The position numbers and the translations under genes were made by a program. This document shows, in pieces, positions 1 to 58,353 of a stretch of DNA of 58,353 bases. Position 1 is the first letter of the stretch. Every line of letters starts with the position of its first letter. Source of the DNA: a virus (taxonomy: Duplodnaviria > Caudoviricetes); the IMG/VR virus record IMGVR_UViG_3300032245_000439, positions 1 through 58,353 of that record; one strand, given 5' to 3'. The notes below the pieces were generated by a model. It saw nothing but the letters and a program-made list of their open reading frames with translations. It was not told where the DNA came from and did no database searches.

Positions 1-534
1 AAGAAGATCGCTTGGCATTTCCGTCAAAGCATTTGCTTGCGTGTAATTTGCAGCAATGAGAGGGAACTCAATAGAGCCGCGTGTGGCACTTTGAGCAAAA
101 ATATCACGCGCAGCCATGGAGCCGGGACGACGAACGTCAATGGTTCCTCCATTTGACGCGCCATCATTTTCTTTCTCACTGGTGCAAATCAAACGGTCAA
201 ACTCACCGGAATTGATGCGAGGAACAGCAAATCGCGTGATGCATGTCTGAGGACTATTTACATTCCCATATCCACGGACACAAAAACTGGTGTCAAATGT
301 CTGGGTTAAGAATGTGAAAGAACGGCAGTTGGCCTGTAGCCAAGCAGCAGCAGCTTGTGCAGTTTCCAAATTGGAATTAAAAAATGCACGGAGATCATAA
401 CGTACAGCTTCTGAAAAATTAAGGCTGCTGGTGTCAATAAAAACAGCCGTAACTTCATCATCTGTTGTGGTTAGCAACTTCCACAGCAGATATGTGCTGT
501 CAATGCCACCAGAAAATGTCAGAACGGTTTTCAT
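1..534 (-). CDS. PP-loop (QueC-like / N-type ATP pyrophosphatase) protein, 3' truncated by the window edge
   Basis: Not in the ORF track because it has no stop in the window. Manual translation from ATG 534 gives MKTVLTFSGGIDSTYLLWKLL..., open for 178 codons to base 1. SGGxDS PP-loop motif at the N-terminus; ATGA overlap with the upstream ORF stop. Confidence 0.75.
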   Translation of the reverse strand, partial: MKTVLTFSGGIDSTYLLWKLLTTTDDEVTAVFIDTSSLNFSEAVRYDLRAFFNSNLETAQAAAAWLQANCRSFTFLTQTFDTSFCVRGYGNVNSPQTCITRFAVPRINSGEFDRLICTSEKENDGASNGGTIDVRRPGSMAARDIFAQSATRGSIEFPLIAANYTQANALTEMPSDLL

Positions 535-914
535 ATTGCGCTCCCAAGAACAATGTCCCATTCCAGATATTGTTCATTCCAAATAGCAAAATAGTTAGCT
601 GGAACAGAAGGCATCGGAATTGGTGCTTGCCAAGTTGCATCTGATGATTGGAATGACCAAGACGGATATGGACGAGGATCAACAAAAACATCTAAAGGCG
701 GATAATAAAAACCACCAATAGAAGCGTACTTGCGACGAAAATTATTGTTGTAGCTAGTTTGTTTCCATACGGTGTCTGCTCCAAAAAGATTTTGGCAAAG
801 AGCTACACCAACAGGGTCACTTTCTGGAAAAGGCAAATAATCAATGTCTGCATTCGTGATCGCCACGACTTGCATAACGTTATTGTCCTGATCCAGTTGG
901 GCAAAATAAGCCAT
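531..914 (-). CDS. Phage protein typically adjacent to glycine-rich tail proteins (putative fibre-associated protein)
   Basis: 127 aa with WKQTSYNNNFRRKYASIG and PRPYPSW..W motifs common in freshwater phage fibre clusters; SD (GAGG) upstream. Confidence 0.7.
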   Translation of the reverse strand: MAYFAQLDQDNNVMQVVAITNADIDYLPFPESDPVGVALCQNLFGADTVWKQTSYNNNFRRKYASIGGFYYPPLDVFVDPRPYPSWSFQSSDATWQAPIPMPSVPANYFAIWNEQYLEWDIVLGSAI

Positions 915-923
915 TACCTTACC

Positions 924-1916
924 TCACTGATAAAGATAGCGGATGATGACAATACCGGAGCCACCAGAACCTGCGGTCTGCCCGTTCAAGCCTGTGCCGC
1001 CGCCACCGCCGCCTGTGTTTGCGGCACCTGAAGTTTGAGGTTGGACAAAAGCAGGGCTACCGCCATTGCCGCCACCACCCGATCCACCAGCACCCGGACC
1101 ATAACCAGCACCGCCGCCGCCGCCCGCATACAAAATGGAGGAGCCGCTAATTGAAGATGCCGCACCGCTACCTCCCTCACCTCCACCTGAATAAAGACTT
1201 TGGATAGTGCCGCTTCCGCCAACCGACCCCTTGCCACCGCCACCACCGCCAGCGGCAATGCCATATTTAGCTGAATTACCGCCACCACCGTTGTTGCCCT
1301 GACCAGCCGTCCCTTGACCAACTGAGCTTGTTGCACCATTGCCAGTGCCGCCACCAGACCCGCCATTTTTACCAAAATAATTTCCAGCGCCACCACCGCC
1401 ACCGCCGCCTGTTGATGTAATACCAAGTGCGGAGCTATTACTGCCGTTGTTTCCGTTAGAAGTTGTTCCGGCAGCGCCGCCCCCGACAGTGATCGTGTAA
1501 GAAGTTGCCGAAAGAGTTGCTGTTCCAGTTTGCATACCGCCAGCGCCGCCGCCAGCAGAAGATACGCCGCCGCCCCCTGCGCCGCCGCCAGCAACAATTA
1601 GATATGAAGCAGACGAGTCCGTGCCAACTTGCGAAACGCTAAATGTTCCAGACCCTGTAAAGGTATGGATTTTATAGTTACCGTCAGTTGTAACAGTGCC
1701 GCCAGTTGCAACTGTGTAGGTGATATTTGGAGTTGGACCTGTTCCGTAAAAGTTACTGAAGCTTAAAGCTCCAGAAGAAAACGTAAATGCCGTAGCGCCC
1801 CCAGCAACAGTATAATAAGTCGTTCCACGATATGAGTTAAGATTATTTCCGCGACCAAAGACCGCGTTAATCTCACTCATTGAAATTGCGCCGGAAGATT
1901 GCAGGAAAGTAGGCAT
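924..1916 (-). CDS. Glycine-rich tail/virion protein
   Basis: 330 aa with YKIHTFTGSGTF, poly-G tracts and a C-terminal GGSGIVIIRY motif typical of glycine-rich phage tail domains; coupled to the fibre stop. Confidence 0.75.
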   Translation of the reverse strand: MPTFLQSSGAISMSEINAVFGRGNNLNSYRGTTYYTVAGGATAFTFSSGALSFSNFYGTGPTPNITYTVATGGTVTTDGNYKIHTFTGSGTFSVSQVGTDSSASYLIVAGGGAGGGGVSSAGGGAGGMQTGTATLSATSYTITVGGGAAGTTSNGNNGSNSSALGITSTGGGGGGGAGNYFGKNGGSGGGTGNGATSSVGQGTAGQGNNGGGGNSAKYGIAAGGGGGGKGSVGGSGTIQSLYSGGGEGGSGAASSISGSSILYAGGGGGAGYGPGAGGSGGGGNGGSPAFVQPQTSGAANTGGGGGGTGLNGQTAGSGGSGIVIIRYLYQ

Positions 1917-4900
1917 TACTTAGTTTCCAGTTCTTTTACACGGGCAGACAATTCTTTAATCGCCTCGACCAACAGCGGGACAAGACGGTCATAATGAACC
2001 GTCAGATACTGCTCATCAATCGGTGCCGGAACAACAATTTCCGGCAGGATGGCCTGAACTTCCTGCGCAGAGACGCCAACTTCGGGCTTGGCCTTATAGC
2101 CAAGGGCCTGCGCAGTTTCATTTGCCTCATAATGGAAGCCGGAGATGGCCTCCACCTTTGCAAGAGCATTTTTAATGTTGCCCTTGCGAACCTTCAAGCG
2201 GTCATCGGAATAATAGGCAGTGATGTTGTTGGTAGCGCGGATTTCGCCAGCCGTGCCAGAGCCCGCCGTTCCAACACCCAGAGAGTTAAACTGCACGTTG
2301 GATGATGTGGCGACAGCCTGACCAATGCTGAAAGTTACAGCGCCAGTGCCTCCGCTGACGGACACACCAGTTCCGGCCACGGCTGAGGTGACGCCATTAT
2401 TGGTGATCGTGACGGCACCAGTTGCACCAGAAACAGAGATGCCAGTTCCGGCAACAGCCGACGTGACGCCTGTATTGGTAATTGTGACCGCACCAGTAGA
2501 GCCCGAAACGGAGATGCCCGTTCCTGCCGCATTGGATGTCACGCCAGCATTTGCGATAGAAATCGATCCGGGACCAGTTGTGATGCTGATACCCGTGGTC
2601 GCATTCAGCGCGGCAAGCGTGTAACCCGTGCCATTGCCAATTAGGATTTGACCATTGGTAGGCGTCGTCGAAACGCCTGTGCCGCCAGATGAAACCCCGA
2701 GAGCATTTGTGAGGCTCAAGGTGCCAATCGTGACAGTGCCACCAGTTGCGATGCTCATCGCAGTGGTTGCGCCGTTGTTGCCAACTTTGAACGAAATGCT
2801 GTCGGTCGTGCCAACGCCAGAAGTTGATTGAAGGATCAAGCTTGATGAAGCGCCCGTGCCACCAATAATCAATGGGCTGGTTGTTGAAGTGCTGAATGTC
2901 GGATTGTTGACTGTGTTGACAGTTACGCTGCCCGTCGAGCCGGACAGGCTGATGTTTGTGCCTGCGGTCAGGCCAGTGACGCCAGTGCTGCTGATTGTGA
3001 CGCCGCCTGTGGAAGCAGAAACACTGACGCCAGTGCCAGCGGTAACGCTAGTCACGCCAGTGTTAGCAATCGTGATGGATCCTGCGCCATTGGTGACGCT
3101 GATAGCTGTGCCAGCAGTCAGAGTTCCAAGCGAATAGTCGGTGCCATTGCCGATCAGAAGCTGACCATTGGTCGGCGTAGAGGTAATGTTCGTGCCGCCA
3201 TTGGCGATCGGCAACGTGCCGGACACATGCGTGGTCAGGCCAACTTTGCCATAAGACGGAGCCGCACCAACGCCGCCCGAAAGCAGGACGTTGCCAGTGG
3301 CAATATCAGCCAGCTTTGCCAGAGAAGTTGTGCCGTCAGCGTAAAGCAGATCGCCAATCGTGTAAGACGAGATGTTCGTGCCGCCGTTGGCAACAGGAAG
3401 AACGCCAGACAGCGAAGAGGCGCTGACTTGCGACCATGTAGGAGCAGCAGAAGCGCCGCCTGATGTCAAAACATAGCCGCTGGTGCCATATGTAGCGCCG
3501 CCAATGCCGAGCTGGCCTGACGGGCCAATGCGGAAGCGTTCGACAGGACTGGCCGCGCCAAGTGCAGTCGTATGGAACGAAATATACGAACCCTGCGCCG
3601 TGTCTGTGAAGTTCTCAGCAGCTTCAAGATCAATGCGAGCAACAGATGTGGTCGAATAATCTGTAGCGCCGCGACCACGACCACCATACTGAGACAGAAT
3701 ATCTCCCGTTTGGCTGGCAGTTGGAGACGCAGCAGTCCCACGCGATGAACGACCCGTATATGCTGGATAGTTACCAGTGCCAAAAGAGTCCTGCGTGATG
3801 CGAGTGATGGCGCTGTTCGCACCAACAATGTGCAAGTCAGTTCCAGCAGGAAGCGTTCCAGCCGTGACAGATGTCTGAGTTGGAGACACAACAGTCAGGA
3901 CCGCATCAGGAGAGCCAGTGCCGATGCCCAAAAAGTTGCTGGAATTATTCCAGAACAACTCACTGTTGCTTTGGCTGTATGTGCCAGACGCGCCAGCAAA
4001 CACAACAGAACCAGCCGTGAAGGCGGTCGATGTGCCTGTGCCGCCATTAGCAACCGGAAGCGTACCCGTCACGCCAGCCGTCAATGAAAGCTGACCAAAA
4101 GCGGGATTGGAAGACGCACCAGTGGACAGAAGCGGATAGCCTGTTGTGCTTGGAGCAGCAAAGGCCACGTTGCCCGTGCCGTTGCCAAGCATGACATTGT
4201 ATTGCGTCAGCGTTGTTAGGCCCGTGCCGCCAAGTGTAGTCGGGACAGTCGTCAACGAAATGTCGCTGCCCGTCTTCAGGAGCGGAGAAGACACGGTGAC
4301 CGAGCTGGATGAAGACGTCTGCGTCCATGTGAATGACGTCGTGCCAACAACCAAAGTGCCCGTTGTGGTCATAACCCAACCGGAGGCACCATAAATGTTG
4401 CCGTTGTTGATGAACGTGGCCGCGCCAGTTTCAATTTGGTTCGGGCCAGATCCAACGGTGTCAAAGTCTGTCGCGCGGGTCAAAACCCAAGCAACTGCAC
4501 CGCTGCCGACCGTTGTCAGCGTGTAAATGCCATTCTGCAATCCGCTTGTCTGATTTTTGACAAGGATGCGCGAGTTGATTGGCGGCGACTGGCCGTCTGT
4601 TGAAAACGCAGCCAAAGCGCCAGAATTTGTCAGGGTAGCGCCAACGCCACCAGTGCCATTGCTATAAGTGGCAGTCAGATTGGCAGTCGTGGTCGCGTAG
4701 CAAGCAGTGTGGAACGTCTGATTAGAGACGGTAGCAACCTGCGCATCAACATACTGTTTGGTTGAAGCCTCAAGGGCCAGTGTCGGGTCTTGCGTCAGCG
4801 TGACGGTCGTGAGGCCAGCCAGTGTCGTTGAAGTGCCGCCCAAAGCAATGCTGGTACTGCCAATCGTGACGCTGCTGTTGGTCAGACCAGCATTCGGGAT

Positions 4901-6082
4901 TGTAGCCGACGCAGTGAATGCGCCAGTGCCATTGCCGTAGACATAGCCAGTGAGCGTTGTTGCGCCCGTGCCGCCATTGGCAACAGGCAAAGTCCCGCTG
5001 ACATGCGTGGTCAGTCCGATCTTGCCGTAAGAAGGAGCAACGCCAACGCCGCCAGAAATAAGAGCATTTCCGGTAGCCACATCATTAAGGCGCGCCAAAG
5101 TAGATGACGTATCGGCGTAAAGGATGTCGCCTGTGGTGTAAGACCCAAAGCCAGTGCCTCCCTGCGGACCAGAAAGCGGCGTTGTCAGGCCCGAAAGGCT
5201 TGTGATGTCGCTGTTAGCGCCAGAAGCGGCAGCGCCAAGATTGCTACGAGCGCCAGCAGAAGTGGTAGCTCCAGTGCCGCCATAAGCAACAGCAACGGGA
5301 GTGCCTTGCCACACGCCAGTAGAAATCGTGCCAAGACTTGTCGCCCCCGTCGATGTCAGGGTTGTAAATGTGCCGGGAGCGGGAGTTGTGCCGCCGATAG
5401 TTGTGCCATTAATTGTGCCGCCAGTAATTGCAACGGCAGACGCATTTTGCGTGGCAATAGAGCCAAGACCCGTGACCGAAGTGTAGGGAATGGTAATTGA
5501 GACATTTGTCGCGTTGCTGATCTGGCCCGAAGCCAAAACAGTAAACTGCGGAACTGTCGAAGCCGAGCCATATGTCCCAGCAGTGACGCCAGTTGGCGCA
5601 ATCTGACCTGACGGGACAGAGAGGGTTGTCCAGATCGGAACAGCAGTTGTGCCTTGTGCCGTAAGAACCTGACCATTGGTGCCGCCAGTAAGCGCAGCCC
5701 ACGATGATGTGTCACGATAAAGGATGTTGCCCTTTGTCGATCCGATGACATCCAGAACCTGACTGACTGTCGCATCAGTCGGAGAAGCAGAGCCGCCCGT
5801 GACGTTTGCCTTAACCGTGCCAGCGGCCATCGGGGCCAAAAACGAATTAGTGATGCCCTGCGAATTAAGAGAAATTGTAACTGCGCTGCCAACCGTGCTG
5901 GCCGCGATCGGCGCTGTGCCAGTAACAGTTGCGACGCCCGGAGCCGGATATGCAGAGCTGATGTAAGTTGCAATCTGACTGGCTGTAACGCGAACTGAAG
6001 TGCCGCTCTGAACGCTTTCAAACTGCTCTGAACCACTAAGCCCAGTTGCCGCAGGAAGGTTCGGAATTTGGATGTTGCTCAT
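1916..6082 (-). CDS. Long tail fibre with C-terminal peptidase S74 intramolecular chaperone
   Basis: 1388 aa T/G/S-rich protein with LPVANGGTG and GVTSxxAGTGISVS repeats; C-terminal YSDDRLK...GVSAQEV...YDRLVPLLVEAIKEL S74 signature. Confidence 0.88.
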   Translation of the reverse strand: MSNIQIPNLPAATGLSGSEQFESVQSGTSVRVTASQIATYISSAYPAPGVATVTGTAPIAASTVGSAVTISLNSQGITNSFLAPMAAGTVKANVTGGSASPTDATVSQVLDVIGSTKGNILYRDTSSWAALTGGTNGQVLTAQGTTAVPIWTTLSVPSGQIAPTGVTAGTYGSASTVPQFTVLASGQISNATNVSITIPYTSVTGLGSIATQNASAVAITGGTINGTTIGGTTPAPGTFTTLTSTGATSLGTISTGVWQGTPVAVAYGGTGATTSAGARSNLGAAASGANSDITSLSGLTTPLSGPQGGTGFGSYTTGDILYADTSSTLARLNDVATGNALISGGVGVAPSYGKIGLTTHVSGTLPVANGGTGATTLTGYVYGNGTGAFTASATIPNAGLTNSSVTIGSTSIALGGTSTTLAGLTTVTLTQDPTLALEASTKQYVDAQVATVSNQTFHTACYATTTANLTATYSNGTGGVGATLTNSGALAAFSTDGQSPPINSRILVKNQTSGLQNGIYTLTTVGSGAVAWVLTRATDFDTVGSGPNQIETGAATFINNGNIYGASGWVMTTTGTLVVGTTSFTWTQTSSSSSVTVSSPLLKTGSDISLTTVPTTLGGTGLTTLTQYNVMLGNGTGNVAFAAPSTTGYPLLSTGASSNPAFGQLSLTAGVTGTLPVANGGTGTSTAFTAGSVVFAGASGTYSQSNSELFWNNSSNFLGIGTGSPDAVLTVVSPTQTSVTAGTLPAGTDLHIVGANSAITRITQDSFGTGNYPAYTGRSSRGTAASPTASQTGDILSQYGGRGRGATDYSTTSVARIDLEAAENFTDTAQGSYISFHTTALGAASPVERFRIGPSGQLGIGGATYGTSGYVLTSGGASAAPTWSQVSASSLSGVLPVANGGTNISSYTIGDLLYADGTTSLAKLADIATGNVLLSGGVGAAPSYGKVGLTTHVSGTLPIANGGTNITSTPTNGQLLIGNGTDYSLGTLTAGTAISVTNGAGSITIANTGVTSVTAGTGVSVSASTGGVTISSTGVTGLTAGTNISLSGSTGSVTVNTVNNPTFSTSTTSPLIIGGTGASSSLILQSTSGVGTTDSISFKVGNNGATTAMSIATGGTVTIGTLSLTNALGVSSGGTGVSTTPTNGQILIGNGTGYTLAALNATTGISITTGPGSISIANAGVTSNAAGTGISVSGSTGAVTITNTGVTSAVAGTGISVSGATGAVTITNNGVTSAVAGTGVSVSGGTGAVTFSIGQAVATSSNVQFNSLGVGTAGSGTAGEIRATNNITAYYSDDRLKVRKGNIKNALAKVEAISGFHYEANETAQALGYKAKPEVGVSAQEVQAILPEIVVPAPIDEQYLTVHYDRLVPLLVEAIKELSARVKELETK

Positions 6083-6591
6083 GTCAGCGGGCCTGTCTTC
6101 GGAACTGTAGTGTTATTATACGGCAATCCGGGGTCGTTGCCACCAGCATCGTTAGGAACAGTCGGACTTGTTCCCGGCTGAGTGTTGAGACCGTTCGGCG
6201 GCTCGCCAGTCTGTTGCGTGACGCGCGTGTCGTCGTCCTGCGTGATGCGTGTATCGCCGCCCGGCACAGGAATGCCAGTGACAGGATCGACCGTGTTCTG
6301 GCCCGACGTGACGCGCGTGTTAGTTTCGGCCGTGACAAAATCTTGCAAACGAGGCTGATTGATTGGCACGGGATCTGCCGGAATGATGATCGCGCGGAGC
6401 TGCTCTTGCGGCTCGTCGTAGCAATCATTGCAGACCAAAAGGCGGATGTTTTGCAGCGAAGCGCCGCGCCAATCATATTGCCACTTCAAGGCAACGTGGT
6501 TGTAGCGGAAGCCGCAGCGGTCACATATCGCATGCGCCTGTGGATTTGAGGCGCTGGTAGATGCGCGGCCGGAACGTGAGGCGTAACCCAT
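6079..6591 (-). CDS. Conserved phage late protein with CxxC...CxxC zinc motif
   Basis: 170 aa with ICDRCGFRY and LVCNDCYDEPQEQL; ATGA overlap with the fibre gene. Confidence 0.75.
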   Translation of the reverse strand: MGYASRSGRASTSASNPQAHAICDRCGFRYNHVALKWQYDWRGASLQNIRLLVCNDCYDEPQEQLRAIIIPADPVPINQPRLQDFVTAETNTRVTSGQNTVDPVTGIPVPGGDTRITQDDDTRVTQQTGEPPNGLNTQPGTSPTVPNDAGGNDPGLPYNNTTVPKTGPLT

Positions 6592-6600
6592 AGAGCCCCC

Positions 6601-7296
6601 TTATGGCCGGAAATAGCCCATGATTTGAGGAGAAATATACTGCTGCGCCTGCTCGATATTTTGTTCGGCGGCGACCGTATAAGCCTCATCAGCAAGGGGC
6701 TTGAGGATTTGTGTTTTGTCAGGTGCCCAGATGACAGCCAGACGTGCGGCAAGGCCATACGCGAAGGCGTCGAGCCAGAGGAACGGGATCTCGACCTGTT
6801 GACCGTTTTGGAGGTTTGCGTCTTGGATTTGACGGACGCGATAATACTTCAGCGTTTGCGCGCTTTGACCGTCTGGGACGGGCCAGATGGTCACAGTCGG
6901 CGAGATCAGGCGGTCAAACCAGAACACAGTCGGAAAGCCCTGCTGCTCCTTGTTGGGGTAGCTGGCATATTCCGTGCGGCTCACAGGCATGATGATGCGG
7001 TCGATCGGCTGGCCGTTGCCATTGTCCGTCTCGATGTAGGCGTCGAGGATCATGACCGTGTTGCTATTGACGTTGTAGGTCGTCTGGCCCTGCACGAGAG
7101 GCGTCGTGATGAGGTCGACAGCCCACAAGTTTACGCCGCGATTGCTCCAGTTTGAGCACATGAAGTTGGCCGCCATGCGGGCAGCTTCCAAGTGCTCCTG
7201 AAGAAGCGCAGTGTTCCTGACGCCGATGAGATTGTACGCATAGAGCGTGATCTCACCGAGCGACGGATTGAACGTGTAGGTGCCGCTCGTAGCCAT
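6601..7296 (-). CDS. Putative head-tail adaptor (tail tubular protein A-like)
   Basis: 231 aa; WSNRGVNLW, SRTEYASYPNK..QGFP, IWPVPD and GLAARLA motifs typical of podovirus adaptor-like proteins downstream of the capsid. Confidence 0.65.
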   Translation of the reverse strand: MATSGTYTFNPSLGEITLYAYNLIGVRNTALLQEHLEAARMAANFMCSNWSNRGVNLWAVDLITTPLVQGQTTYNVNSNTVMILDAYIETDNGNGQPIDRIIMPVSRTEYASYPNKEQQGFPTVFWFDRLISPTVTIWPVPDGQSAQTLKYYRVRQIQDANLQNGQQVEIPFLWLDAFAYGLAARLAVIWAPDKTQILKPLADEAYTVAAEQNIEQAQQYISPQIMGYFRP

Positions 7297-7305
7297 AAAC
7301 AGTCC

Positions 7306-8091
7306 TTACGGGGTGGCGTCGTTCTTGACCAGAAGAATGATGAACATTGACGAGCAAGCGTTGTTCGCAGCATCGCCGACAGCCTGTGCCTCAATCGTCG
7401 TTTTTTCAGGCACAACAAGGGGGTACTCAAACGAATAGTCCGCCGCGCTATTGTTGACGGTGACCACGGCAGCAGTGAGACGGATATTGTTGGTCCCGCG
7501 CGTCATGAGGCGACCCGTCACAGCGTTCGACCCGGAAACCTGACCGGACGAGAACAGCCCCTGAGACACATAGGCCGTGTACCCGGCAGGAACCGTGTAG
7601 CTCCCGGTAACACGCGCGTTATAGTCAAACGCAATAACGTCATAGATCGTAGCGGGAACGCCTGCGGTGACGGTTCCCGTGCCGAAATAGATCGTTCCCG
7701 CAGCCGTATTGCCTGAACCCGCCGTCTGCACATAGCAGTTATTAATATGCAGATACGACCTCGTTGTTGTTACCGCAGTCTGCCCGTTCAACGTGACAGT
7801 CTCGCTAATCACGTTATGGTTCGCGTCCAGCCCTTCAAGATAGACGGTACGAGCACCCGTTCCCGCAGCCGTGTCAGCAGCATTGCTAGAACTAACCGAA
7901 AGCTGCAAAGCAGTTGCAGGAAAAGTAAGAATGCCGCCCTGAGGCCAAACGGTTTCAACCGCTGTATCAACGTCCGGGTTAAATCCAAAGACGGTGATAG
8001 ACTGATGCCAAGTGATTTGCCCACGAGCAACTTGAAGTTCAAACGGCTCATAACGGCCATTCTGCGTGATTGACCAAGCTGTAACAGCCAT
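7306..8091 (-). CDS. Putative virion structural protein (beta-rich)
   Basis: 261 aa; FGFNPDVD..ETVW, TGARTV.LEGLD and YTVPAGYT motifs; located in the late operon. Confidence 0.65.
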   Translation of the reverse strand: MAVTAWSITQNGRYEPFELQVARGQITWHQSITVFGFNPDVDTAVETVWPQGGILTFPATALQLSVSSSNAADTAAGTGARTVYLEGLDANHNVISETVTLNGQTAVTTTRSYLHINNCYVQTAGSGNTAAGTIYFGTGTVTAGVPATIYDVIAFDYNARVTGSYTVPAGYTAYVSQGLFSSGQVSGSNAVTGRLMTRGTNNIRLTAAVVTVNNSAADYSFEYPLVVPEKTTIEAQAVGDAANNACSSMFIILLVKNDATP

Positions 8092-8093
8092 TT

Positions 8094-8261
8094 TTAGCTC
8101 CTCTTGCCAGCACGCGCTGCGGCGGCATTGTCGATTAAGTTAGGATATGGGCGGCCTGCGGCGCGAGCCTTGGCCTTGGCAGACTGAACCTGCTTGCGGT
8201 TCAAGTGCTTTACCTTTGCGTCTTTGGGGGCGTCTTTCTCCCAGAAAGGTTTTTCAGCCAT
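8094..8261 (-). CDS. Small basic phage protein (55 aa)
   Basis: Below the ORF-track cutoff. Manual translation MAEKPFWEKDAPKDAKVKHLNRKQVQSAKAKARAAGRPYPNLIDNAAAARAGKRS fills the gap between its neighbours exactly. Confidence 0.7.
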   Translation of the reverse strand: MAEKPFWEKDAPKDAKVKHLNRKQVQSAKAKARAAGRPYPNLIDNAAAARAGKRS

Positions 8262-8262
8262 T

Positions 8263-8502
8263 TTAGCAGTCCCACTTCCTTAAAGACTTGTTGATGCGGC
8301 TGTCTGGATCTGCGGCCTTCGCGGAACCTGTTAGCTTGCGCTTCATGCCAGTCATCCTAGCACAGAAGCTGTCTTTGCGCGAACCGCCTTCAGGCTGCGG
8401 GCGCTTAATATCGTGGCCCTGAGCGCGCAGAGATGCGCGACCCTTTTCATTAAGACCACCAGAAGGATTTTTGCCTTCCTTGCGTGTCCAAGCACCAGAC
8501 AT
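8263..8502 (-). CDS. Small basic phage protein (DUF6321-like)
   Basis: AWTRKEGKNPSGGLN...RKDSFCARM...SRINKSLRKWDC; start moved to ATG 8502 after a GGAGGG SD. Confidence 0.7.
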   Translation of the reverse strand: MSGAWTRKEGKNPSGGLNEKGRASLRAQGHDIKRPQPEGGSRKDSFCARMTGMKRKLTGSAKAADPDSRINKSLRKWDC

Positions 8503-8517
8503 CTCACCCTCCATTGC

Positions 8518-8545
8518 AAATACGGGGGCGCGAAGCCCCCGTAAA
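8518..8545 (-). terminator. Probable intrinsic terminator/hairpin
   Basis: On the minus strand: TACGGGGGC-TTCG-cGCCCCCGTA followed by TTT. Confidence 0.5.
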
Positions 8546-8569
8546 TAGCCACAGAACTAAGTTCAAAAC

Positions 8570-8815
8570 TTAGTAATGCGAAACCTTGCCACGGGGCGTG
8601 CCGGGGCCAGAGGCCGACGACAGAACACCACCGCCAGACTTACGCGGCTTGCGGCCAGCGTGAGCCATCGACATCGGGCTCTTGTCCTTGCCGACGGTCT
8701 TGCCGCCGCGCTTGAAGCCGTCATCGCCCTTCATCATTTCCTTAGCAACATTGCTGTCGCCACCCGAGTAAGCCGTGTGCGACTTAGCTTGGCGCTTGCC
8801 AGAATTACCTTTCAT
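8570..8815 (-). CDS. Small basic protein with KRGG/RKSGG motifs
   Basis: 81 aa, K/R/G rich; AGGAGG SD. Confidence 0.7.
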   Translation of the reverse strand: MKGNSGKRQAKSHTAYSGGDSNVAKEMMKGDDGFKRGGKTVGKDKSPMSMAHAGRKPRKSGGGVLSSASGPGTPRGKVSHY

Positions 8816-8827
8816 GTGAACCTCCTA

Positions 8828-9286
8828 TTAAGCGTTTGCTGCTTGGATGTAGCGAACGACGAGAGTGCCAGCACCCGGCGTTGCACTTGGCGCACCGGAC
8901 AGAACGTAGATGATGTCGTCAGATGTTCCGGTGTTGACCCAGTTACCAGTGCGGGTTGCATCAGTGCCGGGGGTAAGTGCGAGACGGCCAATCGCATTGG
9001 CGTTTGTTGCCGCAACAAACTCTGTGGCTGTGGCGGAAGAGCCAACGCTGATGGTGTAGGTTGTCGTGGCGCTTGACCAAACAGTCGTGACAAACAAATC
9101 AATCGCAACGATTGTACTGTTTGCCGGAATGCAAATGGTTGTTGCGGCAGCCGTTGCAGACTGCGTGATTGCAACCTGCTGAGACATCTCAACGAAGCCG
9201 ACATTCTTAACCGTTCCGGCAGTGGTGCCAGTCGTGTTCAGAACATCGCCAGCCTTAATAGGGCCAGTAAATGTGGTGGTGCTCAT
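8828..9286 (-). CDS. Putative capsid decoration/minor head protein
   Basis: MSTTTFTGPIKAG... 152 aa beta-rich protein immediately after the capsid gene; GGAGG SD before ATG 9286. Confidence 0.65.
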   Translation of the reverse strand: MSTTTFTGPIKAGDVLNTTGTTAGTVKNVGFVEMSQQVAITQSATAAATTICIPANSTIVAIDLFVTTVWSSATTTYTISVGSSATATEFVAATNANAIGRLALTPGTDATRTGNWVNTGTSDDIIYVLSGAPSATPGAGTLVVRYIQAANA

Positions 9287-9296
9287 ATGAGCCTCC

Positions 9297-9360
9297 TGCA
9301 CGAGTTAGCATACAGTCTGTGCAGCGTCCGCTAGGTCGGTCTGTATGCTTGAGAACCTAG
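9297..9360 (-). ncRNA. Structured, doubly pseudoknotted RNA element downstream of the capsid gene (candidate Mu-gpT-DE-like motif)
   Basis: Three interleaved complementary pairs: CTAGGT/ACCTAG, AGCATACAG/CTGTATGCT and TGCAC/GTGCA, the last abutting the next SD. Confidence 0.6.
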
Positions 9361-9363
9361 ATG

Positions 9364-9387
9364 AAAAGGCGGGGCCGAAGCCCCGCC
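9364..9387 (-). terminator. Intrinsic terminator after major capsid gene
   Basis: GGCGGGGC-TTCG-GCCCCGCC followed by TTTT on the minus strand. Confidence 0.8.
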
Positions 9388-9397
9388 CAATACCCGA

Positions 9398-10303
9398 TTA
9401 GGTCGGGATAGCGCCGTAGATCGAACGCCAGTTGTAGTAGCCGAAGCTGTAACGCTCGTAGCCCTTGACGAGGAGGTTATCTGTAGTGAAATCGACTTGA
9501 AGGTCGGTTTCAAACTTGATGCGCTCCATGTACGACAGACCGTCGATGTTCGTGAGCAAGAACCACGCACGAGCATTGGTGAGGTAGTCGTTGACCATGT
9601 AACCTTCAGGCAAGCCGCCTGCGGTTGACATAATCGCATTGACGTCATTGTCTGCTGTGCCGGGGCGCAGTTCAGTCTTCGTCAGACGGATAGCGACAGG
9701 CTCAAGAGCAGGCGGGATGATCAAGCGACGGCCGCGAGCAAACACCTTGAGGCCAGCCTGATCTTTGAAGTTCGTGCGGATTGCGATCATCGCATTCAGC
9801 AGCGTGCTTTCGTTCAGGTCGTTCGTGGTGTAGTTCGAGATCACGCCACCGTCGATCGGGTGCGAGGCCGAAACGAGAGCCACGCCGTCACCACCAACAG
9901 CCGCATTGTATGTGGTTGCTGTGTTGAGGACGTTAGCGCCGTAGATTTCCTTGGTCTGAGCGAAAGACATCGTCAGGCCGAGGTTCGACGGAGCGAACTG
10001 GCTCTTGTAGAGGTTGTCGTCGATCGCCTTACGAGTGATCGCGTAACCCAAGCCGATTTCGACGTGCTCCTGATTGTAGACAAAACGCTCACCAGCAGCG
10101 TTATCAAACGCAGTCTGGCCGCCTTCAGTCTTCAACTGAGCGTAGCCAAGGAAGCGCATCTCAGCGGTGCGTTCCAGAGCCATTTTCGAGTCGTGCTTCG
10201 TGAAGATCTTGTCGTATTGCGACGGGATCTGTTCGTACTGACCTTCAACCCCACGGAGGCCGGGGAGGAGAAGGTCTTTAATGGCAGAAAGATTAACAGC
10301 CAT
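9398..10303 (-). CDS. Major capsid protein (Mu gpT-like, HK97 fold)
   Basis: 301 aa; KDLLLPGL, GDGVAL.SASHP, LIIPPALE, YLT...AWFLLT and ERYSFG..NWRSIYG motifs; strong SD; followed by a terminator. Confidence 0.9.
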   Translation of the reverse strand: MAVNLSAIKDLLLPGLRGVEGQYEQIPSQYDKIFTKHDSKMALERTAEMRFLGYAQLKTEGGQTAFDNAAGERFVYNQEHVEIGLGYAITRKAIDDNLYKSQFAPSNLGLTMSFAQTKEIYGANVLNTATTYNAAVGGDGVALVSASHPIDGGVISNYTTNDLNESTLLNAMIAIRTNFKDQAGLKVFARGRRLIIPPALEPVAIRLTKTELRPGTADNDVNAIMSTAGGLPEGYMVNDYLTNARAWFLLTNIDGLSYMERIKFETDLQVDFTTDNLLVKGYERYSFGYYNWRSIYGAIPT

Positions 10304-10316
10304 AGTGCCTTACTCC

Positions 10317-10910
10317 TTAGATGCCAGTCTGGTTCTTCGTGGTCACGTTATTGAAAGCGACAACAACGTAGTTCGATGTTGCGATTTCAGTACCGTTCGC
10401 GCCCGGAGGCGACGTCACGAGAGAAACAATGCGGAAGGGAAGGGTAGCAGTCGTCGGGCCAACATCAGAGAGAGTTGCCGCCGAGATACCCGTGGAAGTG
10501 TTGCCCGAGCCAATGGTGTAACCAGCGGTTGCACCAACGTCAGCCTGAACAATGCCACCCGAGATCGAGGACACGGCCTGAACGACGAACTTAGCGTTCG
10601 GGTCGTTGCAGACGTAGCCGATGATCGTGCCAGTGGCCGGATCAGTGCCGCCCGGATAGTAGTTGGACCAGACTGTGCGCTTCTGCGAAGTGGACAGATA
10701 CTGGCAGCCCATGAAGATGCCAGCAATGCCAGCAGCCGCAGTCGTGCCGTCGCCCTGTGTGATTGTGCCGTCGTTGACGGGTTCCACGGGGTCGCCGAAG
10801 AAAATGTTCGTCGAGTTGTAAGCAATGGATGCCGCAACCTGTTCATAGGTCGGGGCAGAACCTGTGCCTTGATACTGACGGAAACCGAAAGGCGCATTGG
10901 TGTTCGCCAT
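10317..10910 (-). CDS. Putative capsid-associated (cement/decoration) protein
   Basis: 197 aa; MANTNAPFGFR, IFFGDPV, GIFMGCQY and DPNAKFVVQ motifs; directly upstream of the MCP. Confidence 0.75.
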   Translation of the reverse strand: MANTNAPFGFRQYQGTGSAPTYEQVAASIAYNSTNIFFGDPVEPVNDGTITQGDGTTAAAGIAGIFMGCQYLSTSQKRTVWSNYYPGGTDPATGTIIGYVCNDPNAKFVVQAVSSISGGIVQADVGATAGYTIGSGNTSTGISAATLSDVGPTTATLPFRIVSLVTSPPGANGTEIATSNYVVVAFNNVTTKNQTGI

Positions 10911-10943
10911 GACGGATCCTCCTTTTTACGGGAAGTCCCAATC

Positions 10944-11002
10944 ATGCCACACCGGGGGCACTAGGAACCGGAAGTAGTGAAGCCTCCACGCCGGGGGAAG
11001 CC
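10944..11002 (-). promoter_or_regulatory. Twin stem-loops with near-identical loops in the capsid operon leader
   Basis: GGCTTCC-[CCCGGCGT]-GGAGGCT and GTGCC-[CCCGGTGT]-GGCAT on the minus strand. Confidence 0.5.
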
Positions 11003-11050
11003 AAAGCGAACAAATGTCGCTTATGCGGTCATACTACAACCAAACGTGTA

Positions 11051-11080
11051 AAAAAGTAAAGGGGCGCACGAATGCGCCCC
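11051..11080 (-). terminator. Intrinsic terminator
   Basis: GGGGCGCA-TTCG-TGCGCCCC followed by TTTACTTTTT on the minus strand. Confidence 0.8.
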
Positions 11081-11088
11081 TAATTTGC

Positions 11089-11655
11089 TTACAGATCCTC
11101 AGGGATCGGCATGTCGAAGGACTTCTTGATGTTCGGGCGAACGCGCGGATCGGCGTCGCGAGAAAGCGTGCCTTCCGGTGTGCCTGCAATCTGAGCTTCC
11201 TTGATGCGGACCTGCGCACGGGCGCGCTTCAGCTCGATGTTGCGGATTTCGTCCGAGATTTCCTTCGGACGTTCCATCAAGATCATGCCTTTGCGCTCGA
11301 TCGTGTTGCCCGACCAGTTCTTCGGCATCATGGCCTGATGCGTGCTGTCGCGATTGAGCGGGACTTCTTCCCAGCCGTCGCGAGCAAGCTGAACGGTGTA
11401 GGCAGGATCTTCTTGGTTCCAGATCGTGCGGCGCTTCCACTCGTAGGTCCAGCCATCTGGCACCATGCTCGGCGGAATATAGAACTCGTCGGTGCCCTCA
11501 TCGAGGTCGCCAACGTGTTCACGGAGCTGGGCGGCACGAGCCGCCGCACGGGCGCGGGGATCATCTTCACGCATAGCGGGCCTCATTGATGGACGTTCGA
11601 CTGTTTCTGCTTTTGTGGCCTTATCAGCCACGGCTTTCTGAAATTTGCTGACCAT
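11089..11655 (-). CDS. Conserved head-operon protein
   Basis: 188 aa; PDGWTYEWKR, ARDGWEEVP and GMILMERP motifs; lies between scaffold and capsid genes. Confidence 0.75.
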   Translation of the reverse strand: MVSKFQKAVADKATKAETVERPSMRPAMREDDPRARAAARAAQLREHVGDLDEGTDEFYIPPSMVPDGWTYEWKRRTIWNQEDPAYTVQLARDGWEEVPLNRDSTHQAMMPKNWSGNTIERKGMILMERPKEISDEIRNIELKRARAQVRIKEAQIAGTPEGTLSRDADPRVRPNIKKSFDMPIPEDL

Positions 11656-11668
11656 AAGTCATCTCCGA

Positions 11669-12556
11669 TTAGTTGAGGCGGCCTTCCTTCTGAAGGAGCA
11701 GCTTGTTACGGGCATAGTCTTCCTCGGTCATGCCGAGGTCGCGAGCGGTTTCTGCTTCAGCACGGGTCAGACGAACCACGTTCGGGCGCGAGCCCGTTCC
11801 AGTGCCTGAGCGAGTGACGGGAGCGGCAGGAGGAGCACGGCGCTGTGTAACCTTTGCTGCGCCTGCCATCGGATCTTCAGCCTCGACGGCAACAGGCTTG
11901 CTGATGCGCAGCGTGTCTTCGATCGAAGCAAAATAATCGTCTGTATCGGGCGAATGACCGTCAGCCAAAGCGATGTTATGGGCTGCAACCATTTTTTGAA
12001 ACAGGCGCTGGTCAGTCGCAAAGTTAGGATTGCGACGGATCCACTGTGCAGAGCGGGGCGAAAGCTTTGATGCCATCTCTTCAACAGGGTCATACTGCGT
12101 TTGAACCTGCGGGGCCTCGTACTTGGGCGCAGTTTCCATGTGCTGACGACCACGCTCAAGCTCCATAAGCTTGGCGGAGTTCATGCCCATAGCTTCTTGG
12201 ATCTCGGCAGCCTTTGTATAGTCACCGACAGCCATAGCCTCGCTGTAATTATACTTCAGGACGTCGTTATTGCGCTTAACCGTGTCGATCGCGTTCTTCA
12301 CGAGCTGCAAATTGGTGTCTTGCACCTCATTTTTAGCCTCAGCGGCCGCCTGAGCGGCCATTTGAGCCTGCTTTTCAGCCTGAATGCGGGCCTGACGCTC
12401 CTGTTCGAGCTTCATTTTGAGGTCATTTATGCCCTCGTCGGCCTCAACTTCATGCTTTTTGTCGTTATTGTCGACTTTTTCGACCTGAATATCGCTTTCA
12501 GGGGTCTTTTTCTCGTCAGTAAGCTCGATTTCGAGCTGTTCGTCGTTGTCTGCCAT
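11669..12556 (-). CDS. Putative scaffolding protein
   Basis: Acidic N-terminus, coiled coil and C-terminal VRLTRAEAETARDLGMTEEDYARNK; head-operon position; start at ATG 12556 after a GAGGAG SD. Confidence 0.7.
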   Translation of the reverse strand: MADNDEQLEIELTDEKKTPESDIQVEKVDNNDKKHEVEADEGINDLKMKLEQERQARIQAEKQAQMAAQAAAEAKNEVQDTNLQLVKNAIDTVKRNNDVLKYNYSEAMAVGDYTKAAEIQEAMGMNSAKLMELERGRQHMETAPKYEAPQVQTQYDPVEEMASKLSPRSAQWIRRNPNFATDQRLFQKMVAAHNIALADGHSPDTDDYFASIEDTLRISKPVAVEAEDPMAGAAKVTQRRAPPAAPVTRSGTGTGSRPNVVRLTRAEAETARDLGMTEEDYARNKLLLQKEGRLN

Positions 12557-12567
12557 GTGATTTCTCC

Positions 12568-12960
12568 TCACCAAACCTGATCGGGATGGCTGATGCGGCC
12601 ACGGATCGACATATCATCAAGCATGCGGCACAGAGTGCCGTTTACAGTGACATTCCAACCGTCGCTGGGACGGAAAACGATCCAGTCGCCTTCCTTAATA
12701 TCAAGGCCAGAGAACCACTTACCCTCATCATCGACGAAAGCGGACGGGCCTTTCTTCACAATCAGGCCGACCTTGGACTGAAAGCGATCTTCGTCGCGGG
12801 TCTTATCCGAAAGGATGATCCCGCTCTTTGTTTTCTCAGGGCGGATGTAGACGGCAACCAGCACCTGCATATTAAAGATCTCGACGCCGCTCAGGTCGCC
12901 GACTTCTTTTATCAAATGCTCGCGCGGGTCCGTATCGTGCGCCATAGCGATGTTAGACAT
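12568..12960 (-). CDS. groES: GroES-like co-chaperonin
   Basis: PEKTKSGIILSD..., GLIVKKGP, IKEGDWIVF and RMLDD.SIRG match the Cpn10 pattern; alternative start at 12969. Confidence 0.85.
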   Translation of the reverse strand: MSNIAMAHDTDPREHLIKEVGDLSGVEIFNMQVLVAVYIRPEKTKSGIILSDKTRDEDRFQSKVGLIVKKGPSAFVDDEGKWFSGLDIKEGDWIVFRPSDGWNVTVNGTLCRMLDDMSIRGRISHPDQVW

Positions 12961-12975
12961 TCCCCTCATACTCCT

Positions 12976-13185
12976 TCAGTTATTGTCGCGGCGCTCAATA
13001 ATAAGCGACGCCTCGTCACACAGCTCGATCGCCATGCGAAGCCCTTTGATTATTCCAACGTGGTAGCGATATGTCTCAAAATCAACAGTCGAGAGGCCTG
13101 TGGAAAGAAGTTCCTTCCGCTCTTCAACCGACTGCTCAATGAGCTTCTTCAGCTCTTTCTCGAATTTCGAGTTGTATGTCAGCAC
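12976..13185 (-). CDS. Conserved small head-operon protein
   Basis: 69 aa with DFETYRYHVGIIKGLRMA; GTG start after a GAGGGG SD. Confidence 0.75.
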   Translation of the reverse strand: MLTYNSKFEKELKKLIEQSVEERKELLSTGLSTVDFETYRYHVGIIKGLRMAIELCDEASLIIERRDNN

Positions 13186-13188
13186 GAG

Positions 13189-13253
13189 TTTCCCCTCTCA
13201 TGTCCCCTCATGTGTAAGGGTGACTGGCACGAGGGGAAAGTGCCAGCCACCCT
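13189..13253 (-). promoter_or_regulatory. Hairpin whose loop is complementary to the downstream SD (H-type pseudoknot)
   Basis: 14-bp stem (13217-13230/13240-13253, one G-U pair); loop UUUCCCCUC perfectly complements GAGGGGAAA at 13189-13197. Confidence 0.6.
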
Positions 13254-13286
13254 CTTATTCACGGCCTGAGTGCGACCGACCGCGAA

Positions 13287-15263
13287 CTACTTGCGCTTCT
13301 GGATCTCAGTCTTCTCAAGACGACCAAGACCAGAGCCAGCGCCCGCATCCATGTCTTTATAAGAACGATAGACGCCGCCGCCAGCCTTACGCTCGCCACG
13401 CTTGGCGATGTCAGTCTTTTGCAAACGACCTTCACCAGAACCCGCGCCAGCCGTCATGTCCTTGTAGGACGAAGCGACCTTGCTGATGCGGCCTCCAGCC
13501 TTGCGGGGCATAGGAGGTGCGCCAGCAGGCATCGAAGGCATTGGCATCGGCATCGGCATAGGAGCCGGAGCCGGAGCGCCGGGGCCAGCAGCCATCGGCA
13601 CAGGAATGCCGCCGCCAGCAGGTCCGCCAGCGTCAGGGCCGCCAGCAGGAGGCATCATGCCCGGCTGCTGAGGCTTCTGGCCTGCGGAGATGACGATGTT
13701 GATGTTCGTCTTGCCCTTGGCCTTGCCGCCCTTGGCGTAGCCTGTCGGCTTTCCGTCACCCATGTTCGGAGCCATAGCAGGCAATTGCATGCCAGACTGT
13801 GCCGCCGGAGGGATCATCTGAGGGGCGTTGCCGCCCATCGCGCCGCCGTAAAACTTGCCGACGCGCTTGACCTTGCCGCCGCTCTTCTTCTTGTCTTTGC
13901 CTTCGTCGTCATCGTTAAAGGCACCGAGAGCCATAGGAATGAGGCCGCCGAGCATGCCGCCGATGTTCTTACCCTTACGGGCTTCTGGCTTCACCATTTT
14001 CTTGATGAGAGCCTTGTCCATCGCCTCGTCAGAGTGCTTGGCTTTTCCGCCGCGCTTAAGATCCATTGTGCCATGTTCGCGGTTGAATGCACCACGACGA
14101 CGGGCCTCTGCTTCAGCAATGTTATGGCTGACGCTGTCATCACCGAGGTCATCACGGCGCTTTGCCATCAGATAGTCGTCCATCGAATAATTGTTGGACG
14201 CGCCACCTTCTTGCTTACCCTTACGAGCCGACGGCTTCACCATTTTCTTGATGAGGGCTTTGTCCATTGCCTCGTCTTCGTGCTTGGCAGCGCCGCCCTT
14301 TTTATAAGGCGAGCCGGAAGCGCCGACGCCGAAGTTGAAGAACTTGTCCTTCACCACGCCCATGCGCGGGTCGGGGCCAGTGCCGCCGCCAGCGGCGTAG
14401 TTCTGAGCCTTGCCGCGTGTCGGCTTGGAAGCAGCATCGCCCTTCTTCTCGATGGCAATCTGCTCTTTGGTCGTCACTGCGGGCTTGCTCTTGTAGTTCT
14501 CGGCGGGGCCGTAGTTGACCTGACCGCCAGCCTTGCGGGCCTTGGTCGTGCCACCCTTCTTGTAGCCACGGGTCTTGAACGCCTCTGCGGCGGCGGCATC
14601 ACGATCGGCTGCGGCGCTGTCGGCGGCAGACTGGTTCATGATCTGCTGCATCTGACGAGCCTGAGCAGGCGTCACGTCGCTGGCCGGAACCTGAGCGGAG
14701 CCCTTGCGGCTGCGCATGACCATTGTGTTGGTCGGGGCGGGCGTCGTGTCCGTGGCAATGATTTCTTCAATCGTGCGGGGACCGCCAGCCTGCTTAGGCT
14801 TGCGCATAGCAGCGCCGCCCTTCTTCATGCCGCCCATCGTAGCGCCCATAGCCTTTTTGATGGTGTCAGCGGGCATGCCGCCAATGGCGTGACCAGCGCG
14901 GCCGCCACGCTTCAGGCCGCCAACGTGCTTGATGCCTTCGCGGCTCTGGTTGGCTTCCTTCTGGTTGCGGTTCATCTTGGCGATGGCAATGTCCTTGGCT
15001 TCCTTCTTGTCGTTGTTTTCGACAAGGCGGCCACCGGACTTGCGGGCCTTGCGGCCAGCGTGCTTGACGCTCGGCTCGCCCGTGACCTTGCCGCCCTTCT
15101 TAAAGGCGCGACGGCTGACGGGGCGCATGCCCGTCTTCACTTCCGCATTCAGCGGCTCGGCAGGCGTCCAGTTTGAACTATCAGTTTTCACATCCTTCTC
15201 TGTGGAAAGGCGCTTGGCCTTCTCACGGAGGGCCGCACGGGCCTTTTTTGACATCTCGCTCAT
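13287..15263 (-). CDS. Large basic low-complexity protein with repeated K/R-x-x-GG motifs (putative internal head protein)
   Basis: 658 aa, K/G/A/M rich; about 18 xxGG motifs and two internal duplications. Confidence 0.8.
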   Translation of the reverse strand: MSEMSKKARAALREKAKRLSTEKDVKTDSSNWTPAEPLNAEVKTGMRPVSRRAFKKGGKVTGEPSVKHAGRKARKSGGRLVENNDKKEAKDIAIAKMNRNQKEANQSREGIKHVGGLKRGGRAGHAIGGMPADTIKKAMGATMGGMKKGGAAMRKPKQAGGPRTIEEIIATDTTPAPTNTMVMRSRKGSAQVPASDVTPAQARQMQQIMNQSAADSAAADRDAAAAEAFKTRGYKKGGTTKARKAGGQVNYGPAENYKSKPAVTTKEQIAIEKKGDAASKPTRGKAQNYAAGGGTGPDPRMGVVKDKFFNFGVGASGSPYKKGGAAKHEDEAMDKALIKKMVKPSARKGKQEGGASNNYSMDDYLMAKRRDDLGDDSVSHNIAEAEARRRGAFNREHGTMDLKRGGKAKHSDEAMDKALIKKMVKPEARKGKNIGGMLGGLIPMALGAFNDDDEGKDKKKSGGKVKRVGKFYGGAMGGNAPQMIPPAAQSGMQLPAMAPNMGDGKPTGYAKGGKAKGKTNINIVISAGQKPQQPGMMPPAGGPDAGGPAGGGIPVPMAAGPGAPAPAPMPMPMPMPSMPAGAPPMPRKAGGRISKVASSYKDMTAGAGSGEGRLQKTDIAKRGERKAGGGVYRSYKDMDAGAGSGLGRLEKTEIQKRK

Positions 15264-15359
15264 TGCCAGCTCCTAGCTAGGTTTTTTCGGGCGTCCCCGT
15301 TGCCTTCCGGCTGGCGCAAATATACACTCAATTCGTAAGTTTTAGAAATGGAGATCGAA

Positions 15360-15533
15360 ATGGATACCGAAGACCAAGCGCACGGGCTGCGCGACGACAT
15401 CCTCGACCAAGTGCTGGCTCTTTACTATCGCATCCAAGCGGCAGAAGGATGGGCCGAGCCGCCGCGAGACGTGGAAGAAATCATGGATGAAATCTTCCGT
15501 CTCGTGACGCTCGGTCTTGGCATCAAGGAATAA
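15360..15533 (+). CDS. Small hypothetical protein antisense to the late operon
   Basis: 57 aa from ATG 15360; ATGGAGATCGAAATG leader shared with early genes; TTGCCT-N17-TACACT at 15300-15328. Confidence 0.6.
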   Translation: MDTEDQAHGLRDDILDQVLALYYRIQAAEGWAEPPRDVEEIMDEIFRLVTLGLGIKE

Positions 15534-18500
15534 GACCGCGCTTCTTTAAATCAAGGAAGGTGCTGATGCGATCGACAACTTCCGGTGTCATGAATGTTGT
15601 CGGCTGATGCATGCGATAAGTATATGCAAGCTGTGAAGGGTTCTCATACTTCTTCGCATCAATAGCCATCATCTTGTCGATCCATTCTTTGTTCATGACA
15701 TTAAACGGAATGTCATACTCAAAGCCGCCAACATAACCGGGGCCTTCACCGCCAAGCTGCACCTTGTATGTTTTGTGCGGCACTGCGGGTTCTTTGATTA
15801 CACGGCCAGAAGGATCAAGCTTCGCGATGGAATGGCCTGCGCTATAATCTTCTGCGTGCAACAAAGCAGGATCAGTGATTGCAAAACGCGCTGCGCCAAC
15901 GTCTGGCATGCCAGCCTTTTGGAACTGGCCCTGCCCCATAAGCTCAGCCATTTTTGTGCGCGACTTAGCAGGGCCTTCGCCATACAAATAATCAACCAAA
16001 GCTTTGCTCTTGAGGCCCGGCCAATCGCTGTAAGCGGCCCACTTATTTGCAGTGTTCTCGCGCATCTGGCGATCAAATTCTGCAATAGTTGCTTTATCAA
16101 CTTTAGCTGATGGCAGAAGCTCGCGCAGCGTGTCAGTCATGTGATGCGAGTAATCGCCGGAGCGGTTGCCCATTGTGACGAAAGACAAATGCGGATCATA
16201 TCCAGCTTCAGCAGCGGCGCGCGTCTTACTAGCAAGCCCAGCGACAACGCCGGGGTCAGAAGCCCACACAGCTTTGTCCGGCCCCTTTGCAGCAGGACCA
16301 AACATGAACGAGTTGCCAGCCTGCATTTCAACAGGATTGGCAAGTTTCGTTTCGTTAACGGCAGTCAGCAAAGAATTACCAGCGGTGCGGTCACCAAGTG
16401 CTGGGATCAAAGCAGCGCGCTCAAGCTCATATGGCTCTATAAACTTACGCTCACCAGCGGGGCCAGTGATCACATGCTCAGCATGCATTTCCCCAAGGGG
16501 GCGAGACAGGACGGTGTTAGAGATTGAATGCCACTTGCGAGGGTCTTTTTCACGACCACCTTGCGGGACAAAGAAGCCATGCTCACCAGCTTGAGACACT
16601 ACGCGCGAACTAGCAGGACGTTCGGCGCGGATCATCTGCAAAACCTGATTGACCATTTTGTTTTTTGCGGCAGCCTCAGCATCTACCGGCGACATCACAG
16701 CGGCAGCAGTTCCAACGCCAGCAGCCTTCGGTGCATATTCGCGTGCAATCTCAAGCGCACGGCGTCCGGCTTCAGCGATTGGCTTACGGCCATAAAACGC
16801 AGCAGGCAGTGCCGCATTGATACCAGCGCCAAGATAGTCACCTTCTTTGAGGCTCTGAGTAAAGTCAGCGGCCTGCAACGGAATGCCAGTCACCATTGGC
16901 AAGTCAGCAACACCAAAGCCAAGCGTGCCGCTGTCAGGCAGGCCCTTTGAGCCGACGAGTGCATCAGCAGCACGGCGGCGCAGTTCTGTCGTGTAAGACG
17001 TGTTGGGGGCGTCGCCCGCAATCATTCCGCCGATCACGTCGCGCGCACCAAGTTCGAGCGGGCGCATAGTTGCTTCGCCTTCGCGAACAGGGTTCTCACG
17101 GAAGCGGCGCACGGCGTTCGCCCAGTTCTCACCCATGACGGCAGGATCCATAGGCGGCTTGTCTTCAAAACTCCCAAGCGTGTCGAGCGCCGCACGAGTG
17201 CGTTGGCGTTGTGTGCCGACTTCCTCGCCATCAGCGTGATGCTCGCGCACGACGCGAAGCGCGTCATCAACTTCGCCGCCGTGCTCGCGCTTCATGCGCG
17301 ACGCCATCTTGGCATCAGCCCACGCGCGCAGGTCGCCAAGCGTCCACTGTGCGTAAGGCTTTCCGTTGAACATGATGTTTGCATTTGGCCCGACGCTCTG
17401 GGGAAAAACGTCGGCCACGCGCGCGTCCTGCGGCAGCGTGTTGGCCTTCACAGCGCCCTGAGCGCCTTGGAACCAGCCAAGATATGCGTTGCCCGGCGTC
17501 GCGGGAATGCCAGCCTTGTTGAGCGTCGGCAGGATCTCTTGATTGAGGTGATAGTCTGCGGCCTGCTGCTGAAGTGCGGCAGTGTCCTTGCCCTTCTTTA
17601 GTGCGACCAGCTCGGCGTCGCTCATGCGGCCGTAAAGCTCAGGGTTCATGCGGCGAAGCGTGTTCGCCCATGTGCTGTCGATGAAACCAAACAGTCCGCC
17701 AGCAGACGACGTCTTGCTCTGCGCGTTCGGGTCGTCAGAGCTTTCCTGACCACGGATGGCAGCAAGCAGAGGCGTGCCGCCAGTCATGCCGCCACCGATC
17801 GGCGCATATGAAGTCACACCGTCAGGCAGGCCAGCGGTGCGACGCGCGTCTTCGGCAGCCTTTTCCTGACGCATGCGCTCGGCGTCGGCGCGGAAGAAGT
17901 CACGCGCCTCGTTCGGGTCACCCCAGTTGATCTTATTCTCGTCTCCGACCAGTTTCTCGCCTGTGGACTGATAGACGGGGCCGCCGTCAGCGAAGCGAAA
18001 CTCTTTGCCACCCATGACGGAGAGGCCGCCCATAGGCGGACGCGAGACGTTGATGTAGCTCTGTCCGTCTTGGTTGCCGCGAGACAAGCCGACGCCGTAG
18101 CCACGCTTGTCACCCTGCTGCATCATTTGCGCAGACAAGTTTGCGCCAAGGATCTCCTTGGCAAGCGACAGCGTGTCGCTCGAATATTTTGACGGAACAT
18201 CAACCGGACGGGACGAGCTATAGTTGACGCGGAAGCCCTCTGGCAGCGCCGCGCTGGCTTGATAGCCGACGATTGGCTTTTCGTAGTCCTTCACACCGAC
18301 AAGCAACGGACCAGCCGACACACGGCCAACGTCGAGTGTTGGCGCGAATGCGGCCGTGGTAAGTTCACCAAGCTCGCGCTTGCCCTCACCACCTGCGGAG
18401 ATGCCTGCATCTTGCGGCAGCATGGGGCGACGCACGCCCTCGAATATCTGACGCGGATCCCACTTGGGGTCCGCCATGCGCTCAGGGCTGACGAACTGGA

Positions 18501-20169
18501 TGTCGTCCAAGCTCACTTCGCCCTTCACGCGCTCGCCGTTGGAGTGGTGCTCGCGCACTTCGCCGCCATGCGAGAACATCTGATCTGTAAAGTGTTTGAA
18601 AAGAGCGTCGCGAGTGATGGGAACATTCCCATAGTACTCTTCAGATGGCTTATAGAATTGGACGTTCCCAATACCCAAACCTTCAAGATGCTTTGCAGTT
18701 TCTGAAGCGCCTTCAGGGACAAGAGCGCCAGCAAAATCTTCGCCTTTAACGGAACGCTGAGGCTTCCCCTCGAAATATTCAGTCGGCATTGTGCGCAGGC
18801 GGGTCAGATAGTCGCCAAATTCGTTTGCGGTATCAGGCGCAACATTCCAGCGATTAACAAGCCACTCCGGCCCCTTCTCGGCAATTTCAGCAGCATTTTT
18901 TGCGCTGAAATTACGATTGAAAGCATTGCTGCGAATTTCACGCATAAGGCGAGAGTATTCTTCTGAGGCGTTTTGAGACGGCCACGCAAACTCATTCATG
19001 TTGACTAGCCTGTCACGCGCACCCAAAACGTCATCAACGTTTTTGAACTCTGGAGTAATAAGCGCGCGCAAATAACCAGCACCACTTGTGCCCGTTTCGC
19101 CGCCGCGAATGCCATTCATGCGCAACCATTCTGTATACAGATCAAGCGGAGACTTACCCTCTTGAGATGCAACATCTCCCAATGACTTGCGATGTCCGCG
19201 ACCAAGTCGTGGAGTGTAAGCGTCATTTGGGAAAATTGGGTTAGCTTCAGACGGGACAGCAAAAACTTCAGGCTTTCCAACAAGCTTTACGCTACCAAAA
19301 CGGTCTGCCCCATGTTCAGGCTTAAAAATTCCCATGCTAGGCGCAGGCAGGCCACCGATAGTGCTGTAAAATTCAACAGCAGAAGGAGACGCATTGTGTG
19401 TCACGATCATGCGCTCAGCTTCAGGCAACGCACGGCCAGCGGCAAACTTAGCGCGAACAGCCTCAAGCGCCTTGTCGACAACCTTCTTGCCACCAGCATG
19501 ATGCTCACGTTCAACTTCGCCGCCACGGTTCTCAGTCAGGCGCGGGATCTCAGGGTCAAACGTGCCGAGGTTGCCCGTGGCTGACTTGAGCTGGCGCTCG
19601 GGATCGTAGACAGCAAGGTTTTTGTTTTTTCCTTCACGCACAAAATATGCATCGTGCCCAAGCTGTTTAAGTGCGTCTTGAATAGGTGTTGCCTCAATAG
19701 TTTCCCAAGAACCTTTGGCAATGTCAGGGATAGGGCTACGCAAATACGGATCAGTTTTAAAACGCTCTCGCATCAAACGATCAAGCGCCTCGATGTGCTT
19801 AGGGTTTTCGTAGTCAAACGGGTTTTCTGCGCGCACATGCATTGGCATTACATTTTGCGCAAAATCTGTGTCTTGAATTGGCCTCCATTTATTAGAGGCC
19901 TCATCAAAAACATGTTCAACTGTTTCATTTTGCGCAAATGTATTGGCAAACTCTGGGTTGGTAGTCAGAAATGTTGGACGATTTTCCGTAAACTCTGAAA
20001 CCTCGCGCGGGGTTCCATGATACCACGTCGGCTCAGCAATCTGTGCAGGCGTGCCAGATTGCCACCTTGCAAGATTGGCCGCACGCTCAGCCGGATCAGC
20101 GACGTGCTTTGCAGCGCGGGCTTCCATAGCGGCCTGAAGAGCCTTCTCTACCAGCTTCTCTCCGGCCAT
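15523..20169 (-). CDS. Large polyvalent virion protein: N-terminal ADP-ribosyltransferase-like (ART-PolyVal) domain, polyvalent-protein-type domain, lytic transglycosylase-like domain, uncharacterised C-terminal domain
   Basis: 1548 aa directly after the portal. WYHGT..FLT.NP.FA..NVMP..NPFD..GHDA..QLKSATGN (ART-PolyVal-like); DAYTPR...YFEGKPQRSV..EDFAGALVP; IRGQESS.DPNA....SSAGGLFGFIDSTW (SLT-like). Confidence 0.8.
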   Translation of the reverse strand: MAGEKLVEKALQAAMEARAAKHVADPAERAANLARWQSGTPAQIAEPTWYHGTPREVSEFTENRPTFLTTNPEFANTFAQNETVEHVFDEASNKWRPIQDTDFAQNVMPMHVRAENPFDYENPKHIEALDRLMRERFKTDPYLRSPIPDIAKGSWETIEATPIQDALKQLGHDAYFVREGKNKNLAVYDPERQLKSATGNLGTFDPEIPRLTENRGGEVEREHHAGGKKVVDKALEAVRAKFAAGRALPEAERMIVTHNASPSAVEFYSTIGGLPAPSMGIFKPEHGADRFGSVKLVGKPEVFAVPSEANPIFPNDAYTPRLGRGHRKSLGDVASQEGKSPLDLYTEWLRMNGIRGGETGTSGAGYLRALITPEFKNVDDVLGARDRLVNMNEFAWPSQNASEEYSRLMREIRSNAFNRNFSAKNAAEIAEKGPEWLVNRWNVAPDTANEFGDYLTRLRTMPTEYFEGKPQRSVKGEDFAGALVPEGASETAKHLEGLGIGNVQFYKPSEEYYGNVPITRDALFKHFTDQMFSHGGEVREHHSNGERVKGEVSLDDIQFVSPERMADPKWDPRQIFEGVRRPMLPQDAGISAGGEGKRELGELTTAAFAPTLDVGRVSAGPLLVGVKDYEKPIVGYQASAALPEGFRVNYSSSRPVDVPSKYSSDTLSLAKEILGANLSAQMMQQGDKRGYGVGLSRGNQDGQSYINVSRPPMGGLSVMGGKEFRFADGGPVYQSTGEKLVGDENKINWGDPNEARDFFRADAERMRQEKAAEDARRTAGLPDGVTSYAPIGGGMTGGTPLLAAIRGQESSDDPNAQSKTSSAGGLFGFIDSTWANTLRRMNPELYGRMSDAELVALKKGKDTAALQQQAADYHLNQEILPTLNKAGIPATPGNAYLGWFQGAQGAVKANTLPQDARVADVFPQSVGPNANIMFNGKPYAQWTLGDLRAWADAKMASRMKREHGGEVDDALRVVREHHADGEEVGTQRQRTRAALDTLGSFEDKPPMDPAVMGENWANAVRRFRENPVREGEATMRPLELGARDVIGGMIAGDAPNTSYTTELRRRAADALVGSKGLPDSGTLGFGVADLPMVTGIPLQAADFTQSLKEGDYLGAGINAALPAAFYGRKPIAEAGRRALEIAREYAPKAAGVGTAAAVMSPVDAEAAAKNKMVNQVLQMIRAERPASSRVVSQAGEHGFFVPQGGREKDPRKWHSISNTVLSRPLGEMHAEHVITGPAGERKFIEPYELERAALIPALGDRTAGNSLLTAVNETKLANPVEMQAGNSFMFGPAAKGPDKAVWASDPGVVAGLASKTRAAAEAGYDPHLSFVTMGNRSGDYSHHMTDTLRELLPSAKVDKATIAEFDRQMRENTANKWAAYSDWPGLKSKALVDYLYGEGPAKSRTKMAELMGQGQFQKAGMPDVGAARFAITDPALLHAEDYSAGHSIAKLDPSGRVIKEPAVPHKTYKVQLGGEGPGYVGGFEYDIPFNVMNKEWIDKMMAIDAKKYENPSQLAYTYRMHQPTTFMTPEVVDRISTFLDLKKRGLIP

Positions 20170-20173
20170 CTTC

Positions 20174-22477
20174 CTACTCCTGCGTCAGCGGCTGCTCGTT
20201 TGCCTCAAGTCGCTTGATCATATCAGGGTCGAGGAAATTCTGCACGATTGGAATGCCCGCAGGGTTCTGCGCCATTTCTTCGGCAAGCTTCACGGCAGCC
20301 AGACGCTCGCGGCTCTCGCGGTCGCGCTTGCGATTAAGCGCATCGACCATTGCCTCCTGCTGCTTGAGCTGCATCTCGTTCTGCTTGACCTGAAGCTCCT
20401 GCATCTTGAGCTGGTCGAGGAACGTCGGGCCTTGGTCAGGCGCACCGCCCTGCACTTCCTGCAACTTGGCGGCAGCCTCCTGCGCCTTGATTTGCACCAT
20501 CGCAGTCTTGGCATCAGCCTCCTGCTTCTTGATGCCAACCATCGCCTGAGCATATTGCACTTCCGGCGGCGGCTTCTGCTGAAGCGACGACGGCGGCACG
20601 AGGAACTGCTGCGGGTTCGACCAGCCCATAGCCTGCAAGGCTGCGGTGTCGATCGCGATCGGGTCGTACATCGACGGGTTCGCCTGCTGAAGCTGTTTGA
20701 GGCCCACGATCTTCATCATGCGCTGCGCATGCGACGCCGTGTTCGGATCCGCCTGCGGGACGAGGTCGCAGTCCTGCAACGCCTGCAAGAACGTCTGCTC
20801 GTCCCACGGGAGTGCGGGCGCGTTGTTACGCTGCCAGAAGCTCTCAGGGTTTTCTTTGAAGCAGTCGCGCAGAAGCTTGAACTCTTCGGCCTGCGACGCA
20901 TGCATGCGCTTGTGAACCGAGTTCATGACCTTGGTGGCCTGATCGATCATCGCCAGCGTCGTGCCGACAGGCGCATCAGCGCGCCCCTCGCCGACCTGCT
21001 GCTCTGACGTGCCGCCAATGCGCATGCCCGTCTCGGCCATGTTGTTGACGAGGTTCATCAGCGCCTGACCGGGCTCCTTGTAGGGCAGCGGCATCACGGC
21101 CTGATTGATGGGCTGGCCGCCCGTCTTGATCAGCGCGCCACCACCGGGCGGTACGCGGAAGATGTTTGTGTTCTGGCGGCCGCCCGCGTCGCTGTACAAG
21201 AAGCCGGGGAAGTTGGCGTACATGCCCGCGTCGAGCATCTCGCGCCACGCGGCCGTGATGGCGTTTGTGGTGTTGCCGAGGATGTGCAGCAGGCCGATGT
21301 CGTAGAAGCCGAGACCCGGCACAAACGTGTACTTGACGAACGTGACGCGCGCCTCTGGCAGTTCGGCGCTGTCTTCGTCGTAGTTGCGCACGATCGACAG
21401 GACTTCCTTCGAGGAGACGTCGATGGTCACGCGGTACGGCACTTCGAGGCCGGACGGCTTGCCCTTCCACTTGTGCTCGAAGCCGGGAATGTCCAGCTCG
21501 CAATAGACTTCGTAAATTTCGCGGTCGCGGTCCTGCGGGCGGAAGGAGCTGGGCGAAATGCCCTGCTGTGCCTTCTCTTCGCGCTGTGCAGCGTCCAGAG
21601 ACGGATCCTGCGGCGTCGGCAGGTCGGTGTCTTTGTAGACGCCGAGGATCTGCAAGCGGCGCACCGTCGAGCCCCTCATGTAGCTGCGGTGCGTGACGCG
21701 CTTGGCATTCTTCAGGTCGGTCGCCGCATTGTTGACGATCAGGTCGTCGGCATCGACAGTCTCGCTGACCGGACGGTTGCGCAGCGGGCAGTAGTAGACC
21801 TTCTTGAACGACGTGCCGCCGAAGCCCAGCATCAGCAGCATGCGGTCGGTGTCGGGATAATACTCGGCCGCCGTCGAGGTCAGGTAGTGGTTGAAGTCAC
21901 GCTGAAGCGCGTTGGCGCTCTGGTCCTGCTTCAGGTCCGCGTTGTTGTTGTCGTTGCGGATCTTCACAGGCCCGTCAGTCGGCAGCAGCTCGGAGCGGGC
22001 GTTGGCCTGAAAGCGCAGCACGGCTTCAAGCAGCAGCGGGTGGCGAACCTTGCTCATGCCCTCGACAGGAGCGCCGTCGGCTGAGCCTCCGACGCCGGGG
22101 ATGTCGATCTTCAGGCCAAGAAGCTTGATGCCCTGTGCGCGGGCCTCGACCCAGTCCTTGCGGCTCTCGATGTCGTCATCGATGCCCGTCATCAGGTCGT
22201 TGGCGATCGACCCCAGCACGTTGCTGTCGATGTCGTCCACGAGGTTGGCGAACCAGCCGCCCTTGGCCTTGCGCTCGCCACGCTCGATCGGCTGGCCGTC
22301 GAGGCTGACCGTGACCGAGCCGTCGTCGTGCTCGATGCGCAGGATGTTTCCCTCGCCGTCAATGTCCGGCACGTCGCTGCCCGCCTCGATGATCACCTCG
22401 GTGTCGTTGGCGGGAATGGTCGGGTCAGGCAGACCCGGCAGGCGAATGTTCGGATTTACGAGGCCGGGTTGCGGCAT
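20174..22477 (-). CDS. Portal protein (P22-like)
   Basis: 767 aa; HPLLLEAVLRFQA, GGTSFKKVYY, GLGFYDIGLLH and APVGTTLA motifs; follows the terminase. Confidence 0.92.
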   Translation of the reverse strand: MPQPGLVNPNIRLPGLPDPTIPANDTEVIIEAGSDVPDIDGEGNILRIEHDDGSVTVSLDGQPIERGERKAKGGWFANLVDDIDSNVLGSIANDLMTGIDDDIESRKDWVEARAQGIKLLGLKIDIPGVGGSADGAPVEGMSKVRHPLLLEAVLRFQANARSELLPTDGPVKIRNDNNNADLKQDQSANALQRDFNHYLTSTAAEYYPDTDRMLLMLGFGGTSFKKVYYCPLRNRPVSETVDADDLIVNNAATDLKNAKRVTHRSYMRGSTVRRLQILGVYKDTDLPTPQDPSLDAAQREEKAQQGISPSSFRPQDRDREIYEVYCELDIPGFEHKWKGKPSGLEVPYRVTIDVSSKEVLSIVRNYDEDSAELPEARVTFVKYTFVPGLGFYDIGLLHILGNTTNAITAAWREMLDAGMYANFPGFLYSDAGGRQNTNIFRVPPGGGALIKTGGQPINQAVMPLPYKEPGQALMNLVNNMAETGMRIGGTSEQQVGEGRADAPVGTTLAMIDQATKVMNSVHKRMHASQAEEFKLLRDCFKENPESFWQRNNAPALPWDEQTFLQALQDCDLVPQADPNTASHAQRMMKIVGLKQLQQANPSMYDPIAIDTAALQAMGWSNPQQFLVPPSSLQQKPPPEVQYAQAMVGIKKQEADAKTAMVQIKAQEAAAKLQEVQGGAPDQGPTFLDQLKMQELQVKQNEMQLKQQEAMVDALNRKRDRESRERLAAVKLAEEMAQNPAGIPIVQNFLDPDMIKRLEANEQPLTQE

Positions 22478-22480
22478 GGA

Positions 22481-22684
22481 TCAGCCCTCAGACAACAGAA
22501 GCGAGATCTCCGCGTCAAATCGACGGAGGCCTTCTTGAGCTGCCAAGGTATCAGATTTGGCTTCGATGGTATAGACGCGGACGTAGTCGTGGGGCTGGCG
22601 GCCCCAAACCTCCACGCGGAAGACGCCAAGGCCACGTTCGGTCGGCTCGCGCTCGACGTCCACGATTGCATTCGCCAGTATCAT
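22481..22684 (-). CDS. Hypothetical protein
   Basis: 67 aa from ATG 22684 (GAGG SD), between terminase and portal. Confidence 0.65.
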   Translation of the reverse strand: MILANAIVDVEREPTERGLGVFRVEVWGRQPHDYVRVYTIEAKSDTLAAQEGLRRFDAEISLLLSEG

Positions 22685-22694
22685 TTTCGGTTCC

Positions 22695-24386
22695 TCAGAT
22701 CGGGTAAAGCGGCGCAGGCCTGCTGCCCACATGACGGCGGCCCGCGTCGATCTCAGCCATACGCTCAGGCGCACGCACGAGCAAGTTGCGCTCGCGCATG
22801 AAACGCAGCGCCATGCTGACCGTGTCGACCAAGTCGTCGTGTTTGCCCTTTGGGAAGACCTCGCACTGCTTGATGACGAGGTCTGACCAGTGGCGGTCGG
22901 GGGCGTAGATCACGCCCTCGCTGAACAGGTGCTGGACGCTGTACAGGCGCGACAGCTTGTCGATCGAGCCGGGGTTGATCAGCGTCACGCCAAACTCTTC
23001 GCCCGTCATCAGGCGGCGCAACTCTTGGCCGACGCTGATGCCTGCGGCCTTGTTCTCGACCAGCAGCGTGTCGACCTTCATAAGCTTGCAGGTCGAGATG
23101 ACCTTGTCCACGAGGTCGGGCATTTCGAGGCGTTCCTGCCAAGCACCCATGAGCAGCACGCGCGGCACGCTCTCGGGGTTAACGTCGAGCAGGTCGCGGA
23201 TCTTCACGCCCTCGTCAAAGGCGGCGTTCTGGTCGGCGATGCTGCGCCGTGAGCCACGCTCGTTGCGGCTGACGTAATTGTTCTGCGTGATCGAGCTGAT
23301 GTCGGACGTGAAGATGCCCCAGACGGTCAGCGCGCTGAAGTCGTTCTCCTGCTTGGTCGTATAGGCCGTGTCGAGCGACGCCACGATGTAGTCGCAGGGC
23401 GGGAAACCCTCGTTCTCCCACAGCACCCACCAAGCGGGCTTGATCACGCCGCCACCGCGTGGCGTCGGCTCCTGCTGGAACTGTCCGGCCGTGGCGTAAG
23501 GCCCCATCACGCGCTTGTCGCGCTCGACGACTTCGGGCGGGAAACGCTCGGGGAACAGCAGCTCGCCTTCCTCCTCACGCGGGTCGGCGAGGCCGAGCAT
23601 GGTCGTGTGCTCTCGCTCCTGATCGTATTCCATCGGCAGCATGATGTGGTCGTAGCCAAGCTGGCCGTCGAGGATCGTGCCGCTGACGTCGGCCTCGTGC
23701 AGGCGCTGCATGACGACGACGATCGCCGACCGATCGGGATTGTTGAGACGTGTCGGCACGGCCTCCTTGAACCACTGCACCGTGCTCTCGCGCATGGCGT
23801 CGGAGTTCGCGCCGTCGACGCTGTGCGGGTCGTCGATGATCACGCGATCGCCACGCGCGCCAGTGATCGAGCCTGCGGCCGCAGCCTGACGGAAGCCTGT
23901 GGCCGTGTTCTCGAACTTGGTCTTCTGGTTCTGGTCGCCCGTGAGCTGCACGCGATCGCCCCAGCGTTCCTGATACCACTCGGACGTGATCAGGCGGCGC
24001 ATGCGCAGGCCGTCGCGAATGGCGAGGTCGAGCGAGTGCGACGCGCAGACGAAGCGGTGGTGCGGCAGGTTCTGCGGTCCCCACTCCCACGCGGGCCAGA
24101 AGACGCCGACGAGCAGCGACTTCATTGTGCCCGGCGGCACGTTGATCAGCAGGCGGTTGTATGGCGTGCCGTCGTCAAGCACCTCGCCGCGTGTAATGGC
24201 CTCGAGATGCTCGCAGATGAAGTCGATGTGCCAGCCGTGAATGTATGGCTGGCCCGGCTCGATGATGTGCCACGCCTGCTTGACGAACGACGCAAGGCTT
24301 TCCTCACACTCGGCGCGCAGGATCTCCATCAACTGACGATCGATGTCGAGGATCTGGCCTTCGTATGTGAGGACGTGTTGCGTCAT
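22695..24386 (-). CDS. terL: Terminase large subunit
   Basis: Walker A-like NVPPGTMKS, Walker B VIIDDPH, VVMQRLHEAD, nuclease SLDTAY and FPKGKHDDLVD; start at ATG 24386 (TGATG coupling). Confidence 0.95.
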   Translation of the reverse strand: MTQHVLTYEGQILDIDRQLMEILRAECEESLASFVKQAWHIIEPGQPYIHGWHIDFICEHLEAITRGEVLDDGTPYNRLLINVPPGTMKSLLVGVFWPAWEWGPQNLPHHRFVCASHSLDLAIRDGLRMRRLITSEWYQERWGDRVQLTGDQNQKTKFENTATGFRQAAAAGSITGARGDRVIIDDPHSVDGANSDAMRESTVQWFKEAVPTRLNNPDRSAIVVVMQRLHEADVSGTILDGQLGYDHIMLPMEYDQEREHTTMLGLADPREEEGELLFPERFPPEVVERDKRVMGPYATAGQFQQEPTPRGGGVIKPAWWVLWENEGFPPCDYIVASLDTAYTTKQENDFSALTVWGIFTSDISSITQNNYVSRNERGSRRSIADQNAAFDEGVKIRDLLDVNPESVPRVLLMGAWQERLEMPDLVDKVISTCKLMKVDTLLVENKAAGISVGQELRRLMTGEEFGVTLINPGSIDKLSRLYSVQHLFSEGVIYAPDRHWSDLVIKQCEVFPKGKHDDLVDTVSMALRFMRERNLLVRAPERMAEIDAGRRHVGSRPAPLYPI

Positions 24387-24664
24387 CAATCCCATTCCTG
24401 ATAGATCGACGGCCTCGAGGGGCATGGCATCCAATACTTCAACGCGGCATTTGGCTGCCACGCGCCGTCCATCGTGATCCAATTATATCCTTCGCCATTC
24501 GGTATGCGGACCCACTTAACTTGGTCGATGCGAATACCGTCTTCATCAGTGACGAGGATGAAATGATCCTTCGGCGCAGTCTCAATCGGATGCCATGTGC
24601 CTGCGCGCGGCGACACTCCAAAGATGTGCGCAATATCTTCTTCACTCATCGATGCGTCACTCAT
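24386..24664 (-). CDS. DUF551-like protein
   Basis: WHPIETAPKD...YWMPCP motif. Confidence 0.7.
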   Translation of the reverse strand: MSDASMSEEDIAHIFGVSPRAGTWHPIETAPKDHFILVTDEDGIRIDQVKWVRIPNGEGYNWITMDGAWQPNAALKYWMPCPSRPSIYQEWD

Positions 24665-24917
24665 GCTGCTCTCCCTCATCATCAAGTATCTCAGGCAAGT
24701 GGCTGGCGATGTACTCGGCGTATTTGCGCAGCTTGTGCGAGTTCACGATCAGCTCAAGCAGGTGCATGACCTTGTCGGTGTCGGGGTCGTCATCGACGTC
24801 CTCAACGAACGTCTCGATCTCGCCGTCGGCGTGCTGCGTGACGTGGATCGTGTACGTCACGCACTGTCGATCGCTCTGCGACTTACGCCATGCGTAAAGG
24901 TCAACGATGTTACTCAT
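24657..24917 (-). CDS. Hypothetical protein
   Basis: 86 aa acidic ORF overlapping both neighbours; MSNIVDL start. Confidence 0.65.
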   Translation of the reverse strand: MSNIVDLYAWRKSQSDRQCVTYTIHVTQHADGEIETFVEDVDDDPDTDKVMHLLELIVNSHKLRKYAEYIASHLPEILDDEGEQHE

Positions 24918-25116
24918 GCGTCGGATCCTTCGGGCGGCCGTAAGTTATGTTGGCGTCGGCGCGCACGTCCTGATTGCGCCAGCACCAGATTTGTTTGTTC
25001 TGCTGAAAGACGACCCACACGAGGTCGTGCTCGGGGCCGTAGTCGATCAGGAAGTGCGCGAGGCCTTTGCCCTGCGGCGACGACATCGGCAGCGGTGGAT
25101 TGAGCTGGTGGATCAT
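24910..25116 (-). CDS. Conserved hypothetical phage protein
   Basis: 68 aa; QLNPPLP..P.G.G.AHFLIDYG.EHDL.WV...IW pattern. Confidence 0.7.
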   Translation of the reverse strand: MIHQLNPPLPMSSPQGKGLAHFLIDYGPEHDLVWVVFQQNKQIWCWRNQDVRADANITYGRPKDPTHE

Positions 25117-25358
25117 TGCTCGTACTCCTCGCAGTCGCCAAAATCATCTTCCTTGAGGATCACAAAGATCGGCGTGTCCTTTCCAGCGTAAGCGCCGACG
25201 ACGTTGTATTCCATCCACTCGACGGCGTCTTCGATCGACATACCGTCGCGCTCCATCAGGACGTCGACGCACTTGTAGTAGTCGTACACCATGACCTCGA
25301 CGTTGAACTGACGTCCAACGCCGATCACTGCTTCTTCAAAACCGTCTGCCAATAACAT
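25113..25358 (-). CDS. Conserved hypothetical phage protein
   Basis: LLADGFEEAVIG...DAVEWMEYNVVGAY.G..TPIF; ATGGAGATTGATATG leader. Confidence 0.75.
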   Translation of the reverse strand: MLLADGFEEAVIGVGRQFNVEVMVYDYYKCVDVLMERDGMSIEDAVEWMEYNVVGAYAGKDTPIFVILKEDDFGDCEEYEQ

Positions 25359-25359
25359 A

Positions 25360-25875
25360 TCAATCTCCATCAACCATACGTTTGGCCGCGAACAGCGCCT
25401 GCTTCAGCGCCTCGCGTGCTTCGGGTTCCAACTGACGCGCGTCGATCGTCGAGGCCTTCACTTGGATTGGACCGCCGCCCTCGCCAGTCAGCTCGGTGCG
25501 CGTGCGGTCGCCATAAAGACGCGGCGCGATCTTCATGACGCGCCACTGATAGTGGTTCAGCTTCACGCGCGACGAGTTGACGTTTGCTTCCGTCGTCGCG
25601 TCGGCCATCGCCTTCAGGTGAGCCATTTCGAAGTCGGCCAACGCCTCGCGCGCGAGCGCGTATTGTGTTTCGAAAACAGGGTTTTCGCGTAACCAACGAT
25701 ACACGCTCGCGCGGCTTGGCATCTCGTCCTTGCTGCAAATATCGACAAGATCGCGGCCGTTAATCATCTCTTCGCAGATATAATCGGCGATCTCTTGCGT
25801 GAACTTGGACGGCCGACCAATTGAGCGTTTTGGTTTGGCTGTCTCAATTTCAATATCGTTTTTTTTCGGCTTCAT
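25360..25875 (-). CDS. terS: Terminase small subunit (Sf6-like)
   Basis: GRPSKFTQEIADYIC...MPSRASVYRWL...W...KIAPRLYGD..ELTG..GGPI. Confidence 0.88.
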   Translation of the reverse strand: MKPKKNDIEIETAKPKRSIGRPSKFTQEIADYICEEMINGRDLVDICSKDEMPSRASVYRWLRENPVFETQYALAREALADFEMAHLKAMADATTEANVNSSRVKLNHYQWRVMKIAPRLYGDRTRTELTGEGGGPIQVKASTIDARQLEPEAREALKQALFAAKRMVDGD

Positions 25876-26357
25876 AAATACCTCGAAAACCTTGCAAAAA
25901 GCTCTGGAATGTTGCGCATCTTTTCTTTAGTTGCGGGAGAAACTTGCCCATTGCGAAGGGCGCTGCTTAAAAAAAGCATGGAGCGCATTTTCTTATCGTC
26001 GCGCATTGCGGCGACGCGGCGACCATTTTCTCGGCGAACTTCAATTGAACAGTATGGCTCATCGCCACCTTCAGCAACATTTAAGAGGCGGAACCCCTCA
26101 TCTTTCGCTGTAGAAATGGCAAACATTTCAGCGTCTTTCCAGTACTCAGGAGCGATTTCAATCAGCACCTTGCAAACTGGCTTCTTCTGCTGGTCTACCA
26201 AACTTTTGATCCAGCTATACAATGGAGTTTTGCGACGCCGACTGTCGCGCATATGGGAAGCCAAACGCTTTTGAGAGCATTTAGCTTTCCCAATGTATCG
26301 CAGCTCATCCGTGTCAGGATGAAACAGCCCATAGATCTGGATCAGATCTGCATGCAT
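25872..26357 (-). CDS. GIY-YIG family endonuclease (free-standing, homing-endonuclease-like)
   Basis: IYGLFHP....RYIGKA....RL..H...E...LLN..EGG catalytic pattern. Confidence 0.8.
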   Translation of the reverse strand: MHADLIQIYGLFHPDTDELRYIGKAKCSQKRLASHMRDSRRRKTPLYSWIKSLVDQQKKPVCKVLIEIAPEYWKDAEMFAISTAKDEGFRLLNVAEGGDEPYCSIEVRRENGRRVAAMRDDKKMRSMLFLSSALRNGQVSPATKEKMRNIPELFARFSRYL

Positions 26358-26653
26358 CAGGCGAAGTCTTCCTCGTCGCTCTTGCTTGAGACGCTTTTGA
26401 TTGCTGCGCGGCCGAGCGGTGTGTCGGCGAGCATTCCAAGCGCATCCATGTAGGTGGCGATGAGTTGCTGCTCTTCAAGGCGTTTGGCTGCATCCATCTT
26501 GCGGAGGCTGACAACCTTCTTGATGATCTTCGGGTCGAAGCCGTTGCCCTTGGCTTCCTTATAGACTTCCTTGATGTCTTCAGCGATTTGGCTCTTCTCA
26601 TCTTCGAGACGCTCGATGCGCTGCACGATGCTGCTAATTTGATTATTGCTCAT
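26357..26653 (-). CDS. GapR-like (DUF2312) DNA-binding protein
   Basis: IVQRIERLEDEK..IAEDIKEVYKEAKGNGFDPKIIKKVVSLRKMD......EQQLIATYMDALGM. Confidence 0.9.
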   Translation of the reverse strand: MSNNQISSIVQRIERLEDEKSQIAEDIKEVYKEAKGNGFDPKIIKKVVSLRKMDAAKRLEEQQLIATYMDALGMLADTPLGRAAIKSVSSKSDEEDFA

Positions 26654-26734
26654 AATTTCCCCTCATGATCGGTTACGGGCAAATCGCCCGTGTAATTTCT
26701 CGCCTAATTTCGAGACACCGTCAAGTCGGGCAGG

Positions 26735-26776
26735 TGCGGACAAGCTGTCGATAATTATTTTTGACCCTGTGGATAA
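26735..26776. promoter_or_regulatory. Array of three co-oriented DnaA-box-like 9-mers
   Basis: TGCGGACAA (26735), TGTCGATAA (26746) and perfect TGTGGATAA (26768; reverse complement TTATCCACA). Confidence 0.5.
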
Positions 26777-26782
26777 CTCGAT

Positions 26783-26811
26783 TTGACAAGCGAACTGAGT
26801 TCGTCTACAAC
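26783..26811 (+). promoter_or_regulatory. Early sigma70-type promoter with palindromic operator in the spacer
   Basis: TTGACA at 26783; CGAACT-G-AGTTCG palindrome at 26791-26803; TACAAC 17 bp downstream. Confidence 0.65.
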
Positions 26812-26855
26812 TTATCTCACGGTCTGATTTGGACCGTCATCTTATGGAGATTAAA

Positions 26856-27227
26856 ATGCATTACGGCACAGAAACTGGCTCTCTCGTCAACCACATCCTC
26901 GCCAGCAGCTCGAACCGCAACCCCGTCATTGGCGAGGGCGCGACGGTCCTGCACTGGTCCGACCGCACCGCCTGCACGGTGACTGGCTGGGACATCCAGA
27001 AGCAGATCGTCGAGCTGCGCGAAGACCTCGCCACCTGCATCGACTACGACCTTCAGACCTACGAATACGAGCCCTCGCAGTTCAAAGCCAGCTACTGGTT
27101 CAAGCGCGAGAAGAATGGCAAGTGGGTTCAGGTGTTCCTGAACCGCGTCACGGGCCGCTGGATCAAGTCCAAGGGCATGGGCCTGATTGTCGGCCGCCGC
27201 GACACCTACCGCGACCGCAGCTTCTAA
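26856..27227 (+). CDS. Early hypothetical protein
   Basis: 123 aa; P.IGEGATVLHWSDR...GRRDTYRDRSF; ATGGAGATTAAAATG leader. Confidence 0.75.
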   Translation: MHYGTETGSLVNHILASSSNRNPVIGEGATVLHWSDRTACTVTGWDIQKQIVELREDLATCIDYDLQTYEYEPSQFKASYWFKREKNGKWVQVFLNRVTGRWIKSKGMGLIVGRRDTYRDRSF

Positions 27228-27283
27228 AAATCGGCGGGGGCTACGGCCCCCACCACCCCAACCCCAACCCTATGGAGACTGAC

Positions 27284-27580
27284 ATGGACAACTGCACAAT
27301 CACTTTTGACGACCTCGAAGTTCACACGATGGCTGGCATTTGCCTCGCCACAGGCTCGATCAAGGTCGAGTACATCATGCGCCCTGCGGAGCCCGACGTG
27401 GGCATCATGAGCCGCTGGCCGGAGATCATGGGCTACGCTGACCTCGACGCAGTCTTCGTGCTGATCGACGACGACGGCGAAGAGATCATGCGCATGACCT
27501 GCGACGACGCCATGCTGGCAGACATCCTCGACGCATATGGCGAAGAAGATATTTTGGAAAAAATTCGCGAAAGCATTTGA
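27284..27580 (+). CDS. Early acidic hypothetical protein
   Basis: 98 aa from ATG 27284 after ATGGAGACTGAC; PAEPDVGI motif. Confidence 0.7.
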   Translation: MDNCTITFDDLEVHTMAGICLATGSIKVEYIMRPAEPDVGIMSRWPEIMGYADLDAVFVLIDDDGEEIMRMTCDDAMLADILDAYGEEDILEKIRESI

Positions 27581-27597
27581 CAAACGAACTCAGTTCA
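27577..27597 (+). promoter_or_regulatory. Second early promoter -35 plus the same operator
   Basis: TTGACA at 27577, then GAACT-C-AGTTC (27586-27596) at the same spacing as the 26783 promoter. Confidence 0.6.
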
Positions 27598-27645
27598 TGC
27601 GAAAAGAGTTCACCGCTGATTTGCGGCAACCTTATGGAGATCGAT

Positions 27646-27942
27646 ATGACTAATACCATCGCAGCCGTTGAAGTTTATCTCGCAGCCAAGGCACAGGCAG
27701 AGCAGGCCGAGGCCATCCTCAACCAAGCCAAGAAGGACGTCATCGCCATCGTCGGCGGCTACGGCTTCATCGAAGGCGAGACGGCCGACCTCGACATCGG
27801 CGTGCAGGCTCGCAAGTCCATCAACGAGAAGGCGCTGCTCGACCTCGGCCTGACACAGGAACAGATCAACGCCTGCAAGATTGAGGGCGCAGCCTACCCA
27901 GTGGTCCGCATCAAGGCCAAGAAGCTCAAGGCGGCCGCGTAA
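27646..27942 (+). CDS. Early hypothetical protein
   Basis: 98 aa from ATG 27646; ATGGAGATCGATATG leader. Confidence 0.75.
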   Translation: MTNTIAAVEVYLAAKAQAEQAEAILNQAKKDVIAIVGGYGFIEGETADLDIGVQARKSINEKALLDLGLTQEQINACKIEGAAYPVVRIKAKKLKAAA

Positions 27943-27971
27943 GCGGCCCCTCACACCCTATGGAGATCGAC

Positions 27972-28118
27972 ATGACCAAGCTGATCATTGCATTCCAAAA
28001 GAACCCCACCCTCTTCGCCCGCAAGAACCTTGAGAGCTATTTGAACCGCCACCCTATGGCGGTCTGCATGGCCTCCGACGTCGAGCTGCGCTTCCTGCGC
28101 CAGCACGGGTTCATCTGA
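27972..28118 (+). CDS. Early small hypothetical protein (48 aa)
   Basis: Manual translation MTKLIIAFQKNPTLFARKNLESYLNRHPMAVCMASDVELRFLRQHGFI; ATGGAGATCGACATG leader. Confidence 0.7.
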   Translation: MTKLIIAFQKNPTLFARKNLESYLNRHPMAVCMASDVELRFLRQHGFI

Positions 28119-28119
28119 C

Positions 28120-28320
28120 ATGGACACCCTCGTGCTCGTCAAAGTCGACGACGACCTGTGGGAGCTGACTTATCGCGGCAACCTCATGGGCTGGATCCGA
28201 AAGGTCCAGCCCGAAGGGCGGCGGGTCGAAGTCTACCAAGCCGAAACCCCGCGTGGCGAAATCCGCCACGCCTACTCCCTGAACCAAGCGCGCGACGCTC
28301 TTGCTGAACTTTACCACTGA
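28120..28320 (+). CDS. Hypothetical protein
   Basis: 66 aa, starts 1 nt after the previous stop. Confidence 0.65.
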   Translation: MDTLVLVKVDDDLWELTYRGNLMGWIRKVQPEGRRVEVYQAETPRGEIRHAYSLNQARDALAELYH

Positions 28321-28332
28321 AGGAGAACCAAA

Positions 28333-28590
28333 ATGGAAGACCAATCAGAAGACGACTTCAAGGCACTCATTCGACTGATCGACATTGACGGCGACATGCT
28401 TTCAATCGCCTCCCCTTGGGACGACCACGAATTGATGATGCGAATTGAAAATGACGGGGTAACCACAGGCTTCATCATTAACTTGCCGACTGCCTTAGCC
28501 ATAATGAGCGTCCTCCTGCCACTGATCCAAGGCGCAAAGCTCAAAAAAGCTTGGGACGAGTTTATGAACCCTGAGAAAGACTTCTTCTGA
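28333..28590 (+). CDS. Hypothetical protein
   Basis: 85 aa; AAGGAG SD. Confidence 0.65.
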   Translation: MEDQSEDDFKALIRLIDIDGDMLSIASPWDDHELMMRIENDGVTTGFIINLPTALAIMSVLLPLIQGAKLKKAWDEFMNPEKDFF

Positions 28591-28817
28591 TGACCCCCGA
28601 AGAACTGGCGGAGGCCGCGCACACGCTCGGCCTCACCAACAGCGACCTCGCCCTGATCATGGGAAACACCCTGCGCGCCGTCCAATACTGGCAGAACGGC
28701 CGCAGCCCCATACCCCAGACGGTCGCCATCATCCTCAACGCCATGCTGGCGGGTCAAATCGACCTTGACTGGCTGACCGACGAGGTCTCGCGACAACTGC
28801 AACAGCAAACGGGATAG
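28590..28817 (+). CDS. XRE-like helix-turn-helix protein
   Basis: MTPEEL......LGLTNSDLALIMGNTLRAVQYWQNGRSPIP..VAIIL. Confidence 0.8.
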   Translation: MTPEELAEAAHTLGLTNSDLALIMGNTLRAVQYWQNGRSPIPQTVAIILNAMLAGQIDLDWLTDEVSRQLQQQTG

Positions 28818-28853
28818 CCTGCCGACGCAATAGAGGGGCACAGGCGGGCTTTT

Positions 28854-28895
28854 GAGGGGTGGCGGCTACTAGGGTAGCTGCCACCCCTCTCTTTT
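28854..28895. terminator. Long hairpin between convergent genes (likely terminator)
   Basis: GAGGGGTGGCGGCTAC-TAGG-GTAGCTGCCACCCCTC followed by TCTTTT on the plus strand. Confidence 0.65.
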
Positions 28896-28932
28896 GGCCT
28901 CAGCGGTCAAATTTGAAGGCTTAGCGTCGATC

Positions 28933-29544
28933 CTAGAAGGGTATTTCGTCGTCGATCGGCGCAAACGCCTCGATGCCACGCAGGGGGTCACGCTCAGGGC
29001 CACGGGTCTGGGTCACCTCGGATCCTGCGAACATTGCCTTGGCCTTCACGACCTCGGGGAATGCCTCGATGATGCGGGCGATCTCTGCCAGCGTGTAGAC
29101 CTGCGAGGAACGATCGCTGCGCTGTGCCTCGAACAGCGAGGCATCTGCCCAGTCGCGCAGAATGGCAACCGCCCTGCCATTGCTCAGGGCAACCTCCCAG
29201 ACCTCCGGCGCAGCCTGCCCCTTGCCCGCTGCCATCGCAGCACGATCCAATGCACGCCATGCGGCTGCCATCCGGCGGCTCTCCTGCCGGACATCCTCCA
29301 GCTCTCCGCACCAGATTGCCTGTGAGAACTTGTAACGCTGTCGGTCGAACTTCTCGCGAAGCTCCTTGTCGACCAGCAGGCGCAAACGGTCCACGCCCCA
29401 CTTGCGCTCCATCTCGACCGCGACGAGGTCGACCTCCGTCACCTCCTCCTGTCCAGCGATAAACAGACCGGGGCTGCGCTGCCACGGGGGCACTGCCGGA
29501 TAGGTGATTTCTTTGTGCTGATCTTTCGATTTTGATTTAGCCAT
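28933..29544 (-). CDS. Conserved hypothetical protein with SSB-like acidic tail (DDEIPF)
   Basis: MERKWGVDRLRLLV...REKFDRQ...AWRALDRAA pattern; ATG 29544 after ATGGAAATCAAA. Confidence 0.75.
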   Translation of the reverse strand: MAKSKSKDQHKEITYPAVPPWQRSPGLFIAGQEEVTEVDLVAVEMERKWGVDRLRLLVDKELREKFDRQRYKFSQAIWCGELEDVRQESRRMAAAWRALDRAAMAAGKGQAAPEVWEVALSNGRAVAILRDWADASLFEAQRSDRSSQVYTLAEIARIIEAFPEVVKAKAMFAGSEVTQTRGPERDPLRGIEAFAPIDDEIPF

Positions 29545-29583
29545 TTTGATTTCCATTTCTGACTGACTGACAAGAGTGCTACG

Positions 29584-29750
29584 GGGTGGCGGCGGAGGTC
29601 CGCCACCCTATACGTAGTATAGGGGTAATAGTTCCGCATACCTCCGCTAATGATTTCAATAAGTTAGGTTCTGACCTCCGCAAGTTCCGCTTATACTTCC
29701 GCCCAATGATTTCAATGACTTAGGAAGTGACCTCCGCAGACCTCCGCAAG
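29584..29750. repeat. Iteron-like repeat/palindrome cluster (candidate replication origin)
   Basis: About 8 copies of YTCCGC, two AATGATTTCAATnAnTTAG units and palindrome CCCTATAC-GTA-GTATAGGG (29606-29624). Confidence 0.5.
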
Positions 29751-29902
29751 CGAAGGAAGTCACTTTCGGTAGGGTGGATGTCCCACCGCTCGTAGATATA
29801 TGGCTCTCGATCGAGCGCAAAGACGACTGCCTTTGGGATCCATTTTCTGGCCCCTATGCGTGCCTTCCAGCGGCGCTTGGAGACTTGCTTGCGCATGGTC
29901 AT
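29720..29902 (-). CDS. Hypothetical basic protein
   Basis: 60 aa, TGATG-coupled to the upstream gene; 3' end runs into the repeat cluster. Confidence 0.45.
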   Translation of the reverse strand: MTMRKQVSKRRWKARIGARKWIPKAVVFALDREPYIYERWDIHPTESDFLRLRRSAEVTS

Positions 29903-30318
29903 CAGCCTCGCTTTGGTGAGACTTCAAAGCCGATCGGGGAGCCGTCCCAGTGGAGACCGTCGAAGGCGACGCTACGCTTCTTGATAGGCTGCCACGCCGT
30001 GGGTTGAGCAGGCTCGATCATACGCATAGCCTTGGCCTCTTCAGCCGTGTGAGCAATGCCAACCGTCGGGTAGCCAGCGAACTTGCGGGCAGCCTCGTTG
30101 TAGCGGTCAAGGAAGCTCGGGTTCACGAAGCTGTCGATCAGGCTGCCGTCGTCATAGACGCGGATGTCCATCATCTCGCCCGTATACAGGGACGGCCCGC
30201 GCAGGACCATGTAGGGCTCGAACGGGATCACCTTAATTGGCATCAGAATGTCCGCACGCACGACTGCTGGCGCAGCCACGATCGATAGGGCTGCGGTAAG
30301 AAATTTACGGCGGTTCAT
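29902..30318 (-). CDS. Hypothetical protein with twin-arginine-like N-terminus
   Basis: MNRRKFLTAALSIVAAPAVVRA. Confidence 0.7.
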   Translation of the reverse strand: MNRRKFLTAALSIVAAPAVVRADILMPIKVIPFEPYMVLRGPSLYTGEMMDIRVYDDGSLIDSFVNPSFLDRYNEAARKFAGYPTVGIAHTAEEAKAMRMIEPAQPTAWQPIKKRSVAFDGLHWDGSPIGFEVSPKRG

Positions 30319-30506
30319 GTCATCTCCGGCGGCTCAGGGAGGGGCATCCAATGGGTGGGATACACGTCCCACTCACCATCGTACCAGCCGGACTGTATGA
30401 CATCGTAGTGGGCCAGCGCCATGCACGGCCAGTTACTTTCCCACCAAAATACGATGACTTCTGTGCCGTCTTTAGGAGCATCATGTATCAGGTTCCAATC
30501 ACTCAT
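30315..30506 (-). CDS. DUF551-like protein
   Basis: W..I.DAPKDGTEV...PTHWMPLPEPP. Confidence 0.8.
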   Translation of the reverse strand: MSDWNLIHDAPKDGTEVIVFWWESNWPCMALAHYDVIQSGWYDGEWDVYPTHWMPLPEPPEMT

Positions 30507-30756
30507 TACTGCCTCCCCTTGCGTCTACGACCTTCAGGTCTGCGGTTGACGGTGTGCGAATGGACATGCTGACCTTTCGCATCATCGTGAAAGTAAGTTC
30601 CTTGGCCGTCTGGTCCGAGATCATGTCCGAGACGCGCACCAGATAGCAGAAGGCTATGGCGCGCTGCGCGACGAAATCTTCAAAGGCCGTCGGGTCAAGG
30701 TCGTTCAAGTCCAACATGGTCGCGCCATCATCAATGCCATCGTCGTCATCAGACAT
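30499..30756 (-). CDS. Hypothetical protein
   Basis: 85 aa with acidic N-terminus, coupled to neighbours. Confidence 0.65.
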   Translation of the reverse strand: MSDDDDGIDDGATMLDLNDLDPTAFEDFVAQRAIAFCYLVRVSDMISDQTAKELTFTMMRKVSMSIRTPSTADLKVVDARGGSNE

Positions 30757-30959
30757 CACGACCCCCTTTGCTGGCGATAGAAGGCGTGGTGCCTGTCATC
30801 GCGTAGGACTTTGACTTCGGCCTCCAGCCTGTCCAACTCCTTGGCTAGGCCAATCAGCTCTTCAGCCATGCAGAACTCGGTAGCCATACCGCCCCGCGTT
30901 ATACGGAACTCGGCAACCAGCTCCTCGATGAGCTGTTCTTCAGGATGCATACCTTTCAC
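30756..30959 (-). CDS. Hypothetical protein
   Basis: 67 aa, GTGA overlap with the phosphoesterase stop. Confidence 0.6.
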   Translation of the reverse strand: MKGMHPEEQLIEELVAEFRITRGGMATEFCMAEELIGLAKELDRLEAEVKVLRDDRHHAFYRQQRGS

Positions 30960-31954
30960 GAATACTGTTCCTCTAACTGTCTCATGCTGATGTGACGGTA
31001 CTGCAATATGTGCCCCGCTTGGATTTGCAGCTCATAGATGCCGTAGGACCAGCCTGTCGTGGCCGTGCCCGCATATTTGGCGACGTATCCGTCCGGCATG
31101 GACGACCCGAGGTTGAGCACCTCGATCGAGTTATTGATGCCGATCTTTGGCACCTTACGGAATGTGGATCGGTGTGTATGACCGAACACGATGGAATGCG
31201 TAGCGTGGTTGGCAATCTGGTTTTCAGAGTTTTGACCGCCATAGGGACGACCCATGATGTTCATCGGAACGTGAATGAAGCCGACCCCATCCACGAGCAG
31301 CCACTGCCCGTACGGGTGTATCCGCCAGCGGTAGCGCGCGGCCATCTCCTCGAACTGCGTGAAGAGAGTTCCAACAGTCTCGGGGTTTTTGTTTTCAAAT
31401 CGATGGATCCGGTCCTCGTGATTTCCCGCAGTCATGTCCTGCGGAATGTCGAGGTGGCTGACTTCCTTGTAGAGGGCGCACATGGCCTCTTCGCAACTCT
31501 CCAGATCGGTCTTGAATGACGGGCGCATGGCATGCGAGGCCGAGCCGCGCTCCTCGTGCGTCGAGACGCTGTCCCACGACGCGAAGTCTCCGATGTGAAT
31601 GATGCGGTCAGGCTTCAGCGTGGCGGCATGCATGCCCATCCACTTGAAGCGATCCTTGGATATGTTCGGCTGGTCGTGACTGTCGCCGATTGCCATAATT
31701 GTCATGGATTTCTGTTTGCCCATAATGATGCGAGGTTTCGATGGAGTATCTGATTTCTGGACAGCGATCTTTAATATGCGGTTCTGTTCTTCTAGGTTTC
31801 GCGCCTTTTCAAGGAGCGGTGAAACTCTGAGCGGCCTATTCTTTCGGAGCGCGTACCTGACGGTGCTTTCATTACGTCCGATGTAATAGGCAGCCTTTGA
31901 AATGCCCCCCATTTGCAGGATGAGTGCCTGTATTTCTGAAGGGCTCAATACCAT
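30956..31954 (-). CDS. Calcineurin-like metallophosphoesterase with N-terminal HTH-like region
   Basis: GDSH, IHIGDFASWD, AGNHEDR, FIH and FGHTHR metal-binding motifs; start at ATG 31954. Confidence 0.88.
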   Translation of the reverse strand: MVLSPSEIQALILQMGGISKAAYYIGRNESTVRYALRKNRPLRVSPLLEKARNLEEQNRILKIAVQKSDTPSKPRIIMGKQKSMTIMAIGDSHDQPNISKDRFKWMGMHAATLKPDRIIHIGDFASWDSVSTHEERGSASHAMRPSFKTDLESCEEAMCALYKEVSHLDIPQDMTAGNHEDRIHRFENKNPETVGTLFTQFEEMAARYRWRIHPYGQWLLVDGVGFIHVPMNIMGRPYGGQNSENQIANHATHSIVFGHTHRSTFRKVPKIGINNSIEVLNLGSSMPDGYVAKYAGTATTGWSYGIYELQIQAGHILQYRHISMRQLEEQYS

Positions 31955-32006
31955 TGATGGGCCTCGCCGCGCGCCACTATGATACTGTAATACGATACTG
32001 TGACAC

Positions 32007-32150
32007 CTATTTGATGGCGAGAAATAAGCCAATGTTTGAAAAGGCATATCCGGCGTAGATGATAGCCATCGGCGTGTTGCCGAGCAGGTACTGATTTATG
32101 GAGATATAACCATAAATCAGACCCACCAGAATTATGAGCGGCCCGCTCAC
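32007..32150 (-). CDS. Small two-TM membrane protein
   Basis: (M)SGPLIILVGLIYGYISINQYLLGNTPMAIIYAGYAFSNIGLFLAIK from GTG 32150. Confidence 0.7.
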   Translation of the reverse strand: MSGPLIILVGLIYGYISINQYLLGNTPMAIIYAGYAFSNIGLFLAIK

Positions 32151-32221
32151 AGGTCTAAGGCCATCATCCATGTGATGACGAGAATGCACATGATGATTGT
32201 AAGCTTTGCCTCTTCAATCAC
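32147..32221 (-). CDS. Putative 24-aa membrane micropeptide
   Basis: (M)IEEAKLTIIMCILVITWMMALDL; GGAGG SD; GTGA coupling to the next gene. Confidence 0.45.
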   Translation of the reverse strand: MIEEAKLTIIMCILVITWMMALDL

Positions 32222-32245
32222 TGCCGCCTCCTATTCGCTGGCCGC

Positions 32246-32401
32246 TCATTGGATCACCTTCAAGATTACGAGGCCGAGCAGGCCGACAAAGATCATGCCG
32301 AAGCAGATCATGTAGGCCAGTGCCATGCGGCGCTCGAAGCGGCGCAGGTCATCGATGGCCTCAGCGTAGCGGGCCTCGGCGCGTTGCAGGTCTTCAGTCA
32401 C
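32246..32401 (-). CDS. Small protein with C-terminal TM helix
   Basis: 51 aa from GTG 32401 after GGAGGCGGCA. Confidence 0.55.
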   Translation of the reverse strand: MTEDLQRAEARYAEAIDDLRRFERRMALAYMICFGMIFVGLLGLVILKVIQ

Positions 32402-32780
32402 TGCCGCCTCCCGAACTGCTGTCGGACGAGCTGGACGACGAGCTGTCTGACGAGGTGTTGCTGTCGTGTTTGCTGCAATCAGACCAAGAAATGGGCTGAC
32501 TGCCTTGGCCGCCACCACCACCCATCACCGTATATGTGACGAGGGCTGCGGCCGCGACGTCGGTCATCGAGCTGCTGGTCGAGGCGTGGATCGTCACGTT
32601 GCGGTCGCGCAGGAGCTGGCGCTTCCAAGCCTCGTGGTCGCGCTCATCCTGCTCCTTGCGGAGCTGGCGGGCACGCTCGTTCGCCTCCTCCTGCGCATGT
32701 ATTGCAGCCTCGGCCTGACGCATTGCCAGCTCCTCGGCATGCGTGGACGGCGCTTTGAATGTCCAAAAAGTCGTTGCCAT
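32394..32780 (-). CDS. Hypothetical protein with Ser/Gly-rich tail
   Basis: 128 aa; GAGGAGGGG SD. Confidence 0.65.
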   Translation of the reverse strand: MATTFWTFKAPSTHAEELAMRQAEAAIHAQEEANERARQLRKEQDERDHEAWKRQLLRDRNVTIHASTSSSMTDVAAAALVTYTVMGGGGGQGSQPISWSDCSKHDSNTSSDSSSSSSSDSSSGGGSD

Positions 32781-32873
32781 TTTCCCCTCCTCAGTCCGGC
32801 GCTGTCGCGCACCACATCACGAATAAAACAGTCGCAGCCAAGCAGGCGATTGCCCAGATCTCAAAGTCAGTCA

Positions 32874-33161
32874 TCATATTGTCCTCTTTAAAATTTGACG
32901 CGCCTTCTTAATGGCGTCGTCGATGCGGATCATCTCGTCGGCCTGCTGCTGCAATGCCTCGACGATGTCAGTCGACGTGATGCGCGCGTGCTCGTCCTCG
33001 ATCGAGAGTGGCTGGTCTGCGAGAACCTGCAAGCAGTGCGTGATGTCGGACACCTTGCCCGGCCCCAACGTCAGCATCTGCGTCTTCTGCTTGATGCATC
33101 CGTGCTGATAGCAAAACGTGTTGGAGCACGGCCCGCAGAGTGTAACTTTATGGATTGTCAT
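32874..33161 (-). CDS. Hypothetical protein with Cys cluster
   Basis: 95 aa with CGPCSNTFCYQHGC. Confidence 0.6.
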   Translation of the reverse strand: MTIHKVTLCGPCSNTFCYQHGCIKQKTQMLTLGPGKVSDITHCLQVLADQPLSIEDEHARITSTDIVEALQQQADEMIRIDDAIKKARQILKRTI

Positions 33162-33191
33162 CTTTCTTTTCCCCTAGTGCTCATTCACCAT

Positions 33192-33926
33192 TCAAAATGG
33201 GCATTTCGATTTACGTTTCTCATTTCTGTTTCGTAATTTTATTAAATTTCGCATACCACCATATGATACCGCACCCCAAAGTTGTTTGGTCGCCATTTCG
33301 CCTTCCGATACCAAGTGGCATTTAATTTTAACATCAACATCATCCATAAGCGGCACAAGATGAACCAAGGGCTGCCCAATTTTTATGTCTATTTCATAAT
33401 CAAAATTCATTTTTGGCATCATGATATTCACATTTGTTCCAGACACATTCTTAAACTCAACAACTCCGGGAAGTGTTTTGTAGGGCAACTCATTGTTCCA
33501 CTCAGCACCCATAAAAAGAAATTTCATTCCTGTTTTTTCTTTAAAATGCCAAGGGCTTATCATTTTCATATGGTGAAAATCTTTAAACCCACCCTCATAT
33601 TCATCTGTGGAATGGCAAAGGGGAAGTGCACCAATGCTTGTGTGAAAATCATAACTGTTCTGCGTCACTTTAATATGCATGTCAGACCAGCTTTCAATGA
33701 CAAGCCCACGCTTATATAATTCCGTAAATCCATAACATCCTTTCATGTTGTTATGTTTTTCATAAATGCCATTGACCACTTTTAAAGGGCCTACTGTTGG
33801 AAGATTTTTCCACCAGTCAGGAAATGTTTTTGATGCCCTAACAATTGGCGTATATTCAAACACAGGTGTAAGTGTCGTAAAGCAATCGACGACAACCTTT
33901 TTTTTGCGATGAAAAAAACTAAACAT
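33192..33926 (-). CDS. AT-rich conserved phage protein (DUF6065-like)
   Basis: P.WWKNLP, MKGCYG, SPW and LPGVV...IKIGQPLVHLVP...KCPF pattern; markedly AT-rich compared with its flanks. Confidence 0.65.
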   Translation of the reverse strand: MFSFFHRKKKVVVDCFTTLTPVFEYTPIVRASKTFPDWWKNLPTVGPLKVVNGIYEKHNNMKGCYGFTELYKRGLVIESWSDMHIKVTQNSYDFHTSIGALPLCHSTDEYEGGFKDFHHMKMISPWHFKEKTGMKFLFMGAEWNNELPYKTLPGVVEFKNVSGTNVNIMMPKMNFDYEIDIKIGQPLVHLVPLMDDVDVKIKCHLVSEGEMATKQLWGAVSYGGMRNLIKLRNRNEKRKSKCPF

Positions 33927-34224
33927 CTTTCTTCTCCCCTAGTGCGGCGCGGGCTATATCTCCGCAAGACAACGTAATTCCAAGTTCACTTTCGGTGTTT
34001 TCAATGAAGTTCAATGCCCCCCGCAGCGCCGCTTCCAATTCTTCAATGCGATAAGATTTTTCAATCGACATTCTTTGCAAGATCATGCGCTCATATTTCA
34101 TATCTTCAATCAAAGCGATCTGTTCATTGATGCGGTCTTTCGCTTCCCGCGCAACAATGACCAGCGTCATCGGGTGCATGGTTGCGTCAGCCATGTTGAG
34201 CCTCTTCACAAGATCGTCGGTCAC
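33919..34224 (-). CDS. Hypothetical protein
   Basis: MTDDLVKRL...RIEELEAALR...IARAALGE pattern. Confidence 0.7.
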   Translation of the reverse strand: MTDDLVKRLNMADATMHPMTLVIVAREAKDRINEQIALIEDMKYERMILQRMSIEKSYRIEELEAALRGALNFIENTESELGITLSCGDIARAALGEKKDV

Positions 34225-34568
34225 AGCCCTTCCCCCTCTTCGCAGTCAATCTCAACCTTCACGCAAGCAATCCGGCCCTCAAGCGCCATGCTGTCGGCTT
34301 TTTCTTTGACTACGAAAAGGCTGATTACTTCATTGTCATACACATTCATCCACACCGTGCGCTTGATGCGAGGCTTGACTTCGATGAGGTCGCGGTCGCT
34401 TTGCGTCATTATTGTAGCGCAGCCACGATTAAGCCATTTCTCAGGTTCCCATTGGCCGTCTTTATTTTTTATCGCCCCATGAACGACAAAAGGATAATCA
34501 CCATCAGTCGCATAGATACGCACTTCACGGCCATCGCGGGTGCGGTAGGTTTTGTCTTTGCTGATCAT
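34221..34568 (-). CDS. Hypothetical protein
   Basis: YRTRDGREVRIYATDG...DLIEVKPRIKRTVWMNVY...RIACVKVEI..EEGEGL; ATGA overlap. Confidence 0.75.
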   Translation of the reverse strand: MISKDKTYRTRDGREVRIYATDGDYPFVVHGAIKNKDGQWEPEKWLNRGCATIMTQSDRDLIEVKPRIKRTVWMNVYDNEVISLFVVKEKADSMALEGRIACVKVEIDCEEGEGL

Positions 34569-35446
34569 GCCGACCTCCATTCAGGATAGTTAACGAGTTT
34601 CATTCCATAGTTATTGATTTGATCAGGTATCTGGATGTCTTGCTTCCTTTTCAGTTTATTTCCGCGAAACGGGCGGTAGTCAACCTTGTGATGCCAGCGG
34701 TTGAACTTCCACACGACCTCGGCCACGTCGGGGTGCATGTCCGCCAGCATCTGGCTCTTCGCCATCGTGCCCTCGCGGCGGTAGAACTCTTCGGTGTTAC
34801 CGCCGCCCATGCGCTGCGTCGTGACCTTGCCCTGCAAGAACGCATTGAACTGGATCGTGCAGTGGCCGTCCTTCAGCACACGCAGGCTCAGGTCCGTGTC
34901 CTCGTTATAGCGGCCGCGCCATCGGTACGGCGCAGCGTTCTCGATCAACAGGCACGAGTAGATGCGCGTGTTGAGAACCATCGGCGGCACAGCATCTGTC
35001 GTCTTGCAGAACGAGTAATAGTTAAAGCCTGCCAGCGGCACGTTCTCGTAACGATCGACAAACTGCTCGGCGATCTTGAAGATTGTGCCGCTCTCTACTT
35101 CAGCTTTGATGTTACGGTTCAGGCGGTGGAATGCGTCGAGATTGTCGTCCATCACCCAGTGACGCTTTGCGCCTATGGAGGTGGCGTGATCCCAAACAAA
35201 ATTGCGCGCAGCACCCGGTCCCACAGACTTGCTGCGGCCGAGATCGTCAAAGGTGTCGTAACTGTCGAGATAGGTCGACGGAAGGGTCAGGATTTTTGAC
35301 GGATCAATCACGGCCGCATAGTCATTATACTCCTGCGCCTCGACAACGATGTTATAAGGCACGCGCATATATTCGAGCGCCTTGCTCGTCAGCCTGCTTT
35401 CCCAACGACCTTTTGATACGATGTAGACGGGATAATCAGGGTTCAT
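34565..35446 (-). CDS. TET-associated/GREB1-like glycosyltransferase (TAGT, GT-A fold)
   Basis: YPVYIVSKGR, VVE.QEY..Y, GPGAARNF.WD, HWVMDDN, NTRIYSCLLI, WRGRYNEDTDLSLRVLK and GGNT motifs; start at ATG 35446. Confidence 0.8.
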   Translation of the reverse strand: MNPDYPVYIVSKGRWESRLTSKALEYMRVPYNIVVEAQEYNDYAAVIDPSKILTLPSTYLDSYDTFDDLGRSKSVGPGAARNFVWDHATSIGAKRHWVMDDNLDAFHRLNRNIKAEVESGTIFKIAEQFVDRYENVPLAGFNYYSFCKTTDAVPPMVLNTRIYSCLLIENAAPYRWRGRYNEDTDLSLRVLKDGHCTIQFNAFLQGKVTTQRMGGGNTEEFYRREGTMAKSQMLADMHPDVAEVVWKFNRWHHKVDYRPFRGNKLKRKQDIQIPDQINNYGMKLVNYPEWRSA

Positions 35447-35687
35447 CGATCCACCGCTTTTGACCATGCAGCCCACGAACCAGAACCGGATGCCAGATGC
35501 TTTTTGTTTTTGGTGTCAGCTTCTGGCCGATCATCTGCGAGAACTCGTCCAGATCTTGCTGGCAGCGGAAGCGCACAATCATCTGCGCGTAAGGCTCCTG
35601 CTTTTCCTGAATGAACTCCGGCATGTCCTTCCACTCGGCGAACACGTCATTCGCTTCCATCTCATCAAAGAGCGCAGCCTTTTTCAT
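35436..35687 (-). CDS. Small protein coupled to the glycosyltransferase
   Basis: EWKDMPEF.QE....IVRF....D...F...IGQKLT.KTKSIWHP. Confidence 0.75.
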   Translation of the reverse strand: MKKAALFDEMEANDVFAEWKDMPEFIQEKQEPYAQMIVRFRCQQDLDEFSQMIGQKLTPKTKSIWHPVLVRGLHGQKRWIDEP

Positions 35688-35911
35688 TTCCGCGCCTCCA
35701 TCATGAGGTCAGCAATCGCATAAGCTTCTTTGACATATGAGTGATGCTTATCTGGATACGAAATGACCATAAGACCCGTCAGCGCCGCCATCGCGAACTG
35801 GTCGCGCAGATCAGGCTTTCCGTTGAGATCAATCTGTAGGCGAAGGACAACGCCGCAAAGCTCATGAACCGTCTGCTTCATATGTTGCAATTCTTCATCA
35901 GTCATTTTCAT
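35684..35911 (-). CDS. Hypothetical protein
   Basis: LRDQFAMAALTGL...AYAIAD.MMEAR pattern. Confidence 0.75.
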   Translation of the reverse strand: MKMTDEELQHMKQTVHELCGVVLRLQIDLNGKPDLRDQFAMAALTGLMVISYPDKHHSYVKEAYAIADLMMEARK

Positions 35912-35926
35912 TCCCCTCTTATAAGT

Positions 35927-38056
35927 TTAATCAATTCCACCAATCACACGCAGACCCTGAAGCTTTGTGCTCTTGTCTGCCATCTCATACGCCAGCACGT
36001 TGTTGTTGAGCCATGTGTCGATCATGTTCTCTGCAACCTTCTCGACGACGTCGAACTGCTGCGCAATGATCGCGGCCGCATAGCGTCCCTGCTTGCGGGT
36101 CTGCGGATAGCTCGACCACGGCTTGCCTTCATTCCACGCCTTGCCGATCGACACGAGGATCTTGCGGCAGACATCCTTCTGCGGCCACGCATTGATCTCG
36201 CGCTTCACCTCATCGCACGGGCAGGCGTACAAGCTGCCCTCGCCAGTGATGTCATTCACCGAGACGTTCTTCAGCTCGAAGGCCTGCGTCCACCCGTCCT
36301 GCGCAGACTTGATCTTCTTTGCGTGGATCTCGCCGATCATCTCGCCCTCCTCGCGCTCGATGCCGAGCAGGAAGTCGCCAGCGCCGTCAAACACAGTAGA
36401 GCCACGCATATTGCCAGCGCGCGACGTGTGGTGAATGCCGACAACCGTCGCCTCGAATGTTGTGCGCAGCGCGTCGCATGCGGCGATGAAAAGCGTCATG
36501 TCCTTTTGAAGATTTTCGTCTGCACCGGGCAACACGCGGGAGACCGTGTCCACAAAAATAGCGACTGGCGTCTGGCCCGTGATCTGCGCGACGTGCGCGA
36601 CAGTCTTGATCAAACGATCGACGTCATTGGGCATCATGAAGTTGATGGTCTGGCGGATCAGGTAAAAGGGCACCTCGTCTGCATTGATGCCAGTTTCTTT
36701 TTCCCACGCGGCGATGCGATACTTCATGTCGCCGACGCCTTCCGAAGAAATATAGATGACGGGGCCAGTCTTCTTGATGTCGCGGCCAAACCACTGCGCC
36801 TGCTTGGCGGCAAGTGAGAGGGCCATGCCGATCGTGATGAATGACTTACCGCAGCCGGGTGCGCCAAAGACAAAGCCGAGAGCCGTCTCGATCACAAGCT
36901 TGTCGATCAGGTAATTCGGATTTGGCAAAGACTTAATCCCCTTAACATCTAAAACTTCAAAGCTGCCCTCGGGGGCCTCGACGGCCTTGGGCGTGAGTTC
37001 ACCCGTCTCAGGGTTGAAGTCATAGCCTTGGATTTCTTTTGGGGCCTCGATCTCAAAAGGGCGCGACGGTTTTTCAACCTTGGCCGCCTTCGAGACCTTT
37101 CCATCCCACTGCTCCATCGCATTGAGCCACTTCTGCGCGAACATGGTGATGCCGCGACCCTCACGCTCCAGCAGGTCCGCATTCGACACGCCTGCCTCGT
37201 AGAGGCGGCTTTTGACGTGGCGCTCGTAGTTGCCGAAGGCGGCCTGCATTTCTTCAACGGAGGCGCTTGGCGTGAGCGGGATCGGGGCGTCGCGTCGCAG
37301 GTCCACCACGGCCGCCCAGACAAGTTTTGTCATGTAGTCTTCGCGGCCATCGACGAGGTTGCCGAAGCTGTCGAGGGCGTGGGTCGGAGACGAAGTGTGT
37401 TCGCGCTGGCCCGTAATCGGGTTTACGCCAGACGCACCGCCGTGCTCGATGCTAAGCTGGACGACTGCGTCGCAAAGCCACTGAGGGGCGTCGGCAAAGC
37501 CTATTTCCCAAGGCTCGCATCCAGTCTTCCAGCGGTAGGGCGTGCCGCTCTCGTGCATCGACGGGGGCATCATGGCGAAGCCGCCCTGACCGCGAATGTC
37601 CACGCCGATCGAGGTCTTGCAGGTTGGAGGCGTCCAGCCAGCGGGCGCGCGGAAGAAGAGCTGAATGCCGCCACCGCCCGTGACCTGCTCAGCCGTCTCC
37701 AGCTCGCCTGCGGACTGCTGACGGTCCTGCATGTCGAGCCACCACGCCTGAGCGGTCGGGTGCTTGTGCAGGTCGAGGTCGATCACGAAGATGCCGCCGG
37801 AGCAGGCCCCACATATCAAGCCCATATTGTTGCGGCGGACGTGCTCGCCAGTCTCGCCATACCAACGCTCGAACGTGAAGTCCGGCACCAGCTCGTGCTC
37901 CAGCTCACGCCACTTGGGCAGGGCTGGGCGCTTCCACTGCTGACGGTTCTCGCGAGGCGTCATGGCTGGCACGACCTGAAGGCCAGCCGCGCGATACATG
38001 CGCGCCCACTCAGATGGCTCAGCAAAGTCAGGATCAAATTGCATCAGGGCACTCAT
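35927..38056 (-). CDS. Bifunctional primase-polymerase (Prim-Pol) fused to RecA-family (AAA_25/RepA-like) helicase
   Basis: NMGLICG..SGGIFVIDLD, TGGGG.Q.FF and GVDIRGQGGF...PPS.H (AEP); Walker A GAPGCGKS, IFVDT and IHHTSR...RGS. Confidence 0.9.
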   Translation of the reverse strand: MSALMQFDPDFAEPSEWARMYRAAGLQVVPAMTPRENRQQWKRPALPKWRELEHELVPDFTFERWYGETGEHVRRNNMGLICGACSGGIFVIDLDLHKHPTAQAWWLDMQDRQQSAGELETAEQVTGGGGIQLFFRAPAGWTPPTCKTSIGVDIRGQGGFAMMPPSMHESGTPYRWKTGCEPWEIGFADAPQWLCDAVVQLSIEHGGASGVNPITGQREHTSSPTHALDSFGNLVDGREDYMTKLVWAAVVDLRRDAPIPLTPSASVEEMQAAFGNYERHVKSRLYEAGVSNADLLEREGRGITMFAQKWLNAMEQWDGKVSKAAKVEKPSRPFEIEAPKEIQGYDFNPETGELTPKAVEAPEGSFEVLDVKGIKSLPNPNYLIDKLVIETALGFVFGAPGCGKSFITIGMALSLAAKQAQWFGRDIKKTGPVIYISSEGVGDMKYRIAAWEKETGINADEVPFYLIRQTINFMMPNDVDRLIKTVAHVAQITGQTPVAIFVDTVSRVLPGADENLQKDMTLFIAACDALRTTFEATVVGIHHTSRAGNMRGSTVFDGAGDFLLGIEREEGEMIGEIHAKKIKSAQDGWTQAFELKNVSVNDITGEGSLYACPCDEVKREINAWPQKDVCRKILVSIGKAWNEGKPWSSYPQTRKQGRYAAAIIAQQFDVVEKVAENMIDTWLNNNVLAYEMADKSTKLQGLRVIGGID

Positions 38057-38064
38057 CTCAATCT

Positions 38065-38535
38065 CTATTTTGTCGCAGCGTACCAAGCCAAGCAGGCGGC
38101 GTCGGCGCGGCCGTCATCTTTCTTTCGACTAAAAAGATCCGCAAAATTGGGGAAAAGTTCAGCGGCGCGCTGACGCGAACCGTCCTTACCACCACGGACC
38201 CCGCAGGCCTTCTGCCACGCCTGTGGCACCACAAGGGTCATCGGGATCTGCAAGGCGGCCAAGGCACCCTCGATCGTGCCAAGGCTGCGACCAAAGGAGA
38301 AGACGGATGACACACCCTGACCGGGCATCGCACCCACACGCTCGACAAATGCGGTCGAAGGCTTGCCAATCAGGCTCAAGACATGGGCCAACATGGCTGG
38401 GGACAGTTCGCGCTTCTTCTTGCCGTTGCGCTCGACCTCGACGACGGGCATGTCAATAACTGACAGGTGACCCTTTTCCATGTCGAAGACCGCAATAGCG
38501 CCAGACAGACCGGGGTCAATTCCAATATAAATCAC
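38065..38535 (-). CDS. RuvC-like Holliday junction resolvase
   Basis: IGIDPGLSGA, FVERV...PGQGVSS.FSFG, PQAWQK and DDGRADA motifs. Confidence 0.85.
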   Translation of the reverse strand: MIYIGIDPGLSGAIAVFDMEKGHLSVIDMPVVEVERNGKKKRELSPAMLAHVLSLIGKPSTAFVERVGAMPGQGVSSVFSFGRSLGTIEGALAALQIPMTLVVPQAWQKACGVRGGKDGSRQRAAELFPNFADLFSRKKDDGRADAACLAWYAATK

Positions 38536-38732
38536 GCGATATTCCTCGCTGCCTTGTCGAGCATTTCAAACTGTTTCCAAGTGATGCCCCCAGCCGTCGC
38601 TAGGATCAGGTGGGGACGCCACTTGTGGGGAATGGTCTGGCGCTGACGCCACTTGTCGATTGCGAACTGCGACACGCCAAGCTGCAAGGCTGCGCGCTCA
38701 ACAATGTCCCAATCAATTGCAGGCTTTTTCAT
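38532..38732 (-). CDS. Cro-like HTH protein
   Basis: AALQLGVSQFAIDKWRQRQTIPHKWR; first gene of the leftward operon. Confidence 0.7.
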   Translation of the reverse strand: MKKPAIDWDIVERAALQLGVSQFAIDKWRQRQTIPHKWRPHLILATAGGITWKQFEMLDKAARNIA

Positions 38733-38774
38733 ACTGGTATCCTAACCCCTCCAAATCAGTGGACGGCGACGTTG

Positions 38775-38851
38775 AGACATTTTGTCTAAAACGTCAAGCC
38801 TGTGGACGGACAAAATGTCTGTTGACGAACTTTTGCAAATCAGCCTATGTT
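38775..38851. promoter_or_regulatory. Divergent promoters with two GACA-N3-TGTC operators
   Basis: AGACATTTTGTCT (38775-38787) and GGACAAAATGTCT (38808-38820); leftward TTGACG (38797-38792) and rightward TTGACG-N17-CTATGT (38822-38850). Confidence 0.6.
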
Positions 38852-38877
38852 CGCAACCCTATCAGATCGAGAATGCA

Positions 38878-39627
38878 ATGAACCCCTTTGAAGTCTATGA
38901 AATCGAGCATCTTTCACCGTCAAGCTGCAACCTGTTTGTTGCCTCACCTGCCATGTTTGTCTTGCAAAAGTGCATGAAGCTGCGCACCAGCGTCGGCCCT
39001 GCGGCACATCGGGGCACTGCGGTAGAGAGCGGTATAGTTGCGGGACTTGTGGATGGCCTGCCTGAAAAAGAATGCATCGAGGTGGCCGTTGCCGAGTTCG
39101 ATAAGCTCACATCGTTATCAGCCGACGGCCGCCGCGAAAAGGAAGAGGCGGCTCTGGCCGACTTTGTGAAGATGGGATTGAAAGAGCTGATGCCTTACGG
39201 CAAGCCCTCAACGACGCAGGGCGCGATCAAACATCAGGTCGAAGGCTTGGCCGTTCCGATGATTGGCTATTATGACGTTGAGTGGGAAAATCATGGCGTC
39301 CTTACAGATATTAAAACAACTCACGCGCTCCCGTCGAAAATCTCAACCAATCACGCTCGGCAAGTTGCACTGTATCGCGCTGCGCGGGGCGACAATTTGG
39401 ATGCTCGTGTTTCCTACATCACGCCCAAAAAGTCTGCGACATACGCTCTCGAAAACCCTCGCGAACATCTCGCCGCCCTTGAAGCGATTGCGCTGACGAT
39501 CCAACGTTTTCTGTCCCTCAGTGACGACGCAAAGGTTCTCGCGTCATACGTTGTTCCTGAAGTGGACAGTTTCTATTTCTCAGATCCCGTGTCGCGCAAG
39601 GCGGCATATGACGTGTGGGGTCTGTAA
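38878..39627 (+). CDS. PD-(D/E)XK (Cas4/RecB-like) exonuclease
   Basis: HLSPSS, RGTAVE, IGYYD, TDIKTT and RQVALY motifs; start at ATG 38878. Confidence 0.85.
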   Translation: MNPFEVYEIEHLSPSSCNLFVASPAMFVLQKCMKLRTSVGPAAHRGTAVESGIVAGLVDGLPEKECIEVAVAEFDKLTSLSADGRREKEEAALADFVKMGLKELMPYGKPSTTQGAIKHQVEGLAVPMIGYYDVEWENHGVLTDIKTTHALPSKISTNHARQVALYRAARGDNLDARVSYITPKKSATYALENPREHLAALEAIALTIQRFLSLSDDAKVLASYVVPEVDSFYFSDPVSRKAAYDVWGL

Positions 39628-39689
39628 GTTCAGCCCATGTGGGCGAAGGCAAGAGGCCAGCCAAATGGTCTCACATTGGAGTAGGTAAA

Positions 39690-40358
39690 ATGGCATTAGG
39701 TTTTGATTACGGTTCGGGCGGCGGCTCGGCAAACTTCCTTCCCATCACGAAGTACGACGCGCGTGCGGGTCGTTTCTTCCGCGTGGATCGCGAAGATGGC
39801 ACCTCGACGCAGGTGGACATCACACGCAACTTCAAGGCCGTCTTCGACTTTGAAAACATGGAAGTGGGCTGGATCTCCTTCACCGCTGGCTCCGCGCCGG
39901 ACTTCAGCATGGTCCCGCACGGCACAGCCTTTCCGGCGAAGCCCACCGACAACCACAAGCGCGGCATTCGCATGAATGTGAAGCTGAGCGGCGAGTGCGG
40001 CGGCGACTGCCGTGAGCTTGCCAGCACGGCGAAGGCCATGCTCGACGGCATCAACTTGCTGCATGACGAATATCTTGCAGGCGCGAAGGCGAATGCAGGC
40101 AAGCTGCCTGTCGTCGTCCTCGAAGACACTGTGCCGATTACGTCCGGCACGGGCGACAAGAAATCCACCAACTATCAGCCCGTCTTCAAGATCTCGGCTT
40201 GGGTGAAGCGCCCTGCTGATCTTGATGAGGCTGCGGGCAATCGCGAAGAAGCGCCCGCACCTGTGGCTGCCAAGGCTCCTCCTGCGACGGGCTCGACCCG
40301 TGCGGCCGCTCCGGCACCGCGCGCTGCCGCTCCCGCCGACGACGAGGATTTCGGCTAA
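39690..40358 (+). CDS. Putative single-stranded DNA-binding protein
   Basis: KYDARAGR, DFENMEVGW..F, YQPVFKI..WVKRP, Ala/Pro linker and acidic-aromatic tail DDEDFG; follows the exonuclease. Confidence 0.7.
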   Translation: MALGFDYGSGGGSANFLPITKYDARAGRFFRVDREDGTSTQVDITRNFKAVFDFENMEVGWISFTAGSAPDFSMVPHGTAFPAKPTDNHKRGIRMNVKLSGECGGDCRELASTAKAMLDGINLLHDEYLAGAKANAGKLPVVVLEDTVPITSGTGDKKSTNYQPVFKISAWVKRPADLDEAAGNREEAPAPVAAKAPPATGSTRAAAPAPRAAAPADDEDFG

Positions 40359-40364
40359 CAAACT

Positions 40365-40390
40365 GGGCGGGGCTTCGGCTCCGCCCTTCC
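40365..40390 (+). terminator. Hairpin after SSB gene
   Basis: GGGCGGGGC-TTCG-GCTCCGCCC followed by TT (weak U-tract). Confidence 0.5.
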
Positions 40391-40405
40391 TCAACGGAGA
40401 TCGAT

Positions 40406-40669
40406 GTGAAATTCCTCATAACAATGAATATGCCTGCGCGCTCCGGCCAGCAGATCCACCAGATCATTTGCGAGCACGAAGCAAAAAGCCTGAAGGAATT
40501 TGTCGACGTTCTTCAGGGTAACGATTTCTTAATCGTTGACGAGTTTTATCGTGACACCGAAGCGCCTCGCGGGTCGGAGTCCTACTATCCAGTTGGGCAA
40601 ATTGCGGTGAACTATCGTTATGTTGGCAAGGTGAAAGTAATGGGAAACGTCACACGCTCGATGGATTAG
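40406..40669 (+). CDS. Hypothetical protein
   Basis: 87 aa; GTG start after GGAGATCGAT. Confidence 0.7.
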   Translation: MKFLITMNMPARSGQQIHQIICEHEAKSLKEFVDVLQGNDFLIVDEFYRDTEAPRGSESYYPVGQIAVNYRYVGKVKVMGNVTRSMD

Positions 40670-40695
40670 ATCGAGCGGAATTTATGGAGATCGAT

Positions 40696-41412
40696 ATGGC
40701 TCAACCACACGGCAGAACATTTATCAGGTCAGCATTAGTAGTCGATGGACGTTCAAAGGCGGGCTACCTCATTCGCTGCCGCGAATGCAACAAGGCCGAG
40801 GTGCTGCCAAATGCAACGCATTCAGGATCACTACCGCCAGAAGTGACGGCTAAGAAGTTTGCACAGAAGGGCTGGCGTGTCGGGCATCGTGTCCGCGAAG
40901 ATAAGTGCCCTGACTGCATTGCCAAGGAACTCGAACTAAAAAAGAAGAAGAAAGAGCCAAAGACTGAAGAAGAAGTTCTGTCAGACATTAAAATGGAGAT
41001 TGATAACGTGAAGGCAGACGCACCACCACTGATGACAAAAGAAGATCGGCGCATCATCTTCGCCGAGATCGACAGCCACTATGTCGATGAGATGCGTGGC
41101 TACGAGGCTGGCTGGGACGACGCAAAAGTCGCACAGGGATTGAACGTCCCGATGTCTTGGGTGCGCCAACTGCGCGAAGACAACTTCGGGCCTGAAGTTG
41201 GCGAGAGCGTCAAGAAAGACTTTGAAGAGGCAAAAGTCATCATTGCCAAGGGTGACATGATCATCGGCAATATGAACAAGGCCTTGGACAACGTCGCCCA
41301 GTCCATTCAGACATGGCAAAAAATTCAGGCTGGCTTCGAGAAGGAAGTCGCTGAAACCAAGCGTGCAATCGAAGAGATTACAAAACGCATTAACGCACTG
41401 ACAAAGAAGTAA
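40696..41412 (+). CDS. Zinc-ribbon (CxxC...CxxC) and coiled-coil protein
   Basis: CREC...CPDC; WDDAKVAQGLNVPMSWVRQLRE..FG HTH-like segment; ATGGAGATCGATATG leader. Confidence 0.75.
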   Translation: MAQPHGRTFIRSALVVDGRSKAGYLIRCRECNKAEVLPNATHSGSLPPEVTAKKFAQKGWRVGHRVREDKCPDCIAKELELKKKKKEPKTEEEVLSDIKMEIDNVKADAPPLMTKEDRRIIFAEIDSHYVDEMRGYEAGWDDAKVAQGLNVPMSWVRQLREDNFGPEVGESVKKDFEEAKVIIAKGDMIIGNMNKALDNVAQSIQTWQKIQAGFEKEVAETKRAIEEITKRINALTKK

Positions 41413-41419
41413 GGAGATC

Positions 41420-41818
41420 ATGATGAATTACGCAGACATCCTCAGCAAATCAGCATCCATTTTCGCAGAGCGTGACATGGAATATGGCGACGTAAACGAC
41501 ACGACAGAGCGCGTGTGTGTGATCTACAGCACCATCATGGGTGAGGAGATTACGCCCTATCAGGTCAACATGCTGCTCCACTGCATGAAGCTGGCCCGCA
41601 TCCGCTCCGATCGCAAGAAGGCCGACAACTATTTCGACGGCATCAACTACCTCGCCTTCGCAGCAGAAGCCGCGCAGGTCAAGGACGACGTGCCCGTGCA
41701 TGTTACCATGCCGCAGGCCGCTGCAAAAATTACAGAAATCAGCGCCGAGATGGAGCAAGAGATTAAGGATCTCGCTGCCAAGTTTGCGCCTGTTCAAAAC
41801 AACGGAGAGAACCAGTGA
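41420..41818 (+). CDS. DUF6378-like protein (nucleotide pyrophosphohydrolase-like helical domain)
   Basis: ER..EYGD...MLL..MKLAR......DNYFDGINYLAFA. Confidence 0.75.
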   Translation: MMNYADILSKSASIFAERDMEYGDVNDTTERVCVIYSTIMGEEITPYQVNMLLHCMKLARIRSDRKKADNYFDGINYLAFAAEAAQVKDDVPVHVTMPQAAAKITEISAEMEQEIKDLAAKFAPVQNNGENQ

Positions 41819-42108
41819 GCGATAACGACCTGCTTGAACTGAATGACCAGTTCCTGCGCCGCTTGGCTGTGGCGCTGCTTGAGGCAATTCCAAATGGCGA
41901 CCCGATCCAGAACGTGGCGGCGATCGCCTCGTTCAACACCAACCTGATGGCTGGCCTGATCTTTGGCGGAGCAAGCACAAAGGAGCAGGCTATGGAAGGC
42001 GTCGACGCTTATGCCAAAGACCTCCGCAATTTGATCGGCGAAAACTTCGACGCTGCCAAGGCGGCGATGGAGAAGGCCGACAAAGAAAAAGAAGAGAAGA
42101 CACATTAA
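41815..42108 (+). CDS. Hypothetical protein
   Basis: 97 aa, GTGA overlap, GGAG SD. Confidence 0.65.
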   Translation: MSDNDLLELNDQFLRRLAVALLEAIPNGDPIQNVAAIASFNTNLMAGLIFGGASTKEQAMEGVDAYAKDLRNLIGENFDAAKAAMEKADKEKEEKTH

Positions 42109-42110
42109 CG

Positions 42111-42137
42111 GTGGGCGCGAAAGCGCCCACTTTTTTT
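42111..42137 (+). terminator. Intrinsic terminator
   Basis: GTGGGCGC-GAAA-GCGCCCAC followed by T7. Confidence 0.85.
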
Positions 42138-42147
42138 GGAGAGAAAA

Positions 42148-42564
42148 ATGCTGACGCTTGAAGAATTGCATGAACATTACCGCGCCGTCCGTGCGCGCAT
42201 TAACGACAAGTCAAAATTCATTCAGCCAAAACCTGAACCCAAGCCGGAGCCTGTCGTCATTCAGTTCACTGAGCCGACGTTCGTCAATCCGTCTGACAAG
42301 ATCATCTACCGCATCGCGCAAAAGCATGGCCTCAGCGTCGCAGATCTTAAAGGGCACTCACGCAAACAGCACATCGTGTATGCACGCCAAGAGGCCGCCT
42401 ACGTCCTGCGCTTGGAGCGTAACCTGACACTGAACCAGATTGGCTCGCTGCTCGGACACAAGGACCACACGACCATCCTGCACGCAGTGAAGTGCCACGA
42501 AAAAAAGCTCGCCAAGTGTACCGATACGCTTGGCGAGCCTAGTCATGTTTCGTCAGCCCTCTAG
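42148..42564 (+). CDS. DnaA C-terminal (domain IV) DNA-binding domain protein
   Basis: II..IA.KHGLSVADLKG.SR...IVYARQEAAY.......LTLNQIG.LLG.KDHTTILHAV; no AAA+ domain. Confidence 0.88.
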   Translation: MLTLEELHEHYRAVRARINDKSKFIQPKPEPKPEPVVIQFTEPTFVNPSDKIIYRIAQKHGLSVADLKGHSRKQHIVYARQEAAYVLRLERNLTLNQIGSLLGHKDHTTILHAVKCHEKKLAKCTDTLGEPSHVSSAL

Positions 42565-42592
42565 CGGTTTTGGACAACTAGCGGGCCTGATA

Positions 42593-42919
42593 ATGATGCA
42601 CAGCGGCGGCGATGCAATCAAGAAGATACTGGAGCTTTGGGTGGACGGCATGTCGTTTTCCCAAATCTCGCTTGAAGTTGGCCTCTCTAAAAAAGAGGTC
42701 AGCTATCATGTTTACACGCTGCGCGTGAGCGGCGCGGTCAAGCTTCGCGCAAAGCCGAAGGTGACAATCATGGACCTGCGCTATAGCTCTTGCCGATACA
42801 TCGTCGGAAGCGACGAGGATCTCGGCACGCTGTATTGCGGAGAGACCGTCAGCCAACGCTCATATTGCAAAGAGCATTACAAGCTTTGCTATATGCCGCC
42901 TGAAAAGCGTCAGCGTTGA
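42593..42919 (+). CDS. GcrA-like cell-cycle regulator
   Basis: LELW.DGMSFSQIS.EVG N-terminal HTH; IMDL..SSCRYIVG......YCG......SYC.EH C-terminal motif; start uncertain (42545 or 42593). Confidence 0.8.
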   Translation: MMHSGGDAIKKILELWVDGMSFSQISLEVGLSKKEVSYHVYTLRVSGAVKLRAKPKVTIMDLRYSSCRYIVGSDEDLGTLYCGETVSQRSYCKEHYKLCYMPPEKRQR

Positions 42920-43746
42920 AGGCGATCGACCTTTTCATTCAGCTCTTTGATCGCCTCGATCAAAACACCGACGAGGTTCGCATAGGCCACTGACAGCGTG
43001 CCATTGTTGTCATGAACAACCTGCGGAACGACCTGCTGCATTTCCTGCGCAATCACGCCAATGCCATCGGCACCAGTGTTGATCATTGTGTATTTCACAC
43101 CACGCATCTGGCTCACCAGATTAAGGGCACCTGCAATTGTTTCAACGTCTGTTTTCAGGCGAGCATCAGAATAGGCCGTCACGTTTGCTGCCGAAGTGAT
43201 GCCGCCAACAGTTGTCTGGAATGTGTTGACCGACAACGTCGTGCCGTCAAAAGTCATGTTGGCAGAGCCAGCCAGCGTATTGGACGAATTGTATACGACT
43301 TGCGTGTTTGAACCGGGAGCATTGTTGTCAGCAAGGCGGATATTTGTCCCGTCTGAATAGACGATCGAAGTCGCGCCCTGCTTCAGAACAACACTTGTGC
43401 CGCCCGCAAGATTTGAGAAAGTGACCGTATATGCGCCAGTCGTGTTGTTGAAGACCGACCACACACCACCGACGCCGGACGGGATTGTGTAGACGACGTT
43501 GGCCGTCAAAGTTGCAGCCGTCGAGACGGAAACACCAATCACGATAATGGCTGACTGATATTCAGATGCCACAAGATTGACAGTTCCAGACACGCCCGTC
43601 GGGTTCTTGACGGTCACACCACCAAAAGCCTTGTCAATGATGTCCCAGTCGGCATTAACCGGACCTGACCAGCCCGTCGGGTTGGCCGCATAGTCGTTAT
43701 ATGCGGGCTTCTCGATGCTCTTGTTGACTGTGTATGTCGATGCCAT
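42910..43746 (-). CDS. Short tail fibre/spike with C-terminal S74 chaperone
   Basis: MASTYT...; C-terminal YSDARLKTDV...GVIAQE...SVAYANLVGVLIEAIKEL; start at ATG 43746. Confidence 0.85.
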   Translation of the reverse strand: MASTYTVNKSIEKPAYNDYAANPTGWSGPVNADWDIIDKAFGGVTVKNPTGVSGTVNLVASEYQSAIIVIGVSVSTAATLTANVVYTIPSGVGGVWSVFNNTTGAYTVTFSNLAGGTSVVLKQGATSIVYSDGTNIRLADNNAPGSNTQVVYNSSNTLAGSANMTFDGTTLSVNTFQTTVGGITSAANVTAYSDARLKTDVETIAGALNLVSQMRGVKYTMINTGADGIGVIAQEMQQVVPQVVHDNNGTLSVAYANLVGVLIEAIKELNEKVDRLQR

Positions 43747-43756
43747 CGACCGCTCC

Positions 43757-46700
43757 TCAGATGTGCTTGTTGGCGATCTCAAGAGCGTGGGCGACACTGT
43801 CGTCGCTTTCGTTCAAGAGAGGCTCAGTGACTTGTGTGACCTGCTTTTTGGCAGCCTTTGAGAGCGCCATCAAGTTGACTGCGCCGCCTGTGGCGCGGCC
43901 AGAACGATTGCCGGGTCCACGGATTGTGAGCGGCGGCGCTTCTTCCTGCTGATAGGGCTGCTTCGCGCCCGTGATGAGCGTGTTGGCAATTGCCTCAGAC
44001 GTGCTGCGCATCGAATTTGGGCCTGCCTTTGTAGGCGCAGCCATCAGAAGCTTGCGGGCAAGTTCAGGGTTCAGCAGCGCCTCAGTGATGAGGTCATCGA
44101 CCTTCTGCATGCCAGCCGCACGCATGCCACCAACAATCTCAGCGCCAACGATAGTTGTGAAGGCTGCCAAGCCAGCAAGAGGACCGCCAGCAGCACCGAC
44201 GCCTGCACCGCCAACGATTGGAGCTGTAACTGCGCCCACGCCCCTGACCATACTGTCCCAAAGAGACTTGCCCTTTGCCAGCATCGGCGCAGTGTCCTGA
44301 GCCGTTGTAGGGCGGCCGGGCAATGCGCTGCCAGTCGTCGAGCGTGCGCTGCGGTTCAAGTCATCGGCCAGCGCCTGCATGGCATTGACCTGATCTTTGT
44401 CGAGCACCTGCTCCAGCGTGCGGCGATTGTCGCGCACGAACTTCTGGAAGCTCGCCGAATTGATAAGGTTTGCCTCAGACGTGCCAGCCTCAGCGGTCGA
44501 GATGAAACGCTGGCGGATGTAGTCGGCCACAGCGCGCTGGAGACCAGCCGACGCATCAGGGCTTGCCGCCGCCGCGTCTGCAAGGTTGCGCATGGTCTCG
44601 GCCGCATTCTTTTGGCCGAAGATGCTGCCCACTACCTGAGAAACAGTCTCGGCGTCTTTAGCACCCATGACCTTGCTGATTTCAGTCTTTTGGGCGTTCT
44701 CGATCGTTGCGCGCGAACGTGCCGCAATTTCCATTGCAGCATCAGAAACTTTCACTGTTGAGGAGAGCTTGTCCGCGACGTCAGGAAAAGCGCGCAGCGC
44801 ACTTTCGTGCTTGTTCATCCAAGCGTCAAACTTCTTGGGGTCAACAAGTCCAGTTTTCGGATCTTTGCTTTCACTAAACGCGCGAGAAACAATGTAGTCG
44901 TTCATTGTTTCCGTGGCGCGCTTGTCATTAGCTACAGCCTTTATGAAACCTTGTGCCGTCTCAAAGCCTGTGTCGCCAGCGCGAAAGAACTTAGGCCCGA
45001 CCTGAGCGTCAAAATTGAGCTTGTATTGGCCCCTTCCCTGACCGGGGCGCAAAGCTTCGCCGACCGGACCCTGACGGAACGTCTCAACATATTCCTTGTT
45101 GGCTGTCTTTGCCCTCTCAAGGTCTCTGATCGCTTTAGGCGTCAGGTTCGGCTCAAGTGTCTGAGGTGCCGTTTCGCCGCCCAAGCGCCAGAGGTCGCGC
45201 ACTCGTGCCTCAAGCGTGTCTTCAACAGCCATCTTGCCAGCACGAACAGCATCAGCCTCATACTTCGCCTGATTTTCAACGGCGTCGTCGATCGCATTAA
45301 CCACGCTATTTTTCATTTGCGTAAGTTGGCGATAGGTATTTGTTTCGCCATTCGTGCGAAGCTCTGCGCGCAAGGCGTCGCTAATGCGTGTGTCGAGCGC
45401 ACGCAAGCTTGCAAATGGAATGACGTCAGAAATGCCCTGAGCGGCAGTTACGATCGCGGCCAATTCACCTTCGAGCGGCTTTGCCAGATCAGTACCAGCT
45501 TCTGCCGCAATGCGGTCAGCCGCGTCGCGCACGTCGCGAGAAACGACGTTAAGCTTTCCTTCGGGGTCAATCGACGCATAAAGTTCACGACGCTCTTGAT
45601 TGGCGACATCTTTCGCCTCCTGTGTAAATTGACGGAGAAGACGGCCATACTCTTCAGGAGTTCCTTCGCCGCCCATCTGCTCAATCGCTTGAAGGGCACG
45701 ACTTTCTGCGCGCTGCACGGTAGCAGCCTCACGCATCTCAAGTGCATTGAGTTGAGCGCGCAGAATTTTGGGAACTTCTAAAGGAGATCCTTCTGGAGCA
45801 ACGCCTTCAAGCGTCTCCTGACGTGCAGCGGCCTGCTCGCCGCGACGCTCAAGGAACTTGGCCGGATCTTGTGTTTCAGCCTGACGCTGCATCTGTCCCA
45901 TGCCGACGTCACCCGTCAGCTCAAATGTCGTAGGCTTAGAACCGGAAATCAGTTCCTGTTGTTCATTTTCAATGATGTCTAAGGCACGGTTGCGGCTTCC
46001 GGTGCCTTCTGCAAACTTGCGTGCGGCAGCCTTCTCAGGGTTCCAGATTGGCTGGAGGTAATCAAAGGCGGCACTGCCAGCCTTGGGGAGCATCTTCGCA
46101 CCCTCGACGCCAAACTGCGTCAGGCCTGCGCCGCCAATACCGCCAACCATGCCAGCAATCGGCTTCCAAGCGTCCGGCACATTCTCCATCGCGAACTCAG
46201 CGCCAGCACCACCGCCAAGATTGGCAAGGACGTTTTCTGCGGTAGCTGCTTTAGAACCGGGCCTGCGAGCACCAAAGATCTTTTCAGCAGTCTCGCCAAA
46301 AGTAATGCCAGACGGCGGAGCTTTGGGCAGCGCACTAGCCGCACGCATGCCCGCAGCTTCAACACCAACCTGCGGCACGACTGCATAAGCCACGCCCTCA
46401 CCGCCAGCGCGCAGCATGCGCTCAGCTACGTTCTTTGCAGGAAACTTTTCGGGGGTGACGCCAACGTCGGCCATGCGCTCTGAAACATAGTCAGAGCCAA
46501 GAAATGGTTTTTCAGCAGTTGGAATACCAACCTTTTTCATGCTCCAATTCACAAGATCAACGGGCGCACCAATTACATTGGCGAGACCCACGTTGAAGCC
46601 GTGAAATGGCTGCATCAACGTACCAGCTACTGTCGGCGAAGATTTAGGTTCGCCATATGCAGACAGTACATCAATCGGCACGTTTGTAGCATCGCCAGAT

Positions 46701-46786
46701 GGCGCAGGTACGTCACTCGTGTCAGCAGGTGCAGTCTCTTGAGAGCTGCTGCCACCAAAAAGAAGATCGATTGTCCTTTGATCCAT
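43757..46786 (-). CDS. Large internal virion/ejection protein
   Basis: 1009 aa, helical, with glycine-rich hydrophobic segments; last of the internal-protein cluster; C-terminal RSGRATGG motif; start at ATG 46786. Confidence 0.75.
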   Translation of the reverse strand: MDQRTIDLLFGGSSSQETAPADTSDVPAPSGDATNVPIDVLSAYGEPKSSPTVAGTLMQPFHGFNVGLANVIGAPVDLVNWSMKKVGIPTAEKPFLGSDYVSERMADVGVTPEKFPAKNVAERMLRAGGEGVAYAVVPQVGVEAAGMRAASALPKAPPSGITFGETAEKIFGARRPGSKAATAENVLANLGGGAGAEFAMENVPDAWKPIAGMVGGIGGAGLTQFGVEGAKMLPKAGSAAFDYLQPIWNPEKAAARKFAEGTGSRNRALDIIENEQQELISGSKPTTFELTGDVGMGQMQRQAETQDPAKFLERRGEQAAARQETLEGVAPEGSPLEVPKILRAQLNALEMREAATVQRAESRALQAIEQMGGEGTPEEYGRLLRQFTQEAKDVANQERRELYASIDPEGKLNVVSRDVRDAADRIAAEAGTDLAKPLEGELAAIVTAAQGISDVIPFASLRALDTRISDALRAELRTNGETNTYRQLTQMKNSVVNAIDDAVENQAKYEADAVRAGKMAVEDTLEARVRDLWRLGGETAPQTLEPNLTPKAIRDLERAKTANKEYVETFRQGPVGEALRPGQGRGQYKLNFDAQVGPKFFRAGDTGFETAQGFIKAVANDKRATETMNDYIVSRAFSESKDPKTGLVDPKKFDAWMNKHESALRAFPDVADKLSSTVKVSDAAMEIAARSRATIENAQKTEISKVMGAKDAETVSQVVGSIFGQKNAAETMRNLADAAAASPDASAGLQRAVADYIRQRFISTAEAGTSEANLINSASFQKFVRDNRRTLEQVLDKDQVNAMQALADDLNRSARSTTGSALPGRPTTAQDTAPMLAKGKSLWDSMVRGVGAVTAPIVGGAGVGAAGGPLAGLAAFTTIVGAEIVGGMRAAGMQKVDDLITEALLNPELARKLLMAAPTKAGPNSMRSTSEAIANTLITGAKQPYQQEEAPPLTIRGPGNRSGRATGGAVNLMALSKAAKKQVTQVTEPLLNESDDSVAHALEIANKHI

Positions 46787-46787
46787 T

Positions 46788-49700
46788 TTACTGGCCCATA
46801 GCTGGTGTTGAGAACAGCGTCTTCGGATCAACCCGCGTGATTGTTTGCTTCGCTTCAGGGCCATTATACATGAAAGGATCGCCCGGCTTCAGCCCCATGC
46901 GAGCAAAACCTTCGGCCTGACTGATGCCAGTGCGCTCGTCTTTCTTTGTGCTGAGATTTTTCGGCACAACGTAAATAGTTCCCGGCGTCCACTTGTTGGC
47001 TGGCGGCAAGTCCATGCCACGGAAGTTGCCCATCTGGCGGTCTGCGGCTTCTTCAAACTTGGCGATCGGGTTTGCCTTTGACCACGCCGCGTAATAGGCC
47101 GACGGGCTGCGCCAACCTTCTTCTTGAGAAGCGCGCTGCCACGCCAGAGCAAAAGCTTCGGTGCGGTTAAGATAAGCAAGACCAGACTTGATCATCTTGA
47201 AGTTAACTTCTGGGAGCTTGTTAGGCTCAGGGACACCCTTATCATTAACAACGGTGAACTCAGCCTGTGCGAAGCGTGGGTTGGCTGCCTTGAGCGTTTG
47301 CAGCACAAGGTCAGGCGCAATCTTTTCAGCCTGTTGAACTGCCGCAGGGTCGCCAGATGCAACTTTCTGAGCCAATTCGGTGTAGCCAAAGCTCTGCATA
47401 ATAGCACCAAGGCCAGCAAGCTTGCCCTCTCCGCTGCCGCTTTCAAACATTTTGAAAGCATTGATAAGGCTGTGGTAGTGCTCGCGAGCTTGAGTGACCC
47501 CGTAACCCTTTGTCCTAAAATCTTCCAAGAACTTAGCGTCATCTTCGGCTTGGTTTTTAGCAAGGCTGCTACCTTCTGACACTTTTGTGCCGGGTGGGTA
47601 ATTGCCGGGCTGAATAATACCGCCGCCAGCGGGCGCAGCAGGACGAGCAAGGACGAGCTGACCAGTTTTTGGATCAACTGTCGCAACTTTTGGCGCAGCT
47701 TCTTGATCAGGCGTCATTTTAGGTACAGATGCCGGAGGCATCTTTACGCCGGGCGGCAAAAGAACCTTTTCGCCAGTCGGACCAATTTCAGGAGCAAATT
47801 CGCGCTCAACATTTTTTGCTGTGCGAGATTTCGCTTCCTCAACCTGAATAGAGATCGCATTTTCAATTTCAGTATTTGCATCTACGCGCTTTTGCGCGGC
47901 TTCAGCTCGCCTATCTTTCGCAAGATCTGCAAACTTCTTAGAAGATGCCTCAAGGCGGGAGCGCTCTTCAGGCCCCTTTGTCAGGCCAGACCTGCGAGCT
48001 TCTTCTTGCGACTGGCGCAAGTAATCTTTTGCTTCGCCTTCAAGACGAGCGGCCTCAGCTTCAAGGGACATAGGGCGGCGCTCTTCAGGAAGGTAATCAA
48101 ACAGTGTTGGATTAGCGCGAGCAGCCTTGATCAGTTCAGCCTTTGTCGGAATGCGAGCGCCATCAGCTTCGGCAGGGGCTGCCGGAGGTGTGACGACGTC
48201 TTCTTTCTTTTCAGCAACAGTCGGCGCAACAGGAGGTGTTACCGTCTGTGCGGGGCGAGGCTCAATCTTTGGAGCCGTGTCAGTGATCACTTTTTTGGCC
48301 GTGTCGATGACGTCAGCGTCAGGCTTCACGACTGGCGCAGCAGATGTAGCCGCAGCCGCAGGTGCGGGTAATGCCTTCGCAGCAGTTGTGCCGGGAGCAA
48401 TAAACTGGCTTTGACGGCGGCCCATTTCGGCCTCGTCTACCCAATCACCTTGGATTGTGTCTTGATACATATCCTTGCCGTCAATGAATGACGGACCTTT
48501 GAAACGGCCCTTCGACAGCTCAAGGCGCTTGGCAAGCTGCTCGGCAGCCATCTTCTGCATGTTAGTGTAAGCGCCAGTGCCGCCGACAAGGCCCTCGCCG
48601 ATCGCACCGAAAAGCGTCGGGTTGCGCGAGGCAAGCATCGACCCGAGGCCAGCAATTGCCGGAACCCAGAAGGTCTCGTCTTTGCTCTTCAGCGTGTCGC
48701 CAACACCAGTTGCGACCTTGCCAAGACCGCCAGCGACAGAGCTGGCCGCGTCGCCAACCGACGACAGGAATGATGGATCCTCTTTCTTTTCTTCGGGCAT
48801 AACACGCTCGCCGTCAGCGTGATGCTGACGCACAGCGTCGTTTGTCGCCTTCTTGTAGTCAACCATCTTCACGCCACCGAGGCCCTTCACGGCCTCTGGG
48901 TGATCACGCTCGACGTCCTGAGCGATGAGGCCCATGCGGGTCTTATCGTCGCCCTTGTACTTAAAGCGGTAGACGGGCTGGCCGTCGTTGAGCTTACCAA
49001 TCTGCTCGATGTCAGTTTTGGCGCGCTCATCTGAAAGACCAATGAATGGCAGAACAGCCATGATGCCTTCGCCGATCGTGCCAGCGGCAGTGCCAAGCGT
49101 GCCAAGCAGACTTGCGCCTTCAGCAGCACCAGCAGCACCAGCAAGACCAGCCTCAGCGGCACCAGTCGCGGCCGCAGCACCTTCGCCACCAAGTGATCCA
49201 AGCATCTTGGAGCCAAAGTCGAATGCATTCTTGCCAGCCTTCGCAAGGCCAAGGGCCTGAGACGCCTGCTGAGCGCCAGACGGACCCTGCTGAGGCTGCG
49301 CCAGTTTACCCGGCTGCATTACCTCATGTTTTTCAAGCGGGGCCGAAAGGGTATTGCCAAGCGTGTTGTTCTCATCTTCAGGGTTGCCGTATGGGCTTGC
49401 GCCCGCATTTACATAGCCCTGCGTATTGTGGTGCTGACGAACGATCAGACCGCCACGGGCGGCAAAATCAGTTGCGAACATGGACGGGTCAAAAGCCTTC
49501 ATGGCTTCAGGGTCAATCGCTTCGTTCGCGCCGACGTTAATGTTCGGGCCGGGGACAAGACCTTTAGGTTCCGGCGCAGGGGCCGGAGCAGGCGCGGCAG
49601 CGGATGTCTGAGCAGGCTTGGTGTAGCCTGTCGAGCTGGCAGCTTTTGGGGTAGTTTCTTTTGTTGTTGTAGTTTCGGCGGGCTTCTTCCAAGCCTGATA

Positions 49701-51350
49701 AAGCTCGTTGCCCTTGGATGTCAGGTTGGCAATCTGGTTTGCCTGCTCAATGCCGTTCTTTTGCTGCGGAAAGCGCAGCTCGGCAGCCTTCAGCATTTGA
49801 ACCTGAGCAGGCGTCAAAGCAGCGCCATACGGGCCACCAGAGCCAAGACCAGCCTGACCACCCTTCGGCCCATAATAGGCAAGGGCAGGGTTCACATAGC
49901 CAGCCTCAGCATAGCCACCACGAGCAAATGCACCGGGGCCAGACACGAGGCCGCCCTGTGACGAGCTGTCGTAATTCTTCAAGAAGTCGTCAAGCGCCTT
50001 CGTCTTGTAATCAAAATACTCTTGGCCCGACTGAGACTGGCCCATGTCGGCACCGCGAAGCGAAGCCAGCTCAGCCTGAGCGCCTTCCTTAGACCCGAGC
50101 GAGTAGCCCGTAGCCTTAGGAGCAAGAAGGCCCTGAGCGGCCGGATTGATTGCGCCAGCCTGAATAGGCAAGCCACCGCCGCCAATCATCTGCGGAAGTT
50201 GAATAGCTCCCAACCCAGCCACCTGCGGGCTGAGCATCGCGCTCGGGGCGTTGATGTTGTAGGCGTCCATGCCGACTTCAGGACCGCCAGCAGCCTTGTG
50301 ATCACGCACGGCATCATTGGTCGCGTCGCGGTAATCAACCGTCAGGTAGCCGTCGCGCTTGCCAACGGCGTCAGGGTGATCCTGCGCAACTTCCTGCGCG
50401 AGCAGGCCGATCTGCGTGCGGGGGTCGCCCTTGTAGTTGTAGCGGTAGATATTCTGTCCGTCGTTCGTCTTGCCGACTTTCTGAATGTTTTCCTTCAGAC
50501 GCTCGTCCGAGAAGAAGCCGCCACCGCCCGTTTGCGTGCCAGATGTCGTGTTGCCAGACAAAGCACCCGTGCCCGTCGCAATGTTCGAGAGGAACTGCGT
50601 GAGCTGGAACGGATATGCCTGCTGCTGCTGGAACTGATTGTAGAGAGCCTGCAAGCCAGCCTGCTGCGTCTGCTGTTCTGTCTGACCAGCGGCAAGCTGG
50701 GCCTGAGCACCAGCAAGGCCAGCCTGCTGAGCGCCCGTGCCGAGCTGACCAAATTGACCACCAGCCTGCAACGCACGATTGGCATTTGCCTGCTGTGCGG
50801 CAAGGCCGACGCCCTGCTGCTGCTGTGCGGCCGCGAGGCTGTCAGCAAATCCCTTTTGGAAGATTGGGGCCATAGCCTGAGCCGTGGCAAGATCCTGCTG
50901 GCGAGCGAGATTTGCTGCAACAATCCCTGAGCGATCGCCACCAAAGGAGCGAGCCGTCTGAGGATTGACGAGGCTCGAACGCTCGATGCCCTGCTGCTGT
51001 TGCAATGCACGAAGCGTCGTGTCAGCAACGCTCTGCGTGTAGGGATTATAGAATTGGCCCACATTTAAGGCCTCTGGATTGACACTCTGAGCGCCAGCGG
51101 CGGTCAGGCCAGCACCAGCCTGATAGAAGGGCTGTGCAGCTCCAGCCATGTAGTTGGTGTTTTGAATGCCAGCCTGCTGCGTAGCCGTAAGGGGAGCAAC
51201 AAAGGCATTTGGGTCGTTGCTGTAGGCCTGATAGGGCTGTTGGGCGACCTTCTCAGCACGCGCGTTGACGGCATTGTATCGCGCCAAGACCTCTGGCGGG
51301 ATTTCCATCTTCTGCGTGGTTTGTGTTGAGCCCTTGCCGCCGCCACCCAT
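46788..51350 (-). CDS. Internal virion/ejection protein with two internal S74-like autocleavage modules
   Basis: 1520 aa; MGGGGKGSTQTTQ start and Q/A-rich region typical of podovirus pilot proteins; FSDERLKENI...GLLAQEV...VDY and LSDERAKTDI...GLIAQDV...VDY. Confidence 0.82.
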   Translation of the reverse strand: MGGGGKGSTQTTQKMEIPPEVLARYNAVNARAEKVAQQPYQAYSNDPNAFVAPLTATQQAGIQNTNYMAGAAQPFYQAGAGLTAAGAQSVNPEALNVGQFYNPYTQSVADTTLRALQQQQGIERSSLVNPQTARSFGGDRSGIVAANLARQQDLATAQAMAPIFQKGFADSLAAAQQQQGVGLAAQQANANRALQAGGQFGQLGTGAQQAGLAGAQAQLAAGQTEQQTQQAGLQALYNQFQQQQAYPFQLTQFLSNIATGTGALSGNTTSGTQTGGGGFFSDERLKENIQKVGKTNDGQNIYRYNYKGDPRTQIGLLAQEVAQDHPDAVGKRDGYLTVDYRDATNDAVRDHKAAGGPEVGMDAYNINAPSAMLSPQVAGLGAIQLPQMIGGGGLPIQAGAINPAAQGLLAPKATGYSLGSKEGAQAELASLRGADMGQSQSGQEYFDYKTKALDDFLKNYDSSSQGGLVSGPGAFARGGYAEAGYVNPALAYYGPKGGQAGLGSGGPYGAALTPAQVQMLKAAELRFPQQKNGIEQANQIANLTSKGNELYQAWKKPAETTTTKETTPKAASSTGYTKPAQTSAAAPAPAPAPEPKGLVPGPNINVGANEAIDPEAMKAFDPSMFATDFAARGGLIVRQHHNTQGYVNAGASPYGNPEDENNTLGNTLSAPLEKHEVMQPGKLAQPQQGPSGAQQASQALGLAKAGKNAFDFGSKMLGSLGGEGAAAATGAAEAGLAGAAGAAEGASLLGTLGTAAGTIGEGIMAVLPFIGLSDERAKTDIEQIGKLNDGQPVYRFKYKGDDKTRMGLIAQDVERDHPEAVKGLGGVKMVDYKKATNDAVRQHHADGERVMPEEKKEDPSFLSSVGDAASSVAGGLGKVATGVGDTLKSKDETFWVPAIAGLGSMLASRNPTLFGAIGEGLVGGTGAYTNMQKMAAEQLAKRLELSKGRFKGPSFIDGKDMYQDTIQGDWVDEAEMGRRQSQFIAPGTTAAKALPAPAAAATSAAPVVKPDADVIDTAKKVITDTAPKIEPRPAQTVTPPVAPTVAEKKEDVVTPPAAPAEADGARIPTKAELIKAARANPTLFDYLPEERRPMSLEAEAARLEGEAKDYLRQSQEEARRSGLTKGPEERSRLEASSKKFADLAKDRRAEAAQKRVDANTEIENAISIQVEEAKSRTAKNVEREFAPEIGPTGEKVLLPPGVKMPPASVPKMTPDQEAAPKVATVDPKTGQLVLARPAAPAGGGIIQPGNYPPGTKVSEGSSLAKNQAEDDAKFLEDFRTKGYGVTQAREHYHSLINAFKMFESGSGEGKLAGLGAIMQSFGYTELAQKVASGDPAAVQQAEKIAPDLVLQTLKAANPRFAQAEFTVVNDKGVPEPNKLPEVNFKMIKSGLAYLNRTEAFALAWQRASQEEGWRSPSAYYAAWSKANPIAKFEEAADRQMGNFRGMDLPPANKWTPGTIYVVPKNLSTKKDERTGISQAEGFARMGLKPGDPFMYNGPEAKQTITRVDPKTLFSTPAMGQ

Positions 51351-51364
51351 AGCCTTACCTCAAT

Positions 51365-51856
51365 TTATTCGGCAGCTTGTTTCCAAGTGCCTGTGCGGGT
51401 TCCGTAAAGGAAATAAGCCCCTGACGGCTTGCCAAAAATGCGCTCATACATGCGGACTTTCCCTTCCGTCCGGTCGGACGAAAGAACTCCAATTGAGAGC
51501 GGCATTCCAAGCTCATCAGCAACCTTCTTGCTAAAATCACACAACTTGCGAGCACGGCCACCCTTCGCTGAACGGAAGTCAGGGTGAATGAAGACGGCAC
51601 GCTCCTCAAGTATCTCTTGGTCACTATACCAGATGTTGCCAATCCTCAAAAGGATAGCGCCCTGCGGTTTCTCTCCCGGCACTCCAACAAAGCCAATGAT
51701 GCCCTTTTCGCGGTTGAGGGCGGGCCAAATTTCAGCAAGCAGGCGAACCGGGTTCGGCTCAACAAAACCATTTTCGTCGCAGGCCAGCATCGCAAGTTCC
51801 ATGATGTCATGGACGTCATCTGGAGTTCCGACCCACACTTTCAGTTCTGGCTGCAT
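51365..51856 (-). CDS. GNAT-fold acetyltransferase-like virion assembly protein
   Basis: WYSD..LEE..VFIHPDFRS..GGRARKL...K..MYER; positioned before the ejection proteins; start at ATG 51856. Confidence 0.7.
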   Translation of the reverse strand: MQPELKVWVGTPDDVHDIMELAMLACDENGFVEPNPVRLLAEIWPALNREKGIIGFVGVPGEKPQGAILLRIGNIWYSDQEILEERAVFIHPDFRSAKGGRARKLCDFSKKVADELGMPLSIGVLSSDRTEGKVRMYERIFGKPSGAYFLYGTRTGTWKQAAE

Positions 51857-51867
51857 GTTAAGACCCC

Positions 51868-52419
51868 TCAGTCTTTCTTTGGCCCCGGAAGTTTTTGGAG
51901 CGTCTTGATAAGCTCGGCGCGTGTGGCTTTGACCCACTTGTCGAGTTCGCGATGACCAGCGTCGAGATCACCGCCGCCAGCCCAAATCACCTCTTCAGGA
52001 GACAGCACATATTCGCCACCTGCCGCAACGATCGGCACGGGATTACCCACATGGCCGCCCGTCGCGAGCGCGTTGTAGGGAGCCTTTTTGAACATCAGCT
52101 TGACGGCGCGGAAGCCTGCCATCGTGTTGCCTTCGCCAAGCGACGAGACAATGTCTGCGGGCAGCACATAAGACCCCGACGGCACATGCATCGGAAGGTG
52201 ATCTGTGCGACCAGCCACGGGGCTGTGGATCGGGCCGACGTGCAGCTTGTTCACCTGCTGCGGCATGTCCGACTTTTTCAGCATGCCACCCTCGGCCTTA
52301 GCCTTGCGTGCAGTGTCAAGCGCGATCGCGACGGCCTGCTTCTGCGGGCGGCCCGTGCCGACCAGCTCGCTAATGTTGGCGCTGATAGATTTCTGGGAGG
52401 AACCTTTTTTAAGCGGCAT
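51868..52419 (-). CDS. Protein with basic N-terminus and duplicated AxGG...G(S/E)YVL module
   Basis: MPLKKGSSQKSISANI...KAEGG...GRTDHLP..VPSGSYVLPADIV...ATGG...AGGEYVLSPEEV. Confidence 0.75.
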   Translation of the reverse strand: MPLKKGSSQKSISANISELVGTGRPQKQAVAIALDTARKAKAEGGMLKKSDMPQQVNKLHVGPIHSPVAGRTDHLPMHVPSGSYVLPADIVSSLGEGNTMAGFRAVKLMFKKAPYNALATGGHVGNPVPIVAAGGEYVLSPEEVIWAGGGDLDAGHRELDKWVKATRAELIKTLQKLPGPKKD

Positions 52420-52422
52420 GAT

Positions 52423-52779
52423 TTACCCCAGAGAATAGGTGACGTTAATTGACTGACCCGTGCCGGGCTGAATGACAAGGCCGTTCGTGAAAACTTGCCC
52501 GACTGGATAGACGCCCAAAACTTTTTGCGTGGCACACAATTGGTTTGCCGCAGCAGCAGCGCCTGTCGAAGATGCATTATAGACGCCACCCTCAGTGGAT
52601 CCCGCAACAACAACCGAATAATTGACGAGGTATCCACGGCCAGTGATGACTAAAGTTGCCGCAGTTACTGTTGCAGATGTAGCTGACCCCTGACCGCGCA
52701 AAATAGTGTTGCTGTAGTTATTGATCGCAACGACGCCGTTTTTTTGCGTGGTTAGAATGTCATCAAGAGACGCGGCCAT
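52423..52779 (-). CDS. Putative virion protein
   Basis: 118 aa; ASLDDILTTQKNGVVAIN...GLVIQPGTGQ..VTYS. Confidence 0.7.
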   Translation of the reverse strand: MAASLDDILTTQKNGVVAINNYSNTILRGQGSATSATVTAATLVITGRGYLVNYSVVVAGSTEGGVYNASSTGAAAAANQLCATQKVLGVYPVGQVFTNGLVIQPGTGQSINVTYSLG

Positions 52780-54854
52780 CAGTATTTTCCATCTTCTTGA
52801 ATGCGATAACGCATGTTGCCGATACGCCAGAACGAGCCAAGATCTTCACTGTCAATCTTGATCGACACCAAACGTCCACGAAAACGCGGCGTGATGTAGG
52901 TTGTCGTGTCTGTCAAATTATATGGGCCATATTCATATGGCGTCGCGCCGGGGTAATCAGTTGCATAGAACGTCAACTGAACAGTCGCGTTCTGCGTGCC
53001 GCCAAAATATCCCCACTTCATGTCAGGCCAAACCTGATCAATAAACATTTTCACATTTGCTTCAGTCAAGGCAAAATAACCAGTCTGGAAGCTCGCCATG
53101 ATTGGTTCGGGCTCATTGGCAGCATTCACAGCGTCAGTTGATGTTTCATGTTGAATGATGAAGTTGCCTGTACCGCCAGGCAAAACACCAGCGCCAATCG
53201 GCGGCCCAAGCACGCTCTCATTAATCCAAGCCGTGCGAGACAGCGTGCCGTAATCCCACTGCTTCAGGCCAATGTTATATTTCACATAGGCATTGATCTC
53301 GCCGCCATTGCTCTTGGTTGGATAGAACCAAGAGATTTCATTGAAGCGAGAATTTGGTGCGACACGGATCTTGTCGAGATTATTGGTGTCGAGGTCTTGG
53401 AAGATCACATCCCAAATAGGGCACATGATCGGCTCGACGCCAGAACCTGAAAACAGATAAAATTGGCTCTGGCCCATCCAATAGACGGTGCCACCCATAG
53501 AGGCGGCAGCCTTGCGGCCAATCAAGCCGCAGCCCGTGCCAATTTCGTTGAACTGGTAGACGTATGGCTGCCCGACGTATTGCATTGCCCACAGGCCAAG
53601 GTCAGTCCAAAGCAAACCCTGCTGCGGACCTTGAATGCCCTGAATGATGCGAGAACCCTTCGGGATGCGATATGATCCAGCCTGATTGGTGATCTGCCCA
53701 ATCCAAGAATTGTAATTATCGACATCGCACCAGCGGATGAGAAGTGGGTCGGCGATACCAGTAAATGTTGATCCCCAAGCAATAATTTGACGCTGAGGCA
53801 TCGCAACAAATGCGCCGCTGTTAACGATTGGAGCTTGAGGAATAATTGTCGCGATTGGGTTATTTGTAGTCGGAGACCACTCATAAATTGGACCGTTAAG
53901 CGGGCAGGCGATTAGCGTCTCGCCCCAGTTGTCCAGCGTCCAATCAATTGCCGTGATAGGCGTGCCAGTGCCAGAAGACGGCGGAATGCCTGAGCCGTAC
54001 CCACCGACGCCATATCCACCGACGCCGTAACCAGAATTGGCGGCAAGAGGACCAACGCCATTGTAATAGACAAAGCGGGCGTTGCCGCCGTTCTCGCTGC
54101 CTGTTGTCGAGGATGACGCAACTGTTGAGGCGTTGATAACGAAGACGCTCGAAGACGTTACTGACTTGACTATGTAATTGCCAAAGAGCCTCACGCCGCC
54201 GACTGTCGTCGAGACAAGAATAGGGAAAGTGCTTCCAGCTACAAGACCGTGATTTGCAAGCGTGACGTTTACGAGAGCAGACCCGTTTGTAGTAGCAAAA
54301 GAAGAAACAGCGCCTCCGCCAGTAACAGTCGAAGTAGCATAAACAGGGTCGCCCAAAACATCTTTTGCGGCAATTTGGAACTGGTTTGTGCTGACCGGAA
54401 TGACGGGATAAACGCCAAACAACACAAGGCCGCCAACACTGACTTGAGTTTGGATGTCCACGGCGTCGTAAAGATCGAGCCCGCTCCCGCTTGCGTCGAT
54501 AGTTACAATATCACTTCCGCTCGTGGTTGAGAAAGAAACAGCGACATTTACCGTCGTCGTCTGAGGTGTGATGGTCTTTAGACCACCTTGAGTGATGACA
54601 CCAAGGAGGGCCTCGGCCCCCACTGCCAGCCAAGCATTGGCATTGATGTCTTCCCACGCCCAAAGACAACGGACGACGCTGCCGATCGGATTGGTAAAGA
54701 ACTGGGTCCAGCCCCCAAGCTTTTGCACGAGGCCGAGATTGTTTCGGTCAGGCACAAAGCGAATAAGGTTCGAGTACGAGATCGCCGCCTCGTTGAGGGT
54801 TGGCGTCTTATTCTGATCGACACCAGCAATGAGTTTAAGGGCCTGATGAGGCAT
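52779..54854 (-). CDS. Tail nozzle / DNA stabilisation protein (P22 gp10 / tubular protein B-like)
   Basis: 691 aa beta-rich; WTLDNWGE.L, IRWCD, YWMG...F, FNEISWFYP, RTAW and RFRGR...WRIG motifs. Confidence 0.75.
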   Translation of the reverse strand: MPHQALKLIAGVDQNKTPTLNEAAISYSNLIRFVPDRNNLGLVQKLGGWTQFFTNPIGSVVRCLWAWEDINANAWLAVGAEALLGVITQGGLKTITPQTTTVNVAVSFSTTSGSDIVTIDASGSGLDLYDAVDIQTQVSVGGLVLFGVYPVIPVSTNQFQIAAKDVLGDPVYATSTVTGGGAVSSFATTNGSALVNVTLANHGLVAGSTFPILVSTTVGGVRLFGNYIVKSVTSSSVFVINASTVASSSTTGSENGGNARFVYYNGVGPLAANSGYGVGGYGVGGYGSGIPPSSGTGTPITAIDWTLDNWGETLIACPLNGPIYEWSPTTNNPIATIIPQAPIVNSGAFVAMPQRQIIAWGSTFTGIADPLLIRWCDVDNYNSWIGQITNQAGSYRIPKGSRIIQGIQGPQQGLLWTDLGLWAMQYVGQPYVYQFNEIGTGCGLIGRKAAASMGGTVYWMGQSQFYLFSGSGVEPIMCPIWDVIFQDLDTNNLDKIRVAPNSRFNEISWFYPTKSNGGEINAYVKYNIGLKQWDYGTLSRTAWINESVLGPPIGAGVLPGGTGNFIIQHETSTDAVNAANEPEPIMASFQTGYFALTEANVKMFIDQVWPDMKWGYFGGTQNATVQLTFYATDYPGATPYEYGPYNLTDTTTYITPRFRGRLVSIKIDSEDLGSFWRIGNMRYRIQEDGKY

Positions 54855-54857
54855 ATT

Positions 54858-55649
54858 TTACCTCGTCGGCGTTGCGACAGTTGCGGGTGATTGGGAAGAC
54901 CAGCCCGCCGCGTCAAACTTCTTGCGAGCTTCTTCGACGACTGCGCTCTTCAGGAGGGCCTGATATTGGCTCTCATAAGTGATTGCCATCTGCGGGTCGT
55001 CATTGGCGCGGCCAAAGTTGCGCTGGTAGGCGCTGATGTAGATCATGGAGGACATGATAAACAAGTCGGGCAGGTAGAGGCTGATGAATGTCGTCAGGTT
55101 CGTGGCCGACAGGCTGTTCGGGCGGTAGGTGCCGACGACTTCAACCGGATATGCCTGATCAGGCACGGGACCAACAAAGAAAAGGGTTTCGTTGAACGGC
55201 ACAAAATACTGTGGCTTGCCACGATTGGCTGACAGGGAAGACCCGTATACTGCGTCGAGAAACTCTTTTGTCGTCGGCAGCAAGGGCGTCCTCACGCAGG
55301 CGTCAGGGTTCGTCGTCGAGGCGGCGTTGCCATTCGCGTCGGTCAGGAGGTTGATTTGCTCACTGACAACAAAAGTTCCTGTGGCGGCATCGCTGTTCGC
55401 CGACAGGTTAATGTTGAATGACAAGTTCCTGTTGCCGGGTGTGAGCACAAAGCTGACGCCGTGCAGGGACGTGGACGTGAACATGAAGTCGATGTCACGA
55501 TACATCCGGTTTTCGGCGTAGGTGATCATCTGCGGCAGGATCGTCAGGAATGCTGGATCAGTCTCCTCGACGACCGCCATCGTGGCAATCTGGGTCACGT
55601 AGCTGGTCGTGCCAGACACTGAACCATTGTATGAGAGACCTGCCGTCAT
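54858..55649 (-). CDS. Putative head-tail adaptor/connector protein
   Basis: 263 aa; I.YAENRMYRD, G.PQYF, GPVPDQAY.VE, PDL...S and YESQYQ motifs. Confidence 0.7.
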   Translation of the reverse strand: MTAGLSYNGSVSGTTSYVTQIATMAVVEETDPAFLTILPQMITYAENRMYRDIDFMFTSTSLHGVSFVLTPGNRNLSFNINLSANSDAATGTFVVSEQINLLTDANGNAASTTNPDACVRTPLLPTTKEFLDAVYGSSLSANRGKPQYFVPFNETLFFVGPVPDQAYPVEVVGTYRPNSLSATNLTTFISLYLPDLFIMSSMIYISAYQRNFGRANDDPQMAITYESQYQALLKSAVVEEARKKFDAAGWSSQSPATVATPTR

Positions 55650-55683
55650 GATCGAACTCCGCTATCGCCCTTTTATAGCACGA

Positions 55684-56277
55684 TTAAGCAAATTTCGCAT
55701 ACGCGGCAGCCAACTTCTCATCGTACTGATTTTTAGCGTACTGAGGGCCATTGTAGCCCTTTGCGAAGCCTGCCCAATTTTTTGCAACAAGTTCGTCCTG
55801 AAGGCCTGACTTGCGGATAAAAGAAGCCATTTGACGGATTTGTCCGGCCTCGCTCTCACAAGCCTCTGAAACCATTTCGTGGACTGAATTGCATCCAGCC
55901 AGCTTGTAATTTGAGCCCATGATTTGGCCCAAGCCCCACGAAGTAGAGAGCAGAGCTGCCTCTTCGTCGATTGCGCAAGCGCGCTCAATTTCTGCGTAAA
56001 CTGCATCGGAACCTTTCGGATAGGGCTTCGTGCCCCACTTTGGATAGGCCAGCCCCTCAGCTTCGGCATTGGCCTGAAGCCCGGGTGCGTCCTTCAGGTG
56101 CTTATAGAAATGATGACGCTCAAAGAGAGCCTTTGGGCGGCCAGCCTTATCGAAGCCGGATCCTGCCGCCTCAACCGTAATGACGGCGCGAAAGGCTGCG
56201 GGCTCTACGCCGAGGTCCGCCGCGATTTGGTCAATTTCAGACGGCTCAAGTTTACGCGCTGCGCCTTTGAAATCCAT
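55684..56277 (-). CDS. Endolysin, N-acetylmuramidase (DUF3380) family
   Basis: AV..VE..G.GF...GRPK.LFERH.F, STSWGLGQIMG.NY, W..FA..YNGP.YA.N.YD.KL. Confidence 0.92.
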   Translation of the reverse strand: MDFKGAARKLEPSEIDQIAADLGVEPAAFRAVITVEAAGSGFDKAGRPKALFERHHFYKHLKDAPGLQANAEAEGLAYPKWGTKPYPKGSDAVYAEIERACAIDEEAALLSTSWGLGQIMGSNYKLAGCNSVHEMVSEACESEAGQIRQMASFIRKSGLQDELVAKNWAGFAKGYNGPQYAKNQYDEKLAAAYAKFA

Positions 56278-56278
56278 T

Positions 56279-56800
56279 TTACTTTTCCTTGGTTGCCATG
56301 AGGTCCGTCTTGGCCTTTGAGCCAGAAGATGAACCGAAATAATAGGCGATCACGCCCGTGAAAGCTGTCTGCAACGCGCCAAGCATCAACAGCAACGCCT
56401 CATTGCCGTTCTTGGGGACGCCGTAGACGAACATCCAGAACAGGCAGCCAAAGAAGCCGACGGTGATCCCCACAGCCAAAATCTTCGGCATGTGGTCCTT
56501 AATCTCCATTTCGCGCTTGCGGGCGCTGTCACGGTCGCCAGCGGAGATGCGTTCAAGGTCGATCTCCAACTCTGCCATGCGGACCTTAAAGTCGGCGTCG
56601 ATCTGTTTAATAGCGGCCAACTGGTCGGGCGTGGCATTCTGCATGGCTTTAGCGACATCGGCTTCAGTGCCTTCCTCGTTGCCAAGCAGCACGTTTGACA
56701 GAGTTTTGACAGCAAGCCCCGCCAGAGGACCGCCCATCGCGGTCGCCAATGTCGGTGCAACCTGACCCAGAAGGGGGCCAACAGCCTTTAGCAAATCCAT
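56279..56800 (-). CDS. Holin (GTA-type 3TM-like)
   Basis: APTLATAMGGPLAG, DRDSARKRE, two C-terminal TM helices, YYFGSS.GS; directly upstream of the endolysin. Confidence 0.78.
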   Translation of the reverse strand: MDLLKAVGPLLGQVAPTLATAMGGPLAGLAVKTLSNVLLGNEEGTEADVAKAMQNATPDQLAAIKQIDADFKVRMAELEIDLERISAGDRDSARKREMEIKDHMPKILAVGITVGFFGCLFWMFVYGVPKNGNEALLLMLGALQTAFTGVIAYYFGSSSGSKAKTDLMATKEK

Positions 56801-56801
56801 C

Positions 56802-57011
56802 TTATCCCCCTATGTTCGCCGGAATACACGCGCCACGAATTGCGAGATTATACGCATACCCTCGCTTATGAGTTTCTTTGAGATCGACCAAAGCTCTTTG
56901 ACACGTTGCATCATCTGGCATCACCGTTATGGGCATGAAGTAAATGACGCCAGCCGTCTGAACGTCGAACATCCATGCAATCAAGACCACCTTTAAGGTG
57001 ATCGGGTCCAT
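56802..57011 (-). CDS. Hypothetical protein (possibly exported, two Cys)
   Basis: 69 aa, TGATG coupling. Confidence 0.6.
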   Translation of the reverse strand: MDPITLKVVLIAWMFDVQTAGVIYFMPITVMPDDATCQRALVDLKETHKRGYAYNLAIRGACIPANIGG

Positions 57012-57232
57012 CACTTGTCAGCCTTTGCGTCCAGCTTGTCAAAAATCTGCTTTAAGATGGCCTTCACTTCGCTGATGTCGGAGCGATAGTCGTCTTTCGC
57101 GACATAATCCTTTGGCAAATCAGCGATGCGATCTTCCATCTTTTGGATTTTGCGGGTCGTGGAATTAAACACAAATACCGCAAGAAACCCTGCGATTGAA
57201 ACGACCACATTGAAGAGCTGCTGGTTGTCCAT
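57011..57232 (-). CDS. Small membrane-anchored coiled-coil protein
   Basis: N-terminal TM, then LPKDYVAKDDY..DI.E.K..L..IFDKLD.KADK. Confidence 0.75.
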   Translation of the reverse strand: MDNQQLFNVVVSIAGFLAVFVFNSTTRKIQKMEDRIADLPKDYVAKDDYRSDISEVKAILKQIFDKLDAKADK

Positions 57233-57420
57233 TACTGAACCACTTCCTCAGTTACTTCGGCCACGATAGCATCTTTTGTTTCAGCAACGGCCTGATCGCC
57301 TTGAGCCTTGATAGCTGAAATAATCTCGTTCACTTCTGCAAACGGGCGCTGGCCCAAAGCATTAAGAACCAAGTTCCATTGGCTCAAAGTGAGCGTGATA
57401 TTGATTGCCAAGTTTTCCAT
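57232..57420 (-). CDS. Conserved small phage protein
   Basis: LTL...N.VL.ALG.RPFAEV..II..IK.Q; GAGGGG SD. Confidence 0.75.
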   Translation of the reverse strand: MENLAINITLTLSQWNLVLNALGQRPFAEVNEIISAIKAQGDQAVAETKDAIVAEVTEEVVQ

Positions 57421-57429
57421 GTTTCCCCT

Positions 57430-58353
57430 CTAATACTCAGAAATTCGACGGAGAATTTTCGGTCCCGTCGATGTCATGGACTTTACTATTTCCTGCGTCT
57501 CATTCCAAGATAGCGGAGACGGAATGACACCTATTTTGGCAGCATCGGCCTGATATTCTGGGCTAGAAACAGTTCGGTCGAACAAAGAACGAAGCTGAGA
57601 CAACTTTTCTTCTGGAACGCTGGGAGGTGCAGAAAAAGCTCGGCCAAGAACCAAAACACGCTCAAATGCGGCAATTAATTCTCTGTCTTCTTCAGAAGAA
57701 GAAAGCTCCGTAACAGTGACAACAGATGGCAAATTGGGGTGCCGATTTATGCCCGCACCGTATTGAACCATCGGTAAAATAGAGCTGTCTTTAAGCCAAG
57801 CGGGAGAAGTGGTGCGAATGCCAATTAAGTTATAGGCGACAAGGTTAATTTCGCCTTTCTCAAAAGCCATCTTTACTTGACCGGACTCTGCATAGCCCAC
57901 AACTTCACGCATATCCCACCGCAAGATGCTATTAACGAGTTTGATATGATTGGTCGCAAAGCCGCCTTCAGATCCAGCAATAAGCGGGCCTGAACCAGCT
58001 TTAGACCAGAGCACAAACGGCTCTTTACGGCCATCAACTACCGATCCCAGCCAACCAAACTTGGACAGGTCATATTTGACTTCATCGTTTTTAATGAGCC
58101 CCTGCGTCAAGACTTTGGTGTTGATCGTTCCGATCTCAGAACCGTCTTTTGGCGCAACATTGTACAAGTAATTAGCCGCAGCAATGCCAGCGGCACCCGG
58201 CACTATCTTGATGGAGACCGTTTGGCCCGTCGTATATTTTTGCAGATGTTGAGCAAAAACACGGGCATGGATTGTAAACCCGCCCGTGCTTGTATGCGTC
58301 ACGATCTTTAGATCGTTTGCGCTTGCCGCAGTAGATAACGCTACTAACGCTAT
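57430..58353 (-). CDS. Tripartite tricarboxylate transporter substrate-binding protein (TctC/Bug family), 5' truncated
   Basis: GG....ARVFAQHL.K, VPGAAG..AANYLYNVAPKDG, GY......AFEKGE and APP.VPEE...LR..F motifs; frame open to the window end (IALVALSTAASA-ND, signal-peptide-like). Confidence 0.85.
   Translation of the reverse strand: MALVALSTAASANDLKIVTHTSTGGFTIHARVFAQHLQKYTTGQTVSIKIVPGAAGIAAANYLYNVAPKDGSEIGTINTKVLTQGLIKNDEVKYDLSKFGWLGSVVDGRKEPFVLWSKAGSGPLIAGSEGGFATNHIKLVNSILRWDMREVVGYAESGQVKMAFEKGEINLVAYNLIGIRTTSPAWLKDSSILPMVQYGAGINRHPNLPSVVTVTELSSSEEDRELIAAFERVLVLGRAFSAPPSVPEEKLSQLRSLFDRTVSSPEYQADAAKIGVIPSPLSWNETQEIVKSMTSTGPKILRRISEY

Follow-up and report, generated by a model that had tools for sequence, protein, structure and literature searches.

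Introduction

Along with DNA, phages inject proteins; to our knowledge, the selection and loading of unrelated injected cargo proteins is understood only in a few phage models (T4, P22, T7, P1 and phiKZ). In T4 (capsid targeting sequence and gp21) and phiKZ (gp175), otherwise unrelated proteins of the head interior have a short peptide in common, on which their incorporation or maturation depends. Adenovirus protease sites of the type (M/I/L)xGG-x are found in several internal proteins, including basic DNA-associated ones, and are absent from the major capsid protein. Encapsulins and microcompartments direct unrelated cargo into their protein shells, which in encapsulins have the HK97 fold, by means of cargo-loading and encapsulation peptides, respectively. 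These peptides are short, lie at the C-terminus or between domains, separated by flexible linkers, and are rich in Gly, with an amphipathic helix or hydrophobic anchors. In polymorphic toxins, demarcation motifs (VENN in CdiA, PxxxxDPxGL in Rhs) mark the joint at which variable effectors are exchanged. Self-cleavage by S74 domains is an established route to polyprotein processing, and a catalytic Ser with a Lys five residues downstream is an S74 feature in work on endosialidases.

Capsid targeting and processing motifs are as a kind already known; the variant described below was not found in print. Packaging and injection have been predicted for the phage polyvalent proteins, multi-effector proteins whose genes adjoin the portal gene (Iyer, Burroughs, Anand, de Souza and Aravind, 2017; PMC5512222). 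In that paper's text the words "linker" and "glycine" occur 0 times, and no inter-domain motif of the present kind is described there. A sequence-only reading of the phage genome studied here had pointed to a basic-x-x-GG / RxHHAxG motif recurring in at least six late proteins. This observation is real, and it is broader than had been stated: the motif is specific to particular proteins, sits at module joints and tails, is selected at the peptide level and is spread over a large clade.

Results

The phage and its relatives

The window is the entire 58-kb contig of a podophage (58,353 nucleotides; 73 ORFs, 18,571 aa), the relevant features of which are collected in Table 1. Its portal and adaptors are of the SU10 type and its small terminase is of the Sf6 type; contrary to the earlier assumption, the phage is not classically P22-like. 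By portal, the nearest cultured relatives are the HTVC023P-type pelagiphages (~32-34% identity). IMG/VR holds 465 portal-bearing loci and 574 loci with the 183-aa gene; the 658-aa protein has at least 1729 homologues, and the 183-aa family comprises 7268 cluster representatives. The motif-carrying group is thus a very large one of uncultured aquatic podophages.

Table 1. Positions of the motif-bearing proteins, their linkers and domains, and neighbouring genes in the window.
Feature	Position	Strand	Basis or content
81-aa small basic protein	8570..8815	(-)	FKRGGKT and RKSGGGVL
Phage GroES (Cpn10) homologue	12568..12969	(-)	Gene adjoining that of the 658-aa protein; Pfam match
658-aa basic, G/K/A/P/M-rich protein	13287..15263	(-)	Core gene, between cargo gene and GroES
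1548-aa polyvalent (multi-effector) protein	15523..20169	(-)	Pfam, PDB sequence match, AF2 model
Linker 4 (aa 961-984), 1548-aa protein	17218..17289	(-)	REHGGEV-DDALRVVREHH-ADGEEV
Motif FADGGPV (aa 726-732), 1548-aa protein	17974..17994	(-)	FADGGEV at the same site in close relatives
Linker 2 (aa 532-546), 1548-aa protein	18532..18576	(-)	FSHGGEV-REHHSNGE(RV); low-pLDDT stretch 520-557
Linker 1 (aa 213-243), 1548-aa protein	19441..19533	(-)	ENRGGEV-EREHHAGGKKV-VDKALEAVRAKF
Portal, SU10 type	20174..22477	(-)	Anchors the variable cargo locus; motif not enriched
C-terminal tail, 1009/1035-aa protein	43760..43909	(-)	RATGGAV-NLMALSKAAKK...DDSVAHALEIANKHI
1520-aa ejection-type protein	46788..51350	(-)	PHROG "DNA ejection protein"
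Internal Peptidase_S74 domain 2 (aa 773-838), 1520-aa protein	48837..49034	(-)	Pfam; SDERAK at aa 773
Internal Peptidase_S74 domain 1 (aa 281-345), 1520-aa protein	50316..50510	(-)	Pfam; SDERLK at aa 281
183-aa protein	51868..52419	(-)	Helical hairpin at the N-terminus, then KAEGG (aa 41-45) and a conserved core

One motif concentrated in six proteins

The core of the motif reads aromatic/basic-x-x-G-G-x-V/I/L and is often followed by an amphipathic helix (xxALxxxR), after which a second copy of the core sometimes stands, yielding R-E/Q-H-H-A-D-G-E-x-V. The two spellings that had been noted are consequently one motif, "RxHHAxG" being the end of the helix fused to the second copy, and all strings quoted earlier were found in the genes named for them. 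As an observation on this form, a docking tag alone does not account for the Glu that replaces the second Gly in HHADGE.

Carriers are the 1548-aa polyvalent, the disordered basic 658-aa, the 1520-aa ejection-type, the 1009/1035-aa, the 183-aa and the 81-aa proteins, which are predicted to be located in the virion from their gene positions, PHROG names and the polyvalent-protein literature (PMC5512222). The pattern R[EQD]H[HK]x1-3G has six matches among the 73 ORFs (18,571 aa), three in the 1548-aa and three in the 1520-aa protein and none elsewhere, against an expectation of 0.01 per protein that was reached by 0 of 2000 shuffles. When the six carriers are pooled, 17 matches to the broad form stand against 2.4 expected and six to the RxHH form against 0.01, with regular expressions that were refined after the data had been seen, the tests on relatives being the fairer ones. 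The remaining 67 ORFs contain two motifs (4.8 expected), and portal, terminase and MCP show no enrichment, in keeping with the specificity for late or virion-internal proteins that had been proposed. Individually, the 183-aa protein holds three broad motifs (0.13 expected; reached by 2 of 2000 shuffles) and the 81-aa protein two (0.06 expected; 3 of 2000 shuffles); the lone copy in the 1035-aa ORF does not reach significance within the window alone.

Relatives tell the same story. In a set of 45 loci holding both a portal and a 658-aa homologue, the 62 cargo ORFs adjoining the portal contain 82 strict motifs (6.4 expected; maximum 15 in 200 shuffles) and the 45 homologues of the 658-aa protein 65 (2.1 expected), whereas 219 portal, TerL, GroES and scaffold proteins contain two (6.5 expected), counts that are not independent events across relatives. 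Enrichment was likewise found in 40 polyvalent homologues (96 motifs; 6.9 expected), in homologues of the 1520-aa protein (71; 10.4 expected) and in those of the 183-aa protein (25; 3.0 expected). Co-conservation in related phages, one of the checks suggested with the initial observation, is thereby borne out. Enrichment is slight or missing in relatives further away whose portal, GroES, scaffold and MCP are homologous, namely Caulobacter phage RW and, in part, HTVC027P; therefore, a receptor among these four proteins is not implied.

Motif copies at the joints of the polyvalent protein

The gene of the 1548-aa protein begins 4 nt past the portal stop codon, a position kept in 45 related loci. 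Its product consists of an ART-PolyVal domain (aa 49-204; 38.8 bits, cut-off 31.2), a PBECR5 domain from aa 241 (34.5 bits, cut-off 25), a lytic transglycosylase at ~799-958 (SLT-like; PHROG 4067, and a PDB match to phiKZ gp144 with E 1.1e-5) and a conserved C-terminal region (1000-1548). Motifs start at 213 and 961, after the ends of the ART-PolyVal domain (204) and of the SLT-like match (958). Linker 1 combines the motif, a motif variant and an amphipathic helix; where the confidently modelled ART domain ends, at 212-229, its pLDDT values drop below 50. Linker 4, immediately past the SLT domain, is composed of a motif, a helix (967-979 in the AF2 model, with pLDDT dips at 962-966 and 979-982) and a second motif; in an alignment of 32 homologues, its G964 and G965 are conserved at 90% or more. 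Homology to relatives breaks at 223, 535 and 964. The proposed placement of the motif at domain boundaries thus holds, with motif sites below 50 pLDDT at the ends of the ART and SLT domains and breakpoints at the linkers; its position "in a linker" is crisp only at these two borders because the AF2 model is poor overall (mean pLDDT 54.7; 650 of 1200 residues below 50).

The same relationship exists across the clade, where for 70 of the 80 motifs a break in homology is no more than 25 aa away, or a terminus no more than 45 aa (random placement: mean 32.5, maximum 46 in 1000 trials), a distribution that speaks for a tag on exchangeable modules. Seen from the joints, 55 of the 283 junction clusters have a motif no further than 25 aa away (random mean 30.8, maximum 52). 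Together with a cargo locus between portal and 658-aa gene that varies from 0 to ~7 kb across relatives, and with genes of some relatives that begin or end within the two-part linker, this latter count would suit a motif that is chiefly a structural hinge and recombination joint: a flexible linker cassette that travels with its module, engages in no specific binding or cleavage, and marks exchange points harmless to folding, as do the VENN and DPxGL demarcation motifs. However, DNA homology at the joint is weak, because copies share at most ~12 nt and their Gly and flanking codons vary synonymously, and a passive hinge needs neither a conserved aromatic residue at -3 nor V/I/L at +2. Nor does it call for the 12-17 copies present in the 658-aa protein, which is disordered, non-mosaic and encoded by a core gene (pattern matches in 120 of its homologues have a median of 15), or for the strict conservation in the non-mosaic tail of the 1035-aa protein and at residues 118-124 of the 183-aa protein described below. 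We regard a mere hinge as possible, yet somewhat unlikely.

At 40% identity, the sequences flanking the motif form 44 clusters on its upstream side and 38 on its downstream side. With unrelated flanks and variable codons, selection therefore acts at the level of the peptide. The amphipathic helix follows 16 of 74 cores, compared with a background of 3.6%.

Tails, the disordered protein and the question of cleavage

The distribution of the motif over many internal proteins but not over portal, TerL, GroES and scaffold could also reflect the recognition site of a maturation protease of phage or host, which would cut at or beside the GG. Chained domains would thereby be released, and the 658-aa protein would be cut to small basic, DNA-retained peptides, as in adenovirus, T4 and phiKZ. 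The motif is short and is found in exposed linkers separating domains, and GG-type sites are used by the adenovirus protease and by ASFV pS273R, a precedent that counts in favour of cleavage.

The 658-aa protein, predicted to be disordered (pLDDT 0.42, pTM 0.15; ESM Atlas), contains 25 GG runs, 17 of which have K/R within three residues upstream; 12 distinct GG sites have K/R at -1 or -2, and [KR]xGG occurs 11 times (2.5 expected; 0 of 2000 shuffles reach 11), in agreement with the many copies initially reported. Conserved in the family are the N-terminal 60 aa and C-terminal RKAGGxxYRSYKDMxAGAGSGxGRLEK modules. Motif spacings in the family cluster at 5-9 aa and 20-45 aa, and cleavage at these sites would indeed yield small peptides.

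The C-termini speak differently. In 14 of 30 complete motif-bearing cargo ORFs the last copy lies within 60 aa of the C-terminus; recurrent shared endings among the 40 polyvalent homologues include GGSVEDRALMLVSKQA-stop, and in extreme cases (...YMRGGAV-stop, ...YHARGGVAK-stop) the stop follows after 0-5 residues. Cutting there would free almost nothing, so that a terminal docking peptide fits these copies better than a cleavage site. In the family of the 1009/1035-aa protein, conservation is highest in the tail, with RA[TS]GG in 17 of 17 distinct relatives' tails; the C-terminal motif had been recognised correctly, whereas the length of 1009 aa resulted from reading the 1035-aa ORF from Met27.

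A self-cleavage device, overlooked by the sequence-only reading, is predicted in the 1520-aa protein in the form of two internal Peptidase_S74 domains (65.7 bits over two stretches, cut-off 22), each with a Ser and a Lys five residues downstream. MYRF provides a precedent for an internally working S74 domain that releases an N-terminal part (PMC3742440; PMC3828593). The last helix of the domains is short and leads directly into the motif (AVRQHH-ADGERV), copies of which are located at aa 346-361, 475-484, 630-648 and 839-850. Apart from S74, no protease or prohead protease was detected in the 40 ORFs scanned with Pfam, the 20 with PHROGs and the 10 with NCBIfam, the other ~33 ORFs being small; several conserved head proteins belong to no known family.

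Further along, the 183-aa protein has [YFL]AxGGxV at aa 118-124 as well as VAAGGEYV, which is invariant. Family members from other phages carry inserted cargo modules behind the hairpin, again bounded by motifs, which makes this a second insertion site. Invariant His, Asp, Glu and Ser residues with two flanking motif sites recall self-processing proteases; however, the structural model of the protein matched no known fold. Further points against cleavage at the motif are the conserved V at +2 and the helix 3-15 residues downstream, which exceed typical protease subsites, and the missing second Gly in the HHADGE form. On balance, we consider a maturation-protease site unlikely.

The phage GroES (Cpn10; 32.1 bits, cut-off 21.1) carries the mobile loop EKTKSGIIL, in relatives KTKGGII or KTKGGLI. 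Its resemblance to basic motif copies such as RKSGGRLV and AARGGLIV, and the vicinity of its gene to that of the 658-aa protein, bring to mind that the motif might act after injection on a host target, for instance as a mimic of the GroES loop (basic-x-x-G-G-I-V-L) engaging GroEL, or on another host hub. It is the hydrophobic triplet of the loop that contacts GroEL, but at +1 most motif copies carry Pro or a charged residue, and they offer just one hydrophobic residue, at +2; moreover, the position of the motif at module joints would be left unexplained. Such a role appears very improbable to us.

Discussion

The data lend themselves to the view that the motif is probably an addressing or assembly tag. 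More specifically, we tentatively favor, as a real possibility that still falls short of an even chance, a tag that labels exchangeable modules for docking or encapsidation. It would represent a clade-specific short linear peptide module residing in flexible interdomain linkers and C-terminal tails. Each cargo module would bear its own copy and could consequently be swapped or chained at the joints while still being recruited into the procapsid. We infer that the tag binds during assembly, with the capsid interior, the scaffold, the portal or the 658-aa protein as putative partners; with its ~12-17 copies, the latter may serve as a multivalent hub or matrix. Docking could be followed by cleavage. 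Of the initial interpretation, the chaining and packaging of unrelated effector domains is hence plausible, given the clade-wide occurrence of the motif at module boundaries; cleavage at the motif fares less well, as S74 is the only protease recognised and some copies end the protein.

A bolder version is a plug-and-play cargo system in which a tag of ~7-20 residues (aromatic/basic-x-x-GG-x-V with or without the amphipathic helix) suffices to send any module into the head. The 658-aa protein (12-17 tags) would then be a multivalent, condensate-like matrix or an occupant of the same receptor sites, organising cargo and ejection proteins around the portal, and the system would be a counterpart of encapsulin cargo loading. 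This is decidedly speculative and rather improbable; if true, it would explain why effectors are shuffled freely at two sites, one following the portal gene and the other within the 183-aa protein.

In the cargo proteins, one short and easily recognised peptide is thus present at every module joint and at many C-termini. As an addressing tag, it would offer a simple handle for spotting injected effectors in metagenomes, would give a rule, open to testing, by which phage heads could be loaded with foreign proteins, and would illustrate concretely the evolution of modular weapon proteins; as a cleavage site, it would point to an unrecognised maturation protease.

With its combination of ART-PolyVal, PBECR5 and lytic transglycosylase beside the portal, the 1548-aa protein resembles the polyvalent proteins, for which processing via embedded MPTase domains was proposed (PMC5512222); in the 1548-aa protein, Pfam searches at E up to 0.01 detected neither such a peptidase nor any other peptidase family. 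The S74 domains of the 1520-aa protein share the Ser/Lys pair with the chaperone and autoprocessing domains of endosialidase tail spikes and MYRF, but they are internal, present in two copies and part of an ejection-type protein, unlike those at the fibre end of the tail spikes. T4 and phiKZ possess a recognisable prohead protease and other motifs (LxE; S/A/G-x-E), and the T4 tag is N-terminal; the present motif is inter-domain or C-terminal and repeated, and no prohead protease was recognised in the scanned ORFs. Likeness to adenovirus lies in a GG motif with an upstream hydrophobic residue in internal virion proteins, very basic ones included. Adenovirus differs in that it infects eukaryotes, uses a cysteine protease of clan CE, the like of which was not found in the scanned phage ORFs, and has the hydrophobic residue one position nearer to the GG. 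A toxin demarcation motif appears a single time in its protein, ahead of one C-terminal toxin, whereas the phage motif stands at all joints and recurs many times in a protein that is not mosaic. Like the cargo-loading peptides of encapsulins and the capsid targeting sequence of T4, the motif is a short terminal peptide common to unrelated cargo (14 of 30 cargo ORFs; 17 of 17 tails); it differs from the encapsulin peptides in its sequence and in its setting, a DNA-filled phage head.

Genome organization and relatives of the phage

The window is an entire assembly, a single 58,353 bp contig, and represents a phage genome with two blocks of late genes on the minus strand; its 73 ORFs were selected by a codon-usage score. 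The nearest deposited genome is that of an uncultured freshwater phage (MW202675; portal identity 66%). Among cultured phages, the closest portals are those of the pelagiphages HTVC027P (34%) and HTVC023P (32%), along with those of the Roseobacter phages CRP-901 and CRP-902 and of Caulobacter phages of the RW type; the label "P22-like" given to this phage in the sequence-only reading is therefore only loosely right. GroES, encoded in the head block, is listed among the core genes of HTVC023P-type phages in the text of PMC9599517. A PDB sequence search with the major capsid protein (MCP) returned no match.

Positions of the late genes and of other features in the phage genome
Feature	Coordinates	Strand	Location or remark
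Small terminase, Sf6-type		minus	head block, first in transcription order
Large terminase	22695-24482	minus	head block
Portal, SU10-type	20174-22477	minus	head block
1548-aa protein	15523-20169	minus	head block, after portal
658-aa protein	13287-15263	minus	head block, after 1548-aa protein
GroES/Cpn10 homologue	12568-12969	minus	head block, between 658-aa protein and scaffold
301-aa coiled-coil protein, probably scaffold		minus	head block, after GroES
188-aa and 197-aa proteins		minus	head block, after scaffold
MCP, HK97-like, 301 aa	9398-10303	minus	PHROG 371
Small basic proteins, then SU10-type adaptors		minus	head block, after MCP
1388-aa fibre with terminal Peptidase_S74		minus	end of head block
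Second block, in order: 691-aa structural, 118-aa, 183-aa, 190-aa, 1520-aa ejection-type, 1009/1035-aa, 295-aa fibre		minus	183-aa protein at 51868-52419, 1520-aa protein at 46788-51350
DnaA C-terminal HTH domain protein and GcrA-like regulator	42136-42919	plus	adjacent genes
TET-associated glycosyltransferase (TAGT)	34565-35476		E 1.4e-46
ORFs overrunning the contig ends	1-561 (561 nt); 57430-58353 (924 nt)	minus	codon-aligned at the ends
ORFs of low third-position GC	531-1916; 33192-33926		include Gly_rich_2 domain protein (924-1916)

The DnaA-HTH gene and its neighbor for a GcrA-like cell-cycle regulator are a hint that the host is an alphaproteobacterium and that the phage interferes with its cell cycle, and the TAGT gene suggests hypermodification of DNA bases. 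The two ORFs that overrun the contig ends may be a single gene that continues across a circular junction. No terminal repeat was detected. Third-position GC is 0.30-0.40 in the low-GC ORFs versus 0.55-0.85 elsewhere, and these ORFs are possibly recent acquisitions.

A short motif is enriched in late proteins of the window and of its relatives

All strings that the sequence-only reading had quoted for a recurrent basic-x-x-GG/RxHHAxG motif are present in the window's proteins. In the 658-aa protein, K or R lies within three residues upstream of 17 of the 25 GG runs, and composition predicts 2.5 copies of [KR]xGG whereas 11 are present, a count reached by none of 2000 shuffles. R[EQD]H[HK]x1-3G has six matches in the 73 ORFs, three each in the 1548-aa and 1520-aa proteins, where 0.01 would be expected in either. 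A broad form of the motif is enriched in the 183-aa (3 versus 0.13 expected) and 81-aa proteins (2 versus 0.06), and the 1035-aa ORF taken alone shows no enrichment. Outside these six proteins, the other 67 ORFs have two matches with 4.8 expected. The search patterns were refined after inspection of these data; therefore, the tests on relatives are those that matter.

Searching IMG/VR with the portal confirmed 465 relatives among 467 candidate stretches, of which 80 loci were kept. In the 45 loci with both the portal and a homologue of the 658-aa protein, the order of portal, variable region, 658-aa homologue, GroES and scaffold is constant, and the variable region ranges from nothing (the relatives' loci L039-L041) to about 7 kb. 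It is here that the cargo ORFs lie, among them that of the 1548-aa protein. Co-conservation in related phages was borne out: the strict motif occurs 82 times in 62 cargo ORFs (54,766 aa, window included), with 6.4 expected and a maximum of 15 in 200 shuffles, and 65 times in the 45 homologues of the 658-aa protein (2.1 expected). It is rare in 219 portal, terminase, GroES and scaffold proteins (2 versus 6.5 expected); the sequence-only reading had not noticed it recurring in portal or terminase. In a set of 40 database homologues of the 1548-aa protein there are 96 motifs (6.9 expected), with none in the nine most distant; the motif therefore belongs to the phage group and not to ART-PolyVal proteins generally.

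For the second block, 574 relatives were confirmed among 598 stretches, and 80 loci were again kept. Homologues of the 1520-aa protein carry 71 motifs (10.4 expected) and those of the 183-aa protein 25 (3.0 expected), with no enrichment in the neighboring 118-, 190-, 263- and 295-aa families. The 691-aa family has 28 versus 14.4 expected, a count in which inherited positions of a conserved folded protein enter many times. The best-conserved part of the 1035-aa family is its C-terminal tail, RATGGAVNLMALSKAAKK...DDTVAxALEVANKHI, and RA[TS]GG is retained in 17 of 17 distinct tails.

No enrichment was found in the more distant Caulobacter phage RW. In HTVC027P, a string of small basic proteins is encoded from portal to GroES, with FKKGG, YKVGGRV and YKKGGSV among their sequences. 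The window has, at 8094-8815, a series of small and very basic proteins (55, 83 and 81 aa), an observation that also takes in positions 22424-24735 of the related locus L003; the end of the 83-aa protein, ...SRINKSLRKWDC, closely resembles that of HTVC027P gp52, ...SRIRQARRRWKC.

Anatomy of the motif

An alignment of 72 non-identical copies taken from cargo proteins of relatives yields the core [F/Y/H]-x-x-G-G-x-[V/I/L], in many cases with a G before it; in the 658-aa family it takes the form [R/K/Y]-K-x-G-G-[K/R]-[A/V/P/T]. A short amphipathic helix, xxALxx[A/I]R, follows 16 of 74 cores, as compared with a background rate of 3.6%. Where cores stand in tandem, the helix terminates in R-E/Q-H and the following core starts with H or F, as in YADGGHV-daALhllRQH-FDEGGFL (locus L013), YASGGEV-dqALhivREHH-ADGEAV (locus L005) and EHGGEV-DDALRVVREHH-ADGEEV (window). 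The RxHHAxG string is thus the end of the helix plus a second core, with H at the aromatic place and E possibly standing for the second G, and the two spellings, which had been grouped on inspection, belong together as one motif.

A repeat or recombination signal at the DNA level was rejected as the main cause; codons vary, and the copies share at most GGCGGCGAAGT(T/G). Since the shared DNA does not exceed 12 nt and the codons vary synonymously, selection acts on the peptide. At 40% identity, the sequences flanking the copies form 44 upstream and 38 downstream clusters, and the enrichment therefore does not stem from a few inherited copies.

The motif lies at module joints and tails

In the 1548-aa protein, the ART-PolyVal domain (49-204) is followed by a motif from residue 213 and PBECR5 from 241, and the transglycosylase domain (799-958) by a motif from 961. 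An AF2 model of residues 1-1200 (32 sequences; mean pLDDT 54.7; 650 of 1200 residues below 50) renders the ART (about 40-200) and SLT (about 830-960) domains with confidence, which falls at 212-229, 962-966 and 979-982, and has a helix at 967-979. We also determined where pairwise homology between the mosaic cargo proteins breaks, which is independent of the model: of the 80 motifs, 70 are no more than 25 aa from such a breakpoint or 45 aa from a terminus, whereas 1000 random placements averaged 32.5 and never exceeded 46. The window's 1548-aa protein has breakpoints at 223, 535 and 964 and motifs at 226, 535/544 and 980. In the model, the position at domain boundaries that the sequence-only reading suggested is clear at the ART and SLT borders; the remaining copies lie inside long low-confidence stretches, where the model is little informative.

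These breakpoints are what a passive hinge or recombination joint would account for, but such a role leaves unexplained the conserved aromatic and V positions as well as the copies in non-mosaic proteins, and we regard it as rather unlikely. Of 30 complete motif-bearing cargo ORFs, 14 have their last copy no more than 60 aa from the C-terminus; ...[Y/F]xxGGSV-EDRALMLVSKQA-stop, or a similar string, closes many polyvalent proteins, and some stop 0-5 residues past the core. AT-hook-like RGRP tails follow motif and helix at the C-termini of cargo ORFs in four related loci (L031, L069, L077 and L082); none was found in the window.

Two further carriers, and the question of proteolysis

Homologues of the 658-aa protein number at least 1729 (E up to 0.001; 8000 candidates scored); across the 120 listed, the medians are 488 aa for length, 19 for GG runs and 15 for matches to [KR]x0-1GG. 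The protein itself has a pLDDT of 0.42 in the ESM Atlas, where only unnamed viral clusters are found. The KGG stress-protein repeat family was considered for it and set aside, Pfam reporting nothing at E up to 0.01. Its C-terminus (13371-13505) contains a duplicated module, RKAGGxxxxSYKDMxAGAGSGxGRLxKTxI, strongly conserved in relatives, which the end of the scaffold (...LQKEGRLN) faintly resembles.

With an E cutoff of 0.001 the 183-aa family comprises 7268 cluster representatives, and with one of 1e-30 it comprises 954. Its 59 aligned members share invariant H60, D73, H74, H78, E96, E136, H156 and D160 plus VAAGGEYV. Many representatives have inserts of up to about 1300 aa between an N-terminal helical hairpin and the C-terminal core, with ART-PolyVal in three of ten long members scanned. 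These inserts are bounded by the motif (62 in 150 representatives, 12.4 expected), and they enter at what is the KAEGG site in the window's protein, a region with pLDDT below 50 at 44-55 (AF2 model from 59 sequences; mean 76.0). Foldseek against the PDB gave no match at E up to 0.001, a wide VIA-align search matched the hairpin only (best Z 6.0 over 40 residues), and Pfam, PHROGs and NCBIfam named no function. The idea of a hidden protease was dropped for this protein, whose core fold, in the whole-protein model, matched nothing known and to which family databases assign no function.

Two Peptidase_S74 domains lie inside the 1520-aa protein (aa 281-345 and 773-838; Pfam 65.7 bits, two stretches), both with Ser and a Lys five residues on (SDERLK at 281, SDERAK at 773); relatives have one or two such serines in similar places. 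Residues 1-341 of the protein match a family of roughly 390 aa named "DNA ejection protein" that ends with an S74 domain, and residues 742-837 correspond to the end of a second virion protein family, also of roughly 390 aa, so that the protein looks like a fusion of parts, each once ending in a self-cleaving domain. The whole probably represents a three-part fusion that processes itself: if active, the S74 domains would cut it into three pieces without a separate protease. A PDB sequence search with this protein found no match. An internal S74 domain has a precedent in MYRF (PMC3742440 and PMC3828593). The polyprotein idea of the sequence-only reading thereby gains support from candidate self-cleavage, though by a mechanism different from the GG motif. 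That the motif itself is a protease recognition site would explain its exposed position and its absence from portal, terminase and scaffold; however, no protease other than Peptidase_S74 was recognized in the 40 ORFs scanned with Pfam, 20 with PHROGs and 10 with NCBIfam, and such a site would be poorly matched by the HHADGE form and by copies at the very C-terminus, which makes this proposal unlikely.

A tag for virion-internal cargo?

The motif is a clade-wide short linear motif at the protein level, situated in flexible joints and tails. Judged by gene position and family, its carriers are probably virion-internal. We tentatively favor the possibility that each module carries the motif as a tag for docking or encapsidation, because it is common to unrelated proteins sharing only their destination, is often terminal and sometimes forms the very last residues, extends into a conserved amphipathic helix, and is multiplied in the conserved, disordered, basic 658-aa protein. 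Each cargo module would bear its own tag, and the 658-aa protein could serve as a multivalent hub. A complex prediction combining MCP, scaffold and 183-aa alignments with residues 950-1000 of the 1548-aa protein scored 0.00 with the verdict "no answer", from a four-chain design unlike the calibration and without controls, and so leaves binding neither favored nor disfavored. A host-directed role such as mimicry of the GroES loop has a resemblance in its favor and appears highly improbable.

The searched literature, including the texts, supplements aside, of PMC5512222 and PMC9599517, holds no description of the motif, of its two-part structure, of its placement at all module joints, of its multiplication in a disordered core protein or of its spread through a very large group of uncultured phages. 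The observation is solid; the mechanism is less settled. Docking, cleavage and hinge are not mutually exclusive: a tag at module borders may also be the place where recombinants survive, and it may be removed once used, as happens in T4. Short peptides with an addressing or maturation role for head-internal proteins are already known, and cargo-loading and encapsulation peptides extend, like the motif, into a conserved amphipathic helix; here, the motif is spread through a very large group of uncultured phages, amplified in the disordered 658-aa core protein and placed at every module joint.
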